Shown here in pieces: positions 1 to 64,000 of a stretch of 64,000 nt of DNA. The stretch is from Pseudomonadota bacterium. Lineage in GTDB: Bacteria > UBA10199 > 2-02-FULL-44-16 > JAAZCA01. A program made the translations under genes and the position numbers. The stretch is from assembly GCA_043798915.1 (NCBI GenBank), contig JAZDOG010000056.1:1-64000 (forward strand), written 5' to 3'. Positions within the stretch are counted from its first letter, which is position 1. Every line of letters starts with the position of its first letter. The notes below the pieces were generated by a model. It searched no databases and was not told where the DNA came from. It saw only the letters and a list, made by a program, of their open reading frames with translations.

Positions 1-141
1 TATGCCTACTTTCGCCATCTCCTGGAAAAATTGCCTCTCGCCGAAAAGGCCGAGGACTTCGAGATCCTCCTGCCGCATGTTCTGAACCCCAAGGATATCC
101 CCGCGCTTCCTATCAGCCAGGCATCGCCGCCCGTCAGCTAG
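1..141 (+). CDS. IS66-family transposase, C-terminal fragment (runs off the window start)
   Basis: Frame 1 reads YAYFRHLLEKLPLAEKAEDFEILLPHVL..., resembling the IS66 TnpC C-terminal 'PYAYL..L..LP....D.E.LLP' signature; stop TAG at 139-141. Confidence 0.7.
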   Translation, partial: YAYFRHLLEKLPLAEKAEDFEILLPHVLNPKDIPALPISQASPPVS

Positions 142-2142
142 CCCGACTTCCGCAACTGGGCCCGCAGGGGTGAGTTAACCCCTTGATATTTCGTTGTTGG
201 AGGTCAAAAGGTCGGCACTACAAAACGGCGCTTTTATGGAATGGGATTTGTGATTTTCGGTGGCGGTTGTCCCGGGAATCTGAGCTTCATTTCGTGCATC
301 AACAACTGCACATCATCCTCCGGTTCGGTATATCGCGACAATATCAAATGCCTGTTGTCCGTTGTCGGCAGATGGACATCGACCATTTGAATCGCGGCGA
401 ATTTTTCAAGCACGGCCCTTGGGGTCAGCCCCCGTGCCAGCGGTTTCAGTTTATGCTTGAGCGTCACCTGCAGGCAGTAAGCCATGAATGCCACAAAGAT
501 GTGTGATTCGATTCTTTTATCGCACTGATGATAAACTGGCCGGATCGCCATGTCGCTTTTCAATTCCTTGAAAACCTGTTCGATTTCGGTGAGCTGGATA
601 TATTGCCGCCATAGGATCGATGGATCTTCGCTTTTCAAATTGGAGCGCAATAAATACGCGCCCTCCCTGTTCATCACCGTTCGATATTTTTCCGTGTTGA
701 ATGAAAACGAAAATGTTTCCGGCGTGACCTCTTCGTCCGGCTTGGGGATTTTGAGATTTGCGAGCGAAAACAACCGGCCAGCTTCCTTCTTGGCCACTCC
801 AATCTTCATCAACAGATGATCGCGAGAGGGACATTGCTCCCGAAGTTCCTTGAGATGTCTCCAAAGCCGCCTCAGTTTTCTGACCCGCATCGCCTTCTCT
901 TTATGAAATCTTCCCTGACTCTTCGCCAGGACATACACCTCGCCGTCCTCTTCTATGATTTTCACAAACACGTCATTCTTTGCGATTTCCCAGGGCTTGT
1001 CCAAAAACGCCTTCTCCAAGGATGTAAGTTTGCCGCGCGGAGTTCCGACAAGATATGATACAGGCGTGGTTGCGTTGCGCATATCCTCCAAAATCTTCTC
1101 TGTCGGAACGCCGCGGTCCATGACCCAGACGCGGTTGGCCTTGCCATATTGATTCTCAATCTTTTGGAGGAAATCGGGAAGTGTCGTCCTGTCCGACGTG
1201 TTGCCGTCCATCACTTCATATGCCAGGGGAAATCCCTCCGGCGTGACGATCAGCGCGATTACCACCTGCACACAGTCAGGCCGTTTGTCGCGACTGTATC
1301 CGCGCTTGCGCTTGCCGTTGTCCGGCGTATCACATTCGAAATACGTGCTCGTGAGATCATATAAGAGGACGTCGTAGCCCGCCTTGAACAAATCCTCCCA
1401 CTGGCCTCGGAGAAATGAAAACAACTCCTTCTTGTGCTCAATCAGTTTATCCAGACACCGATACAAAACGTCATCCGATACGACCTCGCCTGTCCCCAGC
1501 AGATCAGCCAGCGCCGTCTTCCCATACCAGTCCCTGTGAAGCCGCCACTCGCTTCCATGATCAAGAAGCGCATAGACAACCTGCGCCTTGAATATCCCCA
1601 GCCAATCGGTGCCTTCGCGGGACCGCAATAATCGCGACGCCCAAAAATCATCCAGACGCAGCAAATTCCACATCTCGCATGCCAGCCAGCACGCTCCCCA
1701 CTGGCGCGGCTTGCTGACCCTCAACCGATTCAACCGGATCTGCACAACCTCGTGATCCGGAAGCGGCGGCGGCGTGCGATCTTCAGGAAAAATGGCCAGC
1801 TGCTCGCGCCTGCCGTCGCGAAATATATCGAGGCTCTTGCACCACGACGCTCGCTGGCTGTCGTTGATTTCCCCAAGATACAAAACGTGTCTCTGAATAA
1901 CTTTTCCACCCATCGCACGACGATTTTCAACGACGCTGAAATAACGATGAGCCTTGCCGTCCTTGTATCGGGTCTTCGCTCGCAGGAACATGTCCACTGA
2001 ATACAGCAAAATCCCGCCCTCGCCAATGGGGTAGGTCGGCACTACAAGCGCTTTTCGCCGGTCGCCTCTCGTAAAATCAACGGGTTGTATGAATTTTTAG
2101 GACGATTTTTTCGAAACACGAGGCCCAGTTGCGGAAGTCGGG
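142..2142 (-). mobile_element. IS1634-family insertion sequence
   Basis: Perfect 21-bp terminal inverted repeats cccgacttccgcaactgggcc (142-162) and ggcccagttgcggaagtcggg (2122-2142) enclose one DDE transposase gene. Confidence 0.9.
234..1991 (-). CDS. IS1634-family DDE transposase
   Basis: Start MFLRAKTRYKDGK (ATG at 1991); motifs LYDLTSTYFE, RGYSRDKRPD, VMDRG, IEQVFKELKSD..IRPVYH, RIESHIFVAF. Confidence 0.93.
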   Translation of the reverse strand: MFLRAKTRYKDGKAHRYFSVVENRRAMGGKVIQRHVLYLGEINDSQRASWCKSLDIFRDGRREQLAIFPEDRTPPPLPDHEVVQIRLNRLRVSKPRQWGACWLACEMWNLLRLDDFWASRLLRSREGTDWLGIFKAQVVYALLDHGSEWRLHRDWYGKTALADLLGTGEVVSDDVLYRCLDKLIEHKKELFSFLRGQWEDLFKAGYDVLLYDLTSTYFECDTPDNGKRKRGYSRDKRPDCVQVVIALIVTPEGFPLAYEVMDGNTSDRTTLPDFLQKIENQYGKANRVWVMDRGVPTEKILEDMRNATTPVSYLVGTPRGKLTSLEKAFLDKPWEIAKNDVFVKIIEEDGEVYVLAKSQGRFHKEKAMRVRKLRRLWRHLKELREQCPSRDHLLMKIGVAKKEAGRLFSLANLKIPKPDEEVTPETFSFSFNTEKYRTVMNREGAYLLRSNLKSEDPSILWRQYIQLTEIEQVFKELKSDMAIRPVYHQCDKRIESHIFVAFMAYCLQVTLKHKLKPLARGLTPRAVLEKFAAIQMVDVHLPTTDNRHLILSRYTEPEDDVQLLMHEMKLRFPGQPPPKITNPIP

Positions 2143-2188
2143 TTAATTCGTTAAATAAGTGTCGTGTCCCCCGAATTTTTGTGCCCGG

Positions 2189-2230
2189 AAACCACCGGTC
2201 ACGGAGCAAACCTTGAAAAGTAATCATATT
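2189..2230 (+). repeat. Junction repeat, single arm plus core
   Basis: aaaccaccggtcacggagcaaacc followed by gaaaagtaatcatatt, which recurs at 6485-6500. Confidence 0.85.
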
Positions 2231-2272
2231 CAGGTGTTTCAATTTTGCACGAATGGTTGCTGCATCCCAAGA

Positions 2273-3160
2273 TCAGAACCACAATGGGTGCTCCCTCCAA
2301 CCGGCCGGGATGCCCATGGAAAGCGTCGGAACTTCCCGGTAATGATCGAAGAGCGTATAAAGACGATCACGCCAATGGCTTTGCGGTGCGATGTGACGCA
2401 TGAGGTAGTACAGGAGTGTCAAGACGACAAAAAGGCGATCATTGCCAACTGCACGCGGTGCATGCCACCGGGAGTCATGTCGTGACGCCGGCAGGATCGG
2501 TTTGATGGCAAGTTCGCGGTTCCAAAGCCTGGAATGATGAGCGCACAGGTTCCGAATATAATTCAGCGTCAACAACCACGAGAACAGCACCTTCCCCGAA
2601 AGGTCAAATTTCCGGGCAATCGCCCTTTGGATGTGCATACCACTGTGGCGAAACATGGTGAACATCTGCCCGAACGTCATAGTCTCGACGGCCGCCCACA
2701 GGGGGATATCCGGAAATTCATCGTAGGTGCGCCGGAAGTGATCCACAAAGACTTCCCGGCTGCCATGGGCATTCTCATGAAGCTCGTCGATAAGGCGCTG
2801 GCGGTCCGCGGCAGTGATGCTTGGGAAAGCGCAAACGTCCAGATGCGCAAACGAGCCATGCTGCTGCGTCAGTTCGTATGCCAGGCGAGTACGGACAGCA
2901 ACCTCGACGCGCTCGATGGCATCCATGACCAGAAGGCGGAGCTGGCGGTCGAATGTATAGCGCCCCCAGACACAATCGAGCGTCGTCTTGGGTTCGAATG
3001 AGTCATCCGAACATTTAAATGGATGCCAGTAGGCGGAAAGCCGATAATAATTGACCGACTGCAGACAAGATACGAGCCGAGCCTTATCAGCGACGAGCCC
3101 GCGAGCCAGCAGATGGTCGGCCTGTTGTTCGAAGGTGAGAGGGGGTTTTGTGTACTTCAT
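2273..3160 (-). CDS. Abi_2/AbiF-family abortive-infection protein (HEPN RNase)
   Basis: MKYTKPPLTFEQQ...RGL, VNYYRLSAY, Y.FDRQLR, PLWAAVETMTFG, and HEPN motif RNLCAHHSRLWN; ATG at 3160. Confidence 0.9.
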   Translation of the reverse strand: MKYTKPPLTFEQQADHLLARGLVADKARLVSCLQSVNYYRLSAYWHPFKCSDDSFEPKTTLDCVWGRYTFDRQLRLLVMDAIERVEVAVRTRLAYELTQQHGSFAHLDVCAFPSITAADRQRLIDELHENAHGSREVFVDHFRRTYDEFPDIPLWAAVETMTFGQMFTMFRHSGMHIQRAIARKFDLSGKVLFSWLLTLNYIRNLCAHHSRLWNRELAIKPILPASRHDSRWHAPRAVGNDRLFVVLTLLYYLMRHIAPQSHWRDRLYTLFDHYREVPTLSMGIPAGWREHPLWF

Positions 3161-3169
3161 GCGAACCCC

Positions 3170-3228
3170 ATAGAAAAACCCGCCACGTTTGAGCTTGGCT
3201 TGTGCCAGAGGCTTGGCGGGTGTGCTAA
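3170..3228 (-). ncRNA. Putative abiF-associated structured RNA (candidate RNA antitoxin or leader)
   Basis: Minus strand has an 8-bp stem acccgcca...tggcgggt enclosing 28 nt, then a U-run, between the predicted promoter and the AbiF start; matches the known placement of the abiF RNA motif. Confidence 0.65.
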
Positions 3229-3232
3229 GATA

Positions 3233-3260
3233 AGGATAGCATATTGTGTGTCCGTGTCCA
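3233..3260 (-). promoter_or_regulatory. Sigma70-type promoter for the abiF RNA and gene
   Basis: Minus strand TGGACA-N16-TATCCT with extended -10 TG (TGcTATCCT). Confidence 0.5.
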
Positions 3261-3300
3261 TAAAATATTTCGACATCCGAAGCCAACTCACCCCGCCTTA

Positions 3301-3333
3301 AAACCATCGGCCACGGAGAAACCAGCGGTGGTT
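3301..3333. repeat. Junction repeat, degenerate palindrome
   Basis: aaaccatcggccacggagaaacc followed by inverted partial arm agcggtggtt. Confidence 0.7.
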
Positions 3334-3346
3334 CCGATGCTCCTTT

Positions 3347-4147
3347 TCATTGCGCTGGCTGCTTAGGCTGATAGCTGCCGCACTGAAAACTGCCTGGGTC
3401 ATTTTCCTGGTCGTCCCGCGTCAGCATACAGAGGAGATCTTCCGTCACTCCAAGCTTTCGGCAGTGCGGACAGTCAGGAGCGTGATCGGAATATTCGTAC
3501 TTGACGCAGGTTGGGCAGACGTCTTTCCAACCGGCCTTTTTTATTCCGGGTTGCGCCTTGAGCTTTGTCTTCGCTCCGCTGGGTCGAGCCTTGGATGTCG
3601 GCACCCATCCAACCTGCTTCTTTGGTTTTGCCTGTTTGATCCGCTTGAGTCCTTTATTGATCCGCTCGATCTCGAACAGCTGCGGATCGAAATTCTCACC
3701 TATCCATTCTCGCATCTCGCCATATTCCGGATGCTTTTCATCCTGGATGACAGAGAGAATATCATAATAGCCGTAAAGGCCGCCGCAATCCTCAGGTGGG
3801 GCAGCGTTTGCCCCATCCAGACAGATGGCATGCGTCACACCCTTGGGGGCCTCGGCCATCTTCTCGAAGACGATCTCATGCTCCCAGTCATCGCCGAAGT
3901 CATAGAGGTATGTCGCTTTTTGCTTGGGTCGGCTGAAATGCCGATCGAGGGGCCAGCTCTTGCCGATCTTGCTGCTGCGGTAGGCCTTGCCGGAGTAAAA
4001 ATCATGCATGTGACAGTTTTCCCAACCGAAAAGACCCTGAATCACCTTATGTAGTTCACGGAATGAGAAGGACCTGGGCACAAGAACGCGTCGCCAGATG
4101 GGCGGCCGAGAATCGACGAGCGATATTTTGAACTGATACATTTCCAT
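3347..4147 (-). CDS. Plasmid pRiA4b ORF-3 family protein with Cys-rich C-terminal extension
   Basis: YQFKISL...PPIWRR, W.NCHMH.F, YLYDFGDDWEH, APPEDCGG..GY; RBS aggagg. Confidence 0.9.
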   Translation of the reverse strand: MEMYQFKISLVDSRPPIWRRVLVPRSFSFRELHKVIQGLFGWENCHMHDFYSGKAYRSSKIGKSWPLDRHFSRPKQKATYLYDFGDDWEHEIVFEKMAEAPKGVTHAICLDGANAAPPEDCGGLYGYYDILSVIQDEKHPEYGEMREWIGENFDPQLFEIERINKGLKRIKQAKPKKQVGWVPTSKARPSGAKTKLKAQPGIKKAGWKDVCPTCVKYEYSDHAPDCPHCRKLGVTEDLLCMLTRDDQENDPGSFQCGSYQPKQPAQ

Positions 4148-4216
4148 GTGGCCTCCTGACTACCGGACACTAGGCAAGACAACGCTTGAGCGTCAACCTT
4201 AAAACTTTTCTCACTG

Positions 4217-4276
4217 TCACGCAGATGTTTCGTCGAAAACTTCCGCCACCAGCGACAAAAGTTCAGTGAGTTCCAT
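4217..4276 (-). pseudogene. Truncated 19-codon ORF, possible remnant of a nucleotidyltransferase partner gene
   Basis: MELTELLSLVAEVFDETSA* overlaps the end of the upstream 71-aa ORF; partner identity is recalled from similar gene pairs, not shown. Confidence 0.3.
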
Positions 4277-4478
4277 GGAGCATCCTGTTGGCCACTTCGG
4301 CCATCACGTGTTCTTCGTTCCAATCAGGGTGCATATGGCGGATGGATGCGCCGATCAGCGTCCGCGCAGATTTCCACATCCCGTTGGCGATGGCCAGCCG
4401 CTCCCACGGCGTCTTGTTCTGGAGGATTAGCGCCACATCGTCGTCGATCACTTCGATCTGTCCATCGCTCAAGTTCAC
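4263..4478 (-). CDS. Small hypothetical protein (TA-like)
   Basis: 71 aa GQIEVIDDDVA.IL..KTPWERL; RBS gagga upstream. Confidence 0.65.
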   Translation of the reverse strand: MNLSDGQIEVIDDDVALILQNKTPWERLAIANGMWKSARTLIGASIRHMHPDWNEEHVMAEVANRMLHGTH

Positions 4479-4506
4479 ATGGTCCTCGCAAATATCCCTA
4501 TAACAG

Positions 4507-4611
4507 ACCGCCGGTCATGGAGCAAACCCTATAATTTGAATCGGTTACACAACCGTTTCTAAGTCTGGCGTGCATAAAAATTTTAATGGATTTGCTCCGT
4601 TATGGGTGGTT
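4507..4611. repeat. Junction repeat, full palindromic element
   Basis: Arm accgccggtcatggagcaaacc (4507-4528) and inverted arm tttgctccgttatgggtggtt (4591-4611); core tttgaatcggttaca shared with ~6499-6513. Confidence 0.85.
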
Positions 4612-4632
4612 CAGGTGAGCGAAACAGTCCCC

Positions 4633-5100
4633 TCACAGATCGCTTGTGCGTATCAGGATGGAACCGTCGGCTTCCAGATTATTCGTGAGATATTTGCATC
4701 GCGCTTCATGTTCGATGCGTTCACGGTTTGCGACGAACATCTTGAGCGGGGCTTTGCCATCCTTGCCAAAATTATCTTCCAGTGCCTCCTGGCTGATGGC
4801 GCATCGCACGGTTTTTTCGCGATCCTTGCCGCTGAAGAGGACGACTTCACGATCGAAATCGTATCGCTCCTTCGGCTCTGGGAATACGAGCTGTCGCTCA
4901 TCGATCATGCCCAGCACAGTCATAATGCTTATAATGGTTGATAGCTGAATGCCCTTCTCGCCGTTTTCAAAGCGGGAGACGGTTGGAGTGCTGACGTCAG
5001 CCAGCGTTGCCAGCCTTTTCTGTGTCAGCTTTTGGTTCTTGCGTCTTTGCTTTGCCTCTTCGACAAGAGCTGACCAGTTAATTTGAAACTGCCGTTCCAT
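4633..5100 (-). CDS. XRE-type HTH protein fused to a DUF1488-like domain; probable HipA antitoxin
   Basis: LTQKRLATLADVSTPTVSRFENG HTH; C-terminal VRCAISQEALEDNF..F..NRERIE. Confidence 0.8.
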   Translation of the reverse strand: MERQFQINWSALVEEAKQRRKNQKLTQKRLATLADVSTPTVSRFENGEKGIQLSTIISIMTVLGMIDERQLVFPEPKERYDFDREVVLFSGKDREKTVRCAISQEALEDNFGKDGKAPLKMFVANRERIEHEARCKYLTNNLEADGSILIRTSDL

Positions 5101-6260
5101 CGTTTCTCCATTTTCTCTATGAGGTTATTATGCAGCGTTTGAGATCCAATGTTCGATTTTGACAGCGCTTCAAACGCAGAAGGCAATTGTTTTCCAATAG
5201 CCTCTACCGCAGTAACGACGGCCTCTTCTCTTAAGCCGAATCCCTTGCTCATTTGCAGCAAATGTTTTGGGAGCAATTTACCGATTGCAAGGTTTTCAAT
5301 TCCACTCACCGAGAGGGCGATGGACTGGTATTCCTTGTATATTGACGACGCGACCAAATCGTAAGACGGTGTTAAGCGGAGTCCGTCGCGGGTATGAAAC
5401 ATGGCAAAATTCTTGAAATGCGCATCCGTATTACCCACGAGTAAAGATGCGAAGACACGCTGCAGCAGACGATCCGCCTCAGCAGGAATGCATCCCGGAG
5501 TGTTCAGGATGAACTGTCCCATCTCTTCATACGTACCCTCATATTTATCATCGCCTGAAGATCGGCCCAGGAGTTGATTGAATTCCTCAAAATGAATTCG
5601 TTTGCCGGTTGAAGTTCGGTCGAAACGGGGGATAACGAGCGCCTGTTCCTTGATGAATGAAATACCGGCAATCTCCATGTCCACCACATCGTCACCCGGC
5701 AAGAGTTTGCGCACAGCCTGGGTAGTCAGATATTCCAATTCAATTATGTTTGCCAGGTTGCCGGAAGACAGCTTGGCAATATGCGTGCTTAATTCCCCAG
5801 GATGCACCGGACGATACTGATCGCCATCCTTGACTACGAGCAACTTGCGCTGCACGCCGGACAAAGAGGCCCTTCCCAATAAAGCTGCCAGCGTAGCGTC
5901 GTCGGTATGATCGAGATGTTTGTGTGCTTGTTCTTCCGGGTCAATAATGGAGACTGCCCCGGCAAGATCAAACCCAAACCCAAGCAGCAGCGCAAAGCGA
6001 TTGCCAGGGTTTACACCCAATGCCTTTGCCTGCGCATTTCTGAGCCAACCCTCGGCTGCCAAATTATCGAAAAACGAGTGCAATCCCTTCTCGGAAAAAT
6101 AAGGTTCGGATTGAAGCGGTAAAGTATGCGCAATTGCCGGGTGCCTGGCTTCGAGATAAGAGATGTCGTAGGTGAACACAACTCTACCGCCGGGCTCTTC
6201 CTGCAGCCTCCCGGCGTATATATCTTTAAAGTAGATTTTACCCCAAAGTGTCTTTGCCAT
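5025..6260 (-). CDS. hipA: HipA-family kinase toxin
   Basis: N-terminal F.Y...Y...LP...FFDNLAAEG; SLSGVQRK, GNTDAHFKNF, LTPSYDL. Confidence 0.9.
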   Translation of the reverse strand: MAKTLWGKIYFKDIYAGRLQEEPGGRVVFTYDISYLEARHPAIAHTLPLQSEPYFSEKGLHSFFDNLAAEGWLRNAQAKALGVNPGNRFALLLGFGFDLAGAVSIIDPEEQAHKHLDHTDDATLAALLGRASLSGVQRKLLVVKDGDQYRPVHPGELSTHIAKLSSGNLANIIELEYLTTQAVRKLLPGDDVVDMEIAGISFIKEQALVIPRFDRTSTGKRIHFEEFNQLLGRSSGDDKYEGTYEEMGQFILNTPGCIPAEADRLLQRVFASLLVGNTDAHFKNFAMFHTRDGLRLTPSYDLVASSIYKEYQSIALSVSGIENLAIGKLLPKHLLQMSKGFGLREEAVVTAVEAIGKQLPSAFEALSKSNIGSQTLHNNLIEKMEKRWNGSFKLTGQLLSKRQSKDARTKS

Positions 6261-6423
6261 ATAAAGTATGTTTTATGTTAATGGAATATCAAAGCTTTGC
6301 TATAAATCATATTATATCTTTTTAAGATAATGAGCAAGAATATAAAATATACTTGATATATTGCCTATGTGATTGACTGAAAATTCCAAGGTTTGCTGCG
6401 TCTGATGAAATTGACACCTAAAA

Positions 6424-6541
6424 TGTCAGACGGAGCAAAAATAATAGCTTAATTATCGGCAAATTAGCTTTGCTCCGATAAGATGAAAAGCAATCATATT
6501 TGAATCAGTTACAAATGGGTTTGCTCCGTTACGGGCGGTTT
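6424..6541. repeat. Junction repeat, compound element
   Basis: acggagcaaa (6430-6439), tttgctccg (6469-6477), conserved core, and full inverted arm ggtttgctccgttacgggcggttt (6518-6541) overlapping the TAA of the upstream gene. Confidence 0.85.
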
Positions 6542-7118
6542 ACTCGCATATTAATTTATTTTTGATCGTGCTCAGCTTATTATTTTTCAACCCCTCCGAA
6601 TAATCATAATAACAACCCGGCTTGGAAGAGCATTTGGTGCCCGCCCTGCCTATTAAAGTGAGCCTATTTCCTGACCAACGGTATGTTTCCGTCCAGTTTT
6701 CGCAGGCGCTGCTGTGATTGCAGCTTGAAAAAACCGTTTTTGTCGCCAGCTGCGCCTCGACGCATGGCAGGGAGCTCAGTTTCTTGTTGAAAATGAATTT
6801 TTGTTGCGAGGGATCAAACAAATAAACATTGTAAAAAATCTGCACGTTTCCAGCACTGCTGAAGACGGCAAGGTCCGGATAACCGTCGAAGTTGAAGTCC
6901 TCCAAGCGTGCCGCAGGTTCGTCGCCCAGAGATTCTTTTTCAGGGAGTTTTATCTCGATCAATGTCTTCCCCGATTTTGTCATGGAGACTCGGGCGTACG
7001 AGGCCTGACCCTTTCTTTGAATATCGAGTTTATAAAGGGGATCAGCAGGCGCGGCAAACAGCTCGAAAGGAGCCAGCGTCAAAAGAATGCCGAGACCCGC
7101 GATAACTATGGTACGCAT
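6540..7118 (-). CDS. Secreted protein, XAC2610-like
   Basis: Signal peptide MRTIVIAGLGILLTLAP; LEDFNFDGYPDL, YLFDP...F.FN..LS.L motifs; RBS aggag. Confidence 0.7.
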   Translation of the reverse strand: MRTIVIAGLGILLTLAPFELFAAPADPLYKLDIQRKGQASYARVSMTKSGKTLIEIKLPEKESLGDEPAARLEDFNFDGYPDLAVFSSAGNVQIFYNVYLFDPSQQKFIFNKKLSSLPCVEAQLATKTVFSSCNHSSACENWTETYRWSGNRLTLIGRAGTKCSSKPGCYYDYSEGLKNNKLSTIKNKLICE

Positions 7119-7132
7119 TTTTGTTCTCCTTT

Positions 7133-7182
7133 CGAAACACCGGTCGCGGAGCAAGCGCGCTCCGTGACCGGTGGTTGTTTCG
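7133..7182. repeat. Junction repeat, compact near-perfect palindrome
   Basis: cgaaacaccggtcgcggagc-aagcgc-gctccgtgaccggtggttgtttcg. Confidence 0.9.
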
Positions 7183-7242
7183 CTCAAAATGTCTCTGTGA
7201 ACAACGATGTCAAAAGGGATCGGGGGAGCGGACATTACCCGG

Positions 7243-8001
7243 CTAACAACCGCGCGTGCAATAGGCCACGGCCTGCTGGGCAGCGGAGGTGCAGTTGCCG
7301 ACGCCCGAACAATAATAGACGCCGCTGCCGACGTCGTACCAGGAATTGGTGCCATCGCTACAGGCGCGGAGGCTGCAGCTGCACATCGCAGTCCAGGACG
7401 AGCAAACGGTGTCTCCACTGGCACCGCCGTCGCTGCTCTCGATATTCTCGATCGTGGCTGACTCCACCGTATACGTGGAAAAGTTGTCTCCCGTGATACT
7501 CGCCGCAGCGAAGTCCATGTTCGTCACACCGGTATCGGCCTGCTCATAGCATGTCCCGTTGCCGCGGTAGTCGCGGTTGCAGACCTGGCTGGTGGTTGGT
7601 TCTGTGTCCACGAGTCCCGTCTCGATCTCGACCTCCCCGGCGGCGATCTCCGCGTCGGTGAGCGGGTAGACGAAATAGCCGTCGAGGTCCGTGACCTCGA
7701 TGATAATTTCGGTGATCTCGATCTCCGTAACCACGGAGAAGTCCACCGTCCACGTGACCGTCTGGTTGACGGTGTAGGTCGTGTTCGACGGCGCTGTGAC
7801 CTTCGGCTTCTGGGTCGTCGCTGCCGCTGCGGAGGACGGCGTCCCCGACTGAAAAACGGCATTCGGGATCATGAGGTACTGGTGCGTTGTTGTACCTCCG
7901 CCGTCACTGCCACTGCCACTGCCGGAGGAAAAGCACCCCGCTGCTGCCAGGCAGATGATGAATATCGAAATAGCGACAAGAAACCTCGGAGTTGTCTTCA
8001 T
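7243..8001 (-). CDS. Lipoprotein A: Thr/acidic core with Cys-rich C-terminal tip
   Basis: Lipobox AAGC followed by a Ser/Gly linker; paralog of 13364-14158. Confidence 0.8.
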   Translation of the reverse strand: MKTTPRFLVAISIFIICLAAAGCFSSGSGSGSDGGGTTTHQYLMIPNAVFQSGTPSSAAAATTQKPKVTAPSNTTYTVNQTVTWTVDFSVVTEIEITEIIIEVTDLDGYFVYPLTDAEIAAGEVEIETGLVDTEPTTSQVCNRDYRGNGTCYEQADTGVTNMDFAAASITGDNFSTYTVESATIENIESSDGGASGDTVCSSWTAMCSCSLRACSDGTNSWYDVGSGVYYCSGVGNCTSAAQQAVAYCTRGC

Positions 8002-8268
8002 ATTCCCCCTTTCCCCGGCGATGCGACAGCCGCACCAGAGACGGCTCTGACGGTCTTTGTTTGTATATGAATTCTAGCATATGACAATGAAATACGATAG
8101 CACTGGTTCCCTTCTGAGGAACCTTGGCACCATCTCAGTTATTTCTTATATTTAAGAGTTTATCCCCCATTTATTTAGGGTGCCAAAAGTGAAAAACCCT
8201 TGGAATTCCAAGGTTTTTTTCTTATCTCAATATGAACTTTAGAACCAACAGTATAAATCTTCGTAGCC

Positions 8269-8295
8269 TCACGAAGCGTATTCACAGGCTTCATG
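8269..8295 (-). repeat. Displaced copy of the radical SAM gene 3' end (direct repeat of 12042-12068)
   Basis: tcacgaagcgtattcacaggcttcatg vs tcacgaagcgtattcgcatgcctcatg, 24/27 identical; both encode HEACEYAS* on the minus strand. Confidence 0.85.
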
Positions 8296-8471
8296 TGTCC
8301 CACGGCGGAGCTGTCTTTTCAAATTTCAACTAGGACTAGGATATCATCTAATATAGCAAATTATTTGACAAATATTTGTGATCGGAAGAATACAGTAGCA
8401 TCCTTATAAAGAAAGAATACTATGGCGCATCCAGAATAGAAGTTCTAAAATTTTTGAAGAAAGGAGTACTT

Positions 8472-8837
8472 ATGGGAAAAAAGATATTAATTGTTGATGA
8501 TGATGAGACGATGTTGCGTCTTTTGGCAAATGAGCTCAAAAAAGAGGGTTATAGTGTTATAACAGCGACGAATGGGGCAAATGCAATAAATTACGCGATT
8601 TGTGAAAAACCAGACATTATTATTATGGATATTTTGCTTCCGGATATGCAGGGGTCGGATGCGGTTAAGCGTATGCAGAATAGTGCTGATGCGCCTGATG
8701 ATTTAAATATTATCTTTTTATCTGGGGTTGTTATACAAGACGATGAATATAATCAGAGGGTTCAGGTTGGAGGGAAATATTATCCAGCAATCCCTAAGCC
8801 TCTTGACCTTGATCGGTTGTTAAAAATGCTTTTATAA
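8472..8837 (+). CDS. Single-domain response regulator
   Basis: KKILIVDDD, PDIIIMDILLP, PKP; RBS aaggag. Confidence 0.9.
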   Translation: MGKKILIVDDDETMLRLLANELKKEGYSVITATNGANAINYAICEKPDIIIMDILLPDMQGSDAVKRMQNSADAPDDLNIIFLSGVVIQDDEYNQRVQVGGKYYPAIPKPLDLDRLLKMLL

Positions 8838-8928
8838 TAATTCTCTATTCTTCAATTTCTTGAGACATCTTCGGATTCGTTTTTCTAAGTTCAGCGAGTT
8901 CTATTTCTTTATCGAGCCGGGGAATGTC

Positions 8929-10461
8929 ATGCCTGAGATTATTAAGGTTGGTTTGATAGCTATTGGGATTAGTCTTATAATTATTGTCGCAGGCGTTGGC
9001 TTATTTTTATTTTACCGGTATTTTGTCCAAAGCATATATCGTCTGATTGAAAAAGAGAGCGCTATAGATCGTACATTTCCTGGCACTCCGTTACAGTACG
9101 ATGGTGGCGCTGGGGGCTTTGCTGCGAAGGGCAAAGAAGTGCAAAAGAGTGCACAGAGTGGTAATGCGCAGAGTGTTACCGTATATGTGCTCGAAAATGA
9201 TCTAAAAAAAATTGGAATTCCATCCAGCAAACGATCCGATGTATCTCGACTTATCAGGAATCTTGCCACCCAACAAGCCGATGAAGAGGTCAACCAAGTC
9301 CGTCACGCGTTTAAACAGCAGCTTGACGAAAAAGAGCAGGCCCTGACACAGACACATCAAAGTATTACTCGTATAAATAAAAAGCTTGAAGCAGTTTCCG
9401 CAAGTTATGCAAAGCTGGGCAAAGAGAAAAAACAGACTGAGGATGTGGTTCGCTCATTAGCAGACGGTCTAATAGTGGTGGATGATCAGGGCAGAACGGT
9501 TCTTATGAACCCTGCTGCAGAAAAGTTATTGGGCACTGAATTGAAAAATGTCCTGGGTAAACGCATCAGTGATCAACAAAGCGAGGAGAGGGTGATCTCT
9601 ATTGCCCAAAACAGGGAAGGCCAGAAGGATAAACAAATCGTACTTAGTGGTGCAAGCGAGGAAACAAAAGAAGTTTTAAAAGCCAGCTCGGCGGTGATTG
9701 AAAACGAAGCTGGCCAAACCATGGGAATGGTTTCTGTTCTCTCTGACGTCACGAAACATAAGGAGCTTAAAGCGATGCATTCTCAGTTTGTAGCCAGAGT
9801 ATCGCATGAGCTTCAGGCCCCCCTGGGGCGTATTCTTGAGTCTATAAAACTTCTTTCAGACAACCCGGCAGGCGACATCAACGCCAAGCAAGAGGAAGTT
9901 TTAGAGTTGGTTTCGCGAAACATCGGCAGACTGACTACTCTAACCAATAATTTGCACTATCTTTCGCAAATTGAAGCTGGCAACATAAAACTTGATATTT
10001 CGGAGTTTCAGCTTGAAGAATTAATAGAGCAGATCAAGAAGTCTTTTAAGTCATGGGCCGACAGCAAAAATGTTGCCATAGAAACCAGCTTTCCTCCCGA
10101 AACAGTTAAGTTACATGCTGATCAGAATAAAATAGGTCAAGTGCTTACCAACCTGATAGAAAATTCGATGAAATTCGTGGAGAGAAGTGGAAAGATTGAA
10201 ATAGAAGTCAAGCCAGCAGATAATGTTGTGGAGGTGGGAATAAAGGATAATGGACCCGGTATTTCCGAGAAAGACAGGAAATCTATTTTTGAGAAGTTTA
10301 AGCAATTCAGGGATTCAGAAGGAGTAGGGCTTGGTCTCACGATCGCAAGGGAATTTGTTAAGCTTCACGGCGGCCATATATCAGTCAAAAGCGAAGAGGG
10401 AAAAGGGAGCCTCTTTACTATTTCGATGCCAATGCAGAAAGCCGCTGATACAGAGCCATAA
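8929..10461 (+). CDS. Membrane-anchored PAS sensor histidine kinase
   Basis: N-terminal TM, coiled coil, PAS (NPAAEKLLG), H-box SHELQAPL, N-box NLIENS, DNGPG, GVGLGL. Confidence 0.9.
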   Translation: MPEIIKVGLIAIGISLIIIVAGVGLFLFYRYFVQSIYRLIEKESAIDRTFPGTPLQYDGGAGGFAAKGKEVQKSAQSGNAQSVTVYVLENDLKKIGIPSSKRSDVSRLIRNLATQQADEEVNQVRHAFKQQLDEKEQALTQTHQSITRINKKLEAVSASYAKLGKEKKQTEDVVRSLADGLIVVDDQGRTVLMNPAAEKLLGTELKNVLGKRISDQQSEERVISIAQNREGQKDKQIVLSGASEETKEVLKASSAVIENEAGQTMGMVSVLSDVTKHKELKAMHSQFVARVSHELQAPLGRILESIKLLSDNPAGDINAKQEEVLELVSRNIGRLTTLTNNLHYLSQIEAGNIKLDISEFQLEELIEQIKKSFKSWADSKNVAIETSFPPETVKLHADQNKIGQVLTNLIENSMKFVERSGKIEIEVKPADNVVEVGIKDNGPGISEKDRKSIFEKFKQFRDSEGVGLGLTIAREFVKLHGGHISVKSEEGKGSLFTISMPMQKAADTEP

Positions 10462-10494
10462 ACATTCATCACGTTCTCCTTTCGAGGATGCATA

Positions 10495-11970
10495 GTGAAG
10501 ATAGAGGGATATCAAAGTATTAGATCAATGATTAACTATTTCCTGGGCATGTTGCTGCTGATCGTTCTAGTTTTCAGCACATTGATTGTGACACATGCGG
10601 CATCAGAGGGCTCCTTAACCTCATGGAATACCTATTTAACTCTAGTTGTTCTTATCATCTTTCTATTTGCAATCACCTTTGCCTGGTACTTTTTAAACAG
10701 ATTTCTGACAAAGTCACTTTTACACAGAGATTACACCAACAATATCATCTCATCCATGATGGACACGCTGATGGTAATTGGTCCAGACGGAAGGATAAAA
10801 ACTATTAACAAGGCTACATCCGATCTTTCGGGCTATTCTAAAGATGAGCTCATTGATGAACCGGTTGCCACAATAATAGGGGGAAAAGTAGAAGGACCAG
10901 TCGTCTATGATGAACCAGAAGATGTTATTGAATTTCTTGTCAGGCTTGGTTTAAATGAAGCAATTGTGGGAGATGGAATAGATGATCATGAGTTAGATTA
11001 TGTAACTAAAACCGGTGAAAAAATACCGATGAGTTTCTCTTGTTCAGTGGTTTGGAATAAGAAGGATGAATTGCTGGGCGTCGTCTGTGTGGCTCGTGAT
11101 ATCCGTGAGAGAAAGCGTCTTGTGCAGAAGGAGAAGGAACTTGTGGTAGCAAAGATAACGGCGGAAGCTGAGAGGAAAAGAGCCGCCGAATTGACTGCGG
11201 CATATAAAAAACTGGAAAAGGCCGATCAGGAGCTCAAAGATACCACTGCTCAGCTAGTGCAGAATGAAAAATTGACTGCTTTAGGTGAAATGGCTGCCGG
11301 TGTTGCGCATGAGTTGACCCAACCTCTGCATGGAATAAAGCTTATAAGCCAGGGGCTCCTTCGGAATATTGAGAAACGGGGATTTGATCAGAAGATGGTA
11401 TCTGAAAATTTACAAGAGACCGTTGGACTGGCAAATAGAATGTCCGGCATAATCGATCATATGCGCCTGTTTTCACGCCATCCAAGAGGAGAACAAGGGG
11501 GAGAAGTAGATGTCAATGAAGCTGTGGAGGGAGTATTTAAGCTGCTGGGTCAGCAATTGTACGTCAATAATATTGAGGTCAGAAAAGAGTTGAGTTCTAA
11601 TATGCCCAAGGCATTGATTAACCAAGTTGGCTTGGAACAGGTATTAATGAACTTAATTATTAATGCTCGTCATGCCATGGAAGAATCTGGCAGAAAGCCA
11701 ATGATCATTGAGATAAAGAGCTTCCTTAAGGAAAAAGATGGTTTGAAGGAAGCAGTGGTATCTGTAAGGGATAATGCTGGGGGAGTTCCAGAAGATATTC
11801 AGGCTAAGATTTTTGAACCATTCTTTACGACCAAGGAACCTGGTAAAGGAACTGGACTGGGCTTGAGCGTCTCTAGAAAGATAATAGCTGATGCCGGTGG
11901 AAAGCTTGAGTTAGAAGTAGATGAGGGTATCGGATCAACTTTTAGCGTAATATTACCTGTAAAAAAGTAG
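10495..11970 (+). CDS. PAS sensor histidine kinase (NtrB-like)
   Basis: Two TMs, PAS, AHELTQPL, NLIINA, DNAGG, FEPFFTTK.GKGTGLGL. Confidence 0.9.
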   Translation: MKIEGYQSIRSMINYFLGMLLLIVLVFSTLIVTHAASEGSLTSWNTYLTLVVLIIFLFAITFAWYFLNRFLTKSLLHRDYTNNIISSMMDTLMVIGPDGRIKTINKATSDLSGYSKDELIDEPVATIIGGKVEGPVVYDEPEDVIEFLVRLGLNEAIVGDGIDDHELDYVTKTGEKIPMSFSCSVVWNKKDELLGVVCVARDIRERKRLVQKEKELVVAKITAEAERKRAAELTAAYKKLEKADQELKDTTAQLVQNEKLTALGEMAAGVAHELTQPLHGIKLISQGLLRNIEKRGFDQKMVSENLQETVGLANRMSGIIDHMRLFSRHPRGEQGGEVDVNEAVEGVFKLLGQQLYVNNIEVRKELSSNMPKALINQVGLEQVLMNLIINARHAMEESGRKPMIIEIKSFLKEKDGLKEAVVSVRDNAGGVPEDIQAKIFEPFFTTKEPGKGTGLGLSVSRKIIADAGGKLELEVDEGIGSTFSVILPVKK

Positions 11971-12041
11971 GTGGGTTTCTACTTATCTCGTCGCTTAAAC
12001 TCATAATTTTTCCTCCCCCGGATATATTGTTATGTGGTTTA

Positions 12042-13355
12042 TCACGAAGCGTATTCGCATGCCTCATGAGGTTTGCGGTGGTGGGCCCGCCACCAGTGGG
12101 AGAGGTTCATGATGAAATAGTAGAGGGGCTGCGACCGGTTGGCCCAGAAGCGTTTCAGGATCGAGCGCCACGTATAGAACCTCTTCGGAAACCGAAGATG
12201 AATCGCCTCGATCTCCTCCCTGTTCATCGTCGGATGATGGCACACCAGGTTCGCGCCCGTATAGTGCTCCCAGTTAAAATCGAAGATCCTCTTTTCGCGC
12301 AGCGCGGTGTCGTAAAAGGCGGTTCCCGGAAAGGGGGTCATGATCCCGGTGTTCACAAGCGCCAACCGGTTGCGCATGGCAAAATCGTACACGCCGTTGA
12401 GGGTCTCCCTGGTATCCTGATCAAAGCCGAACATGAAGGCGCCGATCAGGTTGATCCCCGCCCGCGTTATCTTGCGGATGTGGGTCTCGTAATCCCTGAC
12501 CTTGTTGAACGATTTGTTCGCAAGGTTCAAGGTCCCCTGGTCGATCGATTCGATGCCCACGAAGAGGCTGATGCAGCCGGAGTCGACGGCGAGTTTCAAG
12601 AGCTTCTCGTCGCGCGCAATCATCTCCAGCGAGCCCTGAGATCCCCACTTGATTTTCATCGGGATCAGCGCCTCAAAAAGCTTGTAGGCGTATTCCTTCG
12701 TGAAGAATATGTTGTCGTCCACGAAGAAGAAGATGCGCGATGGGAAGCGCTTGATCTCCTCCACGACGTGCTCCACTGGACGAGTCCGATGCCTGCTGCC
12801 GTACATCTTCGTCACCGTGCAGAAATTGCATCCCAGCGGGCATCCGCGGCTGGTCTGCAGAACCTGCGTGTTGAGGGTGGTGTGCCCAGCGAGGAAGAGG
12901 TCCTTGCGGGGCATCGGCAGATCCTTGAGCTCGACAAAGGAGTCAGCGCGGTAGACCTGTTTGAGCGCCCCCGCCTGAAGGTCCGCCATGATCTGAGGCC
13001 ACACCAGCTCGGCCTCGTTGACGACCACGGCATCGAAGCGCTGCGAGCACTCCTCGACCATGAACGAGGCGTGGCTTCCCCCGCAGATGGTCGGGATGCC
13101 CCTCTTGCGGAAGTGATCCGCGAGCTCATACCCTCGCGTCGCCTGACAGGTCATCATCGTGATGCCGACGAGGTCCGCGGTCTCGCTGAGGTCCAGCGGC
13201 TCGAAGGTCTCCTCCACGATCCTGATCTCATCGAAAAAGGGTGTGGCGAGGCCCGCCACCATCGCGAGGCTCAAGTGATGCGCGTATTTGCCCTTGGCCT
13301 TTCTAACTTCCAGGCTGGCCGGGGCGATAAGGAGGAGCTTGTTTGGGCGCGTCAT
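12042..13355 (-). CDS. B12-binding radical SAM protein
   Basis: GGSHAS cobalamin-domain motif, SRGCPLGCNFC (CxxxCxxC), FVDDNI, GIES. Confidence 0.9.
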   Translation of the reverse strand: MTRPNKLLLIAPASLEVRKAKGKYAHHLSLAMVAGLATPFFDEIRIVEETFEPLDLSETADLVGITMMTCQATRGYELADHFRKRGIPTICGGSHASFMVEECSQRFDAVVVNEAELVWPQIMADLQAGALKQVYRADSFVELKDLPMPRKDLFLAGHTTLNTQVLQTSRGCPLGCNFCTVTKMYGSRHRTRPVEHVVEEIKRFPSRIFFFVDDNIFFTKEYAYKLFEALIPMKIKWGSQGSLEMIARDEKLLKLAVDSGCISLFVGIESIDQGTLNLANKSFNKVRDYETHIRKITRAGINLIGAFMFGFDQDTRETLNGVYDFAMRNRLALVNTGIMTPFPGTAFYDTALREKRIFDFNWEHYTGANLVCHHPTMNREEIEAIHLRFPKRFYTWRSILKRFWANRSQPLYYFIMNLSHWWRAHHRKPHEACEYAS

Positions 13356-13363
13356 CCGGTTCG

Positions 13364-14158
13364 CTAATACCCCGTGCATACGTGCACACATGATTGAGCT
13401 ATTTGATCCGCGGCGCTCGTGCTGTAGGTCTGCCCGTTGTACACATACCAGCAGCTGCCGCTGTCGTTGCAGCACGATTGGATGCTGCACGCAGTGCACA
13501 CCATATACGTCGACGAGCAGGTCCCGCCGCTCCCGCCAGCACTCCCTCCGGTAGTTCCGCCGGTGTCGCTCGCACTTGAATCGACGCTCTCGATCGTGAC
13601 CGTCGCCTCGACCTCAACGGTCCAGCTGAAGGTCGCCTGCGCGTCGTCGTAACTCGCCGCCGTGAAATCCATGCCCGTCACGCCGGTGTCGGCCTCTCCG
13701 TAGCAGGTGCCATTCCCGCGCCAGTCGCGGTTGCAGACCTGGCCGCCGGGCTTCGAGTCGACGACTTCAGTTTCGATAGCGACTTCGCCGGCTGCGAGTT
13801 CATCAGGCGTGAGCGGATAGACGAAATAGCCGTCGAGATCCGGGACCTCGATGATGATGTCTGTGACCGTGATCTCCGTGATCGAGGTGAAGGTCACCGT
13901 CCAGGTGACAGTCTGGTTGAGCGTGTAGGCGGTGTTCGGCGGCGCCGTGACCTTGGGCTTCTGGGTCGTGTTGCCCTTCGACCCCGGGGGCGAACCCGGC
14001 ACGAAGACGGCGTTCGGAATCTTGAGGTATTGATGCGCGACAGCGCTGTTGCCGCTGACATTGCTGCCACTGTCACTGACGCTGCTCGTCCCCAGCTTGC
14101 CACATGCGGCCAGGACGACGACGGCCGATATCACAGAAACCAACCGAAGAATCTTCAT
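13364..14158 (-). CDS. Lipoprotein B: paralog of lipoprotein A
   Basis: Lipobox LAAC; shares HQYL.IPNAVF, TTQKPKVTAP, DLDGYFVYPLT, QVCNRD.RGNGTCY with 7243-8001; RBS ggagg. Confidence 0.8.
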   Translation of the reverse strand: MKILRLVSVISAVVVLAACGKLGTSSVSDSGSNVSGNSAVAHQYLKIPNAVFVPGSPPGSKGNTTQKPKVTAPPNTAYTLNQTVTWTVTFTSITEITVTDIIIEVPDLDGYFVYPLTPDELAAGEVAIETEVVDSKPGGQVCNRDWRGNGTCYGEADTGVTGMDFTAASYDDAQATFSWTVEVEATVTIESVDSSASDTGGTTGGSAGGSGGTCSSTYMVCTACSIQSCCNDSGSCWYVYNGQTYSTSAADQIAQSCVHVCTGY

Positions 14159-14378
14159 GCTCGCCTCCATTTCATTAAAATACTCCACACTCTATACATA
14201 GACAGGTGCACCAGTAAACCAGAAATCAGCATGTCGAGTGACAACAACATCATACGAACAACATCAGACGGAGCGGACTGACGGCTTAATCCTTATAATA
14301 AAGATATTTACGCGCTGGAAATTGTCTTGCTTGTAATGTACCCTTCACTTGTTTCGCACTCAAACGAAAGGACACACA

Positions 14379-15701
14379 ATGAAAAAACTATTAAGCATCG
14401 TCTCTCTTCTCCTCCTCTCCATCTGCATCATCAGGCCCGCGTTCTCCGAGGAGATCAAGATGCGCAGCGTCGGCGGCGTGTACACGGTGCCCGTGAGGCT
14501 GAACAACGCATTGACGATGGACTTCATGATCGACACAGGCGCGGCCGACATCGGCCTCTCGGACGAGATCGCTGGCAGGCTGCTCAGCACGGGCATAATG
14601 ACGGAGCGCGATTTCAATGGCTCCGAGCGTTACACCCTGGCCGACGGTTCATCGGTCGCCTGCCGGGCGCTCGTGCTGCGCTCCGTGCGCATCGGAGGGC
14701 GCGAGGTTTCCGAAGTGAAGGCGAGCGCCTGCCCCGGCAAAGCGCCGTTGCTGCTGGGCCAGAGCTTCCTCAAGAAGCTGGGGCCCTGGGCCCTGGACTA
14801 CGGCAGGGAATTCCTGGTGGTGATGTCCGAGGTAAAAAAGGAGCTCGAGCCGGTGGCGTACACGCCCAAGGATGTGGAGTGGCAGCAGAATGCCGGTGCA
14901 CAGGGCGACGCCGCGGCGCAGTTCAACCTCGCCGTGATGTATGAGAAAGGCGAAGACGTCCCGAAGGATCAGGTGAAGGTCGTGGAGCTGCTCAAAAAAT
15001 CCGCAGCACAGGGCTATGCGCCGGCGCAGATGGGCCTCGGCTGGCTGTATCAGACAGGGAACGGCCTTCCAAAGAACTCATCGAAGGCATTCGAACTCTT
15101 TCAAAAGGCGGCGGGGCAAGGGTTTCCGGCGGCGCAGGTGATGCTCGGGAGCATGTACCATGGCGGTTTGGGGGTCCCCAAGAACATGGCCAAGGCGATC
15201 GAATGGTATCAAAAGGCGGCAGAGCGCGGCAACGATGCGGCGCATACCAACCTGGGGATGATGTACGAGATGGGCGATGGCGTTCCGAAAGATTCCGCAA
15301 AGGCGGCGGAGTGGTTCCGAAGAGGGGCCGACCGCGGCGGCCTGCTCTGCCAGTACTATCTCGCAGCGGCATACTTGAATGGCGAAGGCGTCCCCAAGGA
15401 TATCGCAAAGGGGATCGAGCTGTTGCAAAAGGCGTCCGAAGGCGATCTGTCTTCCGCGCAGCGGCACTTGGGCTCCTTGTATTATTCGGGCAACGAAGTG
15501 CCGAAGAACAAGGTCCTGGCCTGGATCTGGACCAAATTGGCCACGGCTGGGGTGGGGACACAACCGCCTGTTTATCTCACGGGAACGACGGCTGCGGAGG
15601 ACCTGGCGATCATTGAGAAGGACATGACCCCTGCAGAAATCTCCCAAGCCCAAGCGCTCGCCGCCGGCTGGAAGCCAGGGCAGGCTCTCATGCGAAAGTG
15701 A
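14379..15701 (+). CDS. Secreted retropepsin-like aspartyl protease fused to Sel1-like repeats
   Basis: Signal peptide; FMIDTGA and LLGQSFL; about six AQ..LG..Y..G.GVPK repeats. Confidence 0.88.
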   Translation: MKKLLSIVSLLLLSICIIRPAFSEEIKMRSVGGVYTVPVRLNNALTMDFMIDTGAADIGLSDEIAGRLLSTGIMTERDFNGSERYTLADGSSVACRALVLRSVRIGGREVSEVKASACPGKAPLLLGQSFLKKLGPWALDYGREFLVVMSEVKKELEPVAYTPKDVEWQQNAGAQGDAAAQFNLAVMYEKGEDVPKDQVKVVELLKKSAAQGYAPAQMGLGWLYQTGNGLPKNSSKAFELFQKAAGQGFPAAQVMLGSMYHGGLGVPKNMAKAIEWYQKAAERGNDAAHTNLGMMYEMGDGVPKDSAKAAEWFRRGADRGGLLCQYYLAAAYLNGEGVPKDIAKGIELLQKASEGDLSSAQRHLGSLYYSGNEVPKNKVLAWIWTKLATAGVGTQPPVYLTGTTAAEDLAIIEKDMTPAEISQAQALAAGWKPGQALMRK

Positions 15702-15723
15702 AAACTGCCGGTAACGGAGCAAA
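15702..15723 (+). repeat. Junction repeat, single arm directly after a stop codon
   Basis: TGA followed immediately by aaactgccggtaacggagcaaa. Confidence 0.85.
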
Positions 15724-15902
15724 TTTGTATAGGGCTGCCTTCACCGACCGAAATTATATCAGGAAAACTGATTTACACAAGAATCCTCTCGGCAAGAGGA
15801 ACCGCTGAACCAGTTGTAAACCATCTGACAATATATAATGGAAATTGTAGTGTTTATGATGTATCCTCTGCTTAAAAATAGTACTATTATTGGAGATAGG
15901 AA

Positions 15903-16820
15903 ATGAAAAGACGACATTTAAATTTGGGATGTGCCGGGATTGCATTGCTGGTCGTATGTTTAACGGTGGTCTTGATCGCAAGACCCGCTGAAGCGGAAAA
16001 GAAGTCCATAACGCTCACAGGTTTTGGCGATTGCTATAGCGGAGGACAAAATAAGGTTTCCATAACACTTGTGGAAAACAAGCCCGGCATATACACGGCA
16101 ACGGGAATCCTTTCCCTTTATCCGACATGGACTGAAAATCTGCAGATAAAAGGTACATACTATGCAAAAAGCGGTGCATTGAAGGCGGCCGCAAGAAATC
16201 CTGAACCGACGGGCGAGCTTATTGTCAATGGATACATCGTCAAATCGGATATGTACAAAACGCGAATGGACGTCACGATTGAATCGCCGACAAAAAAACT
16301 ATTTTTCGACGGCATAATAAGTTCTAATGAAGAGCTTCAATCAGAACAAACTTCTCCACCAGAAACAGTACCCGAAGAAGCAGAGATAACAAAAATCGAA
16401 GGAAAGGAACCCTCCCCTCCCGAAGCGCATGAGGAATGGGATGGCCGATGGAGAGGCACGGCAAAGACCGAACACGTCATCGATAGTAATCCCAAGGTGG
16501 AAATGTCAGGGGAATACGAGTTCCAGATCGTCCGCGAGGGATCAAAGATACTCCTCACCGAAGGCGGAAAGACAACAACGCTCAATATCAACGAGAAAAA
16601 CCCAAATGCTGCAAGATCCCGAGAGGAAAAGAAAGAATCTGCGCCCGTGGGTGAGGGATGGACAAAAACGATAGACAGGCGCTTTATCTTTTTAAACAGC
16701 GGCCGTCTCTACACGGCAAGAAAAATCGAGGTAACCTCACACATAAAACTCCCTGGCCTGCCCTTTGGGGATTCACACGCCACGAATTTCACCCATGGCA
16801 TGCTTGATCGAGTGAAATAA
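15903..16820 (+). CDS. Secreted hypothetical protein
   Basis: 305-aa ORF with signal peptide (AEA cleavage) and two predicted beta-rich halves joined by a Pro/Glu linker. Confidence 0.7.
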   Translation: MKRRHLNLGCAGIALLVVCLTVVLIARPAEAEKKSITLTGFGDCYSGGQNKVSITLVENKPGIYTATGILSLYPTWTENLQIKGTYYAKSGALKAAARNPEPTGELIVNGYIVKSDMYKTRMDVTIESPTKKLFFDGIISSNEELQSEQTSPPETVPEEAEITKIEGKEPSPPEAHEEWDGRWRGTAKTEHVIDSNPKVEMSGEYEFQIVREGSKILLTEGGKTTTLNINEKNPNAARSREEKKESAPVGEGWTKTIDRRFIFLNSGRLYTARKIEVTSHIKLPGLPFGDSHATNFTHGMLDRVK

Positions 16821-16950
16821 TGATTGTCTAATTGAAATCCAGCATAATCCAGATCGAATAAAATACCGCCGACTGTCCGGTACCCAGACTTGACCCCTTT
16901 GTGATGCAAGGGGATGACAGAAGAAGCCTTCCCTTTTCCCAACCCTCTGT

Positions 16951-18954
16951 TTACGGTTGAAACTGAAATCTCTTGAGAAAATCTGCTACCCACGACTCGC
17001 CTGTCAAATCTGCGTTTGAAAAGACATAGGCCTGATATATCCTGCCATTCTTCAGCGTGTAGTACCTCTGCATTGCCCCTGTCGGATCTTCGGCCAAAAT
17101 CCAGTCGATACCATTGTATGAGATCGTCTTAAATGGTTTATGATCGGTCGCCCGCTGCGACTCAAGATCGCCAGGAATCCTCTCCTTGATGAGCGTCTCC
17201 TGCGTCGCACCCGCAATCTCAAAGACCTTGATCGTGAGCGAGGTCATCGGATTGACCGTGTTCTCAGTGATAAAATAGCCAACGCCAATGCCGGGCCATA
17301 CCGCCTTATTCACTTTCGAAAAACCCGCAGGGACGGTGAATATGAGATGGCCCTCGGGAGAGGTGACCACGTTCTCCATCCCGCTGACCTTATGTTCGCT
17401 CTCGGGTATCGCCTTGAGCGCCTGGCCTGAGTAGGCCTGCTTGAATGCGGTGAAGAGGGTTATCCGCCGCACGAGCCCCTTATCATCATAGAAGAACTCC
17501 ATCGCGGCGTTCGTGACTACCTTGAGACCTCCCCAGTTGCTCGTCGCGGGCTGATAGAAATAAGTATCTGTAAGAGCAGTAGACGCATCCGGTTTATTGT
17601 AGGCCTTCTGCACCTTCGCCCTCGAAGAGCCAAATCCAATTCCAAGATTCGTCTTTATCGGGAGGCGATTCTCCGCCAGGAGATCGATCCTTCCGATGGC
17701 ATTCCCTCCCATCAAACCCTGCGAAACATACACATCATCGCCTTGTGCAGCGAAACCGGCAAGGCGCGGGGAAGTCTTTGCAGAAAAGAACTCCTGCATT
17801 CTCCCCATCGGTTCGCCGAGTCTCAACCAGGCGCCATTCGCCATGATGCCAGCCTCCTCCGGCACGATCAAAACAGGCTCTCCCTTTATCGCCTTCTGCC
17901 AATCGCCAGGGACGGGATTGCTGGTTACCGCAGGCTGCTCCATTTTTTTTGCGATTTCAGGCGCGAGACCTGGGCCAGATAGCGGGTATTTGTAGGGCGT
18001 TGCTGCGGCAGCCTCATCCTGGACGACAACCGGGATCGGGCCGGTCGGTTTGACGCTCGGATCCTTCAGATACGCAGCGATCTCCGGCGGGGTCGGTCGA
18101 TCGTACAGGACCCAGGCGTTATGGACGAAGTTCGTGAAGATATCGTAATCGATCCAGGCAAAACCGCCGTCGCCCCACTGCGGCCCCCACGAGTTCATGA
18201 CCTTCAATGCATGTTTTTTATCATCGTAGCCCACGGCGACCATGTGATGACCATCTGTGATCTGCTCAGGAGTGACCGGGGTTCTCAGGACCGGATCCTT
18301 CTTTCTGAGGGCCTTGAAAGCCTTGCCGTACTGGACGTCTATGCCCACAGGTTCGCCCGACGCGAGCATCGCTTTGATGGGATAGATATCATTCACTTCG
18401 ATGGTGCGAAACCCAAGGATACGGAAATAGCGCCCGAGCTGTTTTACCTCAGCGGATGGCTGGGTCTTCTCATCCGTGTCGATGAAGGGAAAGATCAACC
18501 AGGGAACGGCCCCATCGGTCACCAGAAAATTCAGAAAATTGAGGAAGGGCTCCTTCTCGCGCCTGTTGCTGCCGGTATACTGGTTGTGCATGAAGGCGGG
18601 GCTGAATATATGGCTATCACCATAACCCCAGCCGAGTTCTCGCTGTTTCTGAAAGCTGCGGATGGCGTACGTGGTCGCCCAGGCGTAACAGGACAGGGAG
18701 TCGCCCTGACTTCTGGGCAGCGGAAAGCCTGGGCTTAAATCCACCGAAGCCGGGAGGTTGGCAAACGGTTTGCCGCTGATCGAGGTGAAGCTGCGCACCA
18801 TCTTCACCTTCTCGATCTTGAGATATTCCTCGGGCGACATCTTGATGGCGCCGGTGCTCATTTTTATGGGTGGGCCAGACGCGGCCTCCTGGGCGACCAA
18901 TATTTTGGGGACGAGCGCGATCAGGACCAATACAGGAAGGAGATATTTTTTCAT
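16951..18954 (-). CDS. Secreted C1 (papain-like) cysteine peptidase with long C-terminal extension
   Basis: LPASVDL, QGDSLSCYAWA, HHMVAVGYDD, NSWGPQWGDGG; signal peptide MKKYLLPVLVL. Confidence 0.88.
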   Translation of the reverse strand: MKKYLLPVLVLIALVPKILVAQEAASGPPIKMSTGAIKMSPEEYLKIEKVKMVRSFTSISGKPFANLPASVDLSPGFPLPRSQGDSLSCYAWATTYAIRSFQKQRELGWGYGDSHIFSPAFMHNQYTGSNRREKEPFLNFLNFLVTDGAVPWLIFPFIDTDEKTQPSAEVKQLGRYFRILGFRTIEVNDIYPIKAMLASGEPVGIDVQYGKAFKALRKKDPVLRTPVTPEQITDGHHMVAVGYDDKKHALKVMNSWGPQWGDGGFAWIDYDIFTNFVHNAWVLYDRPTPPEIAAYLKDPSVKPTGPIPVVVQDEAAAATPYKYPLSGPGLAPEIAKKMEQPAVTSNPVPGDWQKAIKGEPVLIVPEEAGIMANGAWLRLGEPMGRMQEFFSAKTSPRLAGFAAQGDDVYVSQGLMGGNAIGRIDLLAENRLPIKTNLGIGFGSSRAKVQKAYNKPDASTALTDTYFYQPATSNWGGLKVVTNAAMEFFYDDKGLVRRITLFTAFKQAYSGQALKAIPESEHKVSGMENVVTSPEGHLIFTVPAGFSKVNKAVWPGIGVGYFITENTVNPMTSLTIKVFEIAGATQETLIKERIPGDLESQRATDHKPFKTISYNGIDWILAEDPTGAMQRYYTLKNGRIYQAYVFSNADLTGESWVADFLKRFQFQP

Positions 18955-19135
18955 GCCGACTTGTATACTATTCTTTGGATAATAAGCCAAGCGGTCGATC
19001 AGTTCATATGGACTATTGACGCCTCTTCCCTCCTGACAATCTCCCAAGGCTCTCCTGTGCAAGGGTGTCGCCATGCGCGGCTGTGACGACCTACACATAC
19101 AGCGCAGCGAATGGCACATTCCAGTGAGGATGTGG

Positions 19136-19149
19136 AACCACCGGTCACG
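19136..19149 (+). repeat. Junction repeat, partial arm at the right edge of the accessory region
   Basis: aaccaccggtcacg, identical to 2190-2203. Confidence 0.7.
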
Positions 19150-19176
19150 CGCCATATTGCCCCGTTGCCGATAGTC

Positions 19177-19210
19177 AAAAGGCCCCCAAATCGGGGGCCT
19201 CTATTTTTTT
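19177..19210. terminator. Intrinsic terminator downstream of the cold-shock gene
   Basis: aaaaggccccc-aaatc-gggggcct followed by a T-run. Confidence 0.75.
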
Positions 19211-19231
19211 CACCATCGATGAGCGTCCTCG

Positions 19232-19426
19232 TTATTTACGGCTGACATTTTCAGCGCGGGGACCTTTGTCGCTCTGGCCTATCTCAAACTCAACCTTGTC
19301 GCCTTCTTTGATCGGCCCGTTCTTCACAGAGGTGGAGTGCACGAAAAGATCTTTTCCACCATTGTCGGGCGTGATGAATCCAAAACCCCTCGCTTCATTG
19401 TAAAACTTGATGGTGCCGGTTTCCAT
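19232..19426 (-). CDS. cspA: Cold-shock protein
   Basis: GTIKFYNEARGFGFI, DLFVH, GPRAENV; RBS aggagg. Confidence 0.93.
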   Translation of the reverse strand: METGTIKFYNEARGFGFITPDNGGKDLFVHSTSVKNGPIKEGDKVEFEIGQSDKGPRAENVSRK

Positions 19427-19644
19427 ACGATCTCCTCCTGAAGTTTCGGTTATAGAGCAATCTATAACGATGACAAGCTCCCATGTACGCGACTTGACGG
19501 ATGTTTGCAACTATCATTCGCACAGCTATCTCTGCCCGTCGGCCCCCGCTTCGCAATGGGTGCTTTGAATCTGGCAAAATCGCATTTCCGCTTGAAACGC
19601 CGCAGCCGCCCGCTTATAGGAGGCTTGAGACCAGGAGTGACGAA

Positions 19645-20145
19645 ATGGACTTCATCTCACACGGACTTTGGGGCGGATTAGCCTTCGGAAGGAGGAACAG
19701 GCGGGATTTCTTTCTGGCCGTCCTCTTCGGCATCACGCCGGACGTCTTGTCCTTCGGCATCTTCTCCTTCATGCGCATCGTGGGACTCGCCAGCGGGATC
19801 GACTGGTCGAACGGCCCTCCGAGCGAACACCTGATCCCGCAATACGTTCACCTGCTCTACAATTTCACTCACAGCCTCGTCACCGCAGCAGCCGCGTTCC
19901 TGATCGTCTATATCGTCCGAAGAAAGATAATCTGGCCCATGCTGGCGTGGCCGCTGCACATACTGATGGACATACCGACGCACTCCACGCGCTTTTTCGC
20001 TACTCCATTTCTCTGGCCGATATCGAACTACCGCTTCGATGGAATAAGCTGGGGCAGGCCCTACATATTACTTCCCGACATCGCCATCCTGGCAATCCTC
20101 TACACGATCTACTTTATCTGGAATCGATCGACGCGGAAGCCCTGA
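19645..20145 (+). CDS. Membrane-bound metal-dependent hydrolase (YdjM-like)
   Basis: SHGL, PDV, THSL, HILMDIPTH, LWP. Confidence 0.75.
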   Translation: MDFISHGLWGGLAFGRRNRRDFFLAVLFGITPDVLSFGIFSFMRIVGLASGIDWSNGPPSEHLIPQYVHLLYNFTHSLVTAAAAFLIVYIVRRKIIWPMLAWPLHILMDIPTHSTRFFATPFLWPISNYRFDGISWGRPYILLPDIAILAILYTIYFIWNRSTRKP

Positions 20146-20203
20146 ATTCTTCAATCAAACTTGCTCCGTCACCATGGGCGTTCCGTAACAGAAGATTTAA
20201 GAT

Positions 20204-21232
20204 CTATTTCAGTGCGCGCCTGACATCATCAGAAAGGGATTCCAGAGAATCATGGAGAGCCCTCTCCCACTTCCTGCCGGCCTTCATGGCAATGTGGAGA
20301 GCTGCTTTCAACTCCCGTGATCGCTCTTCGGCGAGAACCGCGATCAGCTGACCGGCCTGATGGAGATCCTTCTCCTTTTTTCCGGTCTCCGTCACGGAAC
20401 GATACGCGGCGACGATGAGCTTGTGAATCGCAAACCGTTCCGGACGAGGGACCGTCACAGGAATGCCTCCGCCGGGCGCAACCAGGACGGCATTAACTGG
20501 GTCTTCGATCGCATAATCGAGAAAACGAAGGGCCGTTGCTCCGGCTCCTGCAACCCGGGGCATGCGAACTGCATCCCTGGCCTTTCCGCGCAGCGGAACA
20601 AGGAAGTCGATGCGAATGCCATCAGCCGTTACATATGATGAAGGGAGCGCCTTCTTCGACAGGGAGGGCACTGTCCTGCATTCCAGCCCCCGCTCGGCAA
20701 TGAGTGCGTTGAGATCGACGATGGGCAGAGCCAGCTCGACGCGATCGTCCCTCGCAATGTCGATGTCCTGCGTCATCAATGTCGATTTCTCGAACACATG
20801 CCCAAGCATGCCCGAATATGCGGCGTATGCGAGCGTCCCGACCAGGACGCCCCCGCGATGAATCAAGCCCACCTCTGAAAAACGGCTGAGGAGAAGCGCC
20901 ATGCGTCGATCTAGAACGGGCAGGCCGCTCCTTCGAAGCATGGCGGCCTGCCTTGATTCGACGGCAACGAGTTTCTTGAGCATCGCCTTGCCATTGCGGC
21001 TGTCCTGTCGCCCTTCCGAAACGCGCCGATCGTTTTCTTCGTTTGAGGGGCCAAAATACGCCTGCCGCGCCTGGCCGCCCTCGTAGCGCTGTTCGTACCA
21101 GTAGACCCTTCCCTTGACGGTCTTGCGGACATACGTCTTCGCGGCAGAGTGCTGCGCCTCAAGGGCAGCGCGCGCACGCGCCGTTTCCTGAAACTCCGCA
21201 AAGAGGGTTTTCGCCGCCAGGTCGAGCTGCAT
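20204..21232 (-). CDS. GSU2403-like nucleotidyltransferase-fold protein
   Basis: VKGRVYWY N-terminus, LVGTLAY..Y, TQDIDIA, P.PERFAIHKL, KDL.QA. Confidence 0.75.
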   Translation of the reverse strand: MQLDLAAKTLFAEFQETARARAALEAQHSAAKTYVRKTVKGRVYWYEQRYEGGQARQAYFGPSNEENDRRVSEGRQDSRNGKAMLKKLVAVESRQAAMLRRSGLPVLDRRMALLLSRFSEVGLIHRGGVLVGTLAYAAYSGMLGHVFEKSTLMTQDIDIARDDRVELALPIVDLNALIAERGLECRTVPSLSKKALPSSYVTADGIRIDFLVPLRGKARDAVRMPRVAGAGATALRFLDYAIEDPVNAVLVAPGGGIPVTVPRPERFAIHKLIVAAYRSVTETGKKEKDLHQAGQLIAVLAEERSRELKAALHIAMKAGRKWERALHDSLESLSDDVRRALK

Positions 21233-21300
21233 GATAGTTATACGTTATCACAGGAAATACACCTGAGTCAACGTATAACCAGCTGAATTCGGTGTGCCGG

Positions 21301-22242
21301 TCACACCACAAAATCCTCAGGCACGAGGAGTTTTTCGATCCCCTCGTACACCGCAATCAGGTGGCGGACCTTTGAGACGAAGTCGATCTTCGAGACGTCG
21401 ATCTTGAGGACGGGGCCGGTGTACCAGCCCGCGTCCCTCACGACGTCGACGAACTCATCGTATCTCGTGTTGAGGGCCCGGACGAGCCGAGCAACGCCCT
21501 CCGGTATGTCGGCCTCCTGGCCCACCGCGCCGCCCTTCTCCTCGTCGCGCTGGCGCTCGCGGATATTCTGAAAGAGATATTCCAAGGGACCGTGGAGGAC
21601 GACGAGCAGGCTCGGCCCCGGGAGCGACCTGAATTCGCTGTCCAGGCGCCGGTCTATGACATGGAGATCGTCCCTCGTGAGATAGGAGACATCCATGTCG
21701 CGATGGAGCACCTCGCAGAACGCGTATCTGTCCGCCAGCGCCGTGCCGTCTATGCACGTCGAGTTGTTGAGATTGGCCGCGACCTGCAGCTGCATCCTGC
21801 GCAGATCCAGGTAGGAGTGCTGGATGTCCAGCGCACCCTTCTCCAAGTTCCTCTTCGCGATCATCCACGCCGGGCTCTCTACGGCCTCCCTCGCCTGGCA
21901 TCTGATGAAATCGTCGATCGCGCCGTAGTATCTGCCGAGCGTCCTCTTCGCCGAGTCCTTCGCCGTGCCCAGAAGCGGAGAGAACGACTCGTCCTGGACG
22001 AAGTGGTCTTCGAAGCCCTCGTCGGGCAGCTCGAACATCGCGTTCATGCCGGTGTTAAATGCGAGCACCTTGATGAGCGAACTCTTTCCCGCCCCGATGT
22101 TACCCACGCACGTTATCAGGCAGCGGTTCCTGGAAAAATACTTCATCAGGCGCCTGACCACGGTGGTGAGCCTGTGCGGAATCTGGTGCCGCTTGATCTT
22201 CGGCGCCTCGGCTAACTCAAGGATGCTGCCCTGATTGCTCAT
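21301..22242 (-). CDS. Deoxynucleoside kinase-like protein (second, divergent)
   Basis: P-loop GNIGAGKSS; NIRERQRDEE lid; LN.RY. Confidence 0.72.
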   Translation of the reverse strand: MSNQGSILELAEAPKIKRHQIPHRLTTVVRRLMKYFSRNRCLITCVGNIGAGKSSLIKVLAFNTGMNAMFELPDEGFEDHFVQDESFSPLLGTAKDSAKRTLGRYYGAIDDFIRCQAREAVESPAWMIAKRNLEKGALDIQHSYLDLRRMQLQVAANLNNSTCIDGTALADRYAFCEVLHRDMDVSYLTRDDLHVIDRRLDSEFRSLPGPSLLVVLHGPLEYLFQNIRERQRDEEKGGAVGQEADIPEGVARLVRALNTRYDEFVDVVRDAGWYTGPVLKIDVSKIDFVSKVRHLIAVYEGIEKLLVPEDFVV

Positions 22243-23008
22243 ATGCCTTCCTTCGGGCGGCGACCATCCTCCTCACCTTTTCGCGGATGGTCGCGGCCGC
22301 CACGTGGACGTAGTCCGGGTGCTCGTACATGTCGATCTCCGCCGGCAGGATCATGATGTCCGCGTCCGGCGGGACGATCGCGCGCTCCTGATACTTGAGG
22401 AGCATCCCCCGCCAGTTCGTGACGACGTTCTCGTAGCAATCGTGAATCTCTTTCAAGTACTGCTCCGTGATCGTGCTGGCGTAGCTGTCGCCGCCCCCGG
22501 CCCTCTTCGCCCTCCTCTTTTCCAGAAGGACCGGCTCGGAGCGGAGATAGACGGTGAGGTCGGGCAGGCGGATGCGTTCATTCTGAAGCGTCTGGTAGAA
22601 GATCGTCTTGTAGAGCCTGGCATGCGCCTTGGGCATCTCGCCGGAATGGATCATGCGCCGGACGAAGACCTCCGGCCCGTCGAGGAACGGCCTGTCCTCG
22701 ACGATCAGCACGCCGCGCTTGTTCTCGCGCGTCATCAGGTGGCGGATCTCCCTCTGCTGGAGCGTGCGCATGTAGAGGAACGCCGTCTCCGTCGGAAAGA
22801 TGTTTGCGACGCGGTCCTTGTAAAAGAGAGAGAGGCACTCGTCGGTGAGAGAGCCCTGATCGACGCGCTCAGAGAAGGCATGCATCTCCGACCCGCCGAG
22901 GAGCTCCTGCAGCTCTGTTTTGTATGGATCCTGCGACAACGCATTCATGAGCGTGGTCTTGCCCGAAAACAGATTGCCCATGATGCCGATGTGAAAATTA
23001 TTTATCAT
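22217..23008 (-). CDS. Deoxynucleoside kinase-like protein
   Basis: P-loop GNLFSGKTT, EDR motif, PDLTVYL, YL.EIH..YE. Confidence 0.8.
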   Translation of the reverse strand: MINNFHIGIMGNLFSGKTTLMNALSQDPYKTELQELLGGSEMHAFSERVDQGSLTDECLSLFYKDRVANIFPTETAFLYMRTLQQREIRHLMTRENKRGVLIVEDRPFLDGPEVFVRRMIHSGEMPKAHARLYKTIFYQTLQNERIRLPDLTVYLRSEPVLLEKRRAKRAGGGDSYASTITEQYLKEIHDCYENVVTNWRGMLLKYQERAIVPPDADIMILPAEIDMYEHPDYVHVAAATIREKVRRMVAARRKAYEQSGQHP

Positions 23009-23088
23009 GATCCCCGCTTGCCGGACGCGAATGATGGGTTAGCAGACGTCCGCGTCACCGTCAAACGAGTTTTTTCTTTGACGAGCCC

Positions 23089-23655
23089 TTATGAGGGATC
23101 CCTGCCGATTATGCTCCCTATCTCCGCGCAGGCCCGGTCCAGAACGTCGTTTACCACCTGATGGTCGAACCTGTCTTTGAAGGTCATCTCGGTGAGGGCG
23201 TTTTTCAGACGGAGCGCCTGGACTTCGGCCAAGTCGGTGCCCCGCAGCGCGAGGCGCCTTTTGAGCTCATCCATCGTCGGAGGGACGAGAAAGATCGAAA
23301 TCGCCCGGCCGCCGTATATCTTTTTCAGACTCAAGCTCCCCACGACGTCCACGTCGAGGAGGACGTCCGTTCCGGCTGCGAGCCAGGCCTCCAGAGGGGC
23401 GTTGGGCGTCCCGTAAAAATTATTATGGACCTCCGCCCACTCCGCAAATTTTCCGTCATCTATGCCTTTGCTGAATTCTTCGCGGTCGATGAAGTGATAA
23501 TCCCTCCCGTCCACCTCTCCCTTGCGGATCGGCCTCGTGGTGCAGGATACGGAGTGGATCATGTCAGGATGCGCGGAGAGAAACCTGTGGATGACAGAGG
23601 TCTTGCCCGTCCCGGAGGGCGCAGTGACGATGATCAGGCGGCCTTTTCTTTTCAT
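23089..23655 (-). CDS. gmk: Guanylate kinase
   Basis: APSGTGKTS, SVSCTTR, GEVDGRDYHF, EWAEVH.NFYGT. Confidence 0.96.
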   Translation of the reverse strand: MKRKGRLIIVTAPSGTGKTSVIHRFLSAHPDMIHSVSCTTRPIRKGEVDGRDYHFIDREEFSKGIDDGKFAEWAEVHNNFYGTPNAPLEAWLAAGTDVLLDVDVVGSLSLKKIYGGRAISIFLVPPTMDELKRRLALRGTDLAEVQALRLKNALTEMTFKDRFDHQVVNDVLDRACAEIGSIIGRDPS

Positions 23656-23658
23656 TTT

Positions 23659-24282
23659 CTACCAGTTTTTTGCCCGGCACACCGCGTTGCGGCTGCACTC
23701 CACAGGGCAGCTATGCCAGAGGCCAATCAGGTGAAGATTGGCATCGGACTCGAGTTTCAGGAACGCATCCCTCTCCGCGTACTCCTTCGAGCGGTCGGCC
23801 AGCACAAATCCTCCCGCGATGAGATCTGCGTTGATCAGCCGGCCATCGATGTAGAGGTAGATGCGCTTTATCCCGCGGCTGTCGCGCAGCCCCTGCACCC
23901 TGTCATAGCCATAGCCCACGGTCTTGCCCAATATCGCATTCTCCAGAAACGACGCGGCCTCGATTGAATTGCAGTCCCTGGGCTTTCCCCACCACCAGCG
24001 CCTCGGCGCGGCAACGCCGAGAAGATGCATGCGGTGGCGGTCTATCTCGACAGTGCCTCCATCGACGACGCGCGTGACCCTGCCTTCGAAAAGATTCCCC
24101 GTTATCGGCGTTCCCGCCATCGCTTCAGCAGCCGTCGGCTCGCCTGTTGCGGCAGACTCTCCGACATCGTCTGCCTTGGCCTCGCCATTTGAAACCTCTT
24201 CGGCATGCGCGGACACCGGGACGATAAGCAAAAGGAGCATGAGCACGACTGCCATTCGATGTATCATCCGTTGCCTCCGCAA
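23659..24282 (-). CDS. Secreted thermonuclease (SNase)-fold protein, probably inactive
   Basis: VTRVVDGGTV, LLGVAAP, INADLIAGG, E..A....GLW; exact start uncertain. Confidence 0.72.
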   Translation of the reverse strand: MRRQRMIHRMAVVLMLLLLIVPVSAHAEEVSNGEAKADDVGESAATGEPTAAEAMAGTPITGNLFEGRVTRVVDGGTVEIDRHRMHLLGVAAPRRWWWGKPRDCNSIEAASFLENAILGKTVGYGYDRVQGLRDSRGIKRIYLYIDGRLINADLIAGGFVLADRSKEYAERDAFLKLESDANLHLIGLWHSCPVECSRNAVCRAKNW

Positions 24283-24330
24283 CTAACTCAAGGGGAACAT
24301 CGTGCCAGCAACGCGCCGCCCGTTCAAGTT

Positions 24331-24358
24331 AAAATAAAAGCCCCGCGATCGCGGGGCT
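24331..24358 (-). terminator. Intrinsic terminator
   Basis: agccccgcgatcgcggggct hairpin with an A-run on the plus strand (U-run on minus). Confidence 0.7.
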
Positions 24359-24386
24359 CATCAGGACAACGCGGCCAGCATTTGAT

Positions 24387-24569
24387 TCAGAACTTCACAT
24401 GAAATCCGACGAAGATGCCTCCCCCCTTCACCGTCACCTCAGCCATCGCAATGTTGCCGTAACCGCCCTTGAGCGGGTTCTTGAACGGAAACTCCTTCAG
24501 GCTGGTCTCCACGCCCTCGGGCCTCTCCGTGATTTTCTCAGCCCTCTCTCCACGGCTCTTAAACTTCAT
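24387..24569 (-). CDS. Small hypothetical protein (60 aa)
   Basis: Strong RBS (gaggagg) and a downstream terminator; fills the intergenic space. Confidence 0.5.
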   Translation of the reverse strand: MKFKSRGERAEKITERPEGVETSLKEFPFKNPLKGGYGNIAMAEVTVKGGGIFVGFHVKF

Positions 24570-24660
24570 GGCGCGCGCCTCCTCTCGAATGCGGAATTAT
24601 TATACCACAAGGCGCGGCAAATCGGGCCTCAAATATTGAAAGCATTAAGTCGCAGGCGAT

Positions 24661-25218
24661 TTACGATATGAGGGAGGCTTTTGCAGAGAAGGCCCTGTTA
24701 AAATAGCTGTAGTAGGCGAGGACCTTCTTCACATAGGAACGCGTCTCTTTATAGGGGGGAACCCCGTCATGCTGGGCGACCGCGCCCGGGCCGGCATTGT
24801 AGGCGGCGATGGCCATCACCATATTTCCGTCGAAGGTATCGATGAGCTCGCGCAGATACTTGCTGCCCGCATTGATGTTCTGCCGGGGATCATAGGCGTT
24901 CCCGAGCCTCAAATGCCTCTGCGTGGATGGAACGATCTGCATGAGGCCCCTGGCGCCCGCATTGGAGACGGCCTTCGGGTTGAAATTGGATTCCGCCTGG
25001 ATGACTGCGGCTATGAGCGCCGGCTGGACGCCGTAGCTGCGGGCGGCTGCCGCAATGGCATCTCCATAGCGAACATTGCAGGGGATGTCAGGGATATCCG
25101 CCATCGCGGCCCGGGGTTCCATGTGGCGCCCGTAATAGAAGCAGAGCACATGGAGCAGGGCTATTCCAAGGATGTTATACGCCACTTTCTTAAGCTTTGG
25201 ATGTTTGTCGTTTCGCAT
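24661..25218 (-). CDS. Lytic transglycosylase (SLT domain)
   Basis: AESNFNP.AVS.AGARGLMQ, AAYNAGPG, PPYKET. Confidence 0.92.
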   Translation of the reverse strand: MRNDKHPKLKKVAYNILGIALLHVLCFYYGRHMEPRAAMADIPDIPCNVRYGDAIAAAARSYGVQPALIAAVIQAESNFNPKAVSNAGARGLMQIVPSTQRHLRLGNAYDPRQNINAGSKYLRELIDTFDGNMVMAIAAYNAGPGAVAQHDGVPPYKETRSYVKKVLAYYSYFNRAFSAKASLIS

Positions 25219-25232
25219 GGTGTAAGTTAGTA

Positions 25233-25248
25233 TGCAAGCCGCGTGCCA
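25233..25248 (-). promoter_or_regulatory. Sigma54 promoter (proximal)
   Basis: Minus strand TGGCAC-GCGGC-TTGCA. Confidence 0.75.
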
Positions 25249-25257
25249 AGGGGCACA

Positions 25258-25273
25258 AGCAATATCCGTGCCA
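25258..25273 (-). promoter_or_regulatory. Sigma54 promoter (distal)
   Basis: Minus strand TGGCAC-GGATA-TTGCT. Confidence 0.75.
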
Positions 25274-25285
25274 CAATGACAGTAA

Positions 25286-25298
25286 TAACTACTTGATA
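25286..25298 (-). promoter_or_regulatory. IHF-consensus site
   Basis: Minus strand TATCAAGTAGTTA matches WATCAANNNNTTR, just upstream of the sigma54 sites. Confidence 0.6.
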
Positions 25299-25555
25299 TA
25301 ATGAAAGTTTTTAAGACGACCCGCAGCCGCATGCCAGAGGCCATGGGGTCTGCCTTCCACCTTTGGAGTGCCCAAGTCACCCGACCAATCGTTATACGTC
25401 TTAAGGTGAAGCCGCTCCTAGCCCGGCGCAGCGGCACCTGTCAACCCTTTATTTCTTAATTTATTGAAAAATAAGAACTTTAATGCTACGGCCTTCGGCT
25501 GCAACAACCTGTTAATGATGACATATCAATATTCAATATGTATATTCACCACGCT

Positions 25556-27661
25556 ATGACAAAGGCACAATCGAGAAGCGCGCTGCGCACGCTGGGTTTC
25601 GCAACGATCCTGATAATCCTCGCCACGGCGATATTCCCTTCCGCCGTCGCAAGGCTGGAGGACCGGCTCCTCCGCGCGCTGTCACCGATCGCCAGGCCTG
25701 CTTCAAAGCCCACGGAGATCGTCATCGCAGCCATAGACGAACGCTCGTTCAAGGAGCTCGGCAGCTGGCCATGGGGCCGGGGCGCCTTCATGCAGCTGAT
25801 CGACCGTCTCCGTTCAAGCGACGCCGGGCTCATAGTGTTCGAGTCGCGAGTGGCTGACGAAGCGAACCTCGCCGACATGCGCCTTCCCGTGATGAGGGAG
25901 GGAGGCACGGACATCGTCGCGGGATACCGCTTCTATCCGACGCTTGCCGACATGCCGCCGGCATCGGAGCGCACAGGCGATAACGACGAGTCGGTCGAGG
26001 ACAAGCTCGCGTTCCTCTCGACGCCATCCGACGACGCGAGCCTGCCGACGATGGCCGGGGTGAAGATAAACCGGTTCACGCCGGCGGAGCGCCTCCTCGT
26101 CGTCGAGGGGTTCGGCAACCTCTTCCCGGATGCCGACGGCGTCGTGAGAGGACAGCCGCTTGCAGCCAGGCTGGGTCACCGCGTATTTCCCGCCCTGCCG
26201 CTCGTTGCGGCGGCTGAGTGGATGGGCTTCACGCCGATCATCTCGGAGAATGGCTCCGGACGCCCTGCCGGTGCGGCGATCGGCAACATGAGGATCGAGA
26301 CCGGCCGCGATATGCGGCTCGAGCTGGATTTCCGCGGCGGCAGGAGTTCGTTCTCGACATTCTCCGCAGCCGACATCGTCGGCGGGCGCGTCCCGAAGGA
26401 GGCCCTCGACAACCACGTCGTCCTCGTCGGGATCACCGCGGCGGAGCTCGGTCATTATTACAGGACGCCGATGGGGAGGATGGCGGCTGTCGAGATAACG
26501 GCAAATGCGATCGACGACATCCTCCTCGGCAGGAGCATCACGGCGTGGGGCGGAAGAATCCATCAGATGCTCTTCGTGATTGTCCTGGGGCTGGCGTTTT
26601 CGCTCCTGATCGCAAGATTGAATTCGCTGCAGCAGATCACCGTCGCCGCCGTCATCGCCGCATCGCTCATCGCAACCGAAACCCTCGTCCTCAGGCACAC
26701 GGACATCTGGCTGCCGGCCGCATGGCCCGCCGTCGCCGCAGCCATACTTCTGGCCGTATCCCTCGCATGGCGGTCGGTCGCAGTTCATCTGCCGAGGATG
26801 AGGGTCAAGGCGGCGCTCTGCGGCCGAATCGGCGCGAACGGCATCGCAGCCATAGCATCCGACCCGTCCCTCATGTCGCCGAAGATAAGGCCGGTCGAGG
26901 TGACGGCGCTCTCGGCCGACATCAAGGGATTCGGCGCCATCGCGAGCCGCATCGCGCCCACGGATCTGGCGAGGTTCCTGAAGGAATACCGCGGGCTCGT
27001 CTCGGATATCCTCATCCGGCACGGCGCGTTCATCGATTCGTGGGCCAGCGATGAATGCCGGGCGGTCTTCGGCGCACCGGTCCCAGGCGCCGGGCTTGAG
27101 CTCCCGGCGGCGCGCGCCGCGCTCGCGCTGCAGCGGATGACCGCATCTAAGCGCGATGATTGGGAAAAGACATACGGAATCGACAAGCTCCGCATCGGGA
27201 TCGGGATCCAGAGCGGGACGGCCGCGGCCGGCAACGCCGGCGCTGCTGGCCCATCCCCCTTCGGCGTGACCGGCGGCGCCGTCGAGGCATCCTGCATGCT
27301 CCGCGCCTTGAACCGCATCTACAGGACATCCATACTGGTCGGCGACGCCCCCGCGAAGGCCACCGGCGATGTATTCAAGTATCGCCCGCTCGACCCGGTC
27401 GCCCTCCGCGGCGAAACCTCGCAGGGCATGATCCACGAGCTCGTAGGCGAGGCCAAGATGTTCCTGCCCCAGATGGACAGGTACATGGAGGCCCGCAGCC
27501 ACTATCTCAAGGGCGACTTTGCGGGCGCCGCGCATCTCTTCGAAGAGCTCCTCGCCGTCCACCCGCACGACGGGCCGTCGCACGTGCTCCTGCGCCGGTC
27601 GCTCGCGCTCTCAAAGAATCCGCCGGAATGGAAATGGGACGGGGTGTGGAAGAAATCCTAA
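25556..27661 (+). CDS. CHASE2-domain class III nucleotide cyclase-like protein, degenerate
   Basis: IDERS..ELG.WPW, DADGVVR, three TMs, ADIKGF, RIGIGI.SG, WDGVW tail. Confidence 0.85.
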   Translation: MTKAQSRSALRTLGFATILIILATAIFPSAVARLEDRLLRALSPIARPASKPTEIVIAAIDERSFKELGSWPWGRGAFMQLIDRLRSSDAGLIVFESRVADEANLADMRLPVMREGGTDIVAGYRFYPTLADMPPASERTGDNDESVEDKLAFLSTPSDDASLPTMAGVKINRFTPAERLLVVEGFGNLFPDADGVVRGQPLAARLGHRVFPALPLVAAAEWMGFTPIISENGSGRPAGAAIGNMRIETGRDMRLELDFRGGRSSFSTFSAADIVGGRVPKEALDNHVVLVGITAAELGHYYRTPMGRMAAVEITANAIDDILLGRSITAWGGRIHQMLFVIVLGLAFSLLIARLNSLQQITVAAVIAASLIATETLVLRHTDIWLPAAWPAVAAAILLAVSLAWRSVAVHLPRMRVKAALCGRIGANGIAAIASDPSLMSPKIRPVEVTALSADIKGFGAIASRIAPTDLARFLKEYRGLVSDILIRHGAFIDSWASDECRAVFGAPVPGAGLELPAARAALALQRMTASKRDDWEKTYGIDKLRIGIGIQSGTAAAGNAGAAGPSPFGVTGGAVEASCMLRALNRIYRTSILVGDAPAKATGDVFKYRPLDPVALRGETSQGMIHELVGEAKMFLPQMDRYMEARSHYLKGDFAGAAHLFEELLAVHPHDGPSHVLLRRSLALSKNPPEWKWDGVWKKS

Positions 27662-28785
27662 ACCTCGAGCTTCTTCGGAAATCCTGACAGGACATCGCAA
27701 CCGCTCTTCGTGACGAAGACCAGATCCTCGATGCGCACGCCGCCGATCGCCTTGTAGTAGAGGCCCGGTTCTACGCTCATCACGTTGCCGGCCTTGAGGA
27801 TGAAGTCCCGCCCCGCAATCCTCGCCGGCTCCTCATGTATCTCGAGTCCGACGGAGTGGCCGGTGCCGTGAAAAAAACCCTGCATGCGTCCGCCCTTCTC
27901 GCCGCTCACATAACCCCTGTTTCCGAAAAGGGCGTGGATAGACTCGTGTATCTTTCTGCCGTTGATGCCAGCACGAACCATCGAGATGCCAAGTGCCTGC
28001 CCATCCTTCACCGTCGCATACATCCTCTTCAGCGCGTCGGGTGCGCGGCCCTTGCAGAACGTGCGAGTCGCATCGCCGAAGTAACCCGTCTTTACCGAGC
28101 GCGGAAAGATATCCACGATGATGGATTTATGGGGCATAAGCGGCCCCGCGCCCACGTCATGAGGGTCGATCGAGTGGCGGCCGCAGGCGACGATGGTGTC
28201 CGAGCCGACGAAGCCGCGCTCGAGGAGAAAGACGTTGATCATCGTGCGCAAGCTGCCGGATGTGAGTGTGCGCCCCTTATAGACTATGCGGCTGCCCCTT
28301 ATGCGGCTCGAGGCCAGCACATCGCGCGCCAGACCCATCGCAGCGAAGACAACGCGCTGCGAGGCGAGGATATGCCGCCGCTCCTCGGCGCCCTTCACGA
28401 AGCGATCCGGATAGAAAGGCGTGGGACCGGCCTCGACGCGAAAACCTTTTATTCGCAGCGCATCCACCAGCGTGAAGGGAGTTTCGCCCGGAACAACGAG
28501 CCGGTCGATGCCATGGTCCGCCAGTATTTCGCCGACGATATCGGCCTGACCCGGGGCTTTTTTCTTTCCAGCTGCGCGCGCGGCGTATGGATTGATCGAA
28601 AGGACGCGATCGACCTTCGACTCTCTGCGCGCCCGGTCGATCTCGAGATCGCTCATCACCATGTATTTTTTTCCGGTCTTCTCAAAAAAAATAAACGCGT
28701 CCGGCGCGCGAAAACCGGTTGCATAATAGATATCTGCATTTTTTTCAGGATTATCATATATCAAACGCGCTGTGACCATCGCCAC
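27658..28785 (-). CDS. Xaa-Pro aminopeptidase (M24)
   Basis: DIFP, GDATRT, HGTGHSVGLEIHE, EPGLY, GVRIED. Confidence 0.92.
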   Translation of the reverse strand: MAMVTARLIYDNPEKNADIYYATGFRAPDAFIFFEKTGKKYMVMSDLEIDRARRESKVDRVLSINPYAARAAGKKKAPGQADIVGEILADHGIDRLVVPGETPFTLVDALRIKGFRVEAGPTPFYPDRFVKGAEERRHILASQRVVFAAMGLARDVLASSRIRGSRIVYKGRTLTSGSLRTMINVFLLERGFVGSDTIVACGRHSIDPHDVGAGPLMPHKSIIVDIFPRSVKTGYFGDATRTFCKGRAPDALKRMYATVKDGQALGISMVRAGINGRKIHESIHALFGNRGYVSGEKGGRMQGFFHGTGHSVGLEIHEEPARIAGRDFILKAGNVMSVEPGLYYKAIGGVRIEDLVFVTKSGCDVLSGFPKKLEV

Positions 28786-28948
28786 CTCCGGATTAAAAAA
28801 CCGGATTAAAAAACTTTACTTTCAAACCACGATTCGCTAGAGGCCGGAGTGATCCCCGCAACTCAAGTGAAATTCTAAAAGGTTCGCATCGTACGAACCT
28901 TATTGTTATCTGTTTTTTGCTGTCCGATTCGCAACTCGCGAGAACTAA

Positions 28949-29587
28949 ATGTTTCAAGAAGCTTTGTCCAACAAAAACCTTTCGAAGGCGACGAGAGCCG
29001 CTTTGGCTTTTTCTGCCGTGGCGCTCGTGGTCCTGCTCTCTTCGTGCGCACCCTATCAGGCCAGGCACAAGGCCGGCGCTTTCCACTCGCGCGGCGAGGC
29101 GTCCTGGTACGGGCCCGGTTTCGCCGGCCACAAGACCGCCAACGGAGAGAGGTACAACCCAAAAGCGCTCACCGCGGCGCACCGCACGCTGCCATTCGGC
29201 ACGATGCTCAAGGTCACGAACGCTGAAAACGGCAAGTCGGTCGTGGTCCGCATCAACGACCGCGGGCCTTTCGTCAAAAACCGCATCATCGACCTCTCCA
29301 AGTCGGCGGCGCAGCGCATCGACATGATGGGGTCCGGCATCGCCCGCGTGGAGCTGGCACTGCTGTCCGGGGCCGACGATAGCGACGACATGGAGGATGC
29401 CGCCCTGCCCGACCGCAGCGGCGTATCCGTGCTCATATCCCGCGAGCCGAAGATAAAACGAGCCGCCAAGCATAATAAGATCGAAGACGAAGCAGCGAGC
29501 CCGCCCGCCGAAGAAAAAACCGCCACACACGACGAAAAAGAAGAGGCCGCCAGCAAGCCCGCAGAGGCCGAAGAAGAAGGCTTCTGA
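28949..29587 (+). CDS. rlpA: RlpA-family septal lytic transglycosylase lipoprotein
   Basis: [32 protein letters not shown]. Confidence 0.92.
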
Positions 29588-29653
29588 ATTTGACTTTCGC
29601 CCGCCCTTCCAGTAAACCCAGCCCCGCGTTGAAGAGCAGCCAGGAGGTCGCAA

Positions 29654-31204
29654 ATGCCTTCCGAATTCAGAAACGAAGCCCTCACCGATTTTTCGAAGCC
29701 GGACAATAAAAAGAAGATGGGGGAGGCCCTGGCCCTCGTCGCCGGAGAGCTCGGCCGCGAATATCCGCTCGTGATAGGCGGCAGCAAGGTTTTGTGCCGC
29801 GAGAAAATTCGCTCGACCAATCCCGCCGACCAGTCTCAGGTGGTCGGAATTGTCCAGAAGGGAACGCGCAAAGAGGCGATCGAGGCGATCGACGCGGCGT
29901 GGGCCGCCTTTGAAACTTGGAAGAGCGCTTCGGTTGAGCTGCGAGCGGACTATCTCTTCAGGATAGCCGCCAAGATGCGCGAGCGAAAATTCGAACTCGC
30001 ATCATGGATGATTTTTGAGATCGGCAAAAGCTGGGGCGAGGCGGACGGCGACGTCGCGGAGGCGATAGACTTCTGCGAATTCTATGGCCGGGAGGCGATA
30101 CGCCTCGGGGGTTCGCATCCCTGTCTGCCCTGGCCCGGCGAGACGAACGAAACGGTCTACATCCCGCTCGGCGCGGGCGCAGTGGTCCCCCCCTGGAACT
30201 TTCCCCTAGCGATCCTCGTCGGAATGACGACCGCTGCCGTCGCAGCGGGCAACACGGTGGTTCTGAAACCAGCCAGCGACACCCCTGTCATCGCAGCGAA
30301 GTTCATGGAGATCACCGAAGAGGTGAAGCTCCCTCCCGGCGTCGTCAATTTCGTCAGCGGCAGCGGGGCAGATGCCGGCGAAGAGATGGTAGCGAATCCG
30401 CGGATCCGCTTCATCTCCTTCACCGGTTCGCGCGAAGTGGGGCTGCACATCACGGAGGAGGCGGCAAGGCCGCGCGAAGGTCAGAGGTGGATCAAGAGGG
30501 TGATCGCGGAGATGGGCGGCAAAGACGCGATAATCGTCGACAGCGAGGCAGATTTTGAGGCCGCAGTCGAGGGCGTAGCCGTCTCCGCATTCGGCTTTCA
30601 GGGCCAGAAGTGCTCGGCCTGCTCGCGCGCCATCGTGGACGAGAAGATCTACGACGCATTCATCGAGGCGTTGAAAAATCGCGTCGAAAAAATAGCCGTG
30701 GGGCCCACCGGGGATCCGGCCAACTGGATGGGGCCGGTCTCAAGCAAGAGCGCCTACGACAAGGTGAAAAACTACATCGAGACGGGCAGGCGCGAGGGAC
30801 AGCTCGTGTGCGGCGGCGAATATTCCGACAAGGCGGGTTTCTTCATTCAGCCGACGGTCTTCGCCGACATCCTGCCCTCCGCGCGCCTTGCACAGGAGGA
30901 GATCTTCGGTCCGGTGCTCTCGGTCATCAGGGCAAAGGACTTCGACGAGGCGATCTCCATCTTCAACGGGACGGATTACGGCCTGACCGGCGGCGTCTTC
31001 ACAAAAAACCCGGCAAAGATCTCGCGGGCGAAGGCCGAATGTTTCTGCGGCAACTTCTATATCAACAGGAAGATCACCGGCGCGCTCGTGGGCGTGCAGC
31101 CCTTCGGCGGCTACAACCTGTCCGGCACCTGCTCCAAGGCCGGCGGCAGCGACTATCTTCTGCTCTTCCTGCAGGCTAAATCGATCTGCGAGAAGACCCA
31201 GTAG
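29654..31204 (+). CDS. pruA: L-glutamate gamma-semialdehyde (P5C) dehydrogenase
   Basis: PPWNFP, FTGS, EMGGK, GQKCSACSR, EEIFGP. Confidence 0.95.
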   Translation: MPSEFRNEALTDFSKPDNKKKMGEALALVAGELGREYPLVIGGSKVLCREKIRSTNPADQSQVVGIVQKGTRKEAIEAIDAAWAAFETWKSASVELRADYLFRIAAKMRERKFELASWMIFEIGKSWGEADGDVAEAIDFCEFYGREAIRLGGSHPCLPWPGETNETVYIPLGAGAVVPPWNFPLAILVGMTTAAVAAGNTVVLKPASDTPVIAAKFMEITEEVKLPPGVVNFVSGSGADAGEEMVANPRIRFISFTGSREVGLHITEEAARPREGQRWIKRVIAEMGGKDAIIVDSEADFEAAVEGVAVSAFGFQGQKCSACSRAIVDEKIYDAFIEALKNRVEKIAVGPTGDPANWMGPVSSKSAYDKVKNYIETGRREGQLVCGGEYSDKAGFFIQPTVFADILPSARLAQEEIFGPVLSVIRAKDFDEAISIFNGTDYGLTGGVFTKNPAKISRAKAECFCGNFYINRKITGALVGVQPFGGYNLSGTCSKAGGSDYLLLFLQAKSICEKTQ

Positions 31205-31208
31205 ACCC

Positions 31209-32126
31209 ATGGCGACAAAAATAAATAATTCTTCGACTGCAGCGAACGGACCGCGGAGATTCAGCTCGACGCTCTCGAAGCTGCTCGCCCCCTTCGCTCG
31301 CCGCTTCATAGCGGGAACCACGCTCTCGGAAGTGCTCGACGCCGCAGCGCGCCTCAAGGCCAAGGGCTTTTCAACCACGATAGACCATCTTGGCGAGAGC
31401 GTAGCTAATCCGGCTGAGGCGAAGGCCGCCGCACAACAATATGTCCTGATACTTCGCGCACTCAAAGAAAGGAAACTCGACCGCAATGTGTCGCTCAAGC
31501 TCACGCAGATGGGGCTGGCCTTCGATCCCGAGCTCTGCTCCCGGAATCTCGCGAACATCGTGGGCGCGGCCGAGGAGATGGGCGGCTTTATCCGAGTGGA
31601 CATGGAAGGCTCGGATGTGACTCAGGCGACGCTCGGTGTCGTGTCTTGCGCCAAGAAAACAAAAGCCACGCCAGTCGGCACGGTGCTCCAGGCGATGCTG
31701 AAGAGAACCCCCGAGGATATCGTGGATATGCTCTCGCGCGGGATAAGCGTGAGGCTCTGCAAAGGCGCCTACAAGGAGCCCCCTGAGATCGCCTGGCGGA
31801 ACATGCGGGAGATCAGGCGCGAGTTTGCGGGGCTGGCGAAGAGGCTTCTCACCTCCGGGTCGTATCACGGGATCGCCACACACGATGAAAAGCTGATCCG
31901 GAATATCATGGCGTTTGCGCGCGCGCAGAAGATCGCGCCGGACAAGTTCGAGTTCCAGATGCTCTATGGCATCCGGCGCCCGCTTCAGAGGAGGATCGTC
32001 GCCGAAGGGTGGAGGCTCCGCATCTATGTGCCGTTCGGCAACGCGTGGCTCCCCTACACCTGGCGCAGGCTGCGCGAGCGAAGGGAAAACATCTGGTTCG
32101 TGGTGAAGGGTTTGTTTCAGGGATAA
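31209..32126 (+). CDS. Proline dehydrogenase
   Basis: RRFIAG, SLKLTQMG, DME, VRLCKGAY, ATHD, EFQMLYG, YVPFG. Confidence 0.93.
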   Translation: MATKINNSSTAANGPRRFSSTLSKLLAPFARRFIAGTTLSEVLDAAARLKAKGFSTTIDHLGESVANPAEAKAAAQQYVLILRALKERKLDRNVSLKLTQMGLAFDPELCSRNLANIVGAAEEMGGFIRVDMEGSDVTQATLGVVSCAKKTKATPVGTVLQAMLKRTPEDIVDMLSRGISVRLCKGAYKEPPEIAWRNMREIRREFAGLAKRLLTSGSYHGIATHDEKLIRNIMAFARAQKIAPDKFEFQMLYGIRRPLQRRIVAEGWRLRIYVPFGNAWLPYTWRRLRERRENIWFVVKGLFQG

Positions 32127-32144
32127 GTCAACCGTGGAGACAAT

Positions 32145-33341
32145 ATGACGAAGACCGAAAATTTTATCGCCGAGGTCGAGGAAGTTTCAGCGCACAACTA
32201 TCACCCCCTCCCCGTGGTCTTTGCGCAGGCCGAGGGGATATGGGTCACGGATGTCGAGGGAAAGCGCTACATCGACATGCTCTCCGCATACTCCGCGGTC
32301 AACCAGGGCCACCGCCACCCGCGGATCATCCGGGCCCTCAAGGAGCAGGCGGACCGGCTCACCTTGAGCTCGCGCGCGTTCCACAACGACCAGATGGGTC
32401 CGTTCTTGCGAAAGCTCACAAAGCTCGCCGGCTACGACAAGGCGCTGCTGATGAACAGCGGCGCCGAGGCGGTGGAGAGCGCGATCAAGGCCGCGCGCCG
32501 GTGGGGCTACACGCGGAAAAACGTGCCCGAGGGAAAGGCAAAGATCATCGTCTGCGAGGGGAACTTCCACGGCCGCACCACGACCATCGTTGGTTTTTCG
32601 ACGAACCCGCTCTGCCGGACGCACTTCGGGCCGTTCACGCCCGGCTTCGAGATCATACCATATAATGATGCGGATGCGCTCGAGCGTTCGATCGACGCGA
32701 ACACGGTCGCCTTCCTCGTGGAGCCGATACAGGGCGAGGCCGGCGTCCTCGTCCCCGCAGAGGGCTACCTCAAGCGCTGCCGCGACATCACCAGGAAGCA
32801 CAACGCGCTCCTCATCTGCGACGAGATCCAGACCGGTTTCGGCCGCACGGGGCGCATGTTCTGCAGCGACTGGGAAAATGTGCGGCCCGACATCGTCTGC
32901 GTCGGCAAAGCCCTCGGGGGCGGCGTCTATCCGGTATCGGGGATCCTCGCGGACAACCCCATCATGGAGGCGGCGTTCGAGCCCGGCAACCACGGCTCGA
33001 CCTTCGGCGGAAATCCGCTGGCCTGCGCGGTGGCCTCCGCATCGCTCGACGTCATCGTGGACGAGCATCTCACGGAGCGCTCCGCTGAGCTGGGCGACTA
33101 TTTCCGCGGGGAGCTCAAGAAGATCGGCCACAAGAGGATCAAGGAGATCCGCGGCAGGGGTCTGCTCACCGGCGTCGAGCTCCACGACAAGGCGCGGCCG
33201 TTCTCTGAGGAGCTCATGCGCCGCGGGATACTGGCCAAGGAGACGCACGACTACTCCATCCGCTTCGCCCCGCCGCTCGTCATCACGAAGGATGAGCTCG
33301 CAGGGGCGACGAAGACGATATCCGAGGTATTGGGAAAATGA
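32145..33341 (+). CDS. rocD: Ornithine aminotransferase
   Basis: AHNYHPLPVV, YSAVNQGH, EPIQGEAG, DEIQTG, GKALGGG. Confidence 0.95.
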   Translation: MTKTENFIAEVEEVSAHNYHPLPVVFAQAEGIWVTDVEGKRYIDMLSAYSAVNQGHRHPRIIRALKEQADRLTLSSRAFHNDQMGPFLRKLTKLAGYDKALLMNSGAEAVESAIKAARRWGYTRKNVPEGKAKIIVCEGNFHGRTTTIVGFSTNPLCRTHFGPFTPGFEIIPYNDADALERSIDANTVAFLVEPIQGEAGVLVPAEGYLKRCRDITRKHNALLICDEIQTGFGRTGRMFCSDWENVRPDIVCVGKALGGGVYPVSGILADNPIMEAAFEPGNHGSTFGGNPLACAVASASLDVIVDEHLTERSAELGDYFRGELKKIGHKRIKEIRGRGLLTGVELHDKARPFSEELMRRGILAKETHDYSIRFAPPLVITKDELAGATKTISEVLGK

Positions 33342-36016
33342 CACGCGAGCTCCCCAAGGCATACGAACCCAAGGCCGTCGAAACGAAGTGGTACAGTTTC
33401 TGGGAATCCGGCGGCTACTTTCATGCTCCCGATTCACCAAAAGGGAAACAATACTGCATCGTCATCCCGCCGCCCAACATCACGGGCGCCCTTCACATGG
33501 GACACGCGCTCAACGACACGCTGCAGGACATACTGATCAGGTGGAAGCGGATGCAGGGTTTCGCCTCGCTCTGGCAGCCGGGGACCGACCACGCCGGCAT
33601 CGCAACCCAGAACGTCGTCGAACGCGAGCTCCTGAAGACCGAGAAGAAGCGCAGGCAGGAGATCGGCCGCGAGGCTTTGATCGAGCGCATCTGGAAGTGG
33701 AAGGAGAAGTACGGCGGCAGGATCCTCGAACAGCTCAAGGCCCTTGGCGCCTCCTGCGACTGGGAGCGCACGCGCTTCACGCTCGACGAAGGGCTCTCCC
33801 GCGCGGTGCGCGAGTGCTTCGTGAGGCTCTACGACGAAGGGCTCATCTACCGCGGGAAATACATCGTCAACTGGTGCCCGCGCTGCCACACCGCGCTCGC
33901 CGACGATGAAGTCGATCACAAGGATGAGAAGGGCCGCCTCTGGCACATCCGCTATCCGTTCAAGGACGGAAAGGGGCATGTGGTCGTGGCTACGACGCGC
34001 CCGGAGACGATGCTGGGCGACACCGCCGTCGCGGTGAACCCGAAGGACGATCGCTATGCGGCGCTCCTCGGAAAACTCGTGAAGCTCCCGGGGACCTCAC
34101 GCGAGATCCCCATCATAGCCGACGACTTCGTCGACTCTTCGTTCGGCACTGGCGCCGTCAAGGTGACGCCGGCCCACGACCCGAACGACTTCCAGATAGG
34201 CGAGCGGCACAACCTGCCGCGGATCAACGTGATGAACTCCGACGCGACGATGAGCGCGGAGGCCGGAAGCAAATACGCCGGGATGACGACGGCGGAGTGC
34301 CGGAAGAAGATCGTGAAGGGGCTCGAAGAGGCCGGCCTGCTCGAGAAGATCGAAGATCACGCGCATGCGGTCGGCCACTGCTACCGCTGCCATACGACGA
34401 TCGAACCGTGGCTCTCCGATCAGTGGTTCGTGAAGATGCGGCCCCTTGCCGAGGCCGCCATCCGCGCCACCGAAGAGGGAAAGGTCCGATTCCATCCTGA
34501 CCGGTGGGAGTCCTTCTATCTGCAATGGCTGGAGAACGCGCGCGACTGGTGCATCTCTCGCCAGATATGGTGGGGACATCGAATTCCGGTATGGTACTGC
34601 AAAAGAGACGGGGGAACCTGTCCCCCCATCGCCGCGCACGACACGCCGTCAAAATGCCCGCATTGCGGAGGAACGAATCTCGTTCAGGACGAGGACGTCC
34701 TCGACACGTGGTTCTCATCCGCCCTCTGGCCTTTCTCGACGCTCGGCTGGCCGGACACGACGCCGGAGCTTGCAGCATACTATCCGACCGCGACGCTCTC
34801 GACCGCCCGCGACATCATCTACTTCTGGGTCGCGCGGATGGTGATGATGGGGCTCAAGTTCATGGGCGACGTGCCCTTCCGCGACGTCTACATCCACGGG
34901 ACGATCCTCGACGAACAGGGCCGCAGGATGAGCAAGTCGGCCGGCAACGGCATCGATCCGATCGACATCATCGAAAAATACGGCGCGGATGCGATGAGAT
35001 ATTCGCTCATCGTCCTCTCGACCGAAGGCCAGGACTTGAAGCTCTCCGAATCAAAGTTCGAGATGGGGCGCAACTTCTGCAACAAGCTGTGGAACGCCGC
35101 GCGATTCGCGATGATGAATCTGGAGGGCGCTCCAGTCACGGAGCCCGGCGAAAAGGATCTATCCCTTGCGGACAAGTGGATTTTGAACGGCCTGCAGTCG
35201 ACGACAAACGCTATCGACGGGGAGCTCACGGCGTTCCATTTCAGCGTCGCGGCCCAGGAACTTTATCGTTTCGTATGGAACGACTTCTGCGACTGGTATC
35301 TGGAAGCGGCAAAAATTGCGCTCAATGATCCCGCAAACGGCAAGGCGAGGGCGGCGGCGCAGCACACGTTGAAGCGCGTCCTCTCTGATATCCTCAAGCT
35401 CCTCCATCCCTTCCTCCCCTTTGTCACGGAGGAGATATGGAGCCATCTGAACCCGGACGAAAAACCGCTGATCGCCTCCGATTATCCAGTCGAGGGCGAT
35501 CGTCCCTTTGTGCAGGAAGCCCTTTTCTTCGAAATGACGGTCAAGGAAGCCGTCGAAAAAATACGGAACATTCGAGGCGAGAGCAACGTCGCGCCGGCAA
35601 AGAAAATACGGTCATCAATCTCCGTCATGAACGACGAAGGCCATGCCATGCTGGCTCAGAAAGACTGTCCACGTTATGTGGAACACCTCGCTCGTGTGGA
35701 GAAGCACACATTCTGTAAAAAAGGCAAAGAGCCGGCCGAAACCCAGAAGGCCGCGACCTCCGTCGCTGCAAATCAGACCGTCTATATCCCGCTCTCCGGT
35801 CTGATCGACGTCGAGGCCGAGGTCGCCCGCCTCACGAAGGAGATCGCGCGCACGAATGGCGAGATAGAGGTAAGCGAAAGGAAGCTGTCGAACGAGGCCT
35901 TTGTGAAGGGAGCGCCGGCTGAGATCGTCAAGCGCGAACAAGAACGCCAGGATGCATCCAGGGGCAAACTGAAGATGCTCAACGAGGCCCTTGCCAAAGC
36001 GCGTTCTCTATCGTAG
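33338..36016 (+). CDS. valS: Valine-tRNA ligase
   Basis: PPPNITGALHMGH, ATTRPET, DWCISRQ, RMSKS, C-terminal coiled coil. Confidence 0.98.
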   Translation: MTRELPKAYEPKAVETKWYSFWESGGYFHAPDSPKGKQYCIVIPPPNITGALHMGHALNDTLQDILIRWKRMQGFASLWQPGTDHAGIATQNVVERELLKTEKKRRQEIGREALIERIWKWKEKYGGRILEQLKALGASCDWERTRFTLDEGLSRAVRECFVRLYDEGLIYRGKYIVNWCPRCHTALADDEVDHKDEKGRLWHIRYPFKDGKGHVVVATTRPETMLGDTAVAVNPKDDRYAALLGKLVKLPGTSREIPIIADDFVDSSFGTGAVKVTPAHDPNDFQIGERHNLPRINVMNSDATMSAEAGSKYAGMTTAECRKKIVKGLEEAGLLEKIEDHAHAVGHCYRCHTTIEPWLSDQWFVKMRPLAEAAIRATEEGKVRFHPDRWESFYLQWLENARDWCISRQIWWGHRIPVWYCKRDGGTCPPIAAHDTPSKCPHCGGTNLVQDEDVLDTWFSSALWPFSTLGWPDTTPELAAYYPTATLSTARDIIYFWVARMVMMGLKFMGDVPFRDVYIHGTILDEQGRRMSKSAGNGIDPIDIIEKYGADAMRYSLIVLSTEGQDLKLSESKFEMGRNFCNKLWNAARFAMMNLEGAPVTEPGEKDLSLADKWILNGLQSTTNAIDGELTAFHFSVAAQELYRFVWNDFCDWYLEAAKIALNDPANGKARAAAQHTLKRVLSDILKLLHPFLPFVTEEIWSHLNPDEKPLIASDYPVEGDRPFVQEALFFEMTVKEAVEKIRNIRGESNVAPAKKIRSSISVMNDEGHAMLAQKDCPRYVEHLARVEKHTFCKKGKEPAETQKAATSVAANQTVYIPLSGLIDVEAEVARLTKEIARTNGEIEVSERKLSNEAFVKGAPAEIVKREQERQDASRGKLKMLNEALAKARSLS

Positions 36017-36027
36017 AGGTTTCCACA

Positions 36028-36861
36028 ATGAAAGACCATATCCAGAACCTCATAGATCTCGCCCTCGCCGAGGATATCGGCGTGGGCGATATAACGACGA
36101 CGGCGATAATCGATCCGAAGGCGCGAGGCATAGGCATGATCGCCTCGCAGCAGCCTCTGGTGCTGGCCGGGATGGATGTGGCCAAGCGCGTATTCCAGAC
36201 GGTCGAGCCCGGCATCTCGTGGGACGCCAGGCGCCAGGACGGCACCCGCTGCGAAAACGGCGACATCATCGCAACGGTTGAAGGCAGCGCACGCGGGCTT
36301 CTGGCAGCCGAGCGAACCGCGCTCAATTTTCTGCAGAAGCTGTCGGGCGTGGCCACTCTCACCAACCTCTTCGCGCACGCGGTCCGCGACAAAAACGTGA
36401 AGATCCTCGACACGCGCAAGACGACGCCGGGCTTCCGCGCCCTGGAAAAATATGCCGTCAGGATGGGCGGGGGGACCAACCACCGCATGGGTCTCTACGA
36501 CCACTTCCTCGTCAAGAGCAACCACGTCGATTCGGCGGGCTCGCTCTCCGCTGCGCTCGAGCGCGCCATGAAAGCCAGACAGCCCGGCCAGCTGGTCTGG
36601 ATCGAGGCCAGAAACGTGAAGGAAGTGAAGGAGGCGCTGGACGGCGGCGCCGACATCATCTTGCTCGACAACATGTCCGTGAACGACGTGCGCGATGCAG
36701 TGAGGACCGTGAGGGGGCGCACCAAGGTGGAGGTTTCAGGAAACATCAATCTCGAGAGCCTCATCTCCTACGCAGCGACGGGCATCGACTATATCTCCGT
36801 CGGCACCATCACTCACTCCGCGCCGGCAGTCGACATCCACATGACCCTCAAAATAGAGTAA
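36028..36861 (+). CDS. nadC: Nicotinate-nucleotide pyrophosphorylase
   Basis: ERTALN, DTRKTTPG, NHRMGL, LLDNM. Confidence 0.96.
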   Translation: MKDHIQNLIDLALAEDIGVGDITTTAIIDPKARGIGMIASQQPLVLAGMDVAKRVFQTVEPGISWDARRQDGTRCENGDIIATVEGSARGLLAAERTALNFLQKLSGVATLTNLFAHAVRDKNVKILDTRKTTPGFRALEKYAVRMGGGTNHRMGLYDHFLVKSNHVDSAGSLSAALERAMKARQPGQLVWIEARNVKEVKEALDGGADIILLDNMSVNDVRDAVRTVRGRTKVEVSGNINLESLISYAATGIDYISVGTITHSAPAVDIHMTLKIE

Positions 36862-36864
36862 CCG

Positions 36865-37419
36865 TCAAAACATCAAATTCAAGGCAGGATCCACCGCCGC
36901 GCCATCCTCCAGGACCTCGAAGTGCAGATGCGGGCCTGTCGATCTGCCTGTCGCTCCCATGCCTCCTATGATCGTGCCGGCTTTAACCTCCTCGCCGGCC
37001 TTCACTGCCAGCATCTGCAGGTGGCAATAGCGCGTCCCGAGCCCGCCCCCGTGCGCGACGACCGCCATCCACCCGCAGTCTGACGCCCATCCCGCAAATG
37101 AGACTCGCCCCGCGGCGGCTGCACGGACGATCGAGTCCCTCAAATTTGCAAAATCTATCCCCGCGTGAAACCGCCGGCCAGCCCCCAGCGGGTCGCGCCT
37201 CCAGCCGTAGAGCGAGCTGATCCTGCCATCGGCGGGCAGCAGCAGAAATCGCCGCTCATGGGCGACGGCCTGGTCGCCCAGCGCACCCATCACCGGATCC
37301 GTCAGAAAAACATACCCTGTCATCCCTATGGACAGCGCATGTTCGTCTATCCGAACATCAGCGCAAGATGTGTTCGCAAAAAACAACACTATAACGATGA
37401 CGGGCAAGGCAATCCTCAT
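36865..37419 (-). CDS. M23 metallopeptidase
   Basis: HAGID, YCHL, TGRSTGPHLHFE. Confidence 0.9.
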   Translation of the reverse strand: MRIALPVIVIVLFFANTSCADVRIDEHALSIGMTGYVFLTDPVMGALGDQAVAHERRFLLLPADGRISSLYGWRRDPLGAGRRFHAGIDFANLRDSIVRAAAAGRVSFAGWASDCGWMAVVAHGGGLGTRYCHLQMLAVKAGEEVKAGTIIGGMGATGRSTGPHLHFEVLEDGAAVDPALNLMF

Positions 37420-37431
37420 AGAGCTGAATAC

Positions 37432-37447
37432 TGCATAAAACATGCCA
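37432..37447 (-). promoter_or_regulatory. Sigma54 promoter of the M23 gene
   Basis: Minus strand TGGCAT-GTTTT-ATGCA; palindrome ctgcagcga-t-tcgctgcag upstream at 37486-37504. Confidence 0.6.
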
Positions 37448-37575
37448 GCAAAACCTCCCATAATTTCTGAAGCGCCTCTTCATTTCTGCAGCGATTCGCT
37501 GCAGGGCGAACAAAAACGCTGCAGCCGCTGAGTTAGGAATTGACTGGGATCGCACCGGATGTATAGAGTGGCCTC

Positions 37576-39183
37576 ATGTTGGAGCTTGCCCTCCAGCGCG
37601 GCAGAACGGTCCTCACACGCCACACGGTTGGCGACGCGCCGATCACAATCGGCCGCGGCAGCGACAACATCTTAAGGCTCGTCGATCCCGAGATATCCAG
37701 ACATCACTGCAGAATAGAGAGGAAGGGGGAGGTCCTTCGCGTCACGGATCTCTCGACCAACGGAACCCTCGTCAACGGCAAGGCATTCAGGGACGCGACC
37801 ATCCGCGACGGCGACAGGCTCTCGATCGGACCGTGGACGATCATGGTCGAGGAGTCGGCCGGCGCCCTTTATCCAAACACCGTCGCATCGCCCGCCGGCG
37901 CAACTCGAATCGTCAGCTTCGACGCCCAGGAAAAGCTGCTCACCACCGAGTCGATCGAACTGACGATCAATTCCCCCGGCCAGTCCCAGATCAAAAAAAT
38001 ATTTTCCTCCGGAGAGGTCACGATAGGCCAGAACGCATCCTCCGGCATCTTCGTGTCGGATCCATACGTCTCGCGGCGCCACTGCCGCATAGAGAGCATC
38101 GGCAGCGCGGCAAGGCTCGTGGATCTCGGCTCCACAAACGGCACATACGTGAACGGCGTGCGGATCGGCGAAACGCTCCTGGGCCCTGCCGGAAACTTCT
38201 GCATCGGGAGGACGACCGTCTTATTCCGCATCATCGAATCGAGCGAGAAGCTGGCCGAATCGAAATCGGAGAAGCTGGGCTCCATGATCGGCCCGTCGAA
38301 GGCGATGCGCGGGGTCTTCGCGCTGATCGAGCGCGTCGGGCCCACCGGCGCCACCGTCTGCATCACGGGCGAAAGCGGCACGGGAAAAGAGCTCGCCGCC
38401 CGCGAGCTGCACGACGGAAGTCCAAGGCGGCGCGGCCCCTTCGTGGCCGTCAACTGCGGCGCCGTCCCCGCCTCCATCATCGAGAGCCAGCTCTTCGGCC
38501 ATGAACGCGGCGCATTCACGGGCGCGGTGGAGAGGATGGCTGGCCTCATCGAACAAGCCAGGGGCGGAACTCTCTTCCTGGACGAGATCGGCGAGATGCC
38601 GCTCGATATGCAGACGAGGCTGCTGCGCGTCCTGGAGACGAAGACGCTGCGCCGCGTCGGCGGGCAGGATGAAATCCCGGTCGACGTGAGGCTCGTCTGC
38701 GCCACCAACCGCGACTTGAAGCGCCTCGTCGAGGAGGGCAGGTTCAGGGAGGACCTCTTCTTCAGGATTTTCGTTGTCCCGCTCCACCTGCCGCCGCTGC
38801 GCGAACGCCCGGAGGACATCGGCGCGCTCATCGCCCATCTCATCCCGCAGCTCTCAGCGCAGGGGAAGCATCCGGTCTTCACGGACGGCGCGATTGAAAA
38901 GCTTTCCGCCCACACATGGCCTGGCAACGTCCGCGAGCTCAAAAACACGCTCGAGAGAACCCTGCTGCTTTCTGAAGGGAACGTGATCGATGCGGACGAG
39001 CTCAAGATCGAGAAGGTGAAGACGTCGGCGACTGAGAGCGGCCACCTGAAGGACCGCGAGCGCGGGGTCATCGCCGCGGCGATCAGCGAATGCAATGGAA
39101 ATCTTTCGAATGCCTGCAGGAGACTGGGGATTGCGCGCACCACCCTGCAGAAAAAAATAAAGAAATATGGCATCGTCCATTGA
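37576..39183 (+). CDS. Double-FHA sigma54-dependent transcriptional activator
   Basis: Two FHA domains (SR.H, STNGT), GESGTGKE, GAFTGA, DEIGEM, WPGNVREL, Fis-type HTH. Confidence 0.95.
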   Translation: MLELALQRGRTVLTRHTVGDAPITIGRGSDNILRLVDPEISRHHCRIERKGEVLRVTDLSTNGTLVNGKAFRDATIRDGDRLSIGPWTIMVEESAGALYPNTVASPAGATRIVSFDAQEKLLTTESIELTINSPGQSQIKKIFSSGEVTIGQNASSGIFVSDPYVSRRHCRIESIGSAARLVDLGSTNGTYVNGVRIGETLLGPAGNFCIGRTTVLFRIIESSEKLAESKSEKLGSMIGPSKAMRGVFALIERVGPTGATVCITGESGTGKELAARELHDGSPRRRGPFVAVNCGAVPASIIESQLFGHERGAFTGAVERMAGLIEQARGGTLFLDEIGEMPLDMQTRLLRVLETKTLRRVGGQDEIPVDVRLVCATNRDLKRLVEEGRFREDLFFRIFVVPLHLPPLRERPEDIGALIAHLIPQLSAQGKHPVFTDGAIEKLSAHTWPGNVRELKNTLERTLLLSEGNVIDADELKIEKVKTSATESGHLKDRERGVIAAAISECNGNLSNACRRLGIARTTLQKKIKKYGIVH

Positions 39184-39383
39184 AGCAAATTTGCCAATCC
39201 GGCATCCGAATACCCATCAGCGCGGCAACTTTTGACACCCCCATCGATCCCCTCAAAACCCTGCAGGCCCGATTTTCCGGCTACGGGCACATCAGGACCG
39301 GGTGAGAAAAACCCCAGCACCTGAGAACCTTCAAATTTTGACTTCTCAAGCGTCTGAAATGGCGGGGTTTTTTATGTGCATTC

Positions 39384-39399
39384 TGGCACTGTTTTTGCT
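39384..39399 (+). promoter_or_regulatory. Sigma54 promoter of the large lipoprotein gene
   Basis: TGGCAC-TGTTT-TTGCT. Confidence 0.8.
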
Positions 39400-39512
39400 A
39401 GTTGATTAGGACTAAGAAGGGCGTGCAAGCGCTGTATTCCTCGGCTATATAATGGTGGGACAGCGCGATAGTGCGCAGGGTGGTTTAAGTCAAAACAAAA
39501 AAGGAGGGGGAT

Positions 39513-41558
39513 ATGAAGAACAAACTGTTATTGATTGGGATGTTCCTCGCTGCGGGTTTTCTCTTCGCCGCGTGCGGTGGAAGCAGCGGCGGTGGAGGCG
39601 GCAGCAGCACCGGAGGGGCAAGCGTGGATTCTCTGAGTTCGCTCCCGTCTGTCGACCTCTCACAGTATGACTCGAGCGCCGGCGCCAGCGCAAACCTGGC
39701 GGTCGGCAAGTCGATGGATATATCCAAGACATTCGGCGACGACATGCATGGCGTCGGAGGGGCCTCGCGCGCGGGCTGCGAGCAGAACATGCACAAGCAG
39801 GAGGTCTTCAGGATGAGCCAGATGTCGCAACTCGACCGGTGCTACCCTGAAGCGATGGAGAAGGCCGGCTTAATCCCCGCGATCCCGACGGGGCGCTTTG
39901 CGTACTACAGTGTCTCAAAGCCCCCCATGACGGATGCCGAGAGGGCCCAGATGTGCAGCAACATCCCGGCTGACCGCGTGGAAGACCTCGCGGCCTGTGA
40001 AAGCGAAGCGGCGGCAGACAGCGCCGGGAAAAGCACGTACCTGAGGCTCGGAAAGATCGGCGGCGAACTCCAGATCGACATGTGCGAGGGCAGCCCCGCG
40101 ACACAGGTCAACTCCGCAACGTATGGGGCAAGCGGCACGGTCTACACCGCCGCAGTCGTGAGGAAGGGCAATTTCGGAGGCAAGTCGGAGAGCGGAAAGT
40201 TCGACATGAGCGTCGATATCGGCACGGGCGGAAGCGTGACAGACAGCATAGTGACGCTGGGGACCAACGGCCTGGTCAGCGCCGCAGGCGCCATGAACGG
40301 AAGATTCGGCAGCGGAAACATCTCGTTCAACAGGATCGCTGATTCGAGCGTGAAGATAACTGGCGCATTCGCCGGCTCGTTCACCGATCCTTTCAGCAGC
40401 TCGGTGACCTCCTTCTCGGGCAAGACATATGCCCACATGGGCGGAAGCCCCGTGACCGGCTGCGCGAAGTTTGAGTTCACGGGGAACCCGCCGGCGATGA
40501 ACGTGAAGGACATGATCCCGTTCAACATCAGCGCGGACGATCTGGCGATGTTCCTCCAGACATTCGGGGCGCAGATCGGAATCACGCTGACGACCGCCAA
40601 TTATCAGACAGTCCGGCTGTGTCCGAATACTGACTTCGATCCGATGAATCCTGACCCGGCCATCAAGCCCATGACGCTTCTGACCTCAGGGGACACCTGT
40701 CCAAGCGTCACGCAGGGCGGCACGGAGTGCTTCGGCGTGACAAACGCAATATCGACGACCGAACTCGGCGCAAGCGAGGTTTCGCAGATATTCACGATCG
40801 CCGCCAACGCCACCGCGGCGTACTACGCCGAGGTGTCGGCCTTTGACCTCTTGCCCCTGAGCTCCACGATCGGGGCCATCGACTTCCCGAGGGCATGGGA
40901 CTGCACGGGTGCCTTCACGGCAGTCGACTTCGCAAGCGTCAGCCGGACGGCGATAGAAGCTGCCATAAGCAAATGCAAACAGATCGAGGAGAAGGCCCGG
41001 ATGAACGGCGGCATGGGCAACGAGGGGCAGTGCGGCAAGGGCGAGCAGATGAACAGCGTCAACAATATGGTTGATGACGGCGGCGGAACAACGACATTCG
41101 GTCCTTTTGGCGGCGAATATAGCTTCAGTGACTTCGGCGGCTGCCCGCACCAACTTGCTCTGCCTCCCAAGATTTTCGCAAACACCGTGGACGTGGCCGC
41201 CAACGAGTACTGCATACCGGTGAATGGGGGATGCGCTCCGTTCACTGTCGCTCCCGCCGGTCCTAACTTTGCCGGAACACCGACCACGTCAACCCAGGAG
41301 ATCTCGTTTGGAGGTTTGTACATCCAACGGTTCGGCTACAATGCGAGTCCGGCAACAACCGCTCAAATCCGTTTTTCAAATCATTCAGATCCTTTCTGCG
41401 ACGCCATCTATACCGTTAGCCAGCCGAGCTTCAGCGCACCGACTTCAGGCATCGCGATGCCAGCACCATGTGTCGCTGCGGGCCTCACGGATCCCTCCAC
41501 CGACGCTGATGCATGCAAACAGCTGTGCATGACGTCCGGAGTGGATTGCAGGCCATAA
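39513..41558 (+). CDS. Large Cys-containing lipoprotein of unknown function
   Basis: Lipobox FAAC, Gly/Ser linker, 681 aa; RBS aggagg. Confidence 0.85.
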   Translation: MKNKLLLIGMFLAAGFLFAACGGSSGGGGGSSTGGASVDSLSSLPSVDLSQYDSSAGASANLAVGKSMDISKTFGDDMHGVGGASRAGCEQNMHKQEVFRMSQMSQLDRCYPEAMEKAGLIPAIPTGRFAYYSVSKPPMTDAERAQMCSNIPADRVEDLAACESEAAADSAGKSTYLRLGKIGGELQIDMCEGSPATQVNSATYGASGTVYTAAVVRKGNFGGKSESGKFDMSVDIGTGGSVTDSIVTLGTNGLVSAAGAMNGRFGSGNISFNRIADSSVKITGAFAGSFTDPFSSSVTSFSGKTYAHMGGSPVTGCAKFEFTGNPPAMNVKDMIPFNISADDLAMFLQTFGAQIGITLTTANYQTVRLCPNTDFDPMNPDPAIKPMTLLTSGDTCPSVTQGGTECFGVTNAISTTELGASEVSQIFTIAANATAAYYAEVSAFDLLPLSSTIGAIDFPRAWDCTGAFTAVDFASVSRTAIEAAISKCKQIEEKARMNGGMGNEGQCGKGEQMNSVNNMVDDGGGTTTFGPFGGEYSFSDFGGCPHQLALPPKIFANTVDVAANEYCIPVNGGCAPFTVAPAGPNFAGTPTTSTQEISFGGLYIQRFGYNASPATTAQIRFSNHSDPFCDAIYTVSQPSFSAPTSGIAMPAPCVAAGLTDPSTDADACKQLCMTSGVDCRP

Positions 41559-41593
41559 AGGGCTGCAAGGCCGCGCTCGGGCGAAAGATGAGC

Positions 41594-41635
41594 AAAAAAC
41601 CCCCTCCGCTGATTCAGGCGGAGGGGGTTTTGTTT
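41594..41635. terminator. Bidirectional intrinsic terminator
   Basis: aaaaaaccccctccgc...gcggagggggtttt between convergent genes. Confidence 0.85.
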
Positions 41636-41651
41636 GTGTTTTCGTTTTTGG

Positions 41652-42125
41652 TTATTGGCGATCTGAAGACAGTTTCCTGAGCATCTCTCCGGCGCCCGTG
41701 TGATCGGGGTTTATTTCGAGGGCGCGCTTCAAAAATTCGATAGCCTCGTCCGTCTTCCCCTCTGTGCCCGCTATGAACCCCAGCTCGTAAAACACCTCGG
41801 CGTCCGCAACCGGATCGCGGGCCACTTCCTTGAGGAGAGGCCCGGCTTCAGCGTAGCGCGCCGCGCCAAAGTAGCTCAAGGCGAGCCCCCTCTTGAGCTC
41901 GGCGCTGTCCGGCGTCTTCTCCAGCATCTTCTTGTAGGTCTCTATCAGCGGCGCATACATCTGCTGGCGATATGCCGCCTCGCCGCGCTGCTGGATAGCC
42001 TCCATGGCAACCGGCGGAGACAGCCGCACGGGCTTGATCTCCGGCCCGCGGCGCCAGTAAACGATGGCCGCTGCGGCAGCGCCGAGAGCCAGAATCGCCA
42101 CTAAATAAAAGAGTTTGTTTTTCAT
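41652..42125 (-). CDS. Membrane-anchored TPR protein
   Basis: N-terminal TM; TPR pattern G..DEAIE.L.RALEINP. Confidence 0.8.
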   Translation of the reverse strand: MKNKLFYLVAILALGAAAAAIVYWRRGPEIKPVRLSPPVAMEAIQQRGEAAYRQQMYAPLIETYKKMLEKTPDSAELKRGLALSYFGAARYAEAGPLLKEVARDPVADAEVFYELGFIAGTEGKTDEAIEFLKRALEINPDHTGAGEMLRKLSSDRQ

Positions 42126-42179
42126 GCGTTCCTAATTATCATATCCGTGATTCGTTGTCAGCTGTCAAGAGGGAGCAAC

Positions 42180-43211
42180 ATGCGCGAGGCGATGCTCTAC
42201 AACAGGGAGGCGGACAGGCAGGTGCGCTGCAACCTCTGCCGCCACGGCTGCCTGATCGGCGACGGCAAAAACGGCATCTGCAACGTGAGGCTCAACGACG
42301 CCGGGACGCTCTACTCGATATTCTACGGAAAGCCGATCGCCATGGCGGTCGATCCGATCGAAAAGAAGCCACTCTTTCACTATAAACCCGGTTCCACTGC
42401 CTTCTCGATCGCAACCCCGGGCTGCAACTTCCAGTGCACCTTCTGCCAAAACTCCGACATCTCGCAGTACGGCCGGGACGCCATGGCGCGCGTCCCGTCG
42501 CAGGAGGTGGCCCCGGAGGCGGTCGTCTCGCAGGCGAAGGCAAACCATTGCGCAAGCATTTCATACACCTACACCGAGCCCACGATCTTCTTCGAGTATG
42601 CCTGCGACATCGCAAGGCTCGCGAAGGCGGCCGGAATAGGCAACAACTTCGTGACGAACGGCTACATGACCCGCGAGGCCCTGGACATCATAAAGCCGTG
42701 TCTCGACGCGGCCAACGTCGACCTCAAGGCGTTCAGGAAGGACACATATCGAAAGGTGATGAGGGCGGAGCTCGACGGCGTCCTGGATTCCATACGCTAC
42801 ATGAAGGAGTTGGGGCTATGGGTCGAGGTGACGACCCTCGTCGTGACGGGGATGAACGACACCGAGGCGGAGCTCTCCGACATCGCTAAATTCCTCGTCG
42901 GAGTCGGGCGCGACATTCCCTGGCACATCAGCCGCTTTGTGCCGCACTACAAGATGGAGAACACGCCTGCCACCCCGTTCGCAACCCTCAGGATGGCGTT
43001 CGACATAGGCCGCAAGGCAGGCCTCAGATACGTCTACATGGGAAACGTCCCGGGCGACGAATCCGAGAACACATACTGCTACGATTGCGACGAGAAGCTG
43101 ATCTCCCGCAACGGTTTCCGCATGACAGCCAACCGCATCACGAACCGCGGCGAGTGTCCGAAGTGCAAGGCCAAGATAGACGGGATAGGGATGGGCGTTG
43201 CGGGGAAGTGA
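42180..43211 (+). CDS. amrS: AmmeMemoRadiSam system radical SAM enzyme
   Basis: DPIEKKPLFH, GCNFQCTFCQN, YTYTEP, YVYMGNV. Confidence 0.93.
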   Translation: MREAMLYNREADRQVRCNLCRHGCLIGDGKNGICNVRLNDAGTLYSIFYGKPIAMAVDPIEKKPLFHYKPGSTAFSIATPGCNFQCTFCQNSDISQYGRDAMARVPSQEVAPEAVVSQAKANHCASISYTYTEPTIFFEYACDIARLAKAAGIGNNFVTNGYMTREALDIIKPCLDAANVDLKAFRKDTYRKVMRAELDGVLDSIRYMKELGLWVEVTTLVVTGMNDTEAELSDIAKFLVGVGRDIPWHISRFVPHYKMENTPATPFATLRMAFDIGRKAGLRYVYMGNVPGDESENTYCYDCDEKLISRNGFRMTANRITNRGECPKCKAKIDGIGMGVAGK

Positions 43212-43215
43212 AATC

Positions 43216-44253
43216 TTATTTCGCTGATGATCCTGCTGTCAATCCAGCAAGAATCTTCTGCAAATCGGAACTGCTTGTTGCAGCGGCTATCCTTTTGGCT
43301 ATTGCCTCCGGGATGTTTGCAGGTGCAATGTTTTGGCCTTGGGCTTTAAGAATCCCGGCTGCTTGAATTTGAGCCGGCGACGGTGCTGCCGGTGCAGGAG
43401 GCGGCCTGCCGGGGGAGCGAGGTGCAGACGCGGCGTTTGCCTCTGACGCAGCCTTTCGCTTTTCATCCACTGCCTTGTCATACTCCGCGCGCGCCTCGTT
43501 CCTCTTTTTCAGCATATCTTTTTCGTGTTGCGTTGCGGCAGCTGCATCAGCCTTTGCCTTGGCAAGCTCCGTTTCCATTTTGGCGAGCCGGTTTTTCTTC
43601 TTATCCAGATCGCTATCGTAATAGGGATCCTTCTCCCGGTTGCGAATCGCATCCTCCTTGTCGGCAAGGCCCTTTGCCTCAGACTGGGCCCGAGCAAGCT
43701 GCTCCGGAGCCGTATTCCGTCCGACGTCAGCCACCTTGAAATATTGGTTTGGATTCAGCACGGCAGACGCAGAGGTGCGCGTCGATAACGAGGCATCGGT
43801 CATCTTCATGCCCAGGGCGTGAAAAAACAAGATAAGCGCCCCGCCAAAATTTTGATTTTCAAGGATGCGCTCAAGGATGCCTTTCGACCACGCGCCAAAA
43901 AAATCTATATTGAACCGCCACTGGTAGAACCTCGCCATGTCGAACGAAGAACTTACGTTGCGCCTCTCCGGCTCCAGTTCCCTCCATTTTTCGGCATTGG
44001 CATGGGCAACCTGCTCGGCGGTCTCGCGAGCCGTCCTGACAGAATCCTGCAGGCCCTGCACTCCACCGACCTTCATCTCCAGCTGCCGCTCGTCGGATTC
44101 TTTCTCTGAACGCGCCCCTCTTCCTTCGGCAAGCGCCTCGCTCGCATCATCTTGGGCTTCTTTCTTCACCTGAGCAGCGGCATCGGCCCGATCGTAGTTT
44201 TCACGAAGGGTCTTTGGGTCGACAGCTGTGGTGCCTGCCCCGCCATTCCACAT
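43216..44253 (-). CDS. Coiled-coil hypothetical protein
   Basis: 345 aa, Ala/Glu/Lys-rich helices, no signal peptide; RBS ggagga. Confidence 0.7.
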   Translation of the reverse strand: MWNGGAGTTAVDPKTLRENYDRADAAAQVKKEAQDDASEALAEGRGARSEKESDERQLEMKVGGVQGLQDSVRTARETAEQVAHANAEKWRELEPERRNVSSSFDMARFYQWRFNIDFFGAWSKGILERILENQNFGGALILFFHALGMKMTDASLSTRTSASAVLNPNQYFKVADVGRNTAPEQLARAQSEAKGLADKEDAIRNREKDPYYDSDLDKKKNRLAKMETELAKAKADAAAATQHEKDMLKKRNEARAEYDKAVDEKRKAASEANAASAPRSPGRPPPAPAAPSPAQIQAAGILKAQGQNIAPANIPEAIAKRIAAATSSSDLQKILAGLTAGSSAK

Positions 44254-44274
44254 AGAGTTCGTCCTCCACCTATA

Positions 44275-44302
44275 TTATCGGCGGGGAGTATGCCAAAGTT
44301 GC
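44275..44302 (-). promoter_or_regulatory. Sigma28 (FliA)-type promoter
   Basis: Minus strand -10 GCCGATAA exact; upstream GCAACTTT is not the canonical -35. Confidence 0.5.
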
Positions 44303-44351
44303 GTCTTTTTGTAAATATATTTTATAGTAATATCAAGCACTTAAACTCGGT

Positions 44352-45431
44352 CTAGATAGCCAGCATCCGGTCCAGTGCCAGTTTGGCATCTCGGGCGACG
44401 TCTTCAGACACGAAGACCTCGTTCACTTGCCCCAGATTTTCGAGCGTCCAGCAGAGGTCGGCGAGTGAAATTTTGAACATATTGGGGCAGAGCGACCGGG
44501 CGAGCGGCACTATTTTTTTCTCGGGGTGTTTGCGCGCGAGCCTCGCGACCAGATTTATCTCCGTGCCGATCACAACCGTGGAACCATCTGGCGCATCCTC
44601 AGCGTATTTCTTGAGGTACGCCGTCGAACCCTGGCTGTCCGAAAGATCCACGACCTCCGGATTGCATTCTGGATGCACCACTATCCTGCAGCCGAGGTAA
44701 GCCGCCCTCGCCTTGCCCACGTGCTCCGGCGTGAAATAGGTGTGGACGTGGCAGTAGCCCTTCCAGACGATGAGGCGTGCACCGCGAATCTTCGCCGCGT
44801 CGATTCCGCCTCCCTTCACCGCCGGATCCCAGAGCGCGACGTCGTCGTCGCTCATGAGCAGCGATCGCGCGGTGTTTCTCCCAAGGTTCTCGTCGGGGAA
44901 AAAGAAGATGCGCTTGCCCTGCCCCGTCGCCCATTCGAACGCGCGCGACGCAGAAGATGAGGTGCAGACCGCTCCGCCTTTCTTTCCACAGAAGGCCTTG
45001 AGCTCCGCGGTCGAATTCATGTACGTGATCGGCAGAAAATCGCCGGCCGTGCCCGCCGCTTCAAGGGCGCGCCACGCGGCCTCCACCTGCTCGATCGACG
45101 CCATGTCTGCCAAGGGACAGCCCGCATCCATGTCGGGCAGGAAAACGCGCTGGCCAGGCCTCGCCAGAATGACGCTAGCCTCCGCCATGAAGTGCACGCC
45201 GCAGAAGACGATCCACTTCGCCTCTGACTCCGCGCCCTCCTTCGCCAGCGCAAAGCTGTCCCCCTCTATGTCGGCGAAACCGGCCACCTCGTCGCGCTGA
45301 TAATAGTGGCCGAGGATGAGGAGCTCCTTGCCCATCCGCTCTTTGACAGCGGCGATCCGGCGCCTGAGTTCGGCTTCATCCATTTCTCGATATTTATCCG
45401 GCATCGTTTCATTTATCGGCATTGCGGACAC
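44352..45431 (-). CDS. nadA: Quinolinate synthase
   Basis: HYYQ, CGVHFMAE, AGCPLAD, CTSS, C.VH, HPEC, GTE, CPNM. Confidence 0.96.
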   Translation of the reverse strand: MSAMPINETMPDKYREMDEAELRRRIAAVKERMGKELLILGHYYQRDEVAGFADIEGDSFALAKEGAESEAKWIVFCGVHFMAEASVILARPGQRVFLPDMDAGCPLADMASIEQVEAAWRALEAAGTAGDFLPITYMNSTAELKAFCGKKGGAVCTSSSASRAFEWATGQGKRIFFFPDENLGRNTARSLLMSDDDVALWDPAVKGGGIDAAKIRGARLIVWKGYCHVHTYFTPEHVGKARAAYLGCRIVVHPECNPEVVDLSDSQGSTAYLKKYAEDAPDGSTVVIGTEINLVARLARKHPEKKIVPLARSLCPNMFKISLADLCWTLENLGQVNEVFVSEDVARDAKLALDRMLAI

Positions 45432-45659
45432 CTCATATTGTGCAATTTTTATTTAGGGGAGCCTCATCCCTGGAACCCAAGCCGGCTCCCTTAAGGCTAT
45501 TCATCACGAAAATGGCGGCGGTTTCAACACCTCATTAGACAGGACATCTGTCGGCACAAATCAGGGGTTTCCCTTCGTCAGCCCCTAAAAAGTTCGTATG
45601 CGCAATAATGGAAAATATAATTGCCAAATAATGCATTAATGTATATAATGGATTCCATT

Positions 45660-45986
45660 ATGACAAAAAAAATGGTCTCCAATCTCCCCTCCGTGCAGAG
45701 GCTCCTGAGCGAACTGGGCGCCAATATCAGACTGGCACGGCTGCGCCGCAGATTTTCGGCGAGCCTGGTCGCGGAGCGGGCAGGGATATCCCGCCCGACA
45801 CTGCGGAGCATTGAACGTGGCGAATCGAGTGTAACTCTGGGAGCATACGCGCGCGTCCTGCTGTGTCTGGGACTGGAGAAAGACTTGAGTTCCATCGCGC
45901 GGGATGACGCCTTGGGCCGCAAGATTCAGGACGCCCAACTGCCGCTCAGAGCGAGGGCTCCGCGCCATCGCGAGGAACACAAATGA
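45660..45986 (+). CDS. XRE HTH antitoxin (HipB-like)
   Basis: LGANIRLARLRR...AERAGISRPTL.SIERG; ATGA coupling to hipA; operator-like palindrome taatgga-t-tccatta at 45646-45660. Confidence 0.85.
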   Translation: MTKKMVSNLPSVQRLLSELGANIRLARLRRRFSASLVAERAGISRPTLRSIERGESSVTLGAYARVLLCLGLEKDLSSIARDDALGRKIQDAQLPLRARAPRHREEHK

Positions 45987-47257
45987 AAAAAGAACAGCGG
46001 CGCATCGAGGTCTGGGCTCACTGGGCACCTCTGCCCCAGCCCGTTTTTGTGGGCATATTGTATGCTTCCCCGTCACGGGGAAAGGAGATATTCTCCTTCG
46101 AATATTCTCCTGACTGGCTGAAGAACACCTGTGCCCAGAGCTTTGATCCTTCTCTCGAACTCTACAAAGGCCTCCAATATGCCCCTCAGGGAAAGGAGAA
46201 CTTTGGTGTTTTTCTTGATTCTGCGCCCGACCGGTGGGGGCGCATCCTCATGCGCCGGCGTGAAGCTCAAGCTGCCCGCGAAGAGAAGCGGAAAGAACGC
46301 GTCCTCCATGAGTCTGATTATCTGCTGGGTGTCTATGACGGGCATCGCATGGGTGCTTTGCGGTTTCGCACGGCGTCGGACGGTCCATTCCTGGATGACA
46401 ACACGGAGCTGGCAGTTCCTCCCTGGACATCCTTGCGCGAATTGGAACATGCGAGTCTGGAGCTGGAAAAAAACGGCGCTGAGAAGAACCGGGATTACGG
46501 CAAATGGCTGAGGATGCTGATGGCGCCCGGCGCCTCGCTGGGTGGTGCCCGCCCAAAAGCGGGTATCATAGACGAAAAGGGCGGCCTGTGGATCGCCAAG
46601 TTCCCAAGCGCTCACGACGAAGTTGACAGCGGCGCCTGGGAAAAAGTCATCCACAAACTCGCTATGCAGTGTCGCATCGAAACTTCAGAATCCTTGTCCC
46701 GCACTTTTGGCAGCCGGCATCACACTTTTCTCACCAGACGCTTTGATCGCACAGAGACGCGCGAGAGAATTCACTTCGCCTCTGCGATGACCCTCCTGCA
46801 GCGCTCTGATGGAGATGATGCGTCAACGGGCGCAAGCTACCTCGAACTTGCCGAGTTTATTATCCGCCAGGGGGCAGAGCCGAATCATGATTTGGAAGAA
46901 CTTTGGCGCCGCATCATCTTTTTCATCTGTACTTCCAACGCGGATGACCATCTGCGCAATCACGGATTTTTGCTCTCTCCCACGGGATGGCGCCTATCGC
47001 CTGCCTATGATATGAATCCAGTTCCCGCCGCCAATGGGCTTCGGCTGAATATCTCTGAAACGGACAACGCTCAAAACCTTGAACTCGCCAGGGAGATCGC
47101 CCCTTTTTTTCGGGTAAAGTCCGGGAGAGTCACGGAAATCATCAAGCAAGTCACCACTCAAGTGCGAAGCTGGCGCAAAATCGCGAAGACCCTTCGAATT
47201 TCTGCCGGGGAAATCGACCGCATGGCGCGCGCCTTTCGTATTGCTGAGGAAGTTTAG
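45983..47257 (+). CDS. hipA: HipA-family kinase toxin
   Basis: DSAPDRWGR, SLGGARPK, NADDHLRNH, LSPAYDMNP. Confidence 0.92.
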   Translation: MKKEQRRIEVWAHWAPLPQPVFVGILYASPSRGKEIFSFEYSPDWLKNTCAQSFDPSLELYKGLQYAPQGKENFGVFLDSAPDRWGRILMRRREAQAAREEKRKERVLHESDYLLGVYDGHRMGALRFRTASDGPFLDDNTELAVPPWTSLRELEHASLELEKNGAEKNRDYGKWLRMLMAPGASLGGARPKAGIIDEKGGLWIAKFPSAHDEVDSGAWEKVIHKLAMQCRIETSESLSRTFGSRHHTFLTRRFDRTETRERIHFASAMTLLQRSDGDDASTGASYLELAEFIIRQGAEPNHDLEELWRRIIFFICTSNADDHLRNHGFLLSPTGWRLSPAYDMNPVPAANGLRLNISETDNAQNLELAREIAPFFRVKSGRVTEIIKQVTTQVRSWRKIAKTLRISAGEIDRMARAFRIAEEV

Positions 47258-47263
47258 CAGTGG

Positions 47264-49204
47264 TCAGGACCTGATCATTCTCAGAAAATCATCTTCAGAT
47301 ATGATCTTTACCTTGCCGCCAGCGGCGGCGAGTTTCTTGGCCTTGTCGAGCTTCGAGCCGGCGCCACCTTCGGCACCCACCACGAGATAATCGAGCGTCT
47401 TCGTCACCGATTGCGCGGCATCGCCGCCCTTCTCCTCGACTAGTTTCTGCGCCTCCGACCTCTCCATCGATTCCAGGCTCCCTGTGAAGAGGAACGACTT
47501 GCCGGCGAGCGAACCCCGCTGAACCTTGGCAGCGCTCTTTGCTACCGTCACGTGCTTCAGGAGCCTGTCGATCAGGCGCCGCTTTGCCTTCAGCCCCAGG
47601 ACGACCTCATGCGCGATGACCTCGCCGAACGTGTGGATCTCCGAGAGTTCATCCTCGGTGAGCGACATCACCTTTTCGAGCGAGCCGTACTTTTCAAGGA
47701 TGCCGGCCGCATGTTTTCCGAGCTCGCGTATTCCAAGGCCCTGAAGAAAGGCGCCGAGCGGCATCCGTTTTTTAGCGGCGACGTTGGCGAGGAGCTTCTC
47801 CGCAAGAGTGTCGCCCATCCGCTCGAGCCCCAGGAGCTCGTCCTTCGTGATCTCATAGAGCTCCGAAGGGTCCGTCACGATGCCGCTCTCATAGAGCCTG
47901 GCGAGAAGCTTTTCCCCGAAGCCGTCTATGCCGGCGGTCTTCACAAAATGAGAAAGTTCGCCTATTTTTTTCTGCACACACTTTTTTGGGTTAGTGCAGT
48001 AAAGAGAGTCTTCTCTGAGTTCCGTGGGAGCACCGCAAGAAGGACACGTTTTTGGAATTGCAACTGGTCTACCACCATGCTGAACAACTTCCTCAACATT
48101 AGGTATTACGCCACCTCTGCGCATCATCACAATCTTGTCGTCAATTCCAACTCCTAGCTTATTCAATATGCCAACATTGTGAAGCGAGGCTCTTGTGACA
48201 GTCGCCCCCGAAAGCTTAACGGGTTTCACAATAGCCACTGGCGTTATAACCCCTGTTCTCGCGACACTCCAGACAACATTAACAAGCCTAGTTGCTCCTG
48301 ATTCACCCTGGTATTTGTACGCTATTGCCCACTTAGGATGATGTGCAGTGGAACCCAAGCGGGTCTGTTCAGAAACGTGATTGGCTTTAAACACAACACC
48401 GTCTGTCTCAAAATCGTTCTTGTTGCGCTTATTAAGAAAATCCTCATATGCTTTTTGCAACTCATCACTATTAATTAAAACGGTGTCGACGACATGAAAT
48501 TTGTTATTTGTCAAAGCTTTTCTTTTTTCAATTTCAGTTTGTACCTTAGTTCGCAATAAATCATATGCGAGAAATTTGAGTTTATATTCTCCTGTTTTCT
48601 TTGGATCCTTCTGTTTTATTGCTCCGGCGGCCAGATTCCTTGGGTTGGCAAAATCTTGTTGATATCGTTTAAAGACACTGAGCGGCATATACACTTCGCC
48701 GCGGACTTCGACATTTTTCATATTTACCGTTTTTGGAATTGAGCTTATCTCTTTAATGTTTTCGGTAATATCCTCGCCTTCAACTCCATCACCCCTCGTA
48801 ACTGCCTGAACAAGCTTCCCATCTTCATCGTACTTTATTGATACCGCACAACCATCAATCTTTGGAGAAGCTATAATGCTACCGAGTATCTTGGAGACCC
48901 AATCACTTATAGTATTTTCATCATAGCACTTATCAAGAGAAAGCATTGGTTGTTCATGACGAACGCTAGTCGGAATTTTTGTACCACTCCACAATTCCAA
49001 CTGTCCTTTTATCTCCGGAACATCCGAAGGTATTTCTTTCAGCACAGGAGAATCGGGCTTGCGCCTCTTGAGCTCTTCCACGAGGCGGTCGAACTCGTAG
49101 TCTTCGATCTCGCGCACATGCTTCACGAAGTAGAGGCGGTTGTGCCGGCTGACCTCGGCCTCGAGTTCCTCCACCGACATCTTTTCCCACGCGCCCTTGC
49201 CCAT
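47264..49204 (-). CDS. ligA: NAD-dependent DNA ligase
   Basis: PMLSL, PKIDG, TRGDG, ANPRN, DGVV, AIAYK, RTG.ITP, Zn finger, BRCT domain. Confidence 0.96.
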   Translation of the reverse strand: MGKGAWEKMSVEELEAEVSRHNRLYFVKHVREIEDYEFDRLVEELKRRKPDSPVLKEIPSDVPEIKGQLELWSGTKIPTSVRHEQPMLSLDKCYDENTISDWVSKILGSIIASPKIDGCAVSIKYDEDGKLVQAVTRGDGVEGEDITENIKEISSIPKTVNMKNVEVRGEVYMPLSVFKRYQQDFANPRNLAAGAIKQKDPKKTGEYKLKFLAYDLLRTKVQTEIEKRKALTNNKFHVVDTVLINSDELQKAYEDFLNKRNKNDFETDGVVFKANHVSEQTRLGSTAHHPKWAIAYKYQGESGATRLVNVVWSVARTGVITPVAIVKPVKLSGATVTRASLHNVGILNKLGVGIDDKIVMMRRGGVIPNVEEVVQHGGRPVAIPKTCPSCGAPTELREDSLYCTNPKKCVQKKIGELSHFVKTAGIDGFGEKLLARLYESGIVTDPSELYEITKDELLGLERMGDTLAEKLLANVAAKKRMPLGAFLQGLGIRELGKHAAGILEKYGSLEKVMSLTEDELSEIHTFGEVIAHEVVLGLKAKRRLIDRLLKHVTVAKSAAKVQRGSLAGKSFLFTGSLESMERSEAQKLVEEKGGDAAQSVTKTLDYLVVGAEGGAGSKLDKAKKLAAAGGKVKIISEDDFLRMIRS

Positions 49205-49292
49205 GATTTCGCTTTTCTTTCCGCCTGCCGCCTGATAAAAAGCCCTCATAATCTAGCAAATAATCTTTTAATATCAAGGAGTAATATAAACC

Positions 49293-51845
49293 ATGGCCAC
49301 CCAGACATTCACGCTCGAAAATGGCATGCAGGTCATCCTCGAAGAGAATCACGCCGCAAAGGTGGTTTCGTTCAACGCGCTGGTGAAGGTGGGCAGCGCA
49401 AACGAGACCGACAAGGAGGCCGGGATCTGCCACGTCATCGAGCACATGCTCTTCAAGGGCACGCCCACGCGCCCCGCCGGCACGATCGCAAGGGACGTGG
49501 AGGCCGCCGGCGGCGAGATCAACGCCTACACATCCATCGACCAGACGGTGTTCTACATAAACATGGCGACCCGCTTCGCCGACCGCGGGCTCTCGATCCT
49601 TGCCGATGCGGTCCTCAACCCGCTCTTCGACGCTGAGGAACTCGAGCGCGAGAAAGAGGTGATACTCGAGGAGATCCGCCGCGAAAATGACAACCCGGGC
49701 AGGATGGCGACCGAACATCTCTTTCATACGGCGTTTGCGACCCACACGTACGGCCGCCCGATCATCGGCTTTCCGAATACGGTCAAGTCGTTCACGCGGG
49801 CCGAGATCCTCGATTTTTATCGCCGGTGGTATTCGCCGCGCAATATCGTCTTCATAGCGGTGGGGGATTTTGAAACCGGGAAAGCACTCGCCGACATCCG
49901 CGCTCAATTTGCCCCCGCGAGAGGCTCAGAGGCGCCCTCCGGCGTCGCCGTTCCCGAGCCGCCGCAGACGGGGTTCAGGCTGATGGTGAAGCCTATGAAC
50001 ATACAGAGCGCGTACCTCTCGCTAGGCTTTCACATCCCCGAGATCACGCACGCGGACATCCCGGCGCTCGACGCGCTCTCGCATATCATGGGCGGCGCAG
50101 ATTCATCGAGGCTCGAGCAGGAGATAAAAGAGAAGCAGCGCCTCGTGCACAACATCTATTCGTACGCATTCACGCCGAAGGATCCCGGGCTCCTCGTGGT
50201 CGGTGCGATGCTCGCGGACCGCGACGTCGAAAAAGCGATCAAGGCGATCCGGCGAGAGGTCGATCGGCTCAAGGAAGAGACCGTCGGCTCCGAGGAGCTC
50301 TCCAGAGCCAAGCTCAACATCCGCTCAAACGAGATATACGAGAAGGAGACGGTGGGCGGCCAGGCCGGCAAGCTCGCCTACTTCCTCGCCACAGCCGGAA
50401 ACTATGAATTTGAAAAACGCTACTACCAGATGCTCTCCGACGTAGGCATCCAGACGGTGAGAGAGGCCGCGGAGCGCTATTTGAGCTTCGACAACTGCAC
50501 CGCTGTGCTGCTCGTGCCGGAGGGTTCGGCGTGGGTGAAGTCAAAGGCGCCCCTCGAGCGCGCGCTCGCTCCGTCGAAAAAACTTAAGGTCGCAGCTGCG
50601 GCGCGGGCGGTGCCTAAACCGGAAAAGATTCGCCTGAAAAACGGCGCGACGATGATAGTGATCGAGAACCACAATCTCCCGCTCGTCGCGATGTGCGCCG
50701 CCGTGCCAGGCGGCACGCGATTCGAGACCCGGAAGAACAACGGCATTTCCGGACTTCTGTCGCGCACCCTGACGAAGGGCACAGAGTCCCGCACGGCAAT
50801 CGACATAGCGCGCGACATCGAGAAGATGGCGGGCCACATCGACGCGTTTGCCGGGCGAAACACCGTGGGCCTCAAGTGCGAGTTCTTGAGCGAGCATCTC
50901 GACGACGGCTTCGATCTCTTCGCGGATATCCTTGCGAACCCGTCGTTCTCTGCGGATGAAGTGGCTAAGGAGCGGAGGCTAGTCCTGCAGGCGATCAAGG
51001 ATCAGGAGGACGCCCTCTCCGCGTTTACCTTCGCCGAGTTTCTGAAGACCCTGTTCCCGAAGCATCCATACGGCCTTCGGACCATCGGAACGGTCGAGGC
51101 CGTCAAAAAACTCACGCGCGCCGATCTCGTGCGCTATCACCGCGGCGTCGTCCGCGCCGGGAACCTTGCGCTCACCGTCGTGGGTGATGTGAGCCGGCAA
51201 GAGGTGGAGCGGCTCGCCAACGAGATGCTCGCCGGGCTACCCAAAGGCAAATCGGCCGCCCCGAAGCTCGCCATCGACCCGCCGCCCTCGACGATCCGCG
51301 AGACGTTTGTCAAAAAGAGAGAGAAACAGCAGGCGCACATCGTGCTCGGCTTTCAGGGGACCACCTACAAAAGCCGCGATCGCTATACGATGTCAGTCCT
51401 CAACAACATCATGGCCGGCCAGGGCGGCCGGCTCTTCGCAACGCTCAGGGACAAGATGAGCCTCGCCTATGCCGTGAGCTCGATGCACCAGGAGGGGATC
51501 GAACCCGGATACTTCGCCGTCTACATCGGCACCGACCCCGCCAAGGAAAAGAAGGCGATCAAGGGCATATTGGAGGAACTGAAACGGATCTGCGCCGAGG
51601 CCGTGAGCGAAGATGAGATCGACAGATCGAAGCAGTATCTCGTCGGCGCCTATGAGCTCGACATGCAGCGCTCAGGAACCCTGGCAGGCCTGTATGCCTT
51701 CAACGAGGTGTACGGCCTCGACATGGGCGAGATCGAGCGATACCCGGCCCGCATCCTCGCAATCACACGCGACGACGTCCTCCGCGTGGCCCGCCGCTAC
51801 ATCCACCCCGATGCCTACACGCTGGCGGTCGTAAAACCAGCGTGA
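49293..51845 (+). CDS. M16 zinc protease
   Basis: HVIEHMLFKGT (HxxEH), NAYTS, duplicated M16 architecture. Confidence 0.93.
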   Translation: MATQTFTLENGMQVILEENHAAKVVSFNALVKVGSANETDKEAGICHVIEHMLFKGTPTRPAGTIARDVEAAGGEINAYTSIDQTVFYINMATRFADRGLSILADAVLNPLFDAEELEREKEVILEEIRRENDNPGRMATEHLFHTAFATHTYGRPIIGFPNTVKSFTRAEILDFYRRWYSPRNIVFIAVGDFETGKALADIRAQFAPARGSEAPSGVAVPEPPQTGFRLMVKPMNIQSAYLSLGFHIPEITHADIPALDALSHIMGGADSSRLEQEIKEKQRLVHNIYSYAFTPKDPGLLVVGAMLADRDVEKAIKAIRREVDRLKEETVGSEELSRAKLNIRSNEIYEKETVGGQAGKLAYFLATAGNYEFEKRYYQMLSDVGIQTVREAAERYLSFDNCTAVLLVPEGSAWVKSKAPLERALAPSKKLKVAAAARAVPKPEKIRLKNGATMIVIENHNLPLVAMCAAVPGGTRFETRKNNGISGLLSRTLTKGTESRTAIDIARDIEKMAGHIDAFAGRNTVGLKCEFLSEHLDDGFDLFADILANPSFSADEVAKERRLVLQAIKDQEDALSAFTFAEFLKTLFPKHPYGLRTIGTVEAVKKLTRADLVRYHRGVVRAGNLALTVVGDVSRQEVERLANEMLAGLPKGKSAAPKLAIDPPPSTIRETFVKKREKQQAHIVLGFQGTTYKSRDRYTMSVLNNIMAGQGGRLFATLRDKMSLAYAVSSMHQEGIEPGYFAVYIGTDPAKEKKAIKGILEELKRICAEAVSEDEIDRSKQYLVGAYELDMQRSGTLAGLYAFNEVYGLDMGEIERYPARILAITRDDVLRVARRYIHPDAYTLAVVKPA

Positions 51846-51852
51846 CCCCCTT

Positions 51853-52140
51853 TCAATCCCAGAATTCAGTTTCTTTCCCGCGTTTCATCCTGCCTCCGCA
51901 CTTCGGGCAGGGCATCTTCTTCGCGTCCCAAGGTTCAAGAGAGCAGATATGGCATTTGGGGCAAGACAAACGGTTGCGCGATTTATCAGATGAATCCCCC
52001 CCAACCTCCACGTCGACCAGATCCTTGCACCACTTGCAGTCCATAGTCTCCGTTACAGCAAGTATCCCGCAGTCCGGTCCGCCGGAGACTTCGACCGAGT
52101 GGCCGCACTTGCTGCACGTGAACTCAAAAATCACGCCCAT
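51853..52140 (-). CDS. Small protein with four CxxC pairs (zinc ribbon)
   Basis: CSKC, CKWC, CPKC, CPKC; RBS ggagagg. Confidence 0.7.
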   Translation of the reverse strand: MGVIFEFTCSKCGHSVEVSGGPDCGILAVTETMDCKWCKDLVDVEVGGDSSDKSRNRLSCPKCHICSLEPWDAKKMPCPKCGGRMKRGKETEFWD

Positions 52141-52150
52141 ATCCTCTCCT

Positions 52151-53032
52151 TCAGCCCTCGCAAAATGCGACGTTGTTGTCGCGCATGAATTGTTTGAGAA
52201 CGTCGACATGCACACAGTGCCCGACGTGCAGGAATGCGCTGTCTTTGAGTCTGCGCGTTTGCCCATTGCGGATGACATCCATGTCGACGTCGAAATCCAG
52301 ATCAAGATGCGCCGTTGCGGCCTGCATGCCCCAGATTCGGGCAGCTGCGTCGAATGCCGGGCCACCGCTCTGGCCGCGGAGACCGGGCGTGCTGAGTTCA
52401 AAACCTGCGACACCGCCGGGCCCCGATACAAGTCTGGTCAGCATACCTTCGATGGGAAATTGCGGCGTGTCGCGTCGCCCTGACGTCGTCCATCTGATTT
52501 GCTCTGCAGCTTGATCGTATTCGAAATTTGTAAACTCTGGGAACGGAAACCCAAGTCGACACAGAAACTTGCCTTGTTTGAGACCCTGACCGTCACGAGC
52601 AAAGACCGGAAAGGCCGACGCCCCCAACCGAGTGAAGTTCTTAAACTTCAGCAGAGCAACATCTGCGGAAGGATGCGCGCAAGCTTCGAGCTCCAAAGGA
52701 CCCTCAACACAGTTCACAAAGTTGTTATAAATCTCGACGGGAACCCCGGCGGTCAATCCGTGCTTTCGTTCCAAGGCCCGGAACAGTTGTTTTGATTTCT
52801 TACCAACTGGGATATTCGCTCTTTCGGCTTTGAAGCTGGCAAACCTCTGCAGCAATTGCTGGGAAAGCGTCAACTGCGTGGCAACGTGTTTACAGGTGAG
52901 CGCCCAGCCATCTGCGTTTACGAAGAAAAGTGTAGCGGAACCGGGCACAACTGTAGTCGAACCCCAGACCCTTGAAATGGAATGAATTGGCCGCGTGAAC
53001 GCCGACGCCATTTCTATAGCCCTTACGAACAT
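52151..53032 (-). CDS. Trypsin-like serine protease without signal peptide
   Basis: LTCKHV, DVALL, GQSGGP catalytic-triad motifs. Confidence 0.8.
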   Translation of the reverse strand: MFVRAIEMASAFTRPIHSISRVWGSTTVVPGSATLFFVNADGWALTCKHVATQLTLSQQLLQRFASFKAERANIPVGKKSKQLFRALERKHGLTAGVPVEIYNNFVNCVEGPLELEACAHPSADVALLKFKNFTRLGASAFPVFARDGQGLKQGKFLCRLGFPFPEFTNFEYDQAAEQIRWTTSGRRDTPQFPIEGMLTRLVSGPGGVAGFELSTPGLRGQSGGPAFDAAARIWGMQAATAHLDLDFDVDMDVIRNGQTRRLKDSAFLHVGHCVHVDVLKQFMRDNNVAFCEG

Positions 53033-53136
53033 GATGACAGCCCCCCAGATCGGGGTCTGAGGTTAACGCAATACTCAAGACTCGTCGACTTTTTTGTATG
53101 GATTTATTGGCCTTGCTCCGCTACCAGAGGTCTTGA

Positions 53137-54048
53137 ATGATTCCCTTTATTCACATCGAGCCATTCATCATCGGCCCCATGGTCGTTTCGCCGTTCGGCG
53201 TCCTCTTGGGGCTGGCGATCATCGCCGGCTATGAGCTCTCCCGCTGGCGCGGCGATCGCCTCGGGCTGGATCCGTCCGAACTCCATTATTTCATCATGGC
53301 GATACTCATCGGCGGGCTAGCCGGAGCCCATGTCTTCGACGCGCTGTTCTACTATCCGCGGGAGGTCATGGCCCGGCCGCTGCTGCTTTTGGAGATGTGG
53401 AACGGCATCAGCTCGTTCGGCGGCTTTGCCGGCGCAGTGATCGGCGGACTCATCTGGAAATATTTTGAGAGGCGCCCGGCGGCAGTAGGAGGAATACTTC
53501 AGCGCATTCGCCCCGTGCGCCGCGCGAGGCCCGCCCTGATCCTTCCGTATGCAGACGTGGCGTTTTCAGTCTTTCCGATCGCGTTCTTCTTTGGACGCAT
53601 GGGATGCGCCATCGACCACGACCACCCCGGCATACTCGCGCCCATAGGGTCCTGGCTGGCGGTCGCGTTCGGTCCAGGTCCGGCAAGGCATCTGGGATTT
53701 ATCGAGCTGCGCTACGGAACCTTGCCGCGCTATGATCTCGGGCTGCTCGAGATGCTCTTTTCGGCGCTGCTGGCCCTCACATTCATGCTGATGTGGCGCA
53801 GCAAACGGGTGTGCGGCTGGTACATCGCGGTATCGTGCATCCTCTACGCGCCGGTGCGATTCCTTCTCGATTTCTTGAGGAGCGACGATCCCCAAGTCGG
53901 GGATCTGCGCTATGCCGGCCTCACGCCGGCACAGTGGGCCTCGTTCGCGCTGTTTGCATGCGGCATCGTCATGGCAATCCGCATTTACACCACCGGTCGC
54001 GGAGCAAATGCCGCGCCCTGCCGGCCTCGACTCAAAACGAAACGTTGA
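53137..54048 (+). CDS. lgt: Prolipoprotein diacylglyceryl transferase family protein
   Basis: GISSFGG, GRMGC, Y...RFLLDFLR, multiple TMs; divergent from canonical Lgt. Confidence 0.8.
53989..54008 (+). repeat. Junction repeat arm inside the lgt 3' end
   Basis: accaccggtcgcggagcaaa, 19/20 identical to 2191-2210. Confidence 0.8.
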
Positions 54049-54583
54049 CCGGCTTCTTGTCCTCATCGCTCTCAAGGCTGAAAAAATCCTTCGGCTTGAA
54101 CTCAAACATCGAGGCTATCAGATTGGAGGGGAACATCTGTATTTTGTTGTTAAAGTTCATGACCGAGTCGTTGTAAAACTGTCTTGCGAACGATATCTTG
54201 TTCTCCGTGGCCGCCAATTCTCCCTGCAGAGACAAAAAATTCTCATTGGCCTTCAGCTGGGGATAGTTTTCGCTCACAGCGATGAGGCTCTTCAGCGCCT
54301 GCGTCAGCATCCCCTCGCACTTTGCGACATCTGGAACCTCCTTGGCGTCCATGCACGCGCTCCTCGCCTTGGTCACGTCCTCAAATACCGTTTTTTCGTG
54401 GCCGGCATAGCCCTTCACCGACTCGACGAGATTAGGTATCAGGTCGTGCCGCCTTTTGAGCTGAATGGCTATCTGCGACCATGCGTTTTCTGCGGCATTG
54501 CGAAGGCGCACCAGGCCGTTATAGGCAACACCCGCCCAGACACAAATGACCAAAGCTATTAAGACCACCACTGGAACGAACAT
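54032..54583 (-). CDS. lemA: LemA family protein
   Basis: [39 protein letters not shown]. Confidence 0.95.
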
Positions 54584-54644
54584 ATCGCCTCCTCTTTTTT
54601 GTTAAGAGCGCCTGTTTGCGAACTTACACGTCGGGAAATGTCCC

Positions 54645-55388
54645 CTAAAAAAGCAAGTCTTCAAGGTCCGGGATCGCGTCGGTGACAGGCCCTTCGTCCT
54701 TGGGGACGGGGCGGGGCCTGGCGTTCGCCGGGGCTGGCTTGGAGAAGCCGTGGCGATAGAGCGGCAGGTCGTCCGAGTTGCCCTGCACCACATCGATGCG
54801 GTGCCTGCTCTGGCGCTCCCATTTCCTGAGCGCCTTCTCGAGGAGCGGCTGGTTCATCGACCACAGGAGGTTGTGGTCCCCCTCGATCTTCTGCTCGGAG
54901 AAGAGGCGATAGCCGATCGAGAAGGTCTGAAAGCCGCTCTCGTCGGGCCCGCCCCAGACGATGAAGTTGGCCGGCTCCTGGATCTGGAGCCTCACCGGCT
55001 TGTCCGGGTCCCACTCGGTCCGGAGGAAACCGACTATGTTCATGTTGAGGCGCATGCTCCAGATGGGTTCCGTGAGCCCCTTCATCACGAGCATCAGCTC
55101 GTCCAGAAACGTCATCTGGTTCAGGTTCTCTTTGGTAACCCGCTTCGAACCGTTGTAGGTCGTCACCTCGATGTTGTCCGGCACCACGATCCCGAAGAAG
55201 GCCCTGAGGAAATTGAAGACCTGCTCGAAGACCCAGACGTTCGTCTCCTCGGCATTCATCCGGGTGAAGTCCACGTGCGCGTCAAACCCCCAGCTGCCCA
55301 CGACCTGTCCCCTCGTGCTCGACTCATAGAGGAAGTCATCCAGCCCCGTGGCGATCTGCCCGCTGTCTGATGTGGCGCCCTGTGCCAT
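54645..55388 (-). CDS. Hypothetical protein downstream of nuoN
   Basis: 247-aa ORF with host-like codon usage, co-oriented with the nuo genes. Confidence 0.7.
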   Translation of the reverse strand: MAQGATSDSGQIATGLDDFLYESSTRGQVVGSWGFDAHVDFTRMNAEETNVWVFEQVFNFLRAFFGIVVPDNIEVTTYNGSKRVTKENLNQMTFLDELMLVMKGLTEPIWSMRLNMNIVGFLRTEWDPDKPVRLQIQEPANFIVWGGPDESGFQTFSIGYRLFSEQKIEGDHNLLWSMNQPLLEKALRKWERQSRHRIDVVQGNSDDLPLYRHGFSKPAPANARPRPVPKDEGPVTDAIPDLEDLLF

Positions 55389-55426
55389 ATGGAGATCGTA
55401 TCCTAAAAACGCTCTGCCTGTCCAGG

Positions 55427-56905
55427 TTAGAAAACCGAGCCCTGTGCCAGGGCCACGATGTTCTGCGGCAGGATGCCGAAGAGGATGACCGCCATGGCCG
55501 CCACGGCGATGACCGCTACGACGGCCGGCGAAAGCGCGTGCTGCGGCATCTCCCGGCCCTTCTCGCTGTCGCGGAAGTACATCACGACCACCGGGCGCAG
55601 ATAATAGTAGACCGACACGACGGAGGCCAGTGCCGCCAGCACCACGAGCGGCACGCCGCCGCTCTTCACCGCGGTGAGGAAAAGATAGTATTTGCCGAAG
55701 AAGCCGAGCGTCGGCGGAAATCCGGCGAGCGAGATCAGGAAAAGAGAAAACGCGGCCGCGAGCACGGGGCGCCTGCGCGAGAGGCCGGCGAGATTGCCGA
55801 TCTCCACCGGCTCGCCGGGGGCGAGCCCCATCGCCACGACCGCGGCAAATGCGCCGGAGGTCATCACGACATACGCGATGAGATAGAGGACAAGGGCGCG
55901 CATCGCCGCGGATGGGTTCGCGGAGATCGTCGGAAAGAGGACCAGCAGATAGCCGGCGTGCGCGATCGACGAATAGGCGAGCATCCGCTTGAGATTATCC
56001 TGGCGGATCGCGGCCAGGTTTCCGAGGATCATCGTCGCCGCAGCGAGCGCCCACGACAAATGGTGCCACAGCACGCCGGCCGAGGATGCGGCGGCGATGA
56101 CGAAGCGCAGAAACGCTATGAAGGCCGCGGCCTTGACGCCGGTCGCCATGAATGAGGTGACGGGCGTGGGCGCGCCGTCGTATGCGTCGGGCGCCCAGGC
56201 GTGGAACGGGACCGCCGCCACCTTGAACCCGAAGCCCACCGCCGCCATCGCGCAGCCGAAGAGGAAGAATGACCTGCCCTCCCCCACCGCGATCTCTTTT
56301 GAGCGCGAGGCGAGGAGCGCCAAATCGGTCGTCCCGGCGCTGCCCAAGATGAACGCGATGCCCATGACGAAAAATGCGGTGGCGAACGCGCCCATGAGGA
56401 AATATTTCAGCGCGCCTTCGACGGAGACCGGGCGATCCTTGAGATAGCCCGTCAGCGCATAGGCGGCCAGCGACATGATCTCGAGGCCCAGGAGTATCGT
56501 GATGAGATCGGCCGCCGCCATGAGCACGCCCATCCCGAACGTGGCGAGGAGGATGAGACTGAAGTAATCGGGTTGGGGCTCGCCGCGCTCCTTGAGATAG
56601 GGGATGGAGAGCATCGCCGCCGCTATCGCCGCCGCTATGGCTATCATCCAGCCAATGGCCGCCACGCGATCGAAGGACATCATGAGGACCGGCGCGCCGC
56701 CAGCGCCGGGCCATGCGCGCCACGCAAGCCAGAACGCGGCAGCCAGCCCCGCAATCGCCACCTTTCCCGAGAGGCACGACTCGTCCTCCTTGAAAAAGGC
56801 CGCCATGATGAGGACCAGCGCCGCCGTCGCAGCAATAGCAAGCAACGGCGAAGCCGAGCGAAAGAATCCAAACCAATCAAGTTGTGTAAACGATTCAATG
56901 CCCAT
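55427..56905 (-). CDS. nuoN: NADH-quinone oxidoreductase subunit N
   Basis: EGALKYF, FKVAAVPFH.W.PD.Y.GAP, KRMLAYSSIAHAGY. Confidence 0.95.
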   Translation of the reverse strand: MGIESFTQLDWFGFFRSASPLLAIAATAALVLIMAAFFKEDESCLSGKVAIAGLAAAFWLAWRAWPGAGGAPVLMMSFDRVAAIGWMIAIAAAIAAAMLSIPYLKERGEPQPDYFSLILLATFGMGVLMAAADLITILLGLEIMSLAAYALTGYLKDRPVSVEGALKYFLMGAFATAFFVMGIAFILGSAGTTDLALLASRSKEIAVGEGRSFFLFGCAMAAVGFGFKVAAVPFHAWAPDAYDGAPTPVTSFMATGVKAAAFIAFLRFVIAAASSAGVLWHHLSWALAAATMILGNLAAIRQDNLKRMLAYSSIAHAGYLLVLFPTISANPSAAMRALVLYLIAYVVMTSGAFAAVVAMGLAPGEPVEIGNLAGLSRRRPVLAAAFSLFLISLAGFPPTLGFFGKYYLFLTAVKSGGVPLVVLAALASVVSVYYYLRPVVVMYFRDSEKGREMPQHALSPAVVAVIAVAAMAVILFGILPQNIVALAQGSVF

Positions 56906-56931
56906 AATTAAAAATTCTCCCACTCCAAAAT

Positions 56932-57040
56932 CCTCCCTCCCTTGATGGGAGGGAGTCAGAGGGAGGGTGACCCTTCAGTTTTCATCACAATTTTGCCATT
57001 GCCACCCTCTCCCTGACCCTCTCCCATCAAGGGAGAGGGA
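56932..57040. repeat. Palindromic repeat element (CCCTCTCCC/GGGAGAGG type)
   Basis: ctccctcccttgatgggagggag...ccctctcccatcaagggagaggg; two inverted hairpin arms. Confidence 0.85.
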
Positions 57041-58551
57041 AAAACTTCACGTGGGGGAATGCTGGCCGGCACAATCATCTCTACCCTCTTCGAAAGCTTC
57101 ACGAACACCTGGGCCGGGCGCCATATCTTCGTGAGCAGAAACTCCGGCCAGACGCCGATCATGATTATGAGCGCGATGAGCGGGACGAGCGTCGCATACT
57201 CGCGGGCACAGAGGTCCGGCATGCGCCTCTCCTCCTCGTTCTTCAGGGGTCCAAAGAATACGCGCGCCACCGCCCACAGCATATAGATCGCGACGAGGAT
57301 GACACCCAGTATCGCGATCGCGGAGAATACGGTCCTCGTCTGGAAGCTCCCGAGCAGGACCAGGAACTCTCCGGCGAAGTTGTTGAGTCCCGGCAGCCCC
57401 ATCGACGATAGCACCATGAAGATGAACACCGCGGCGAGCGCCGGCCACGACCTCGCCGTCCCGCCGTAGTCGGCGATCATGCGCGTGTGGCGGCGGCCGT
57501 AGATCATGCCCACCATGAGGAAGAGCGCGCCCGTGGTGAGGCCGTGGTTCACCATCTGAAGGACCGAGCCTGCGACCGCCTCCCTGTTGAGTGCGGCGAG
57601 CCCGAGCATCACGAACCCCATGTGCGAAACGGAGGAATACGCGATGAGCCTCTTCAAATCCGGCTGCACCATGGCGAGCAAAGCGCCGGCGATGATGCCG
57701 ACGACCGAGAGCGTGAGGATCGCCGGCATGAACTCGACCACCGCAAGCGGGAAGAGCGGCATCGCAAACCGGAAGAAACCGTATGCCCCCATCTTGAGCA
57801 GGACGCCCGCAAGCAGGATGCTGCCCGCGGTGGGCGCCTCCGTGTGCGCGTCGGGCAGCCACGTGTGGAATCCTATTATCGGCACCTTGATCGCGAAGGC
57901 GAGCGCGAGCGCTGCAAAGAGCCAGATCTGCTCGCGCGCGGTGAAGTGATGCGCGTACCACGCCAGCAGATCGAATGAGTTGGCGGCATTGGCGGCATAC
58001 AGGATCGCGACGAGCATCAGGAGCGACCCGACCATCGTGAAGATGACGAACTTGAGCGCCGCGCGGATGCGATCGCCGCTGCCCCATATGCCTATCATGA
58101 AGTACATCGGGATCAGGACGACCTCCCAGAAGACATAGAACAGGAAGACATCGAGCGCGGCGAAGACGCCCAGCATCCCAGTCTCGAGCAGCAGGATCAG
58201 GACATGGAACGCCTTCACCTGCCTGTCTATCTCGCGCCACGAGGCGATTATCGATATCGGGACCAGGACCGCGGTGAGCAGCAGGAGCAGGAGCGACGCG
58301 CCGTCGATCCCGAGGTGATAACTGATGCCGAGCGATACGATCCACGGCGCCTGTTCGACTATCTCGAACTCGCCGGTCCCGGAGACGCGCGTGAACGCGA
58401 GCGCCGTGAGCGCAAACACGCAGAGCGAGGTGAAGAGCGAGAAAACGCGAATCCCCCTCGTCCATTTGGAGGGCATCGCTAAAACGACGATCATGCCGGC
58501 AATCGGCAGAAAGATGATAGCTGTCAGCAGATGTGAATTTATGAAGCCCAT
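56956..58551 (-). CDS. nuoM: NADH-quinone oxidoreductase subunit M
   Basis: FYVFWE, HTWLPDAH.EAPT, KRLIAYSSVSHMG, LPGLNNF.GE. Confidence 0.95.
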   Translation of the reverse strand: MGFINSHLLTAIIFLPIAGMIVVLAMPSKWTRGIRVFSLFTSLCVFALTALAFTRVSGTGEFEIVEQAPWIVSLGISYHLGIDGASLLLLLLTAVLVPISIIASWREIDRQVKAFHVLILLLETGMLGVFAALDVFLFYVFWEVVLIPMYFMIGIWGSGDRIRAALKFVIFTMVGSLLMLVAILYAANAANSFDLLAWYAHHFTAREQIWLFAALALAFAIKVPIIGFHTWLPDAHTEAPTAGSILLAGVLLKMGAYGFFRFAMPLFPLAVVEFMPAILTLSVVGIIAGALLAMVQPDLKRLIAYSSVSHMGFVMLGLAALNREAVAGSVLQMVNHGLTTGALFLMVGMIYGRRHTRMIADYGGTARSWPALAAVFIFMVLSSMGLPGLNNFAGEFLVLLGSFQTRTVFSAIAILGVILVAIYMLWAVARVFFGPLKNEEERRMPDLCAREYATLVPLIALIIMIGVWPEFLLTKIWRPAQVFVKLSKRVEMIVPASIPPREVFPSPLMGEGQGEGGNGKIVMKTEGSPSL

Positions 58552-58570
58552 AGTTTAATCGCCCTGTTTT

Positions 58571-60553
58571 TTACAGCGCCAGATATCCGATCACCGCCAC
58601 CGCTCCAATCAGGAAATAGAGCAGATAGCGCTGCAGCACGCCCGTCTGTGCCGCTGAGGCCACGGTCGCCATGAAGCCGACGGACCGGGCCGAGCCGTGG
58701 ACGACGAGCCCGTCCACGAATGTCTCATCGATCGTGTTCCAGAGCACGCGCCTTGAAAACCAGACGAGCGGCTTGACGATCAGGAGGTCATAGAGCTCGT
58801 CTATGTAATAGCGATTTGCCACTAGCCTGTAGAAGAGCCCCATCCTCTCCGCGATCCTCACCGGCCACTCGCGCTTCTGCGCGTAGATGAGCCAGCCAAG
58901 TATCGAGAAGTGCGCCGCCCATATGATGCTGACCGCCATGAGGATGAGCTCGCCGTGCGAGCCCTCCGCGGGGGCATGTCCCATCTCGTATGGGATGAGG
59001 CCCCCCAGCCAATGTCCAAGGATGTTGCCGCCCCCGAGGGCAGAAGGCAGGCCCAGCACCCCGCCGAAGATCGAGAGCGTGACGAGCAGCAGGATCGGCA
59101 CCGCCATCGATATGGAGGATTCCTCGACGCGCTTCCACTTCTCCAGCGAGAGGTTCGTCTCGCCGAAGAACACGAGGCCGGCGGCGCGGAAGATGTAGAA
59201 GGCGGTGAGGCCGGCGCCGGTGAAGCCCGCGGCCCAGAGCCAGAAGTGGCCGCGCTCGTAGACCTGCCAGAGGATCGCGTCCTTGCTGAAGAAGCCCGAA
59301 AAAGGAGGGAGGCCGGCCAGCGCCGCCGCTGCGATGACGAAGGCCCAGGCGGTGAGAGGCATGCGGTTCTTGAGGCCCCCCATGTTGCGGATGTCCTGCT
59401 CGCCGTGCAGCGCGTGGATCACGCTGCCCGCGCAGAGGAAGAGCAGGGCCTTGAAGAATGCGTGCGTCACGAGGTGGAAGATCGCGGCGGAGAATGCGCC
59501 GACGCCCGCCGCCATGAACATGTATCCCAGCTGCGAGATGGTCGAATACGCCAGTATCTTCTTGAGATCCGTCGCCGCGAGACCCATCGTCGCCGCGAAG
59601 AGCGCCGTCGCTGCGCCGGTCCATGCCACGACCTCGAGCGCCGTCGGCGAGAGCGCGAATATGAAGTTGAGCCTCACCACCATGTAGACGCCGGCGGTGA
59701 CCATCGTCGCCGCGTGGATGAGCGCCGAGACCGGCGTCGGGCCCGCCATCGCGTCCGGGAGCCAGACGTAGAGCGGGATCTGCGCCGATTTTCCGACGGC
59801 GCCAGCGAAGAGCAGGAGCGAGACGGTGGTCGCGACCGGGACGAAGTACGCCCCGTAGCGCTCCATCGTCTGGAAGTTGAACGCCCCGGATTCAGGGGAA
59901 ACGCCTGCTGCCGACATGACGCCGAAGATGAGGAAGATGGCAGCGAGGAAACCAGCGTCGCCGATCCTGTTGACGATGAACGCCTTCATGCCCGCCTTGG
60001 CCTTCGCCGCGTCCTCGAACCAGAAGCCGATGAGGAGATAGGAGCAGAGCCCCACGCCCTCCCAGCCCACGAACATGAGGATCAGATTGTCGGCGAGCAC
60101 GAGTGTGAGCATGAAGAAGAGGAAGAGGTTCATCTGCGCGAAGAAGCGGGCATAGCCCGCGTCGTGCGCCATGTAGCCGATGGAATAGATGTGTATGAGA
60201 GAACCGACGCCCGTCACGACGAGCGCCATCACGAGCGAGAGCTGGTCGACCCTGAGACCCGCTTCGATCACGAGGTCAGGGCTCGCCGCCCACTTGAAGA
60301 GCGGTCCGGTTATCGCCGACGGGGCGCCGGATTCGAAACCCAGGAGCGTCCAGAGGACCGCCGCGGCCGCTGCGAACGAGGCGAGCGGCAGGATGCAGCC
60401 GGCAAAGGAGACCAGGGGCTTGAGCTTCACCTTCTCGCTTCGCGCGGTTGCAAACGCCACGAGGCCGTTGATCGCGGCGCCAGCGAGCGGCAAAAGGACG
60501 ATCATCCAGATCAGCGTCTGGAGGGAGATGTATGTGTAGATAAATTGAAGCAT
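58571..60553 (-). CDS. nuoL: NADH-quinone oxidoreductase subunit L
   Basis: GWEGVGLCSY, KSAQIPL.VWLPDAM.GPTPVSALIHAATMV, THAFFKALLF. Confidence 0.97.
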   Translation of the reverse strand: MLQFIYTYISLQTLIWMIVLLPLAGAAINGLVAFATARSEKVKLKPLVSFAGCILPLASFAAAAAVLWTLLGFESGAPSAITGPLFKWAASPDLVIEAGLRVDQLSLVMALVVTGVGSLIHIYSIGYMAHDAGYARFFAQMNLFLFFMLTLVLADNLILMFVGWEGVGLCSYLLIGFWFEDAAKAKAGMKAFIVNRIGDAGFLAAIFLIFGVMSAAGVSPESGAFNFQTMERYGAYFVPVATTVSLLLFAGAVGKSAQIPLYVWLPDAMAGPTPVSALIHAATMVTAGVYMVVRLNFIFALSPTALEVVAWTGAATALFAATMGLAATDLKKILAYSTISQLGYMFMAAGVGAFSAAIFHLVTHAFFKALLFLCAGSVIHALHGEQDIRNMGGLKNRMPLTAWAFVIAAAALAGLPPFSGFFSKDAILWQVYERGHFWLWAAGFTGAGLTAFYIFRAAGLVFFGETNLSLEKWKRVEESSISMAVPILLLVTLSIFGGVLGLPSALGGGNILGHWLGGLIPYEMGHAPAEGSHGELILMAVSIIWAAHFSILGWLIYAQKREWPVRIAERMGLFYRLVANRYYIDELYDLLIVKPLVWFSRRVLWNTIDETFVDGLVVHGSARSVGFMATVASAAQTGVLQRYLLYFLIGAVAVIGYLAL

Positions 60554-60560
60554 CGTTTTT

Positions 60561-60866
60561 TCAGCCCTTGAGCATCCTCATCTCATCCACATAGACCGTC
60601 TTCTTGAGACGGAAGAGCGCCACGACTAGCGCCAGCCCCACCGCCGCCTCCGCCGCTATGACGGCCAGGACGAAGAGCACCACCGCGTTTCCCTGCGGCA
60701 GGAGCGTCCACCTCGCAAAGGCCAGGATAGCGATGTTGGCCGCAGCGAGCATCAGTTCGATCGACATGAATATGATCAGCATGTTCCGGCGCACGACCAC
60801 GCCGGCCGCCCCCACGACGAAGAGCGCAACGCTCAAGACGAGATAATGTTGGAGCGTGATTGTCAT
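60561..60866 (-). CDS. nuoK: NADH-quinone oxidoreductase subunit K
   Basis: RRN..IIFMSIELML, AAEAAVGLA. Confidence 0.95.
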   Translation of the reverse strand: MTITLQHYLVLSVALFVVGAAGVVVRRNMLIIFMSIELMLAAANIAILAFARWTLLPQGNAVVLFVLAVIAAEAAVGLALVVALFRLKKTVYVDEMRMLKG

Positions 60867-61459
60867 GGCGCACGTCCCTCCTCCCCTTTGTAAGGGGAGG
60901 TCGGGTGGGGTAGACCATGATCTACCTCCCCTAACCCCTCCTTACAAAGGAGGGGAATTTTGTGCTCCGTTTTTTTCTTTGCCAGCACCACCGCCGCTAC
61001 CGCCGCGACGAGAAGCAGGACTCCCGCTAGTTCAAACGGCACCGCATAGCTGCCGAGCAGGAGGCCCGCCAGCGTCAGGGGCGCCTCAAAGGCCTCTCCG
61101 CTCGCCGGCGGCGAGACATACGGCGGCCTCGCTATCGAAAGGATCAGGATAAATCCCAGATATCCGGCGGCGATCGCGCCGAGCGCCTTGGCGAAGTTGA
61201 TCGCCCTCGCGCGGTGCGCCTCCTCCCCCAGATCGACGAGCATCACCACGAAGATGAAGATTACCATCACGGCGCCGGCCGAAATGAGGACCTGCAGCAC
61301 CGCCAGGAAAGGCGAATTCAGAAGCGCGAAGATCCCCGCGACGCACATGAGGCAAATCACAAGCCACACCGCGCTCATGAGCGGCGACCCTCGCGTGATG
61401 ACCGCGACCGCGGCGACCATCGCCGCTGAGGCGAGGATGTAGAAAAGGACCGTTTCCAT
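60863..61459 (-). CDS. nuoJ: NADH-quinone oxidoreductase subunit J
   Basis: QVLISAGAVMVIFIFVVML, PFELAGVLLL. Confidence 0.93.
   Translation of the reverse strand: METVLFYILASAAMVAAVAVITRGSPLMSAVWLVICLMCVAGIFALLNSPFLAVLQVLISAGAVMVIFIFVVMLVDLGEEAHRARAINFAKALGAIAAGYLGFILILSIARPPYVSPPASGEAFEAPLTLAGLLLGSYAVPFELAGVLLLVAAVAAVVLAKKKTEHKIPLLCKEGLGEVDHGLPHPTSPYKGEEGRAP
60876..60957. repeat. Palindromic repeat element inside the nuoJ 3' end
   Basis: cctcccctttgtaaggggagg...cccctccttacaaaggagggg. Confidence 0.88.
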
Positions 61460-62725
61460 TCAACCTTTCAACAACACAACCACTGCGGTTGCAAGGACAT
61501 TGGCCATCGAGAGCGGGAGCAGCACCTTCCACCCCAACCGCATGAGCTGGTCATAGCGAAAGCGCGGCAGCGTCCACCTGATCCAGATAAAGACGGCGGC
61601 GATCGCGATAGTCTTCGCGAGCACAACGCCCAGCTGGACCGCAAAGACGAAGACGCCTGGCGCCCACCCGGGAAACCAGCTCCATCCGAACATCGGATAG
61701 AGGACGAGCGCGGCCAGTCCAGCGACGGCGACAGGCAGCCCGAAGACCAGCGGCTCGAAGTCGCGCCGGTCGCCGTATCGCCTCTTGAACCGCCTCGCCA
61801 GCGCGTTGCCCGCAATGACGGTGGCGACCGCCGCGACCGGCCAGCCAATCATGATGATGGCCTGGGCGTTCGCGCGCATCGCATCCGCGGCGACGAACGG
61901 GAACTGCCATCCGCCGAAGAATACCGCGGCGAGGATGGCCGAACCGGCGATGATGTGAGCATACTCGCCCATGAAGAACATCGCAAACCGCATGCTCGAA
62001 TATTCCGTGTGATAGCCGGCCACGAGTTCCGACTCCCCCTCAGGGAGGTCGAAGGGCAGGCGGTTCGTCTCGGCGAGCATCGCGGCGAAGAATATGACGA
62101 ACGCCAGCGGCTGGCGGACGGCGTTCCATCTCCAGACCATCGCGCCCTGATCGGCGATGATGTCCGGCAGCGAGAACGACCCTGCTACGATGAATATCGC
62201 GAGCGCGCTCATCCCCATCGCCAGCTCATAGCTTATCATCTGCGACGAGGCGCGAAGCGCAGCGAGGAGCGAATATTTGCCGCCGGAGGACCAGCCCGCG
62301 AGGATGAGCGCGTAGACGCCGAGCGAACCCATCGCGAAGACGTAGATCAGGCCGGATTTGAGGTCTGCGATCTGCAGCGAAAAGGTAAGACCGCCGATCC
62401 TCAGGGGCTCAGCGAACGGCACCACGGCGATCGTCACGGTCGCCACGAAGAGGGCAAGCATCGGCGCCGCGAGATAGAGCGGCTTGTAGGCGGCACCGAC
62501 CGTGATATCCTCTTTTGTGAGGAGTTTGATCGCGTCCGCCAGGCTGTGGATGAGGCCACCGAGCCTGATGCCGAGTATCTCAGCCCGGTTGGGGCCGCGG
62601 CGGTCCTGGATGTATGCCGCCCCCTTGCGCTCCATCCAGATAAGGACGGGCACGAGGGTGAGGAGCATCGAGAATATCAGGACCACCTTCGCGGCGGCGA
62701 TTGTAAGATCGAGAATGCTCATCAT
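61460..62725 (-). CDS. nuoH: NADH-quinone oxidoreductase subunit H
   Basis: ERK..A.IQDRRGPN, QMISYE, ETNRLPFDLPEGESELVAGY.TEYS, RWTLPRFRYDQ. Confidence 0.96.
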   Translation of the reverse strand: MMSILDLTIAAAKVVLIFSMLLTLVPVLIWMERKGAAYIQDRRGPNRAEILGIRLGGLIHSLADAIKLLTKEDITVGAAYKPLYLAAPMLALFVATVTIAVVPFAEPLRIGGLTFSLQIADLKSGLIYVFAMGSLGVYALILAGWSSGGKYSLLAALRASSQMISYELAMGMSALAIFIVAGSFSLPDIIADQGAMVWRWNAVRQPLAFVIFFAAMLAETNRLPFDLPEGESELVAGYHTEYSSMRFAMFFMGEYAHIIAGSAILAAVFFGGWQFPFVAADAMRANAQAIIMIGWPVAAVATVIAGNALARRFKRRYGDRRDFEPLVFGLPVAVAGLAALVLYPMFGWSWFPGWAPGVFVFAVQLGVVLAKTIAIAAVFIWIRWTLPRFRYDQLMRLGWKVLLPLSMANVLATAVVVLLKG

Positions 62726-62733
62726 TCACTTTC

Positions 62734-62812
62734 TCCCCTCCTTTGTAAGGAGGGGCTGGGGGAGGTAGATCGCTATCTACCCCACCCTACCCTCCCCTTA
62801 CAAAGGGGAGGA
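62734..62812. repeat. Palindromic repeat element between nuoG and nuoH
   Basis: Near reverse-complement copy of 60876-60957. Confidence 0.88.
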
Positions 62813-62818
62813 TTATTT

Positions 62819-64000
62819 TTATTCGAGCGCCGTTGAAAGACGTTTTACAATAGTTTCTACTGTCAAGGACTGACCGAGAGGCTCAAACGCCTTCGCGGCT
62901 CGCTGGGCTGTCCCCTGTCTGTTGATAAAGGTCCCATCCTGCTCCGCATGCGTCGCCTTTGGCAGGAGCATGTCCACCCAGCCTTCGGCTATGGAATTCG
63001 ATGCGATCACAGCTGTCCAGGCGGGCGCAGATGATGCCATCGCGACGGCGTCGTCGCGGGACAATCCATTCAGGATTATATAACCCGCGCCCTTCTTGAG
63101 ATTCGCGAGGCGCGCGGCGGCTGTCTTCGTCACGCCGGCCCTGTTTGGATTCCTGTCGACGCTGCGCAGGATCGCGTCGCCGAACGCCGGCTCGTCGTCC
63201 GCGCCGGACCAGGCGATCTTTGCCGCATCTTTAAGACCGCGGCCAAATTCCGCAAGCGCCGCGTTCTCCTCTTCGCTCGCGCCCGCGGAGAGGACGCAGA
63301 CTATTTCGGATGCGTTGCCAGCGCGGATGAGCCCTGCGACTCTCGAGGCGGCGTCGCTCCATCCTGCGGCCACAAACCCGCCGCACTGCCTGATCTGCGG
63401 CTCCAGTATGCGGTTCTCTGGTCTAAGATTTGAATACGTCATGCGGCCCACATCGCATAGCCATTCCTTGTTGACCGAGTCATTAGCGCGCGGCCGGAAG
63501 CGATAGACGATCAAATCGTCGTGATCGATCCATATGTTGCAGCCGGTTGCGCAGCCCAAGCAGATCGAGGGCGTGGATTTGAGAAACCAGACGCGCTTTT
63601 TGAAACGGAACTCGACGGACGTGAGCGCACCCACGGGACACAAGTCGACCGTGCAGAGCGAATATGGATTCGAGAGCGAAGAGCCGGCGGCAATGCCGAT
63701 CGTCGAATGATCTCCGCGCTCCGTGAAACCGATCTCGTGGACGCCCGCGACCTCCTCGCAGAACCGGACGCAACGGGAGCACTCCACGCAGCGCTCGGCA
63801 TCGAGCATCACATGTGGTCCAATGCGAAGGGCCTTGGGCTTGTGGACCTTTGGATCGACGAGGCGCGAGGGGCGGAGGCTGTGATCGAAGTAATAATCCT
63901 GAAGCCGGCATTCCCCCGCCTGGTCGCATACCGGACAGTCGAGCGGATGGTTGCGCAGGACGAACTCGAGCGTGTCCGCGCGCGCCATTTTGGCAAGCTC
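62819..64000 (-). CDS. nuoG: NADH-quinone oxidoreductase subunit G (5' end beyond the window)
   Basis: NHPLDCPVCDQAGEC, CVECSRCVRFC, DLCPVGAL, CLGCATGC; short C-terminal domain. Confidence 0.9.
   Translation of the reverse strand, partial: ELAKMARADTLEFVLRNHPLDCPVCDQAGECRLQDYYFDHSLRPSRLVDPKVHKPKALRIGPHVMLDAERCVECSRCVRFCEEVAGVHEIGFTERGDHSTIGIAAGSSLSNPYSLCTVDLCPVGALTSVEFRFKKRVWFLKSTPSICLGCATGCNIWIDHDDLIVYRFRPRANDSVNKEWLCDVGRMTYSNLRPENRILEPQIRQCGGFVAAGWSDAASRVAGLIRAGNASEIVCVLSAGASEEENAALAEFGRGLKDAAKIAWSGADDEPAFGDAILRSVDRNPNRAGVTKTAAARLANLKKGAGYIILNGLSRDDAVAMASSAPAWTAVIASNSIAEGWVDMLLPKATHAEQDGTFINRQGTAQRAAKAFEPLGQSLTVETIVKRLSTALE

Follow-up and report, generated by a model that had tools for sequence, protein, structure and literature searches.

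A dispersed arm repeat linked to a Y1/HUH tyrosine transposase gene family in a patchy accessory region

TIRtrons, or TIRYTs, have been described as TIR-associated tyrosine transposases (Di Nocera, De Gregorio and Rocco 2013, PMC3733652), and subclass 2.1 of TnpA-Y1 class 2 has been proposed to represent the TIRYTs (Quentin, Siguier, Chandler and Fichant 2018, PMC6006769). Examples described for REPIN/RAYT systems (REPtrons) include E. coli TnpA_REP with REP/BIME (PDB 4ER8) and the REPINs of Pseudomonas (PMC3116915, PMC3337134, PMC5581495). TIRtron/TIRYT and REPIN/RAYT are the closest known kind to the repeat family analyzed here, in a window of 64,000 nucleotides from the 2.34-Mb genome of a Pseudomonadota bacterium (G000). 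Its 21-nt arm, AACCACCGGTCACGGAGCAAA, is probably the TIR of a small mobile family around a RAYT-like Y1/HUH tyrosine transposase, and we hold this reading with good confidence. The arm family belongs to a class of bacterial repeats already described; it has accumulated in a patchy accessory region and is not the recombination site of a new cassette system.

The arm family and its setting in the window

The arm had eight matches in the window at up to three mismatches versus none in 100 shuffles, at 2190(+), 4506(+), 4591(-), 6520(-), 7135(+), 7156(-), 15703(+) and 53988(+). A threshold of four mismatches added 3302(+) and a 14-nt partial copy at 19136(+). The repeated arm reported by an earlier sequence-only reading is therefore real, with its positions off by 1 to 3 nt; two sites listed there as arms, 6430 and 6469, are instead a sister repeat and a copy of the core only. 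The features of the interval and its surroundings are as follows.

1-138: C-terminus of an IS66-type transposase (IS66_C, 27.7 bits, just below the cut-off of 30); the IS1634 element is inserted after this IS66-type remnant
139..2145, minus: IS1634-family insertion sequence with its own 24-nt inverted ends (139-162/2122-2145); transposase 234-2042
2156..2171, minus: single copy from another small repeat family (GGGGACACGACACTTA...), separated from the arm by 18 nt
2190..2210, plus: solo type A arm, exact consensus
2273-3307, minus: Abi_2
3302..3333, plus: decayed arm (4 mismatches), then inverted outer fragment CAGCGGTGGTT (matrix scan, 21.5 bits); probably a collapsed doublet
3347-4147, minus: PRiA4_ORF3
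4263-4478, minus: Rv0078B-type antitoxin
4506..4611, no strand: 106-bp doublet of arm(+), 64-nt spacer and arm(-), AACC ends outward, REPIN/MITE-like; ssDNA z -2.68
4633-5100, minus: HTH+DUF1488
5025-6260, minus: HipA
6392-6405(-) and 6426-6439(+): two inverted copies of the sister (type B) repeat TCAGACGGAGCAAA, forming a hairpin; fold of 6392-6540, z -5.18
6469..6477, minus: isolated core copy TTTGCTCCG
6520..6540, minus: type A arm; its first base doubles as the final base of the TAA of the XAC2610-family gene
6540-7118, minus: XAC2610-family gene (NF047539, 85 bits against a cut-off of 35)
7135..7176, no strand: 42-bp back-to-back doublet, a perfect-type palindrome; z -5.04, 15-pair stem
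7243-8001, minus: unnamed gene
14264..14277, plus: type B repeat copy (2 mismatches)
15703..15723, plus: solo type A arm, 1 nt past the TGA of the Sel1/aspartyl-protease gene 14349-15701
19136..19149, plus: outer 14 nt of the arm (AACCACCGGTCACG), coinciding with the initial codons of ORF 16951-19155; 14.4 bits in the matrix scan, a score in its noise range
53988..54008, plus: solo type A arm within the 3' end of the Lgt-family ORF 53137-54048, beyond the reported interval

Across the assembly, 24 arms were detected at up to four mismatches; contig C94 accounts for 11, and the stretch 2190-19156 for 9. G000 was the richest in arms (19) among the 41 genomes searched. The arm was present in 12 of the 40 other genomes, from at least two families of the order, and in 34 contigs of a metagenome scan; the reversed-pattern control gave 2 matches in the 41 genomes. 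The repeat family of GGGGACACGACACTTA had 11 matches in the genome at up to two mismatches, three being palindromic pairs.

The arm has two conserved blocks, AACCAC and CGGAGCAA, separated by variable bases over roughly one helical turn. Lone arms did not fold (z 0.07 at 2190 and -0.37 at 15703), and doublets folded as ssDNA with z from -2.7 to -5.2. Within 900 bp, 20 distinct (+,-) arm pairs were found, with their AACC ends pointing outward, versus two (-,+) pairs, spaced 615 and 896 nt. No consistent target duplication surrounded the 20 (+,-) doublets, which fits HUH enzymes, unlike DDE-type MITEs.

The spacing of the blocks could also suit a fixed, non-mobile DNA or RNA motif kept by selection, such as an operator, protein-binding site, 3'-end stabilizer or terminator. 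Five of the 19 arms lie -12 to +4 nt from the end of a co-oriented ORF of at least 100 codons (random positions, 3.5%), and the 7135-7176 doublet is terminator-like on the plus strand. We nevertheless regard such a motif as most improbable: orthologous junctions differ in arm occupancy, arm copies lie within coding 3' ends (in lgt and on contig C88, where the coding sequence takes its stop codon from the arm), deletion derivatives still carry transposase remnants, and an Rfam search of the window matched no family. The arms may have a secondary effect on mRNA ends, which would be compatible with the element explanation.

Neighboring genes and core-gene borders

The accessory genes from 2273 to 8001 are co-oriented on the minus strand and lie between the elements, and the GC content of the region is patchy (38-63%, versus 57.7% for the genome). 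The earlier names AbiF (Abi_2), pRiA4b (PRiA4_ORF3), HipA, HTH and XAC2610 held, but "Lipoprotein A" for 7243-8001 was unsupported in Pfam and NCBIfam; a search of 12 same-family genomes did not find this gene.

The window contained doublets and solo arms only, in intergenic gaps and often hard against a stop codon. As had been described, stop codons touch the arm (the TAA at 6540-6542 overlaps it by 1 nt, and the TGA at 15699-15701 is followed by one A and then the arm). The palindrome placed at 7133, before an RBS and ATG, is the 7135-7176 doublet between gene 7243-8001 and gene 6540-7118, followed by a minus-strand AGGAG and the ATG at 7118. That arms always lie at gene boundaries was borne out for most of them, but not for 19136 or 53988, which fall within ORFs.

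Nor are arms confined to accessory genes: they were also found at the core-gene borders nuoF|nuoG and dacB-like|miaA and within the 3' end of lgt. At C94:64252 in G000, an arm lies directly 3' of the nuoF stop; the nuoF|nuoG junction was armless in five relatives, which had a 0-35 nt spacer or a different palindromic repeat. No arm movement was observed; the one public run found contained, for portions of the region, nothing closer than distant relatives. In run X1, the match of contigs to the window spans 142-2146, beyond which they diverge.

The sequence-only reading had raised non-integron gene capture or shuffling. The arms would then be attC- or plasmid dif-like recombination sites at which toxin-antitoxin and defense modules are inserted, excised and exchanged by a recombinase encoded elsewhere; in a variant, the Y1 enzyme would move anything between (+) and (-) arms. 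Consistent with this, 7 of the 19 G000 arms are packed into 13.5 kb among accessory toxin-antitoxin and defense genes, a clustering for which the element model does not account, and the HipA/HTH pair lies between arms 4506(+) and 6520(-). Relatives had a toxin-antitoxin or defense domain within about 1.5 kb of 9 of 17 arm loci, a raw count with no control (Fic, HepT/MNT, MNT/HEPN twice, ParE, BrnA, SIR2, type I restriction, PD-(D/E)XK and NTP_transf_8). Similarity to a metagenomic HipA/HTH module (~90% identical) stops at 4614, close to the arm end at 4611. However, because it ends 3 nt outside the arm, and the metagenomic relative is armless, the arm is not part of the module and does not travel with it.

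Capture is also opposed by the mixed orientation of the arms against co-oriented genes, by their presence in the nuo operon and at the other core genes, and by the 20 (+,-) pairs, which were seen to enclose nothing, the Y1 gene or a remnant of that gene. Direct reading of the arm confirmed that it lacks RYYYAAC/GTTRRRY boxes. The assembly has only two Phage_integrase-family genes (312-313 aa frames) and one large serine recombinase gene (contig C103), and no integron-type integrase was found in it. Gene capture is thus already weakened, and we judge it very unlikely; the arms probably have no role in moving neighboring genes.

Link to a Y1/HUH transposase gene

In related genomes, inverted arm pairs bracket a Y1/HUH gene of 186-202 aa, as three intact and two decayed units. 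The intact arm-flanked Y1_Tnp ORFs lie at G011:C128, G016:C79 and G011:C43 (Pfam 31 and 29 bits; cut-off 23) and group together in a single supported clade (95/89). A decayed Y1 remnant lies beside an arm at G016:C25, and at metagenome locus L205 a remnant is still inside a 366-bp doublet. The spacer of the 4506..4611 doublet has TTGAAT..GGTTAC in common with the right end of the G011 Y1 unit. These findings agree with the other possibility raised earlier, a MITE/REP family with its recombinase elsewhere, possibly HUH (RAYT), although no arm-flanked Y1 gene was found in G000.

The core ACGGAGCAA, at up to one mismatch, was present in forward orientation within 300 nt upstream of 17 of 24 Y1 homologue loci (wrong orientation, 2) and reversed within 300 nt downstream of 12 (wrong orientation, 1), against a chance expectation, by our own estimate, of ~0.03 per side. 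The 24 Y1 genes are diverged (46-55% identity to the query), and the presence of the same correctly oriented core beside so many of them points to a long shared evolution of the gene and its repeat. A small hairpin (GTGCAGCGAAACGCAGCAC) and the conserved core repeat lie upstream of most Y1 genes. The HUH (N-H-x-H) and Y-x-D-x-N motifs were invariant across 21 homologues, including that of G000, and from sequence and model the enzyme looks intact.

An ordinary MITE, with the arms as inverted ends of a DDE-transposase IS and the Y1 gene a passenger in a few copies, would draw on the behavior of the arms as classical TIRs with a second internal core copy, a layout typical of DDE transposons. The non-hairpin lone arm and the abundance of insertion sequences in the region would also fit. 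We consider it improbable to the same degree as gene capture. A DDE gene lay between arms at none of the loci examined, the 20 doublets lack a consistent target duplication, and the correctly oriented core accompanies diverged Y1 genes. The IS1634-family element of the window (transposase 279 bits in NCBIfam against a cut-off of 100; Pfam DDE_Tnp_1) is not bounded by the arm, and its ends are unrelated to it.

The Y1 gene of G000, on contig C31, belongs to a sister subclade. The sister repeat lies at its ends and is dispersed in ~40 copies in the genome. Two sister TIR types with one common core are present. An AlphaFold model of its protein (pLDDT 81.8) adopts a predicted RAYT fold; the best PDB match was 4ER8, the E. 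coli REP-associated tyrosine transposase (E 1.2e-5, target TM 0.70), ahead of IS200/IS608 transposases. A sequence search for a matching PDB chain found none, and the NCBIfam RAYT model gave 35-39 bits, below its cut-off of 80. No gene of the arm-flanked subclade was found in the G000 assembly, even though this genome leads the 41 in arm number. Because eight genomes have arms without such a gene among the loci retrieved, the two do not track each other.

Several observations count against the element model. Besides the low NCBIfam RAYT score, the failure of the sequence search to find a PDB chain, the missing arm-flanked-subclade gene, the lack of tracking between arms and that gene, the absence of observed movement and the clustering in 13.5 kb, the single arm forms no hairpin and lacks a GT[AG]G foot, and characterized Y1 enzymes recognize ssDNA hairpins; the full 21-nt arm was found on both sides of only 3 of the 24 close homologues; and for the one close homologue in G000, the sister-type repeat is only degenerate on the upstream side and weak on the downstream side.

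The full unit, as observed in related genomes, consists of arm(+), a leader of ~90-150 nt, the Y1 gene of 186-202 aa, ~30 nt and arm(-). Under the preferred reading, a RAYT-like mobile family, internal deletion yields doublets of 42-200 bp, forming long hairpins, which decay further to solo arms. In the window, the elements are concentrated in a foreign-looking, patchy region with toxin-antitoxin and defense genes. The data directly demonstrate the repeat family and its anatomy, its physical tie to genes of the Y1 family, and the contrast between filled and empty sites. We infer that a Y1 enzyme moves the arms, either the C31 enzyme through the common core or the product of an arm-flanked-subclade gene that was unassembled or lost.

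Comparison with known systems

Like integron cassettes (attC/IntI), the locus has short hairpin-forming sites between co-oriented accessory genes, including toxin-antitoxin pairs. Unlike them, its arms have no attC boxes, are of mixed orientation, also occur at core genes, and enclose in pairs a transposase gene rather than cargo.

The Y1 proteins resemble TnpA-Y1 subclasses 2.1/2.3, as outlined in PMC6006769, in being longer than IS200 transposases with a conserved C-terminal extension, in a Y---N type tyrosine motif and in having few copies per genome. They differ in that the account given there of these subclasses has no REP-like structures adjoining the genes, whereas a core repeat and hairpin precede most genes here.

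As described for REPIN/RAYT systems (PMC3116915, PMC3337134, PMC5581495), a dispersed extragenic repeat stands in inverted copies on either side of a single-copy RAYT-fold Y1 gene, the unit with a replicative appearance is a hairpin-forming doublet, and most repeats are downstream of genes. In contrast to those descriptions, the single arm is non-palindromic and without the GT[AG]G tetranucleotide, copies number tens rather than hundreds, and the NCBIfam RAYT equivalog model matches only below cut-off.

Compared with TIRtrons/TIRYTs as presented in PMC3733652, where four TIRYT groups are distinguished, the arm sequence with its bipartite ends (arm plus second core copy) does not fit the GGGGWSAS motif given there, two sister TIR types with a common core share one genome, and the type A arm has no gene of its own in the assembly. 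As in that description, a RAYT-like Y1 gene lies between TIRs that are not GTAG-type REP hairpins, and the TIR families are moderately abundant, occur as singles, dimers and groups, and have copy numbers below those of REPs.

The type A arm in the host genome and its relatives

The 21-nt arm AACCACCGGTCACGGAGCAAA, which the sequence-only reading had proposed as a junction element, proved to be a real repeat: eight copies with three or fewer mismatches were present in the window, compared with none in 100 dinucleotide-preserving shuffles. Allowing four mismatches added a copy at 3302 and a 14-nt partial copy at 19136. The host assembly (2.34 Mb, 57.7% GC, 105 contigs, 97% complete) contained 24 arms at up to four mismatches and 19 at up to three; 11 of the 24 lie on contig C94, which carries the window, and 9 of those fall within 2190-19156. 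A position matrix built from 21 arms of other genomes alone returned the same sites when run on the host, with 29 matches at or above 14 bits compared with 12 in a reversed-genome control, so scores around 14 bits are noise. Likeness among the copies ended sharply at 21 nt, with both flanks unrelated, and most copies were intergenic. The repeats of the window are listed below; the arm is termed type A, and type B is a sister repeat that shares its core.

Type A and type B repeats in the window
2190: solo type A arm
3302-3333: decayed pieces of type A arm
4506-4611: type A (+,-) doublet of 106 bp, AACC ends outward
6392: type B copy
6426: type B copy
6520: solo type A arm
7135-7176: type A (+,-) doublet of 42 bp, AACC ends outward
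14264: type B copy
15703: solo type A arm
19136: decayed piece of type A arm
53988: solo type A arm

The arm was also present in 12 of 40 other genomes at one to six copies each, against a reversed-pattern control of two matches over all 41 genomes. The arm-bearing genomes are of the host's own family and order, extending weakly to its class. A metagenome scan for the arm recovered 34 contigs. A degenerate-pattern scan of 596 Gb of contigs returned at least 115 stretches, compared with about 140 expected by chance by our own estimate, and the matches listed were mostly chance, inside coding sequence.

When the window, the relatives' loci and the metagenome contigs were pooled, 20 distinct (+,-) arm pairs no more than 900 bp apart were found. 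Only two pairs were (-,+), spaced 615 and 896 nt, and these are adjacent elements, not units. The 20 doublets were not consistently accompanied by a target duplication, and the 4 nt outside the outer end of the arm showed no consensus indicative of a target-site preference. As single strands, the doublets folded with z-scores of -2.7 to -5.2 relative to shuffled controls, whereas solo arms folded no better than shuffles (z of 0.07 and -0.37). Position 8 of the only possible 3-bp stem in the arm changes without compensation, and the GT[AG]G tetranucleotide was absent from either arm end. At three metagenome loci, stutter copies of the outer part only (AACCACCGGT / ACCGGTGGTT) directly adjoin full arms (L200 1491-1500, L217 after 1488 and L228 530-564); the arm may be cut, or the strand switched, at the point that they indicate.

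Two other functions were considered for the arm. On inspection, spacing did not fit a sigma-54, ECF or sigma-70 promoter, and a promoter scan of 2000-8300 found 7 matches against a shuffle mean of 5.1, which is no excess. The arm looks unlike the dif consensus, and an Xer/dif-like site was dropped once the link to a Y1 transposase gene had emerged.

A Y1 transposase gene between inverted arms

On contigs of two relatives (G011:C128 and G016:C79), a (+) arm and a (-) arm lie 767-774 bp apart and enclose a single ORF of 202 or 188 aa. These ORFs pass the Pfam Y1_Tnp model (31.0 and 29.1 bits; cut-off 23) and score 35-39 bits, under the cut-off of 80, on the NCBIfam model of the REP-associated tyrosine transposase (RAYT). 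The ends of the G011:C128 unit are bipartite, consisting of the arm, 3 nt and a second copy of the core. A third unit (G011:C43) is bounded on either side by a diverged arm, AACCATRGTCCACGAAGCAATT, with core copies further in; in a decayed unit (G016:C25), a Y1 gene fragment adjoins an arm; and a 366-bp metagenome doublet retains 60-66 codons of the Y1 C-terminus at 62-68% identity. Y1 was the only coding content seen between (+,-) arms. A TTGAAT..GGTTAC stretch at the right end of the G011 unit recurs in the 106-bp doublet, within its spacer, and beside arm 6520. Because this stretch occurs in both settings, the window elements look like internal-deletion derivatives of an arm-Y1-arm unit.

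The enclosure of a Y1 gene by inverted arms in relatives supports the fallback of the sequence-only reading, a REP/MITE family served by an HUH enzyme. A MITE of DDE type is very improbable, given the lack of a consistent duplication at the 20 doublets, the presence of Y1 as sole coding content between arms, and the ends of the IS1634-family element in the window, which differ from the arm.

An order-level search found homologues of the Y1 gene at E <= 1e-10 in 20 of 22 genomes, and 24 homologue loci, 41-100% identical to the query, were examined. The HUH and catalytic tyrosine motifs were invariant in homologues. Full arms on both sides were present at 3 of the 24 loci. The 9-nt core ACGGAGCAA, with at most one mismatch, occurred in forward orientation within 300 nt upstream at 17 loci and reversed within 300 nt 3' of the stop codon at 12; the opposite orientation was found at two loci upstream and one downstream. 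In a maximum-likelihood tree, the three arm-flanked genes formed one clade with long branches (clade A; support 95/89), to which a gene of relative G005 joined as sister at 99/95.

The sole close homologue in the host, C31:24211-24810, is 49-55% identical, belongs to a short-branched group (clade B) and is flanked by degenerate sister-type copies only. Clade B proteins have approximately 45 further conserved C-terminal residues. In these units the repeat TCAGACGGAGCAAA, present one to four times, precedes a small conserved hairpin, GTGCAGCGAAACGCAGCAC, which in turn precedes the gene; roughly 205-290 nt further on, inverted copies of the repeat occur. The hairpin (7 pairs, an A/A mismatch and an AAA loop), found upstream of clade B genes such as that of the host (C31:24860-24900, locus L149) and those at loci L151, L153, L163, L164 and L170, is reminiscent of the left-end subterminal hairpins of IS200/IS605. 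An AlphaFold model of the C31 protein (mean pLDDT 81.8) had as its best structural match 4ER8 (E 1.2e-5), the REP-associated tyrosine transposase of E. coli in complex with a REP hairpin, which ranked above the IS200, IS608 and ISDra2 transposases. Sequence searches of PDB chains with the single protein and with the profile gave no match. From its motifs and predicted model, the host Y1 enzyme looks functional.

Type B is dispersed in the host, with 49 matches at two or fewer mismatches compared with 7 in the control; 12 are exact, over 20 contigs carry copies, and four 67-bp doublets are among them. The type B copies of the window account for the sites near 6430 that had been read as arms.

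Of the 41 genomes, the host is the richest in type A arms, but its assembly contains no clade A gene. This stands against the Y1 reading, as do the following observations: among the sampled genomes, the presence of arms does not go with that of clade A genes; a solo arm is not a hairpin, whereas characterised Y1 enzymes recognise hairpins; and no direct sign of arm movement was seen. Under the Y1 reading, the orphan type A arms could be served by the clade B enzyme, acting on the shared core; alternatively, a clade A unit may be unassembled or may have been lost from the host.

A second Y1 subfamily was also present in the host, as two genes of 325-335 aa that open contigs (C93:11-1018 and one on C71). 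They share 26% identity with the arm-linked family, and their C-terminus is weakly Sigma70_r4-like; the NCBIfam RAYT model gives them 67 bits, against a cut-off of 80. The C93 gene is followed by HipA_C and Couple_hipA+HTH genes (C93:1389-2910) and then by a type A arm 6 nt past the stop codon.

Arms in the accessory island and beside core genes

The window starts with the C-terminus of an IS66-type transposase gene, cut by the contig start. An IS1634-family element is inserted immediately 3' of the stop codon of this gene, resulting in nested ISs over 1-2145. This element, a single copy in the host, has its own inverted ends at 139-162 and 2122-2145, so the arm at 2190 lies outside it; in agreement, contigs from another metagenome match 142-2146 and then diverge. 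The arm was therefore rejected as the end of the adjacent IS. The accessory genes beyond, all on the minus strand, encode Abi_2, PRiA4_ORF3, an Rv0078B-type antitoxin, HTH+DUF1488, HipA, an XAC2610-family protein and one unnamed product. The unnamed gene (7243-8001) has a 56%-identical paralogue at 13364-14188; neither matched Pfam or NCBIfam, neither was found in 12 genomes of the same family, and an island synteny comparison with relatives gave nothing. Across the first 20 kb, GC content varies from 38 to 63%. Neither an Rfam family nor a tRNA was found in the window, and 2146-8100 had no match in a plasmid collection searched by blastn in distant mode.

This array had been read as cassettes captured or shuffled by an integron-like but non-integron system, an interpretation that the present data do not support. 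Although the genes are all on the minus strand, the arms along them read +,+,+/-,-,+/-,+, and the genes sit between elements rather than inside them, as the (+,-) units hold nothing or the Y1 gene alone. Further, the match to a metagenomic relative of the HipA/HTH module, about 90% alike, begins at 4614, 3 nt beyond the arm end at 4611, which indicates that this module exists elsewhere without the arm. In a public groundwater run (X1; 0.05 share of sampled words), the IS and the HipA/HTH pair were the only parts matched by contigs, with 85-95% likeness, and within these covered parts no joint at an arm was seen. A true integron array is not supported either: no IntI-type recombinase was found in the 97%-complete assembly, and the arm has mixed orientation and lacks the R/L boxes (RYYYAAC...GTTRRRY) of attC. 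The recombinases of the whole assembly comprise only two Phage_integrase-family (PF00589) genes, on C80 and C77, and one large serine recombinase gene; none of the three is on C94, and no PF00589 match was found in the window.

A different possibility is that a Y1/HUH enzyme, acting in trans on (+) and (-) arms around other genes, gathers or moves toxin-antitoxin and defence modules. Arms cluster in the window at 2-16 kb and in relative G013 (contig C8) with Fic, SMR and HepT/MNT genes, and MNT/HEPN pairs lie next to both of the intact Y1 units. In relatives, 9 of 17 arm loci were close to toxin-antitoxin or defence genes, a raw count that serves as a lead only. We consider such gathering very improbable. 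If it did occur, it would parallel the exchange of modules by integrons or plasmid dif sites, but with single strands and an HUH enzyme, and would account for the clustering of arms in islands of several genera.

Most island arms have diverged (21-29 bits), and three carry a TAACGG variant common in other genera; several core-gene arms are perfect or near-perfect (33-36 bits). This suggests that part of the island's arm load may have come in on foreign DNA or may be older.

Outside the island, type A arms of the host lie beside or within the following genes.

Type A arms at core-gene and other sites of the host genome
C94:64252: arm directly after the nuoF stop codon, 23 nt before nuoG
C20:85863: arm overlapping the stop codon of a D-Ala-D-Ala carboxypeptidase gene 5' of miaA
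C94:53988: arm within the 3' end of an Lgt-family ORF
C12: arms flanking an amino-acid permease gene on both sides
C93: arm near purH
C88: degenerate arm supplying the stop codon of a 2196-codon open frame

Of 19 arms, 5 followed the end of a co-oriented ORF (100 codons or longer) at -12 to +4 nt, a placement seen for 3.5% of random positions. The nuoF-nuoG junction of five relatives contained no arm; three had spacers of 0-35 nt and two had other palindromic repeats. Compared across these genomes, the junction is a filled site in the host and an empty site in the relatives. Three unrelated small repeats occupy it in three genera (host C94:64229-64275; L190 of G010; L193 of G011), while three others are empty. 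Since three different repeats are found at one junction, it appears to be a recurrent landing site. Directly 5' of nuoF, on the same strand and beyond the window, lies a Schlafen AlbA_2 / HATPase_c_4 / HTH_24 gene (C94:65530-66972).

Other small repeats were observed in the host. One family, AATTCC-GGGGACACGACACTTAATTC, forms palindromic pairs and solo copies, with copies at 2156-2171 of the window, C73:1373-1414, C75:1459-1513 and C88:6625-6670 and solo copies on C11, C73, C98 and C99; at two places its copies lie 14-18 nt from a type A arm. It starts with GGGGACAC, which fits the GGGGWSAS motif reported for the terminal inverted repeats (TIRs) of some TIRYT genes in the pertinent passages of Di Nocera et al. 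(PMC3733652). The commonest repeat of the host is another palindrome, ...CCCTCCCCTTTGTAAGGGGAGGGTCAGGGTGGGGTAGATC..., with core 14-mers at about 60-74 copies by 14-mer count; it is also present in the nuoF-nuoG spacer of G010 (L190).

Comparison with known repeat systems

These data remove a tempting false lead, the supposed new integron-like system. They also document, from an uncultured groundwater lineage, repeats linked to a Y1 transposase that are of the TIR type, which has been little studied. The two sister types have a recognition core in common, and one of them lacks a cognate gene in the same genome for most of its copies. This provides a usable natural case for asking whether mobilisation by RAYT-like enzymes extends across related repeats and how Y1 enzymes cope with ends that form no hairpin by themselves. 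The finding raises the questions of which enzyme serves the orphan arms and why arms pile up in toxin-antitoxin and defence islands. The arms are also useful as annotation markers, as the gene calls on C88, of lgt and of the ORF at 16951-19155 have 5' or 3' ends made of repeat DNA.

The likeness to REP/RAYT systems extends to the accompanying Y1/HUH transposase of RAYT type and its fold, the flanking inverted repeats, the hairpin doublets, the occurrence of inverted doublets and singlets in extragenic space and the single copy of this Y1 subfamily in the host. REP-type repeats are described in PMC3733652 as lying 3' of coding regions. However, the unit here is non-palindromic and lacks GT[AG]G. 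The copy number also appears low: type A has 19-24 copies in the host and 1-6 in the 12 relatives, and type B has 49 (at most two mismatches; 7 in the control), compared with tens to hundreds for REP/RAYT.

TIRtrons, or TIRYTs, are described in the relevant sections of Di Nocera et al. (2013; PMC3733652) as RAYT-like genes with terminal inverted repeats unrelated to GTAG REPs, the TIR families occurring as single, dimeric or grouped copies. Here too, inverted repeats with no relation to GTAG REPs lie on either side of the Y1 gene, and the repeats are moderately abundant and single, dimeric or grouped, as in that definition. In Quentin et al. (2018; PMC6006769), subclass 2.1 is equated with TIRYTs and no REP-like structures are reported beside subclass 2.1 and 2.3 genes; according to the corresponding passages of Bertels et al. 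(2017; PMC5581495), abundant flanking repeats occur only in some RAYT groups. By its published description, the TIRtron/TIRYT is the best fit among known systems. Because the anatomy is shared and the unit differs, the arm system is, judged from its sequences, a new member of the TIRtron/REPtron kind and not a classical REP.
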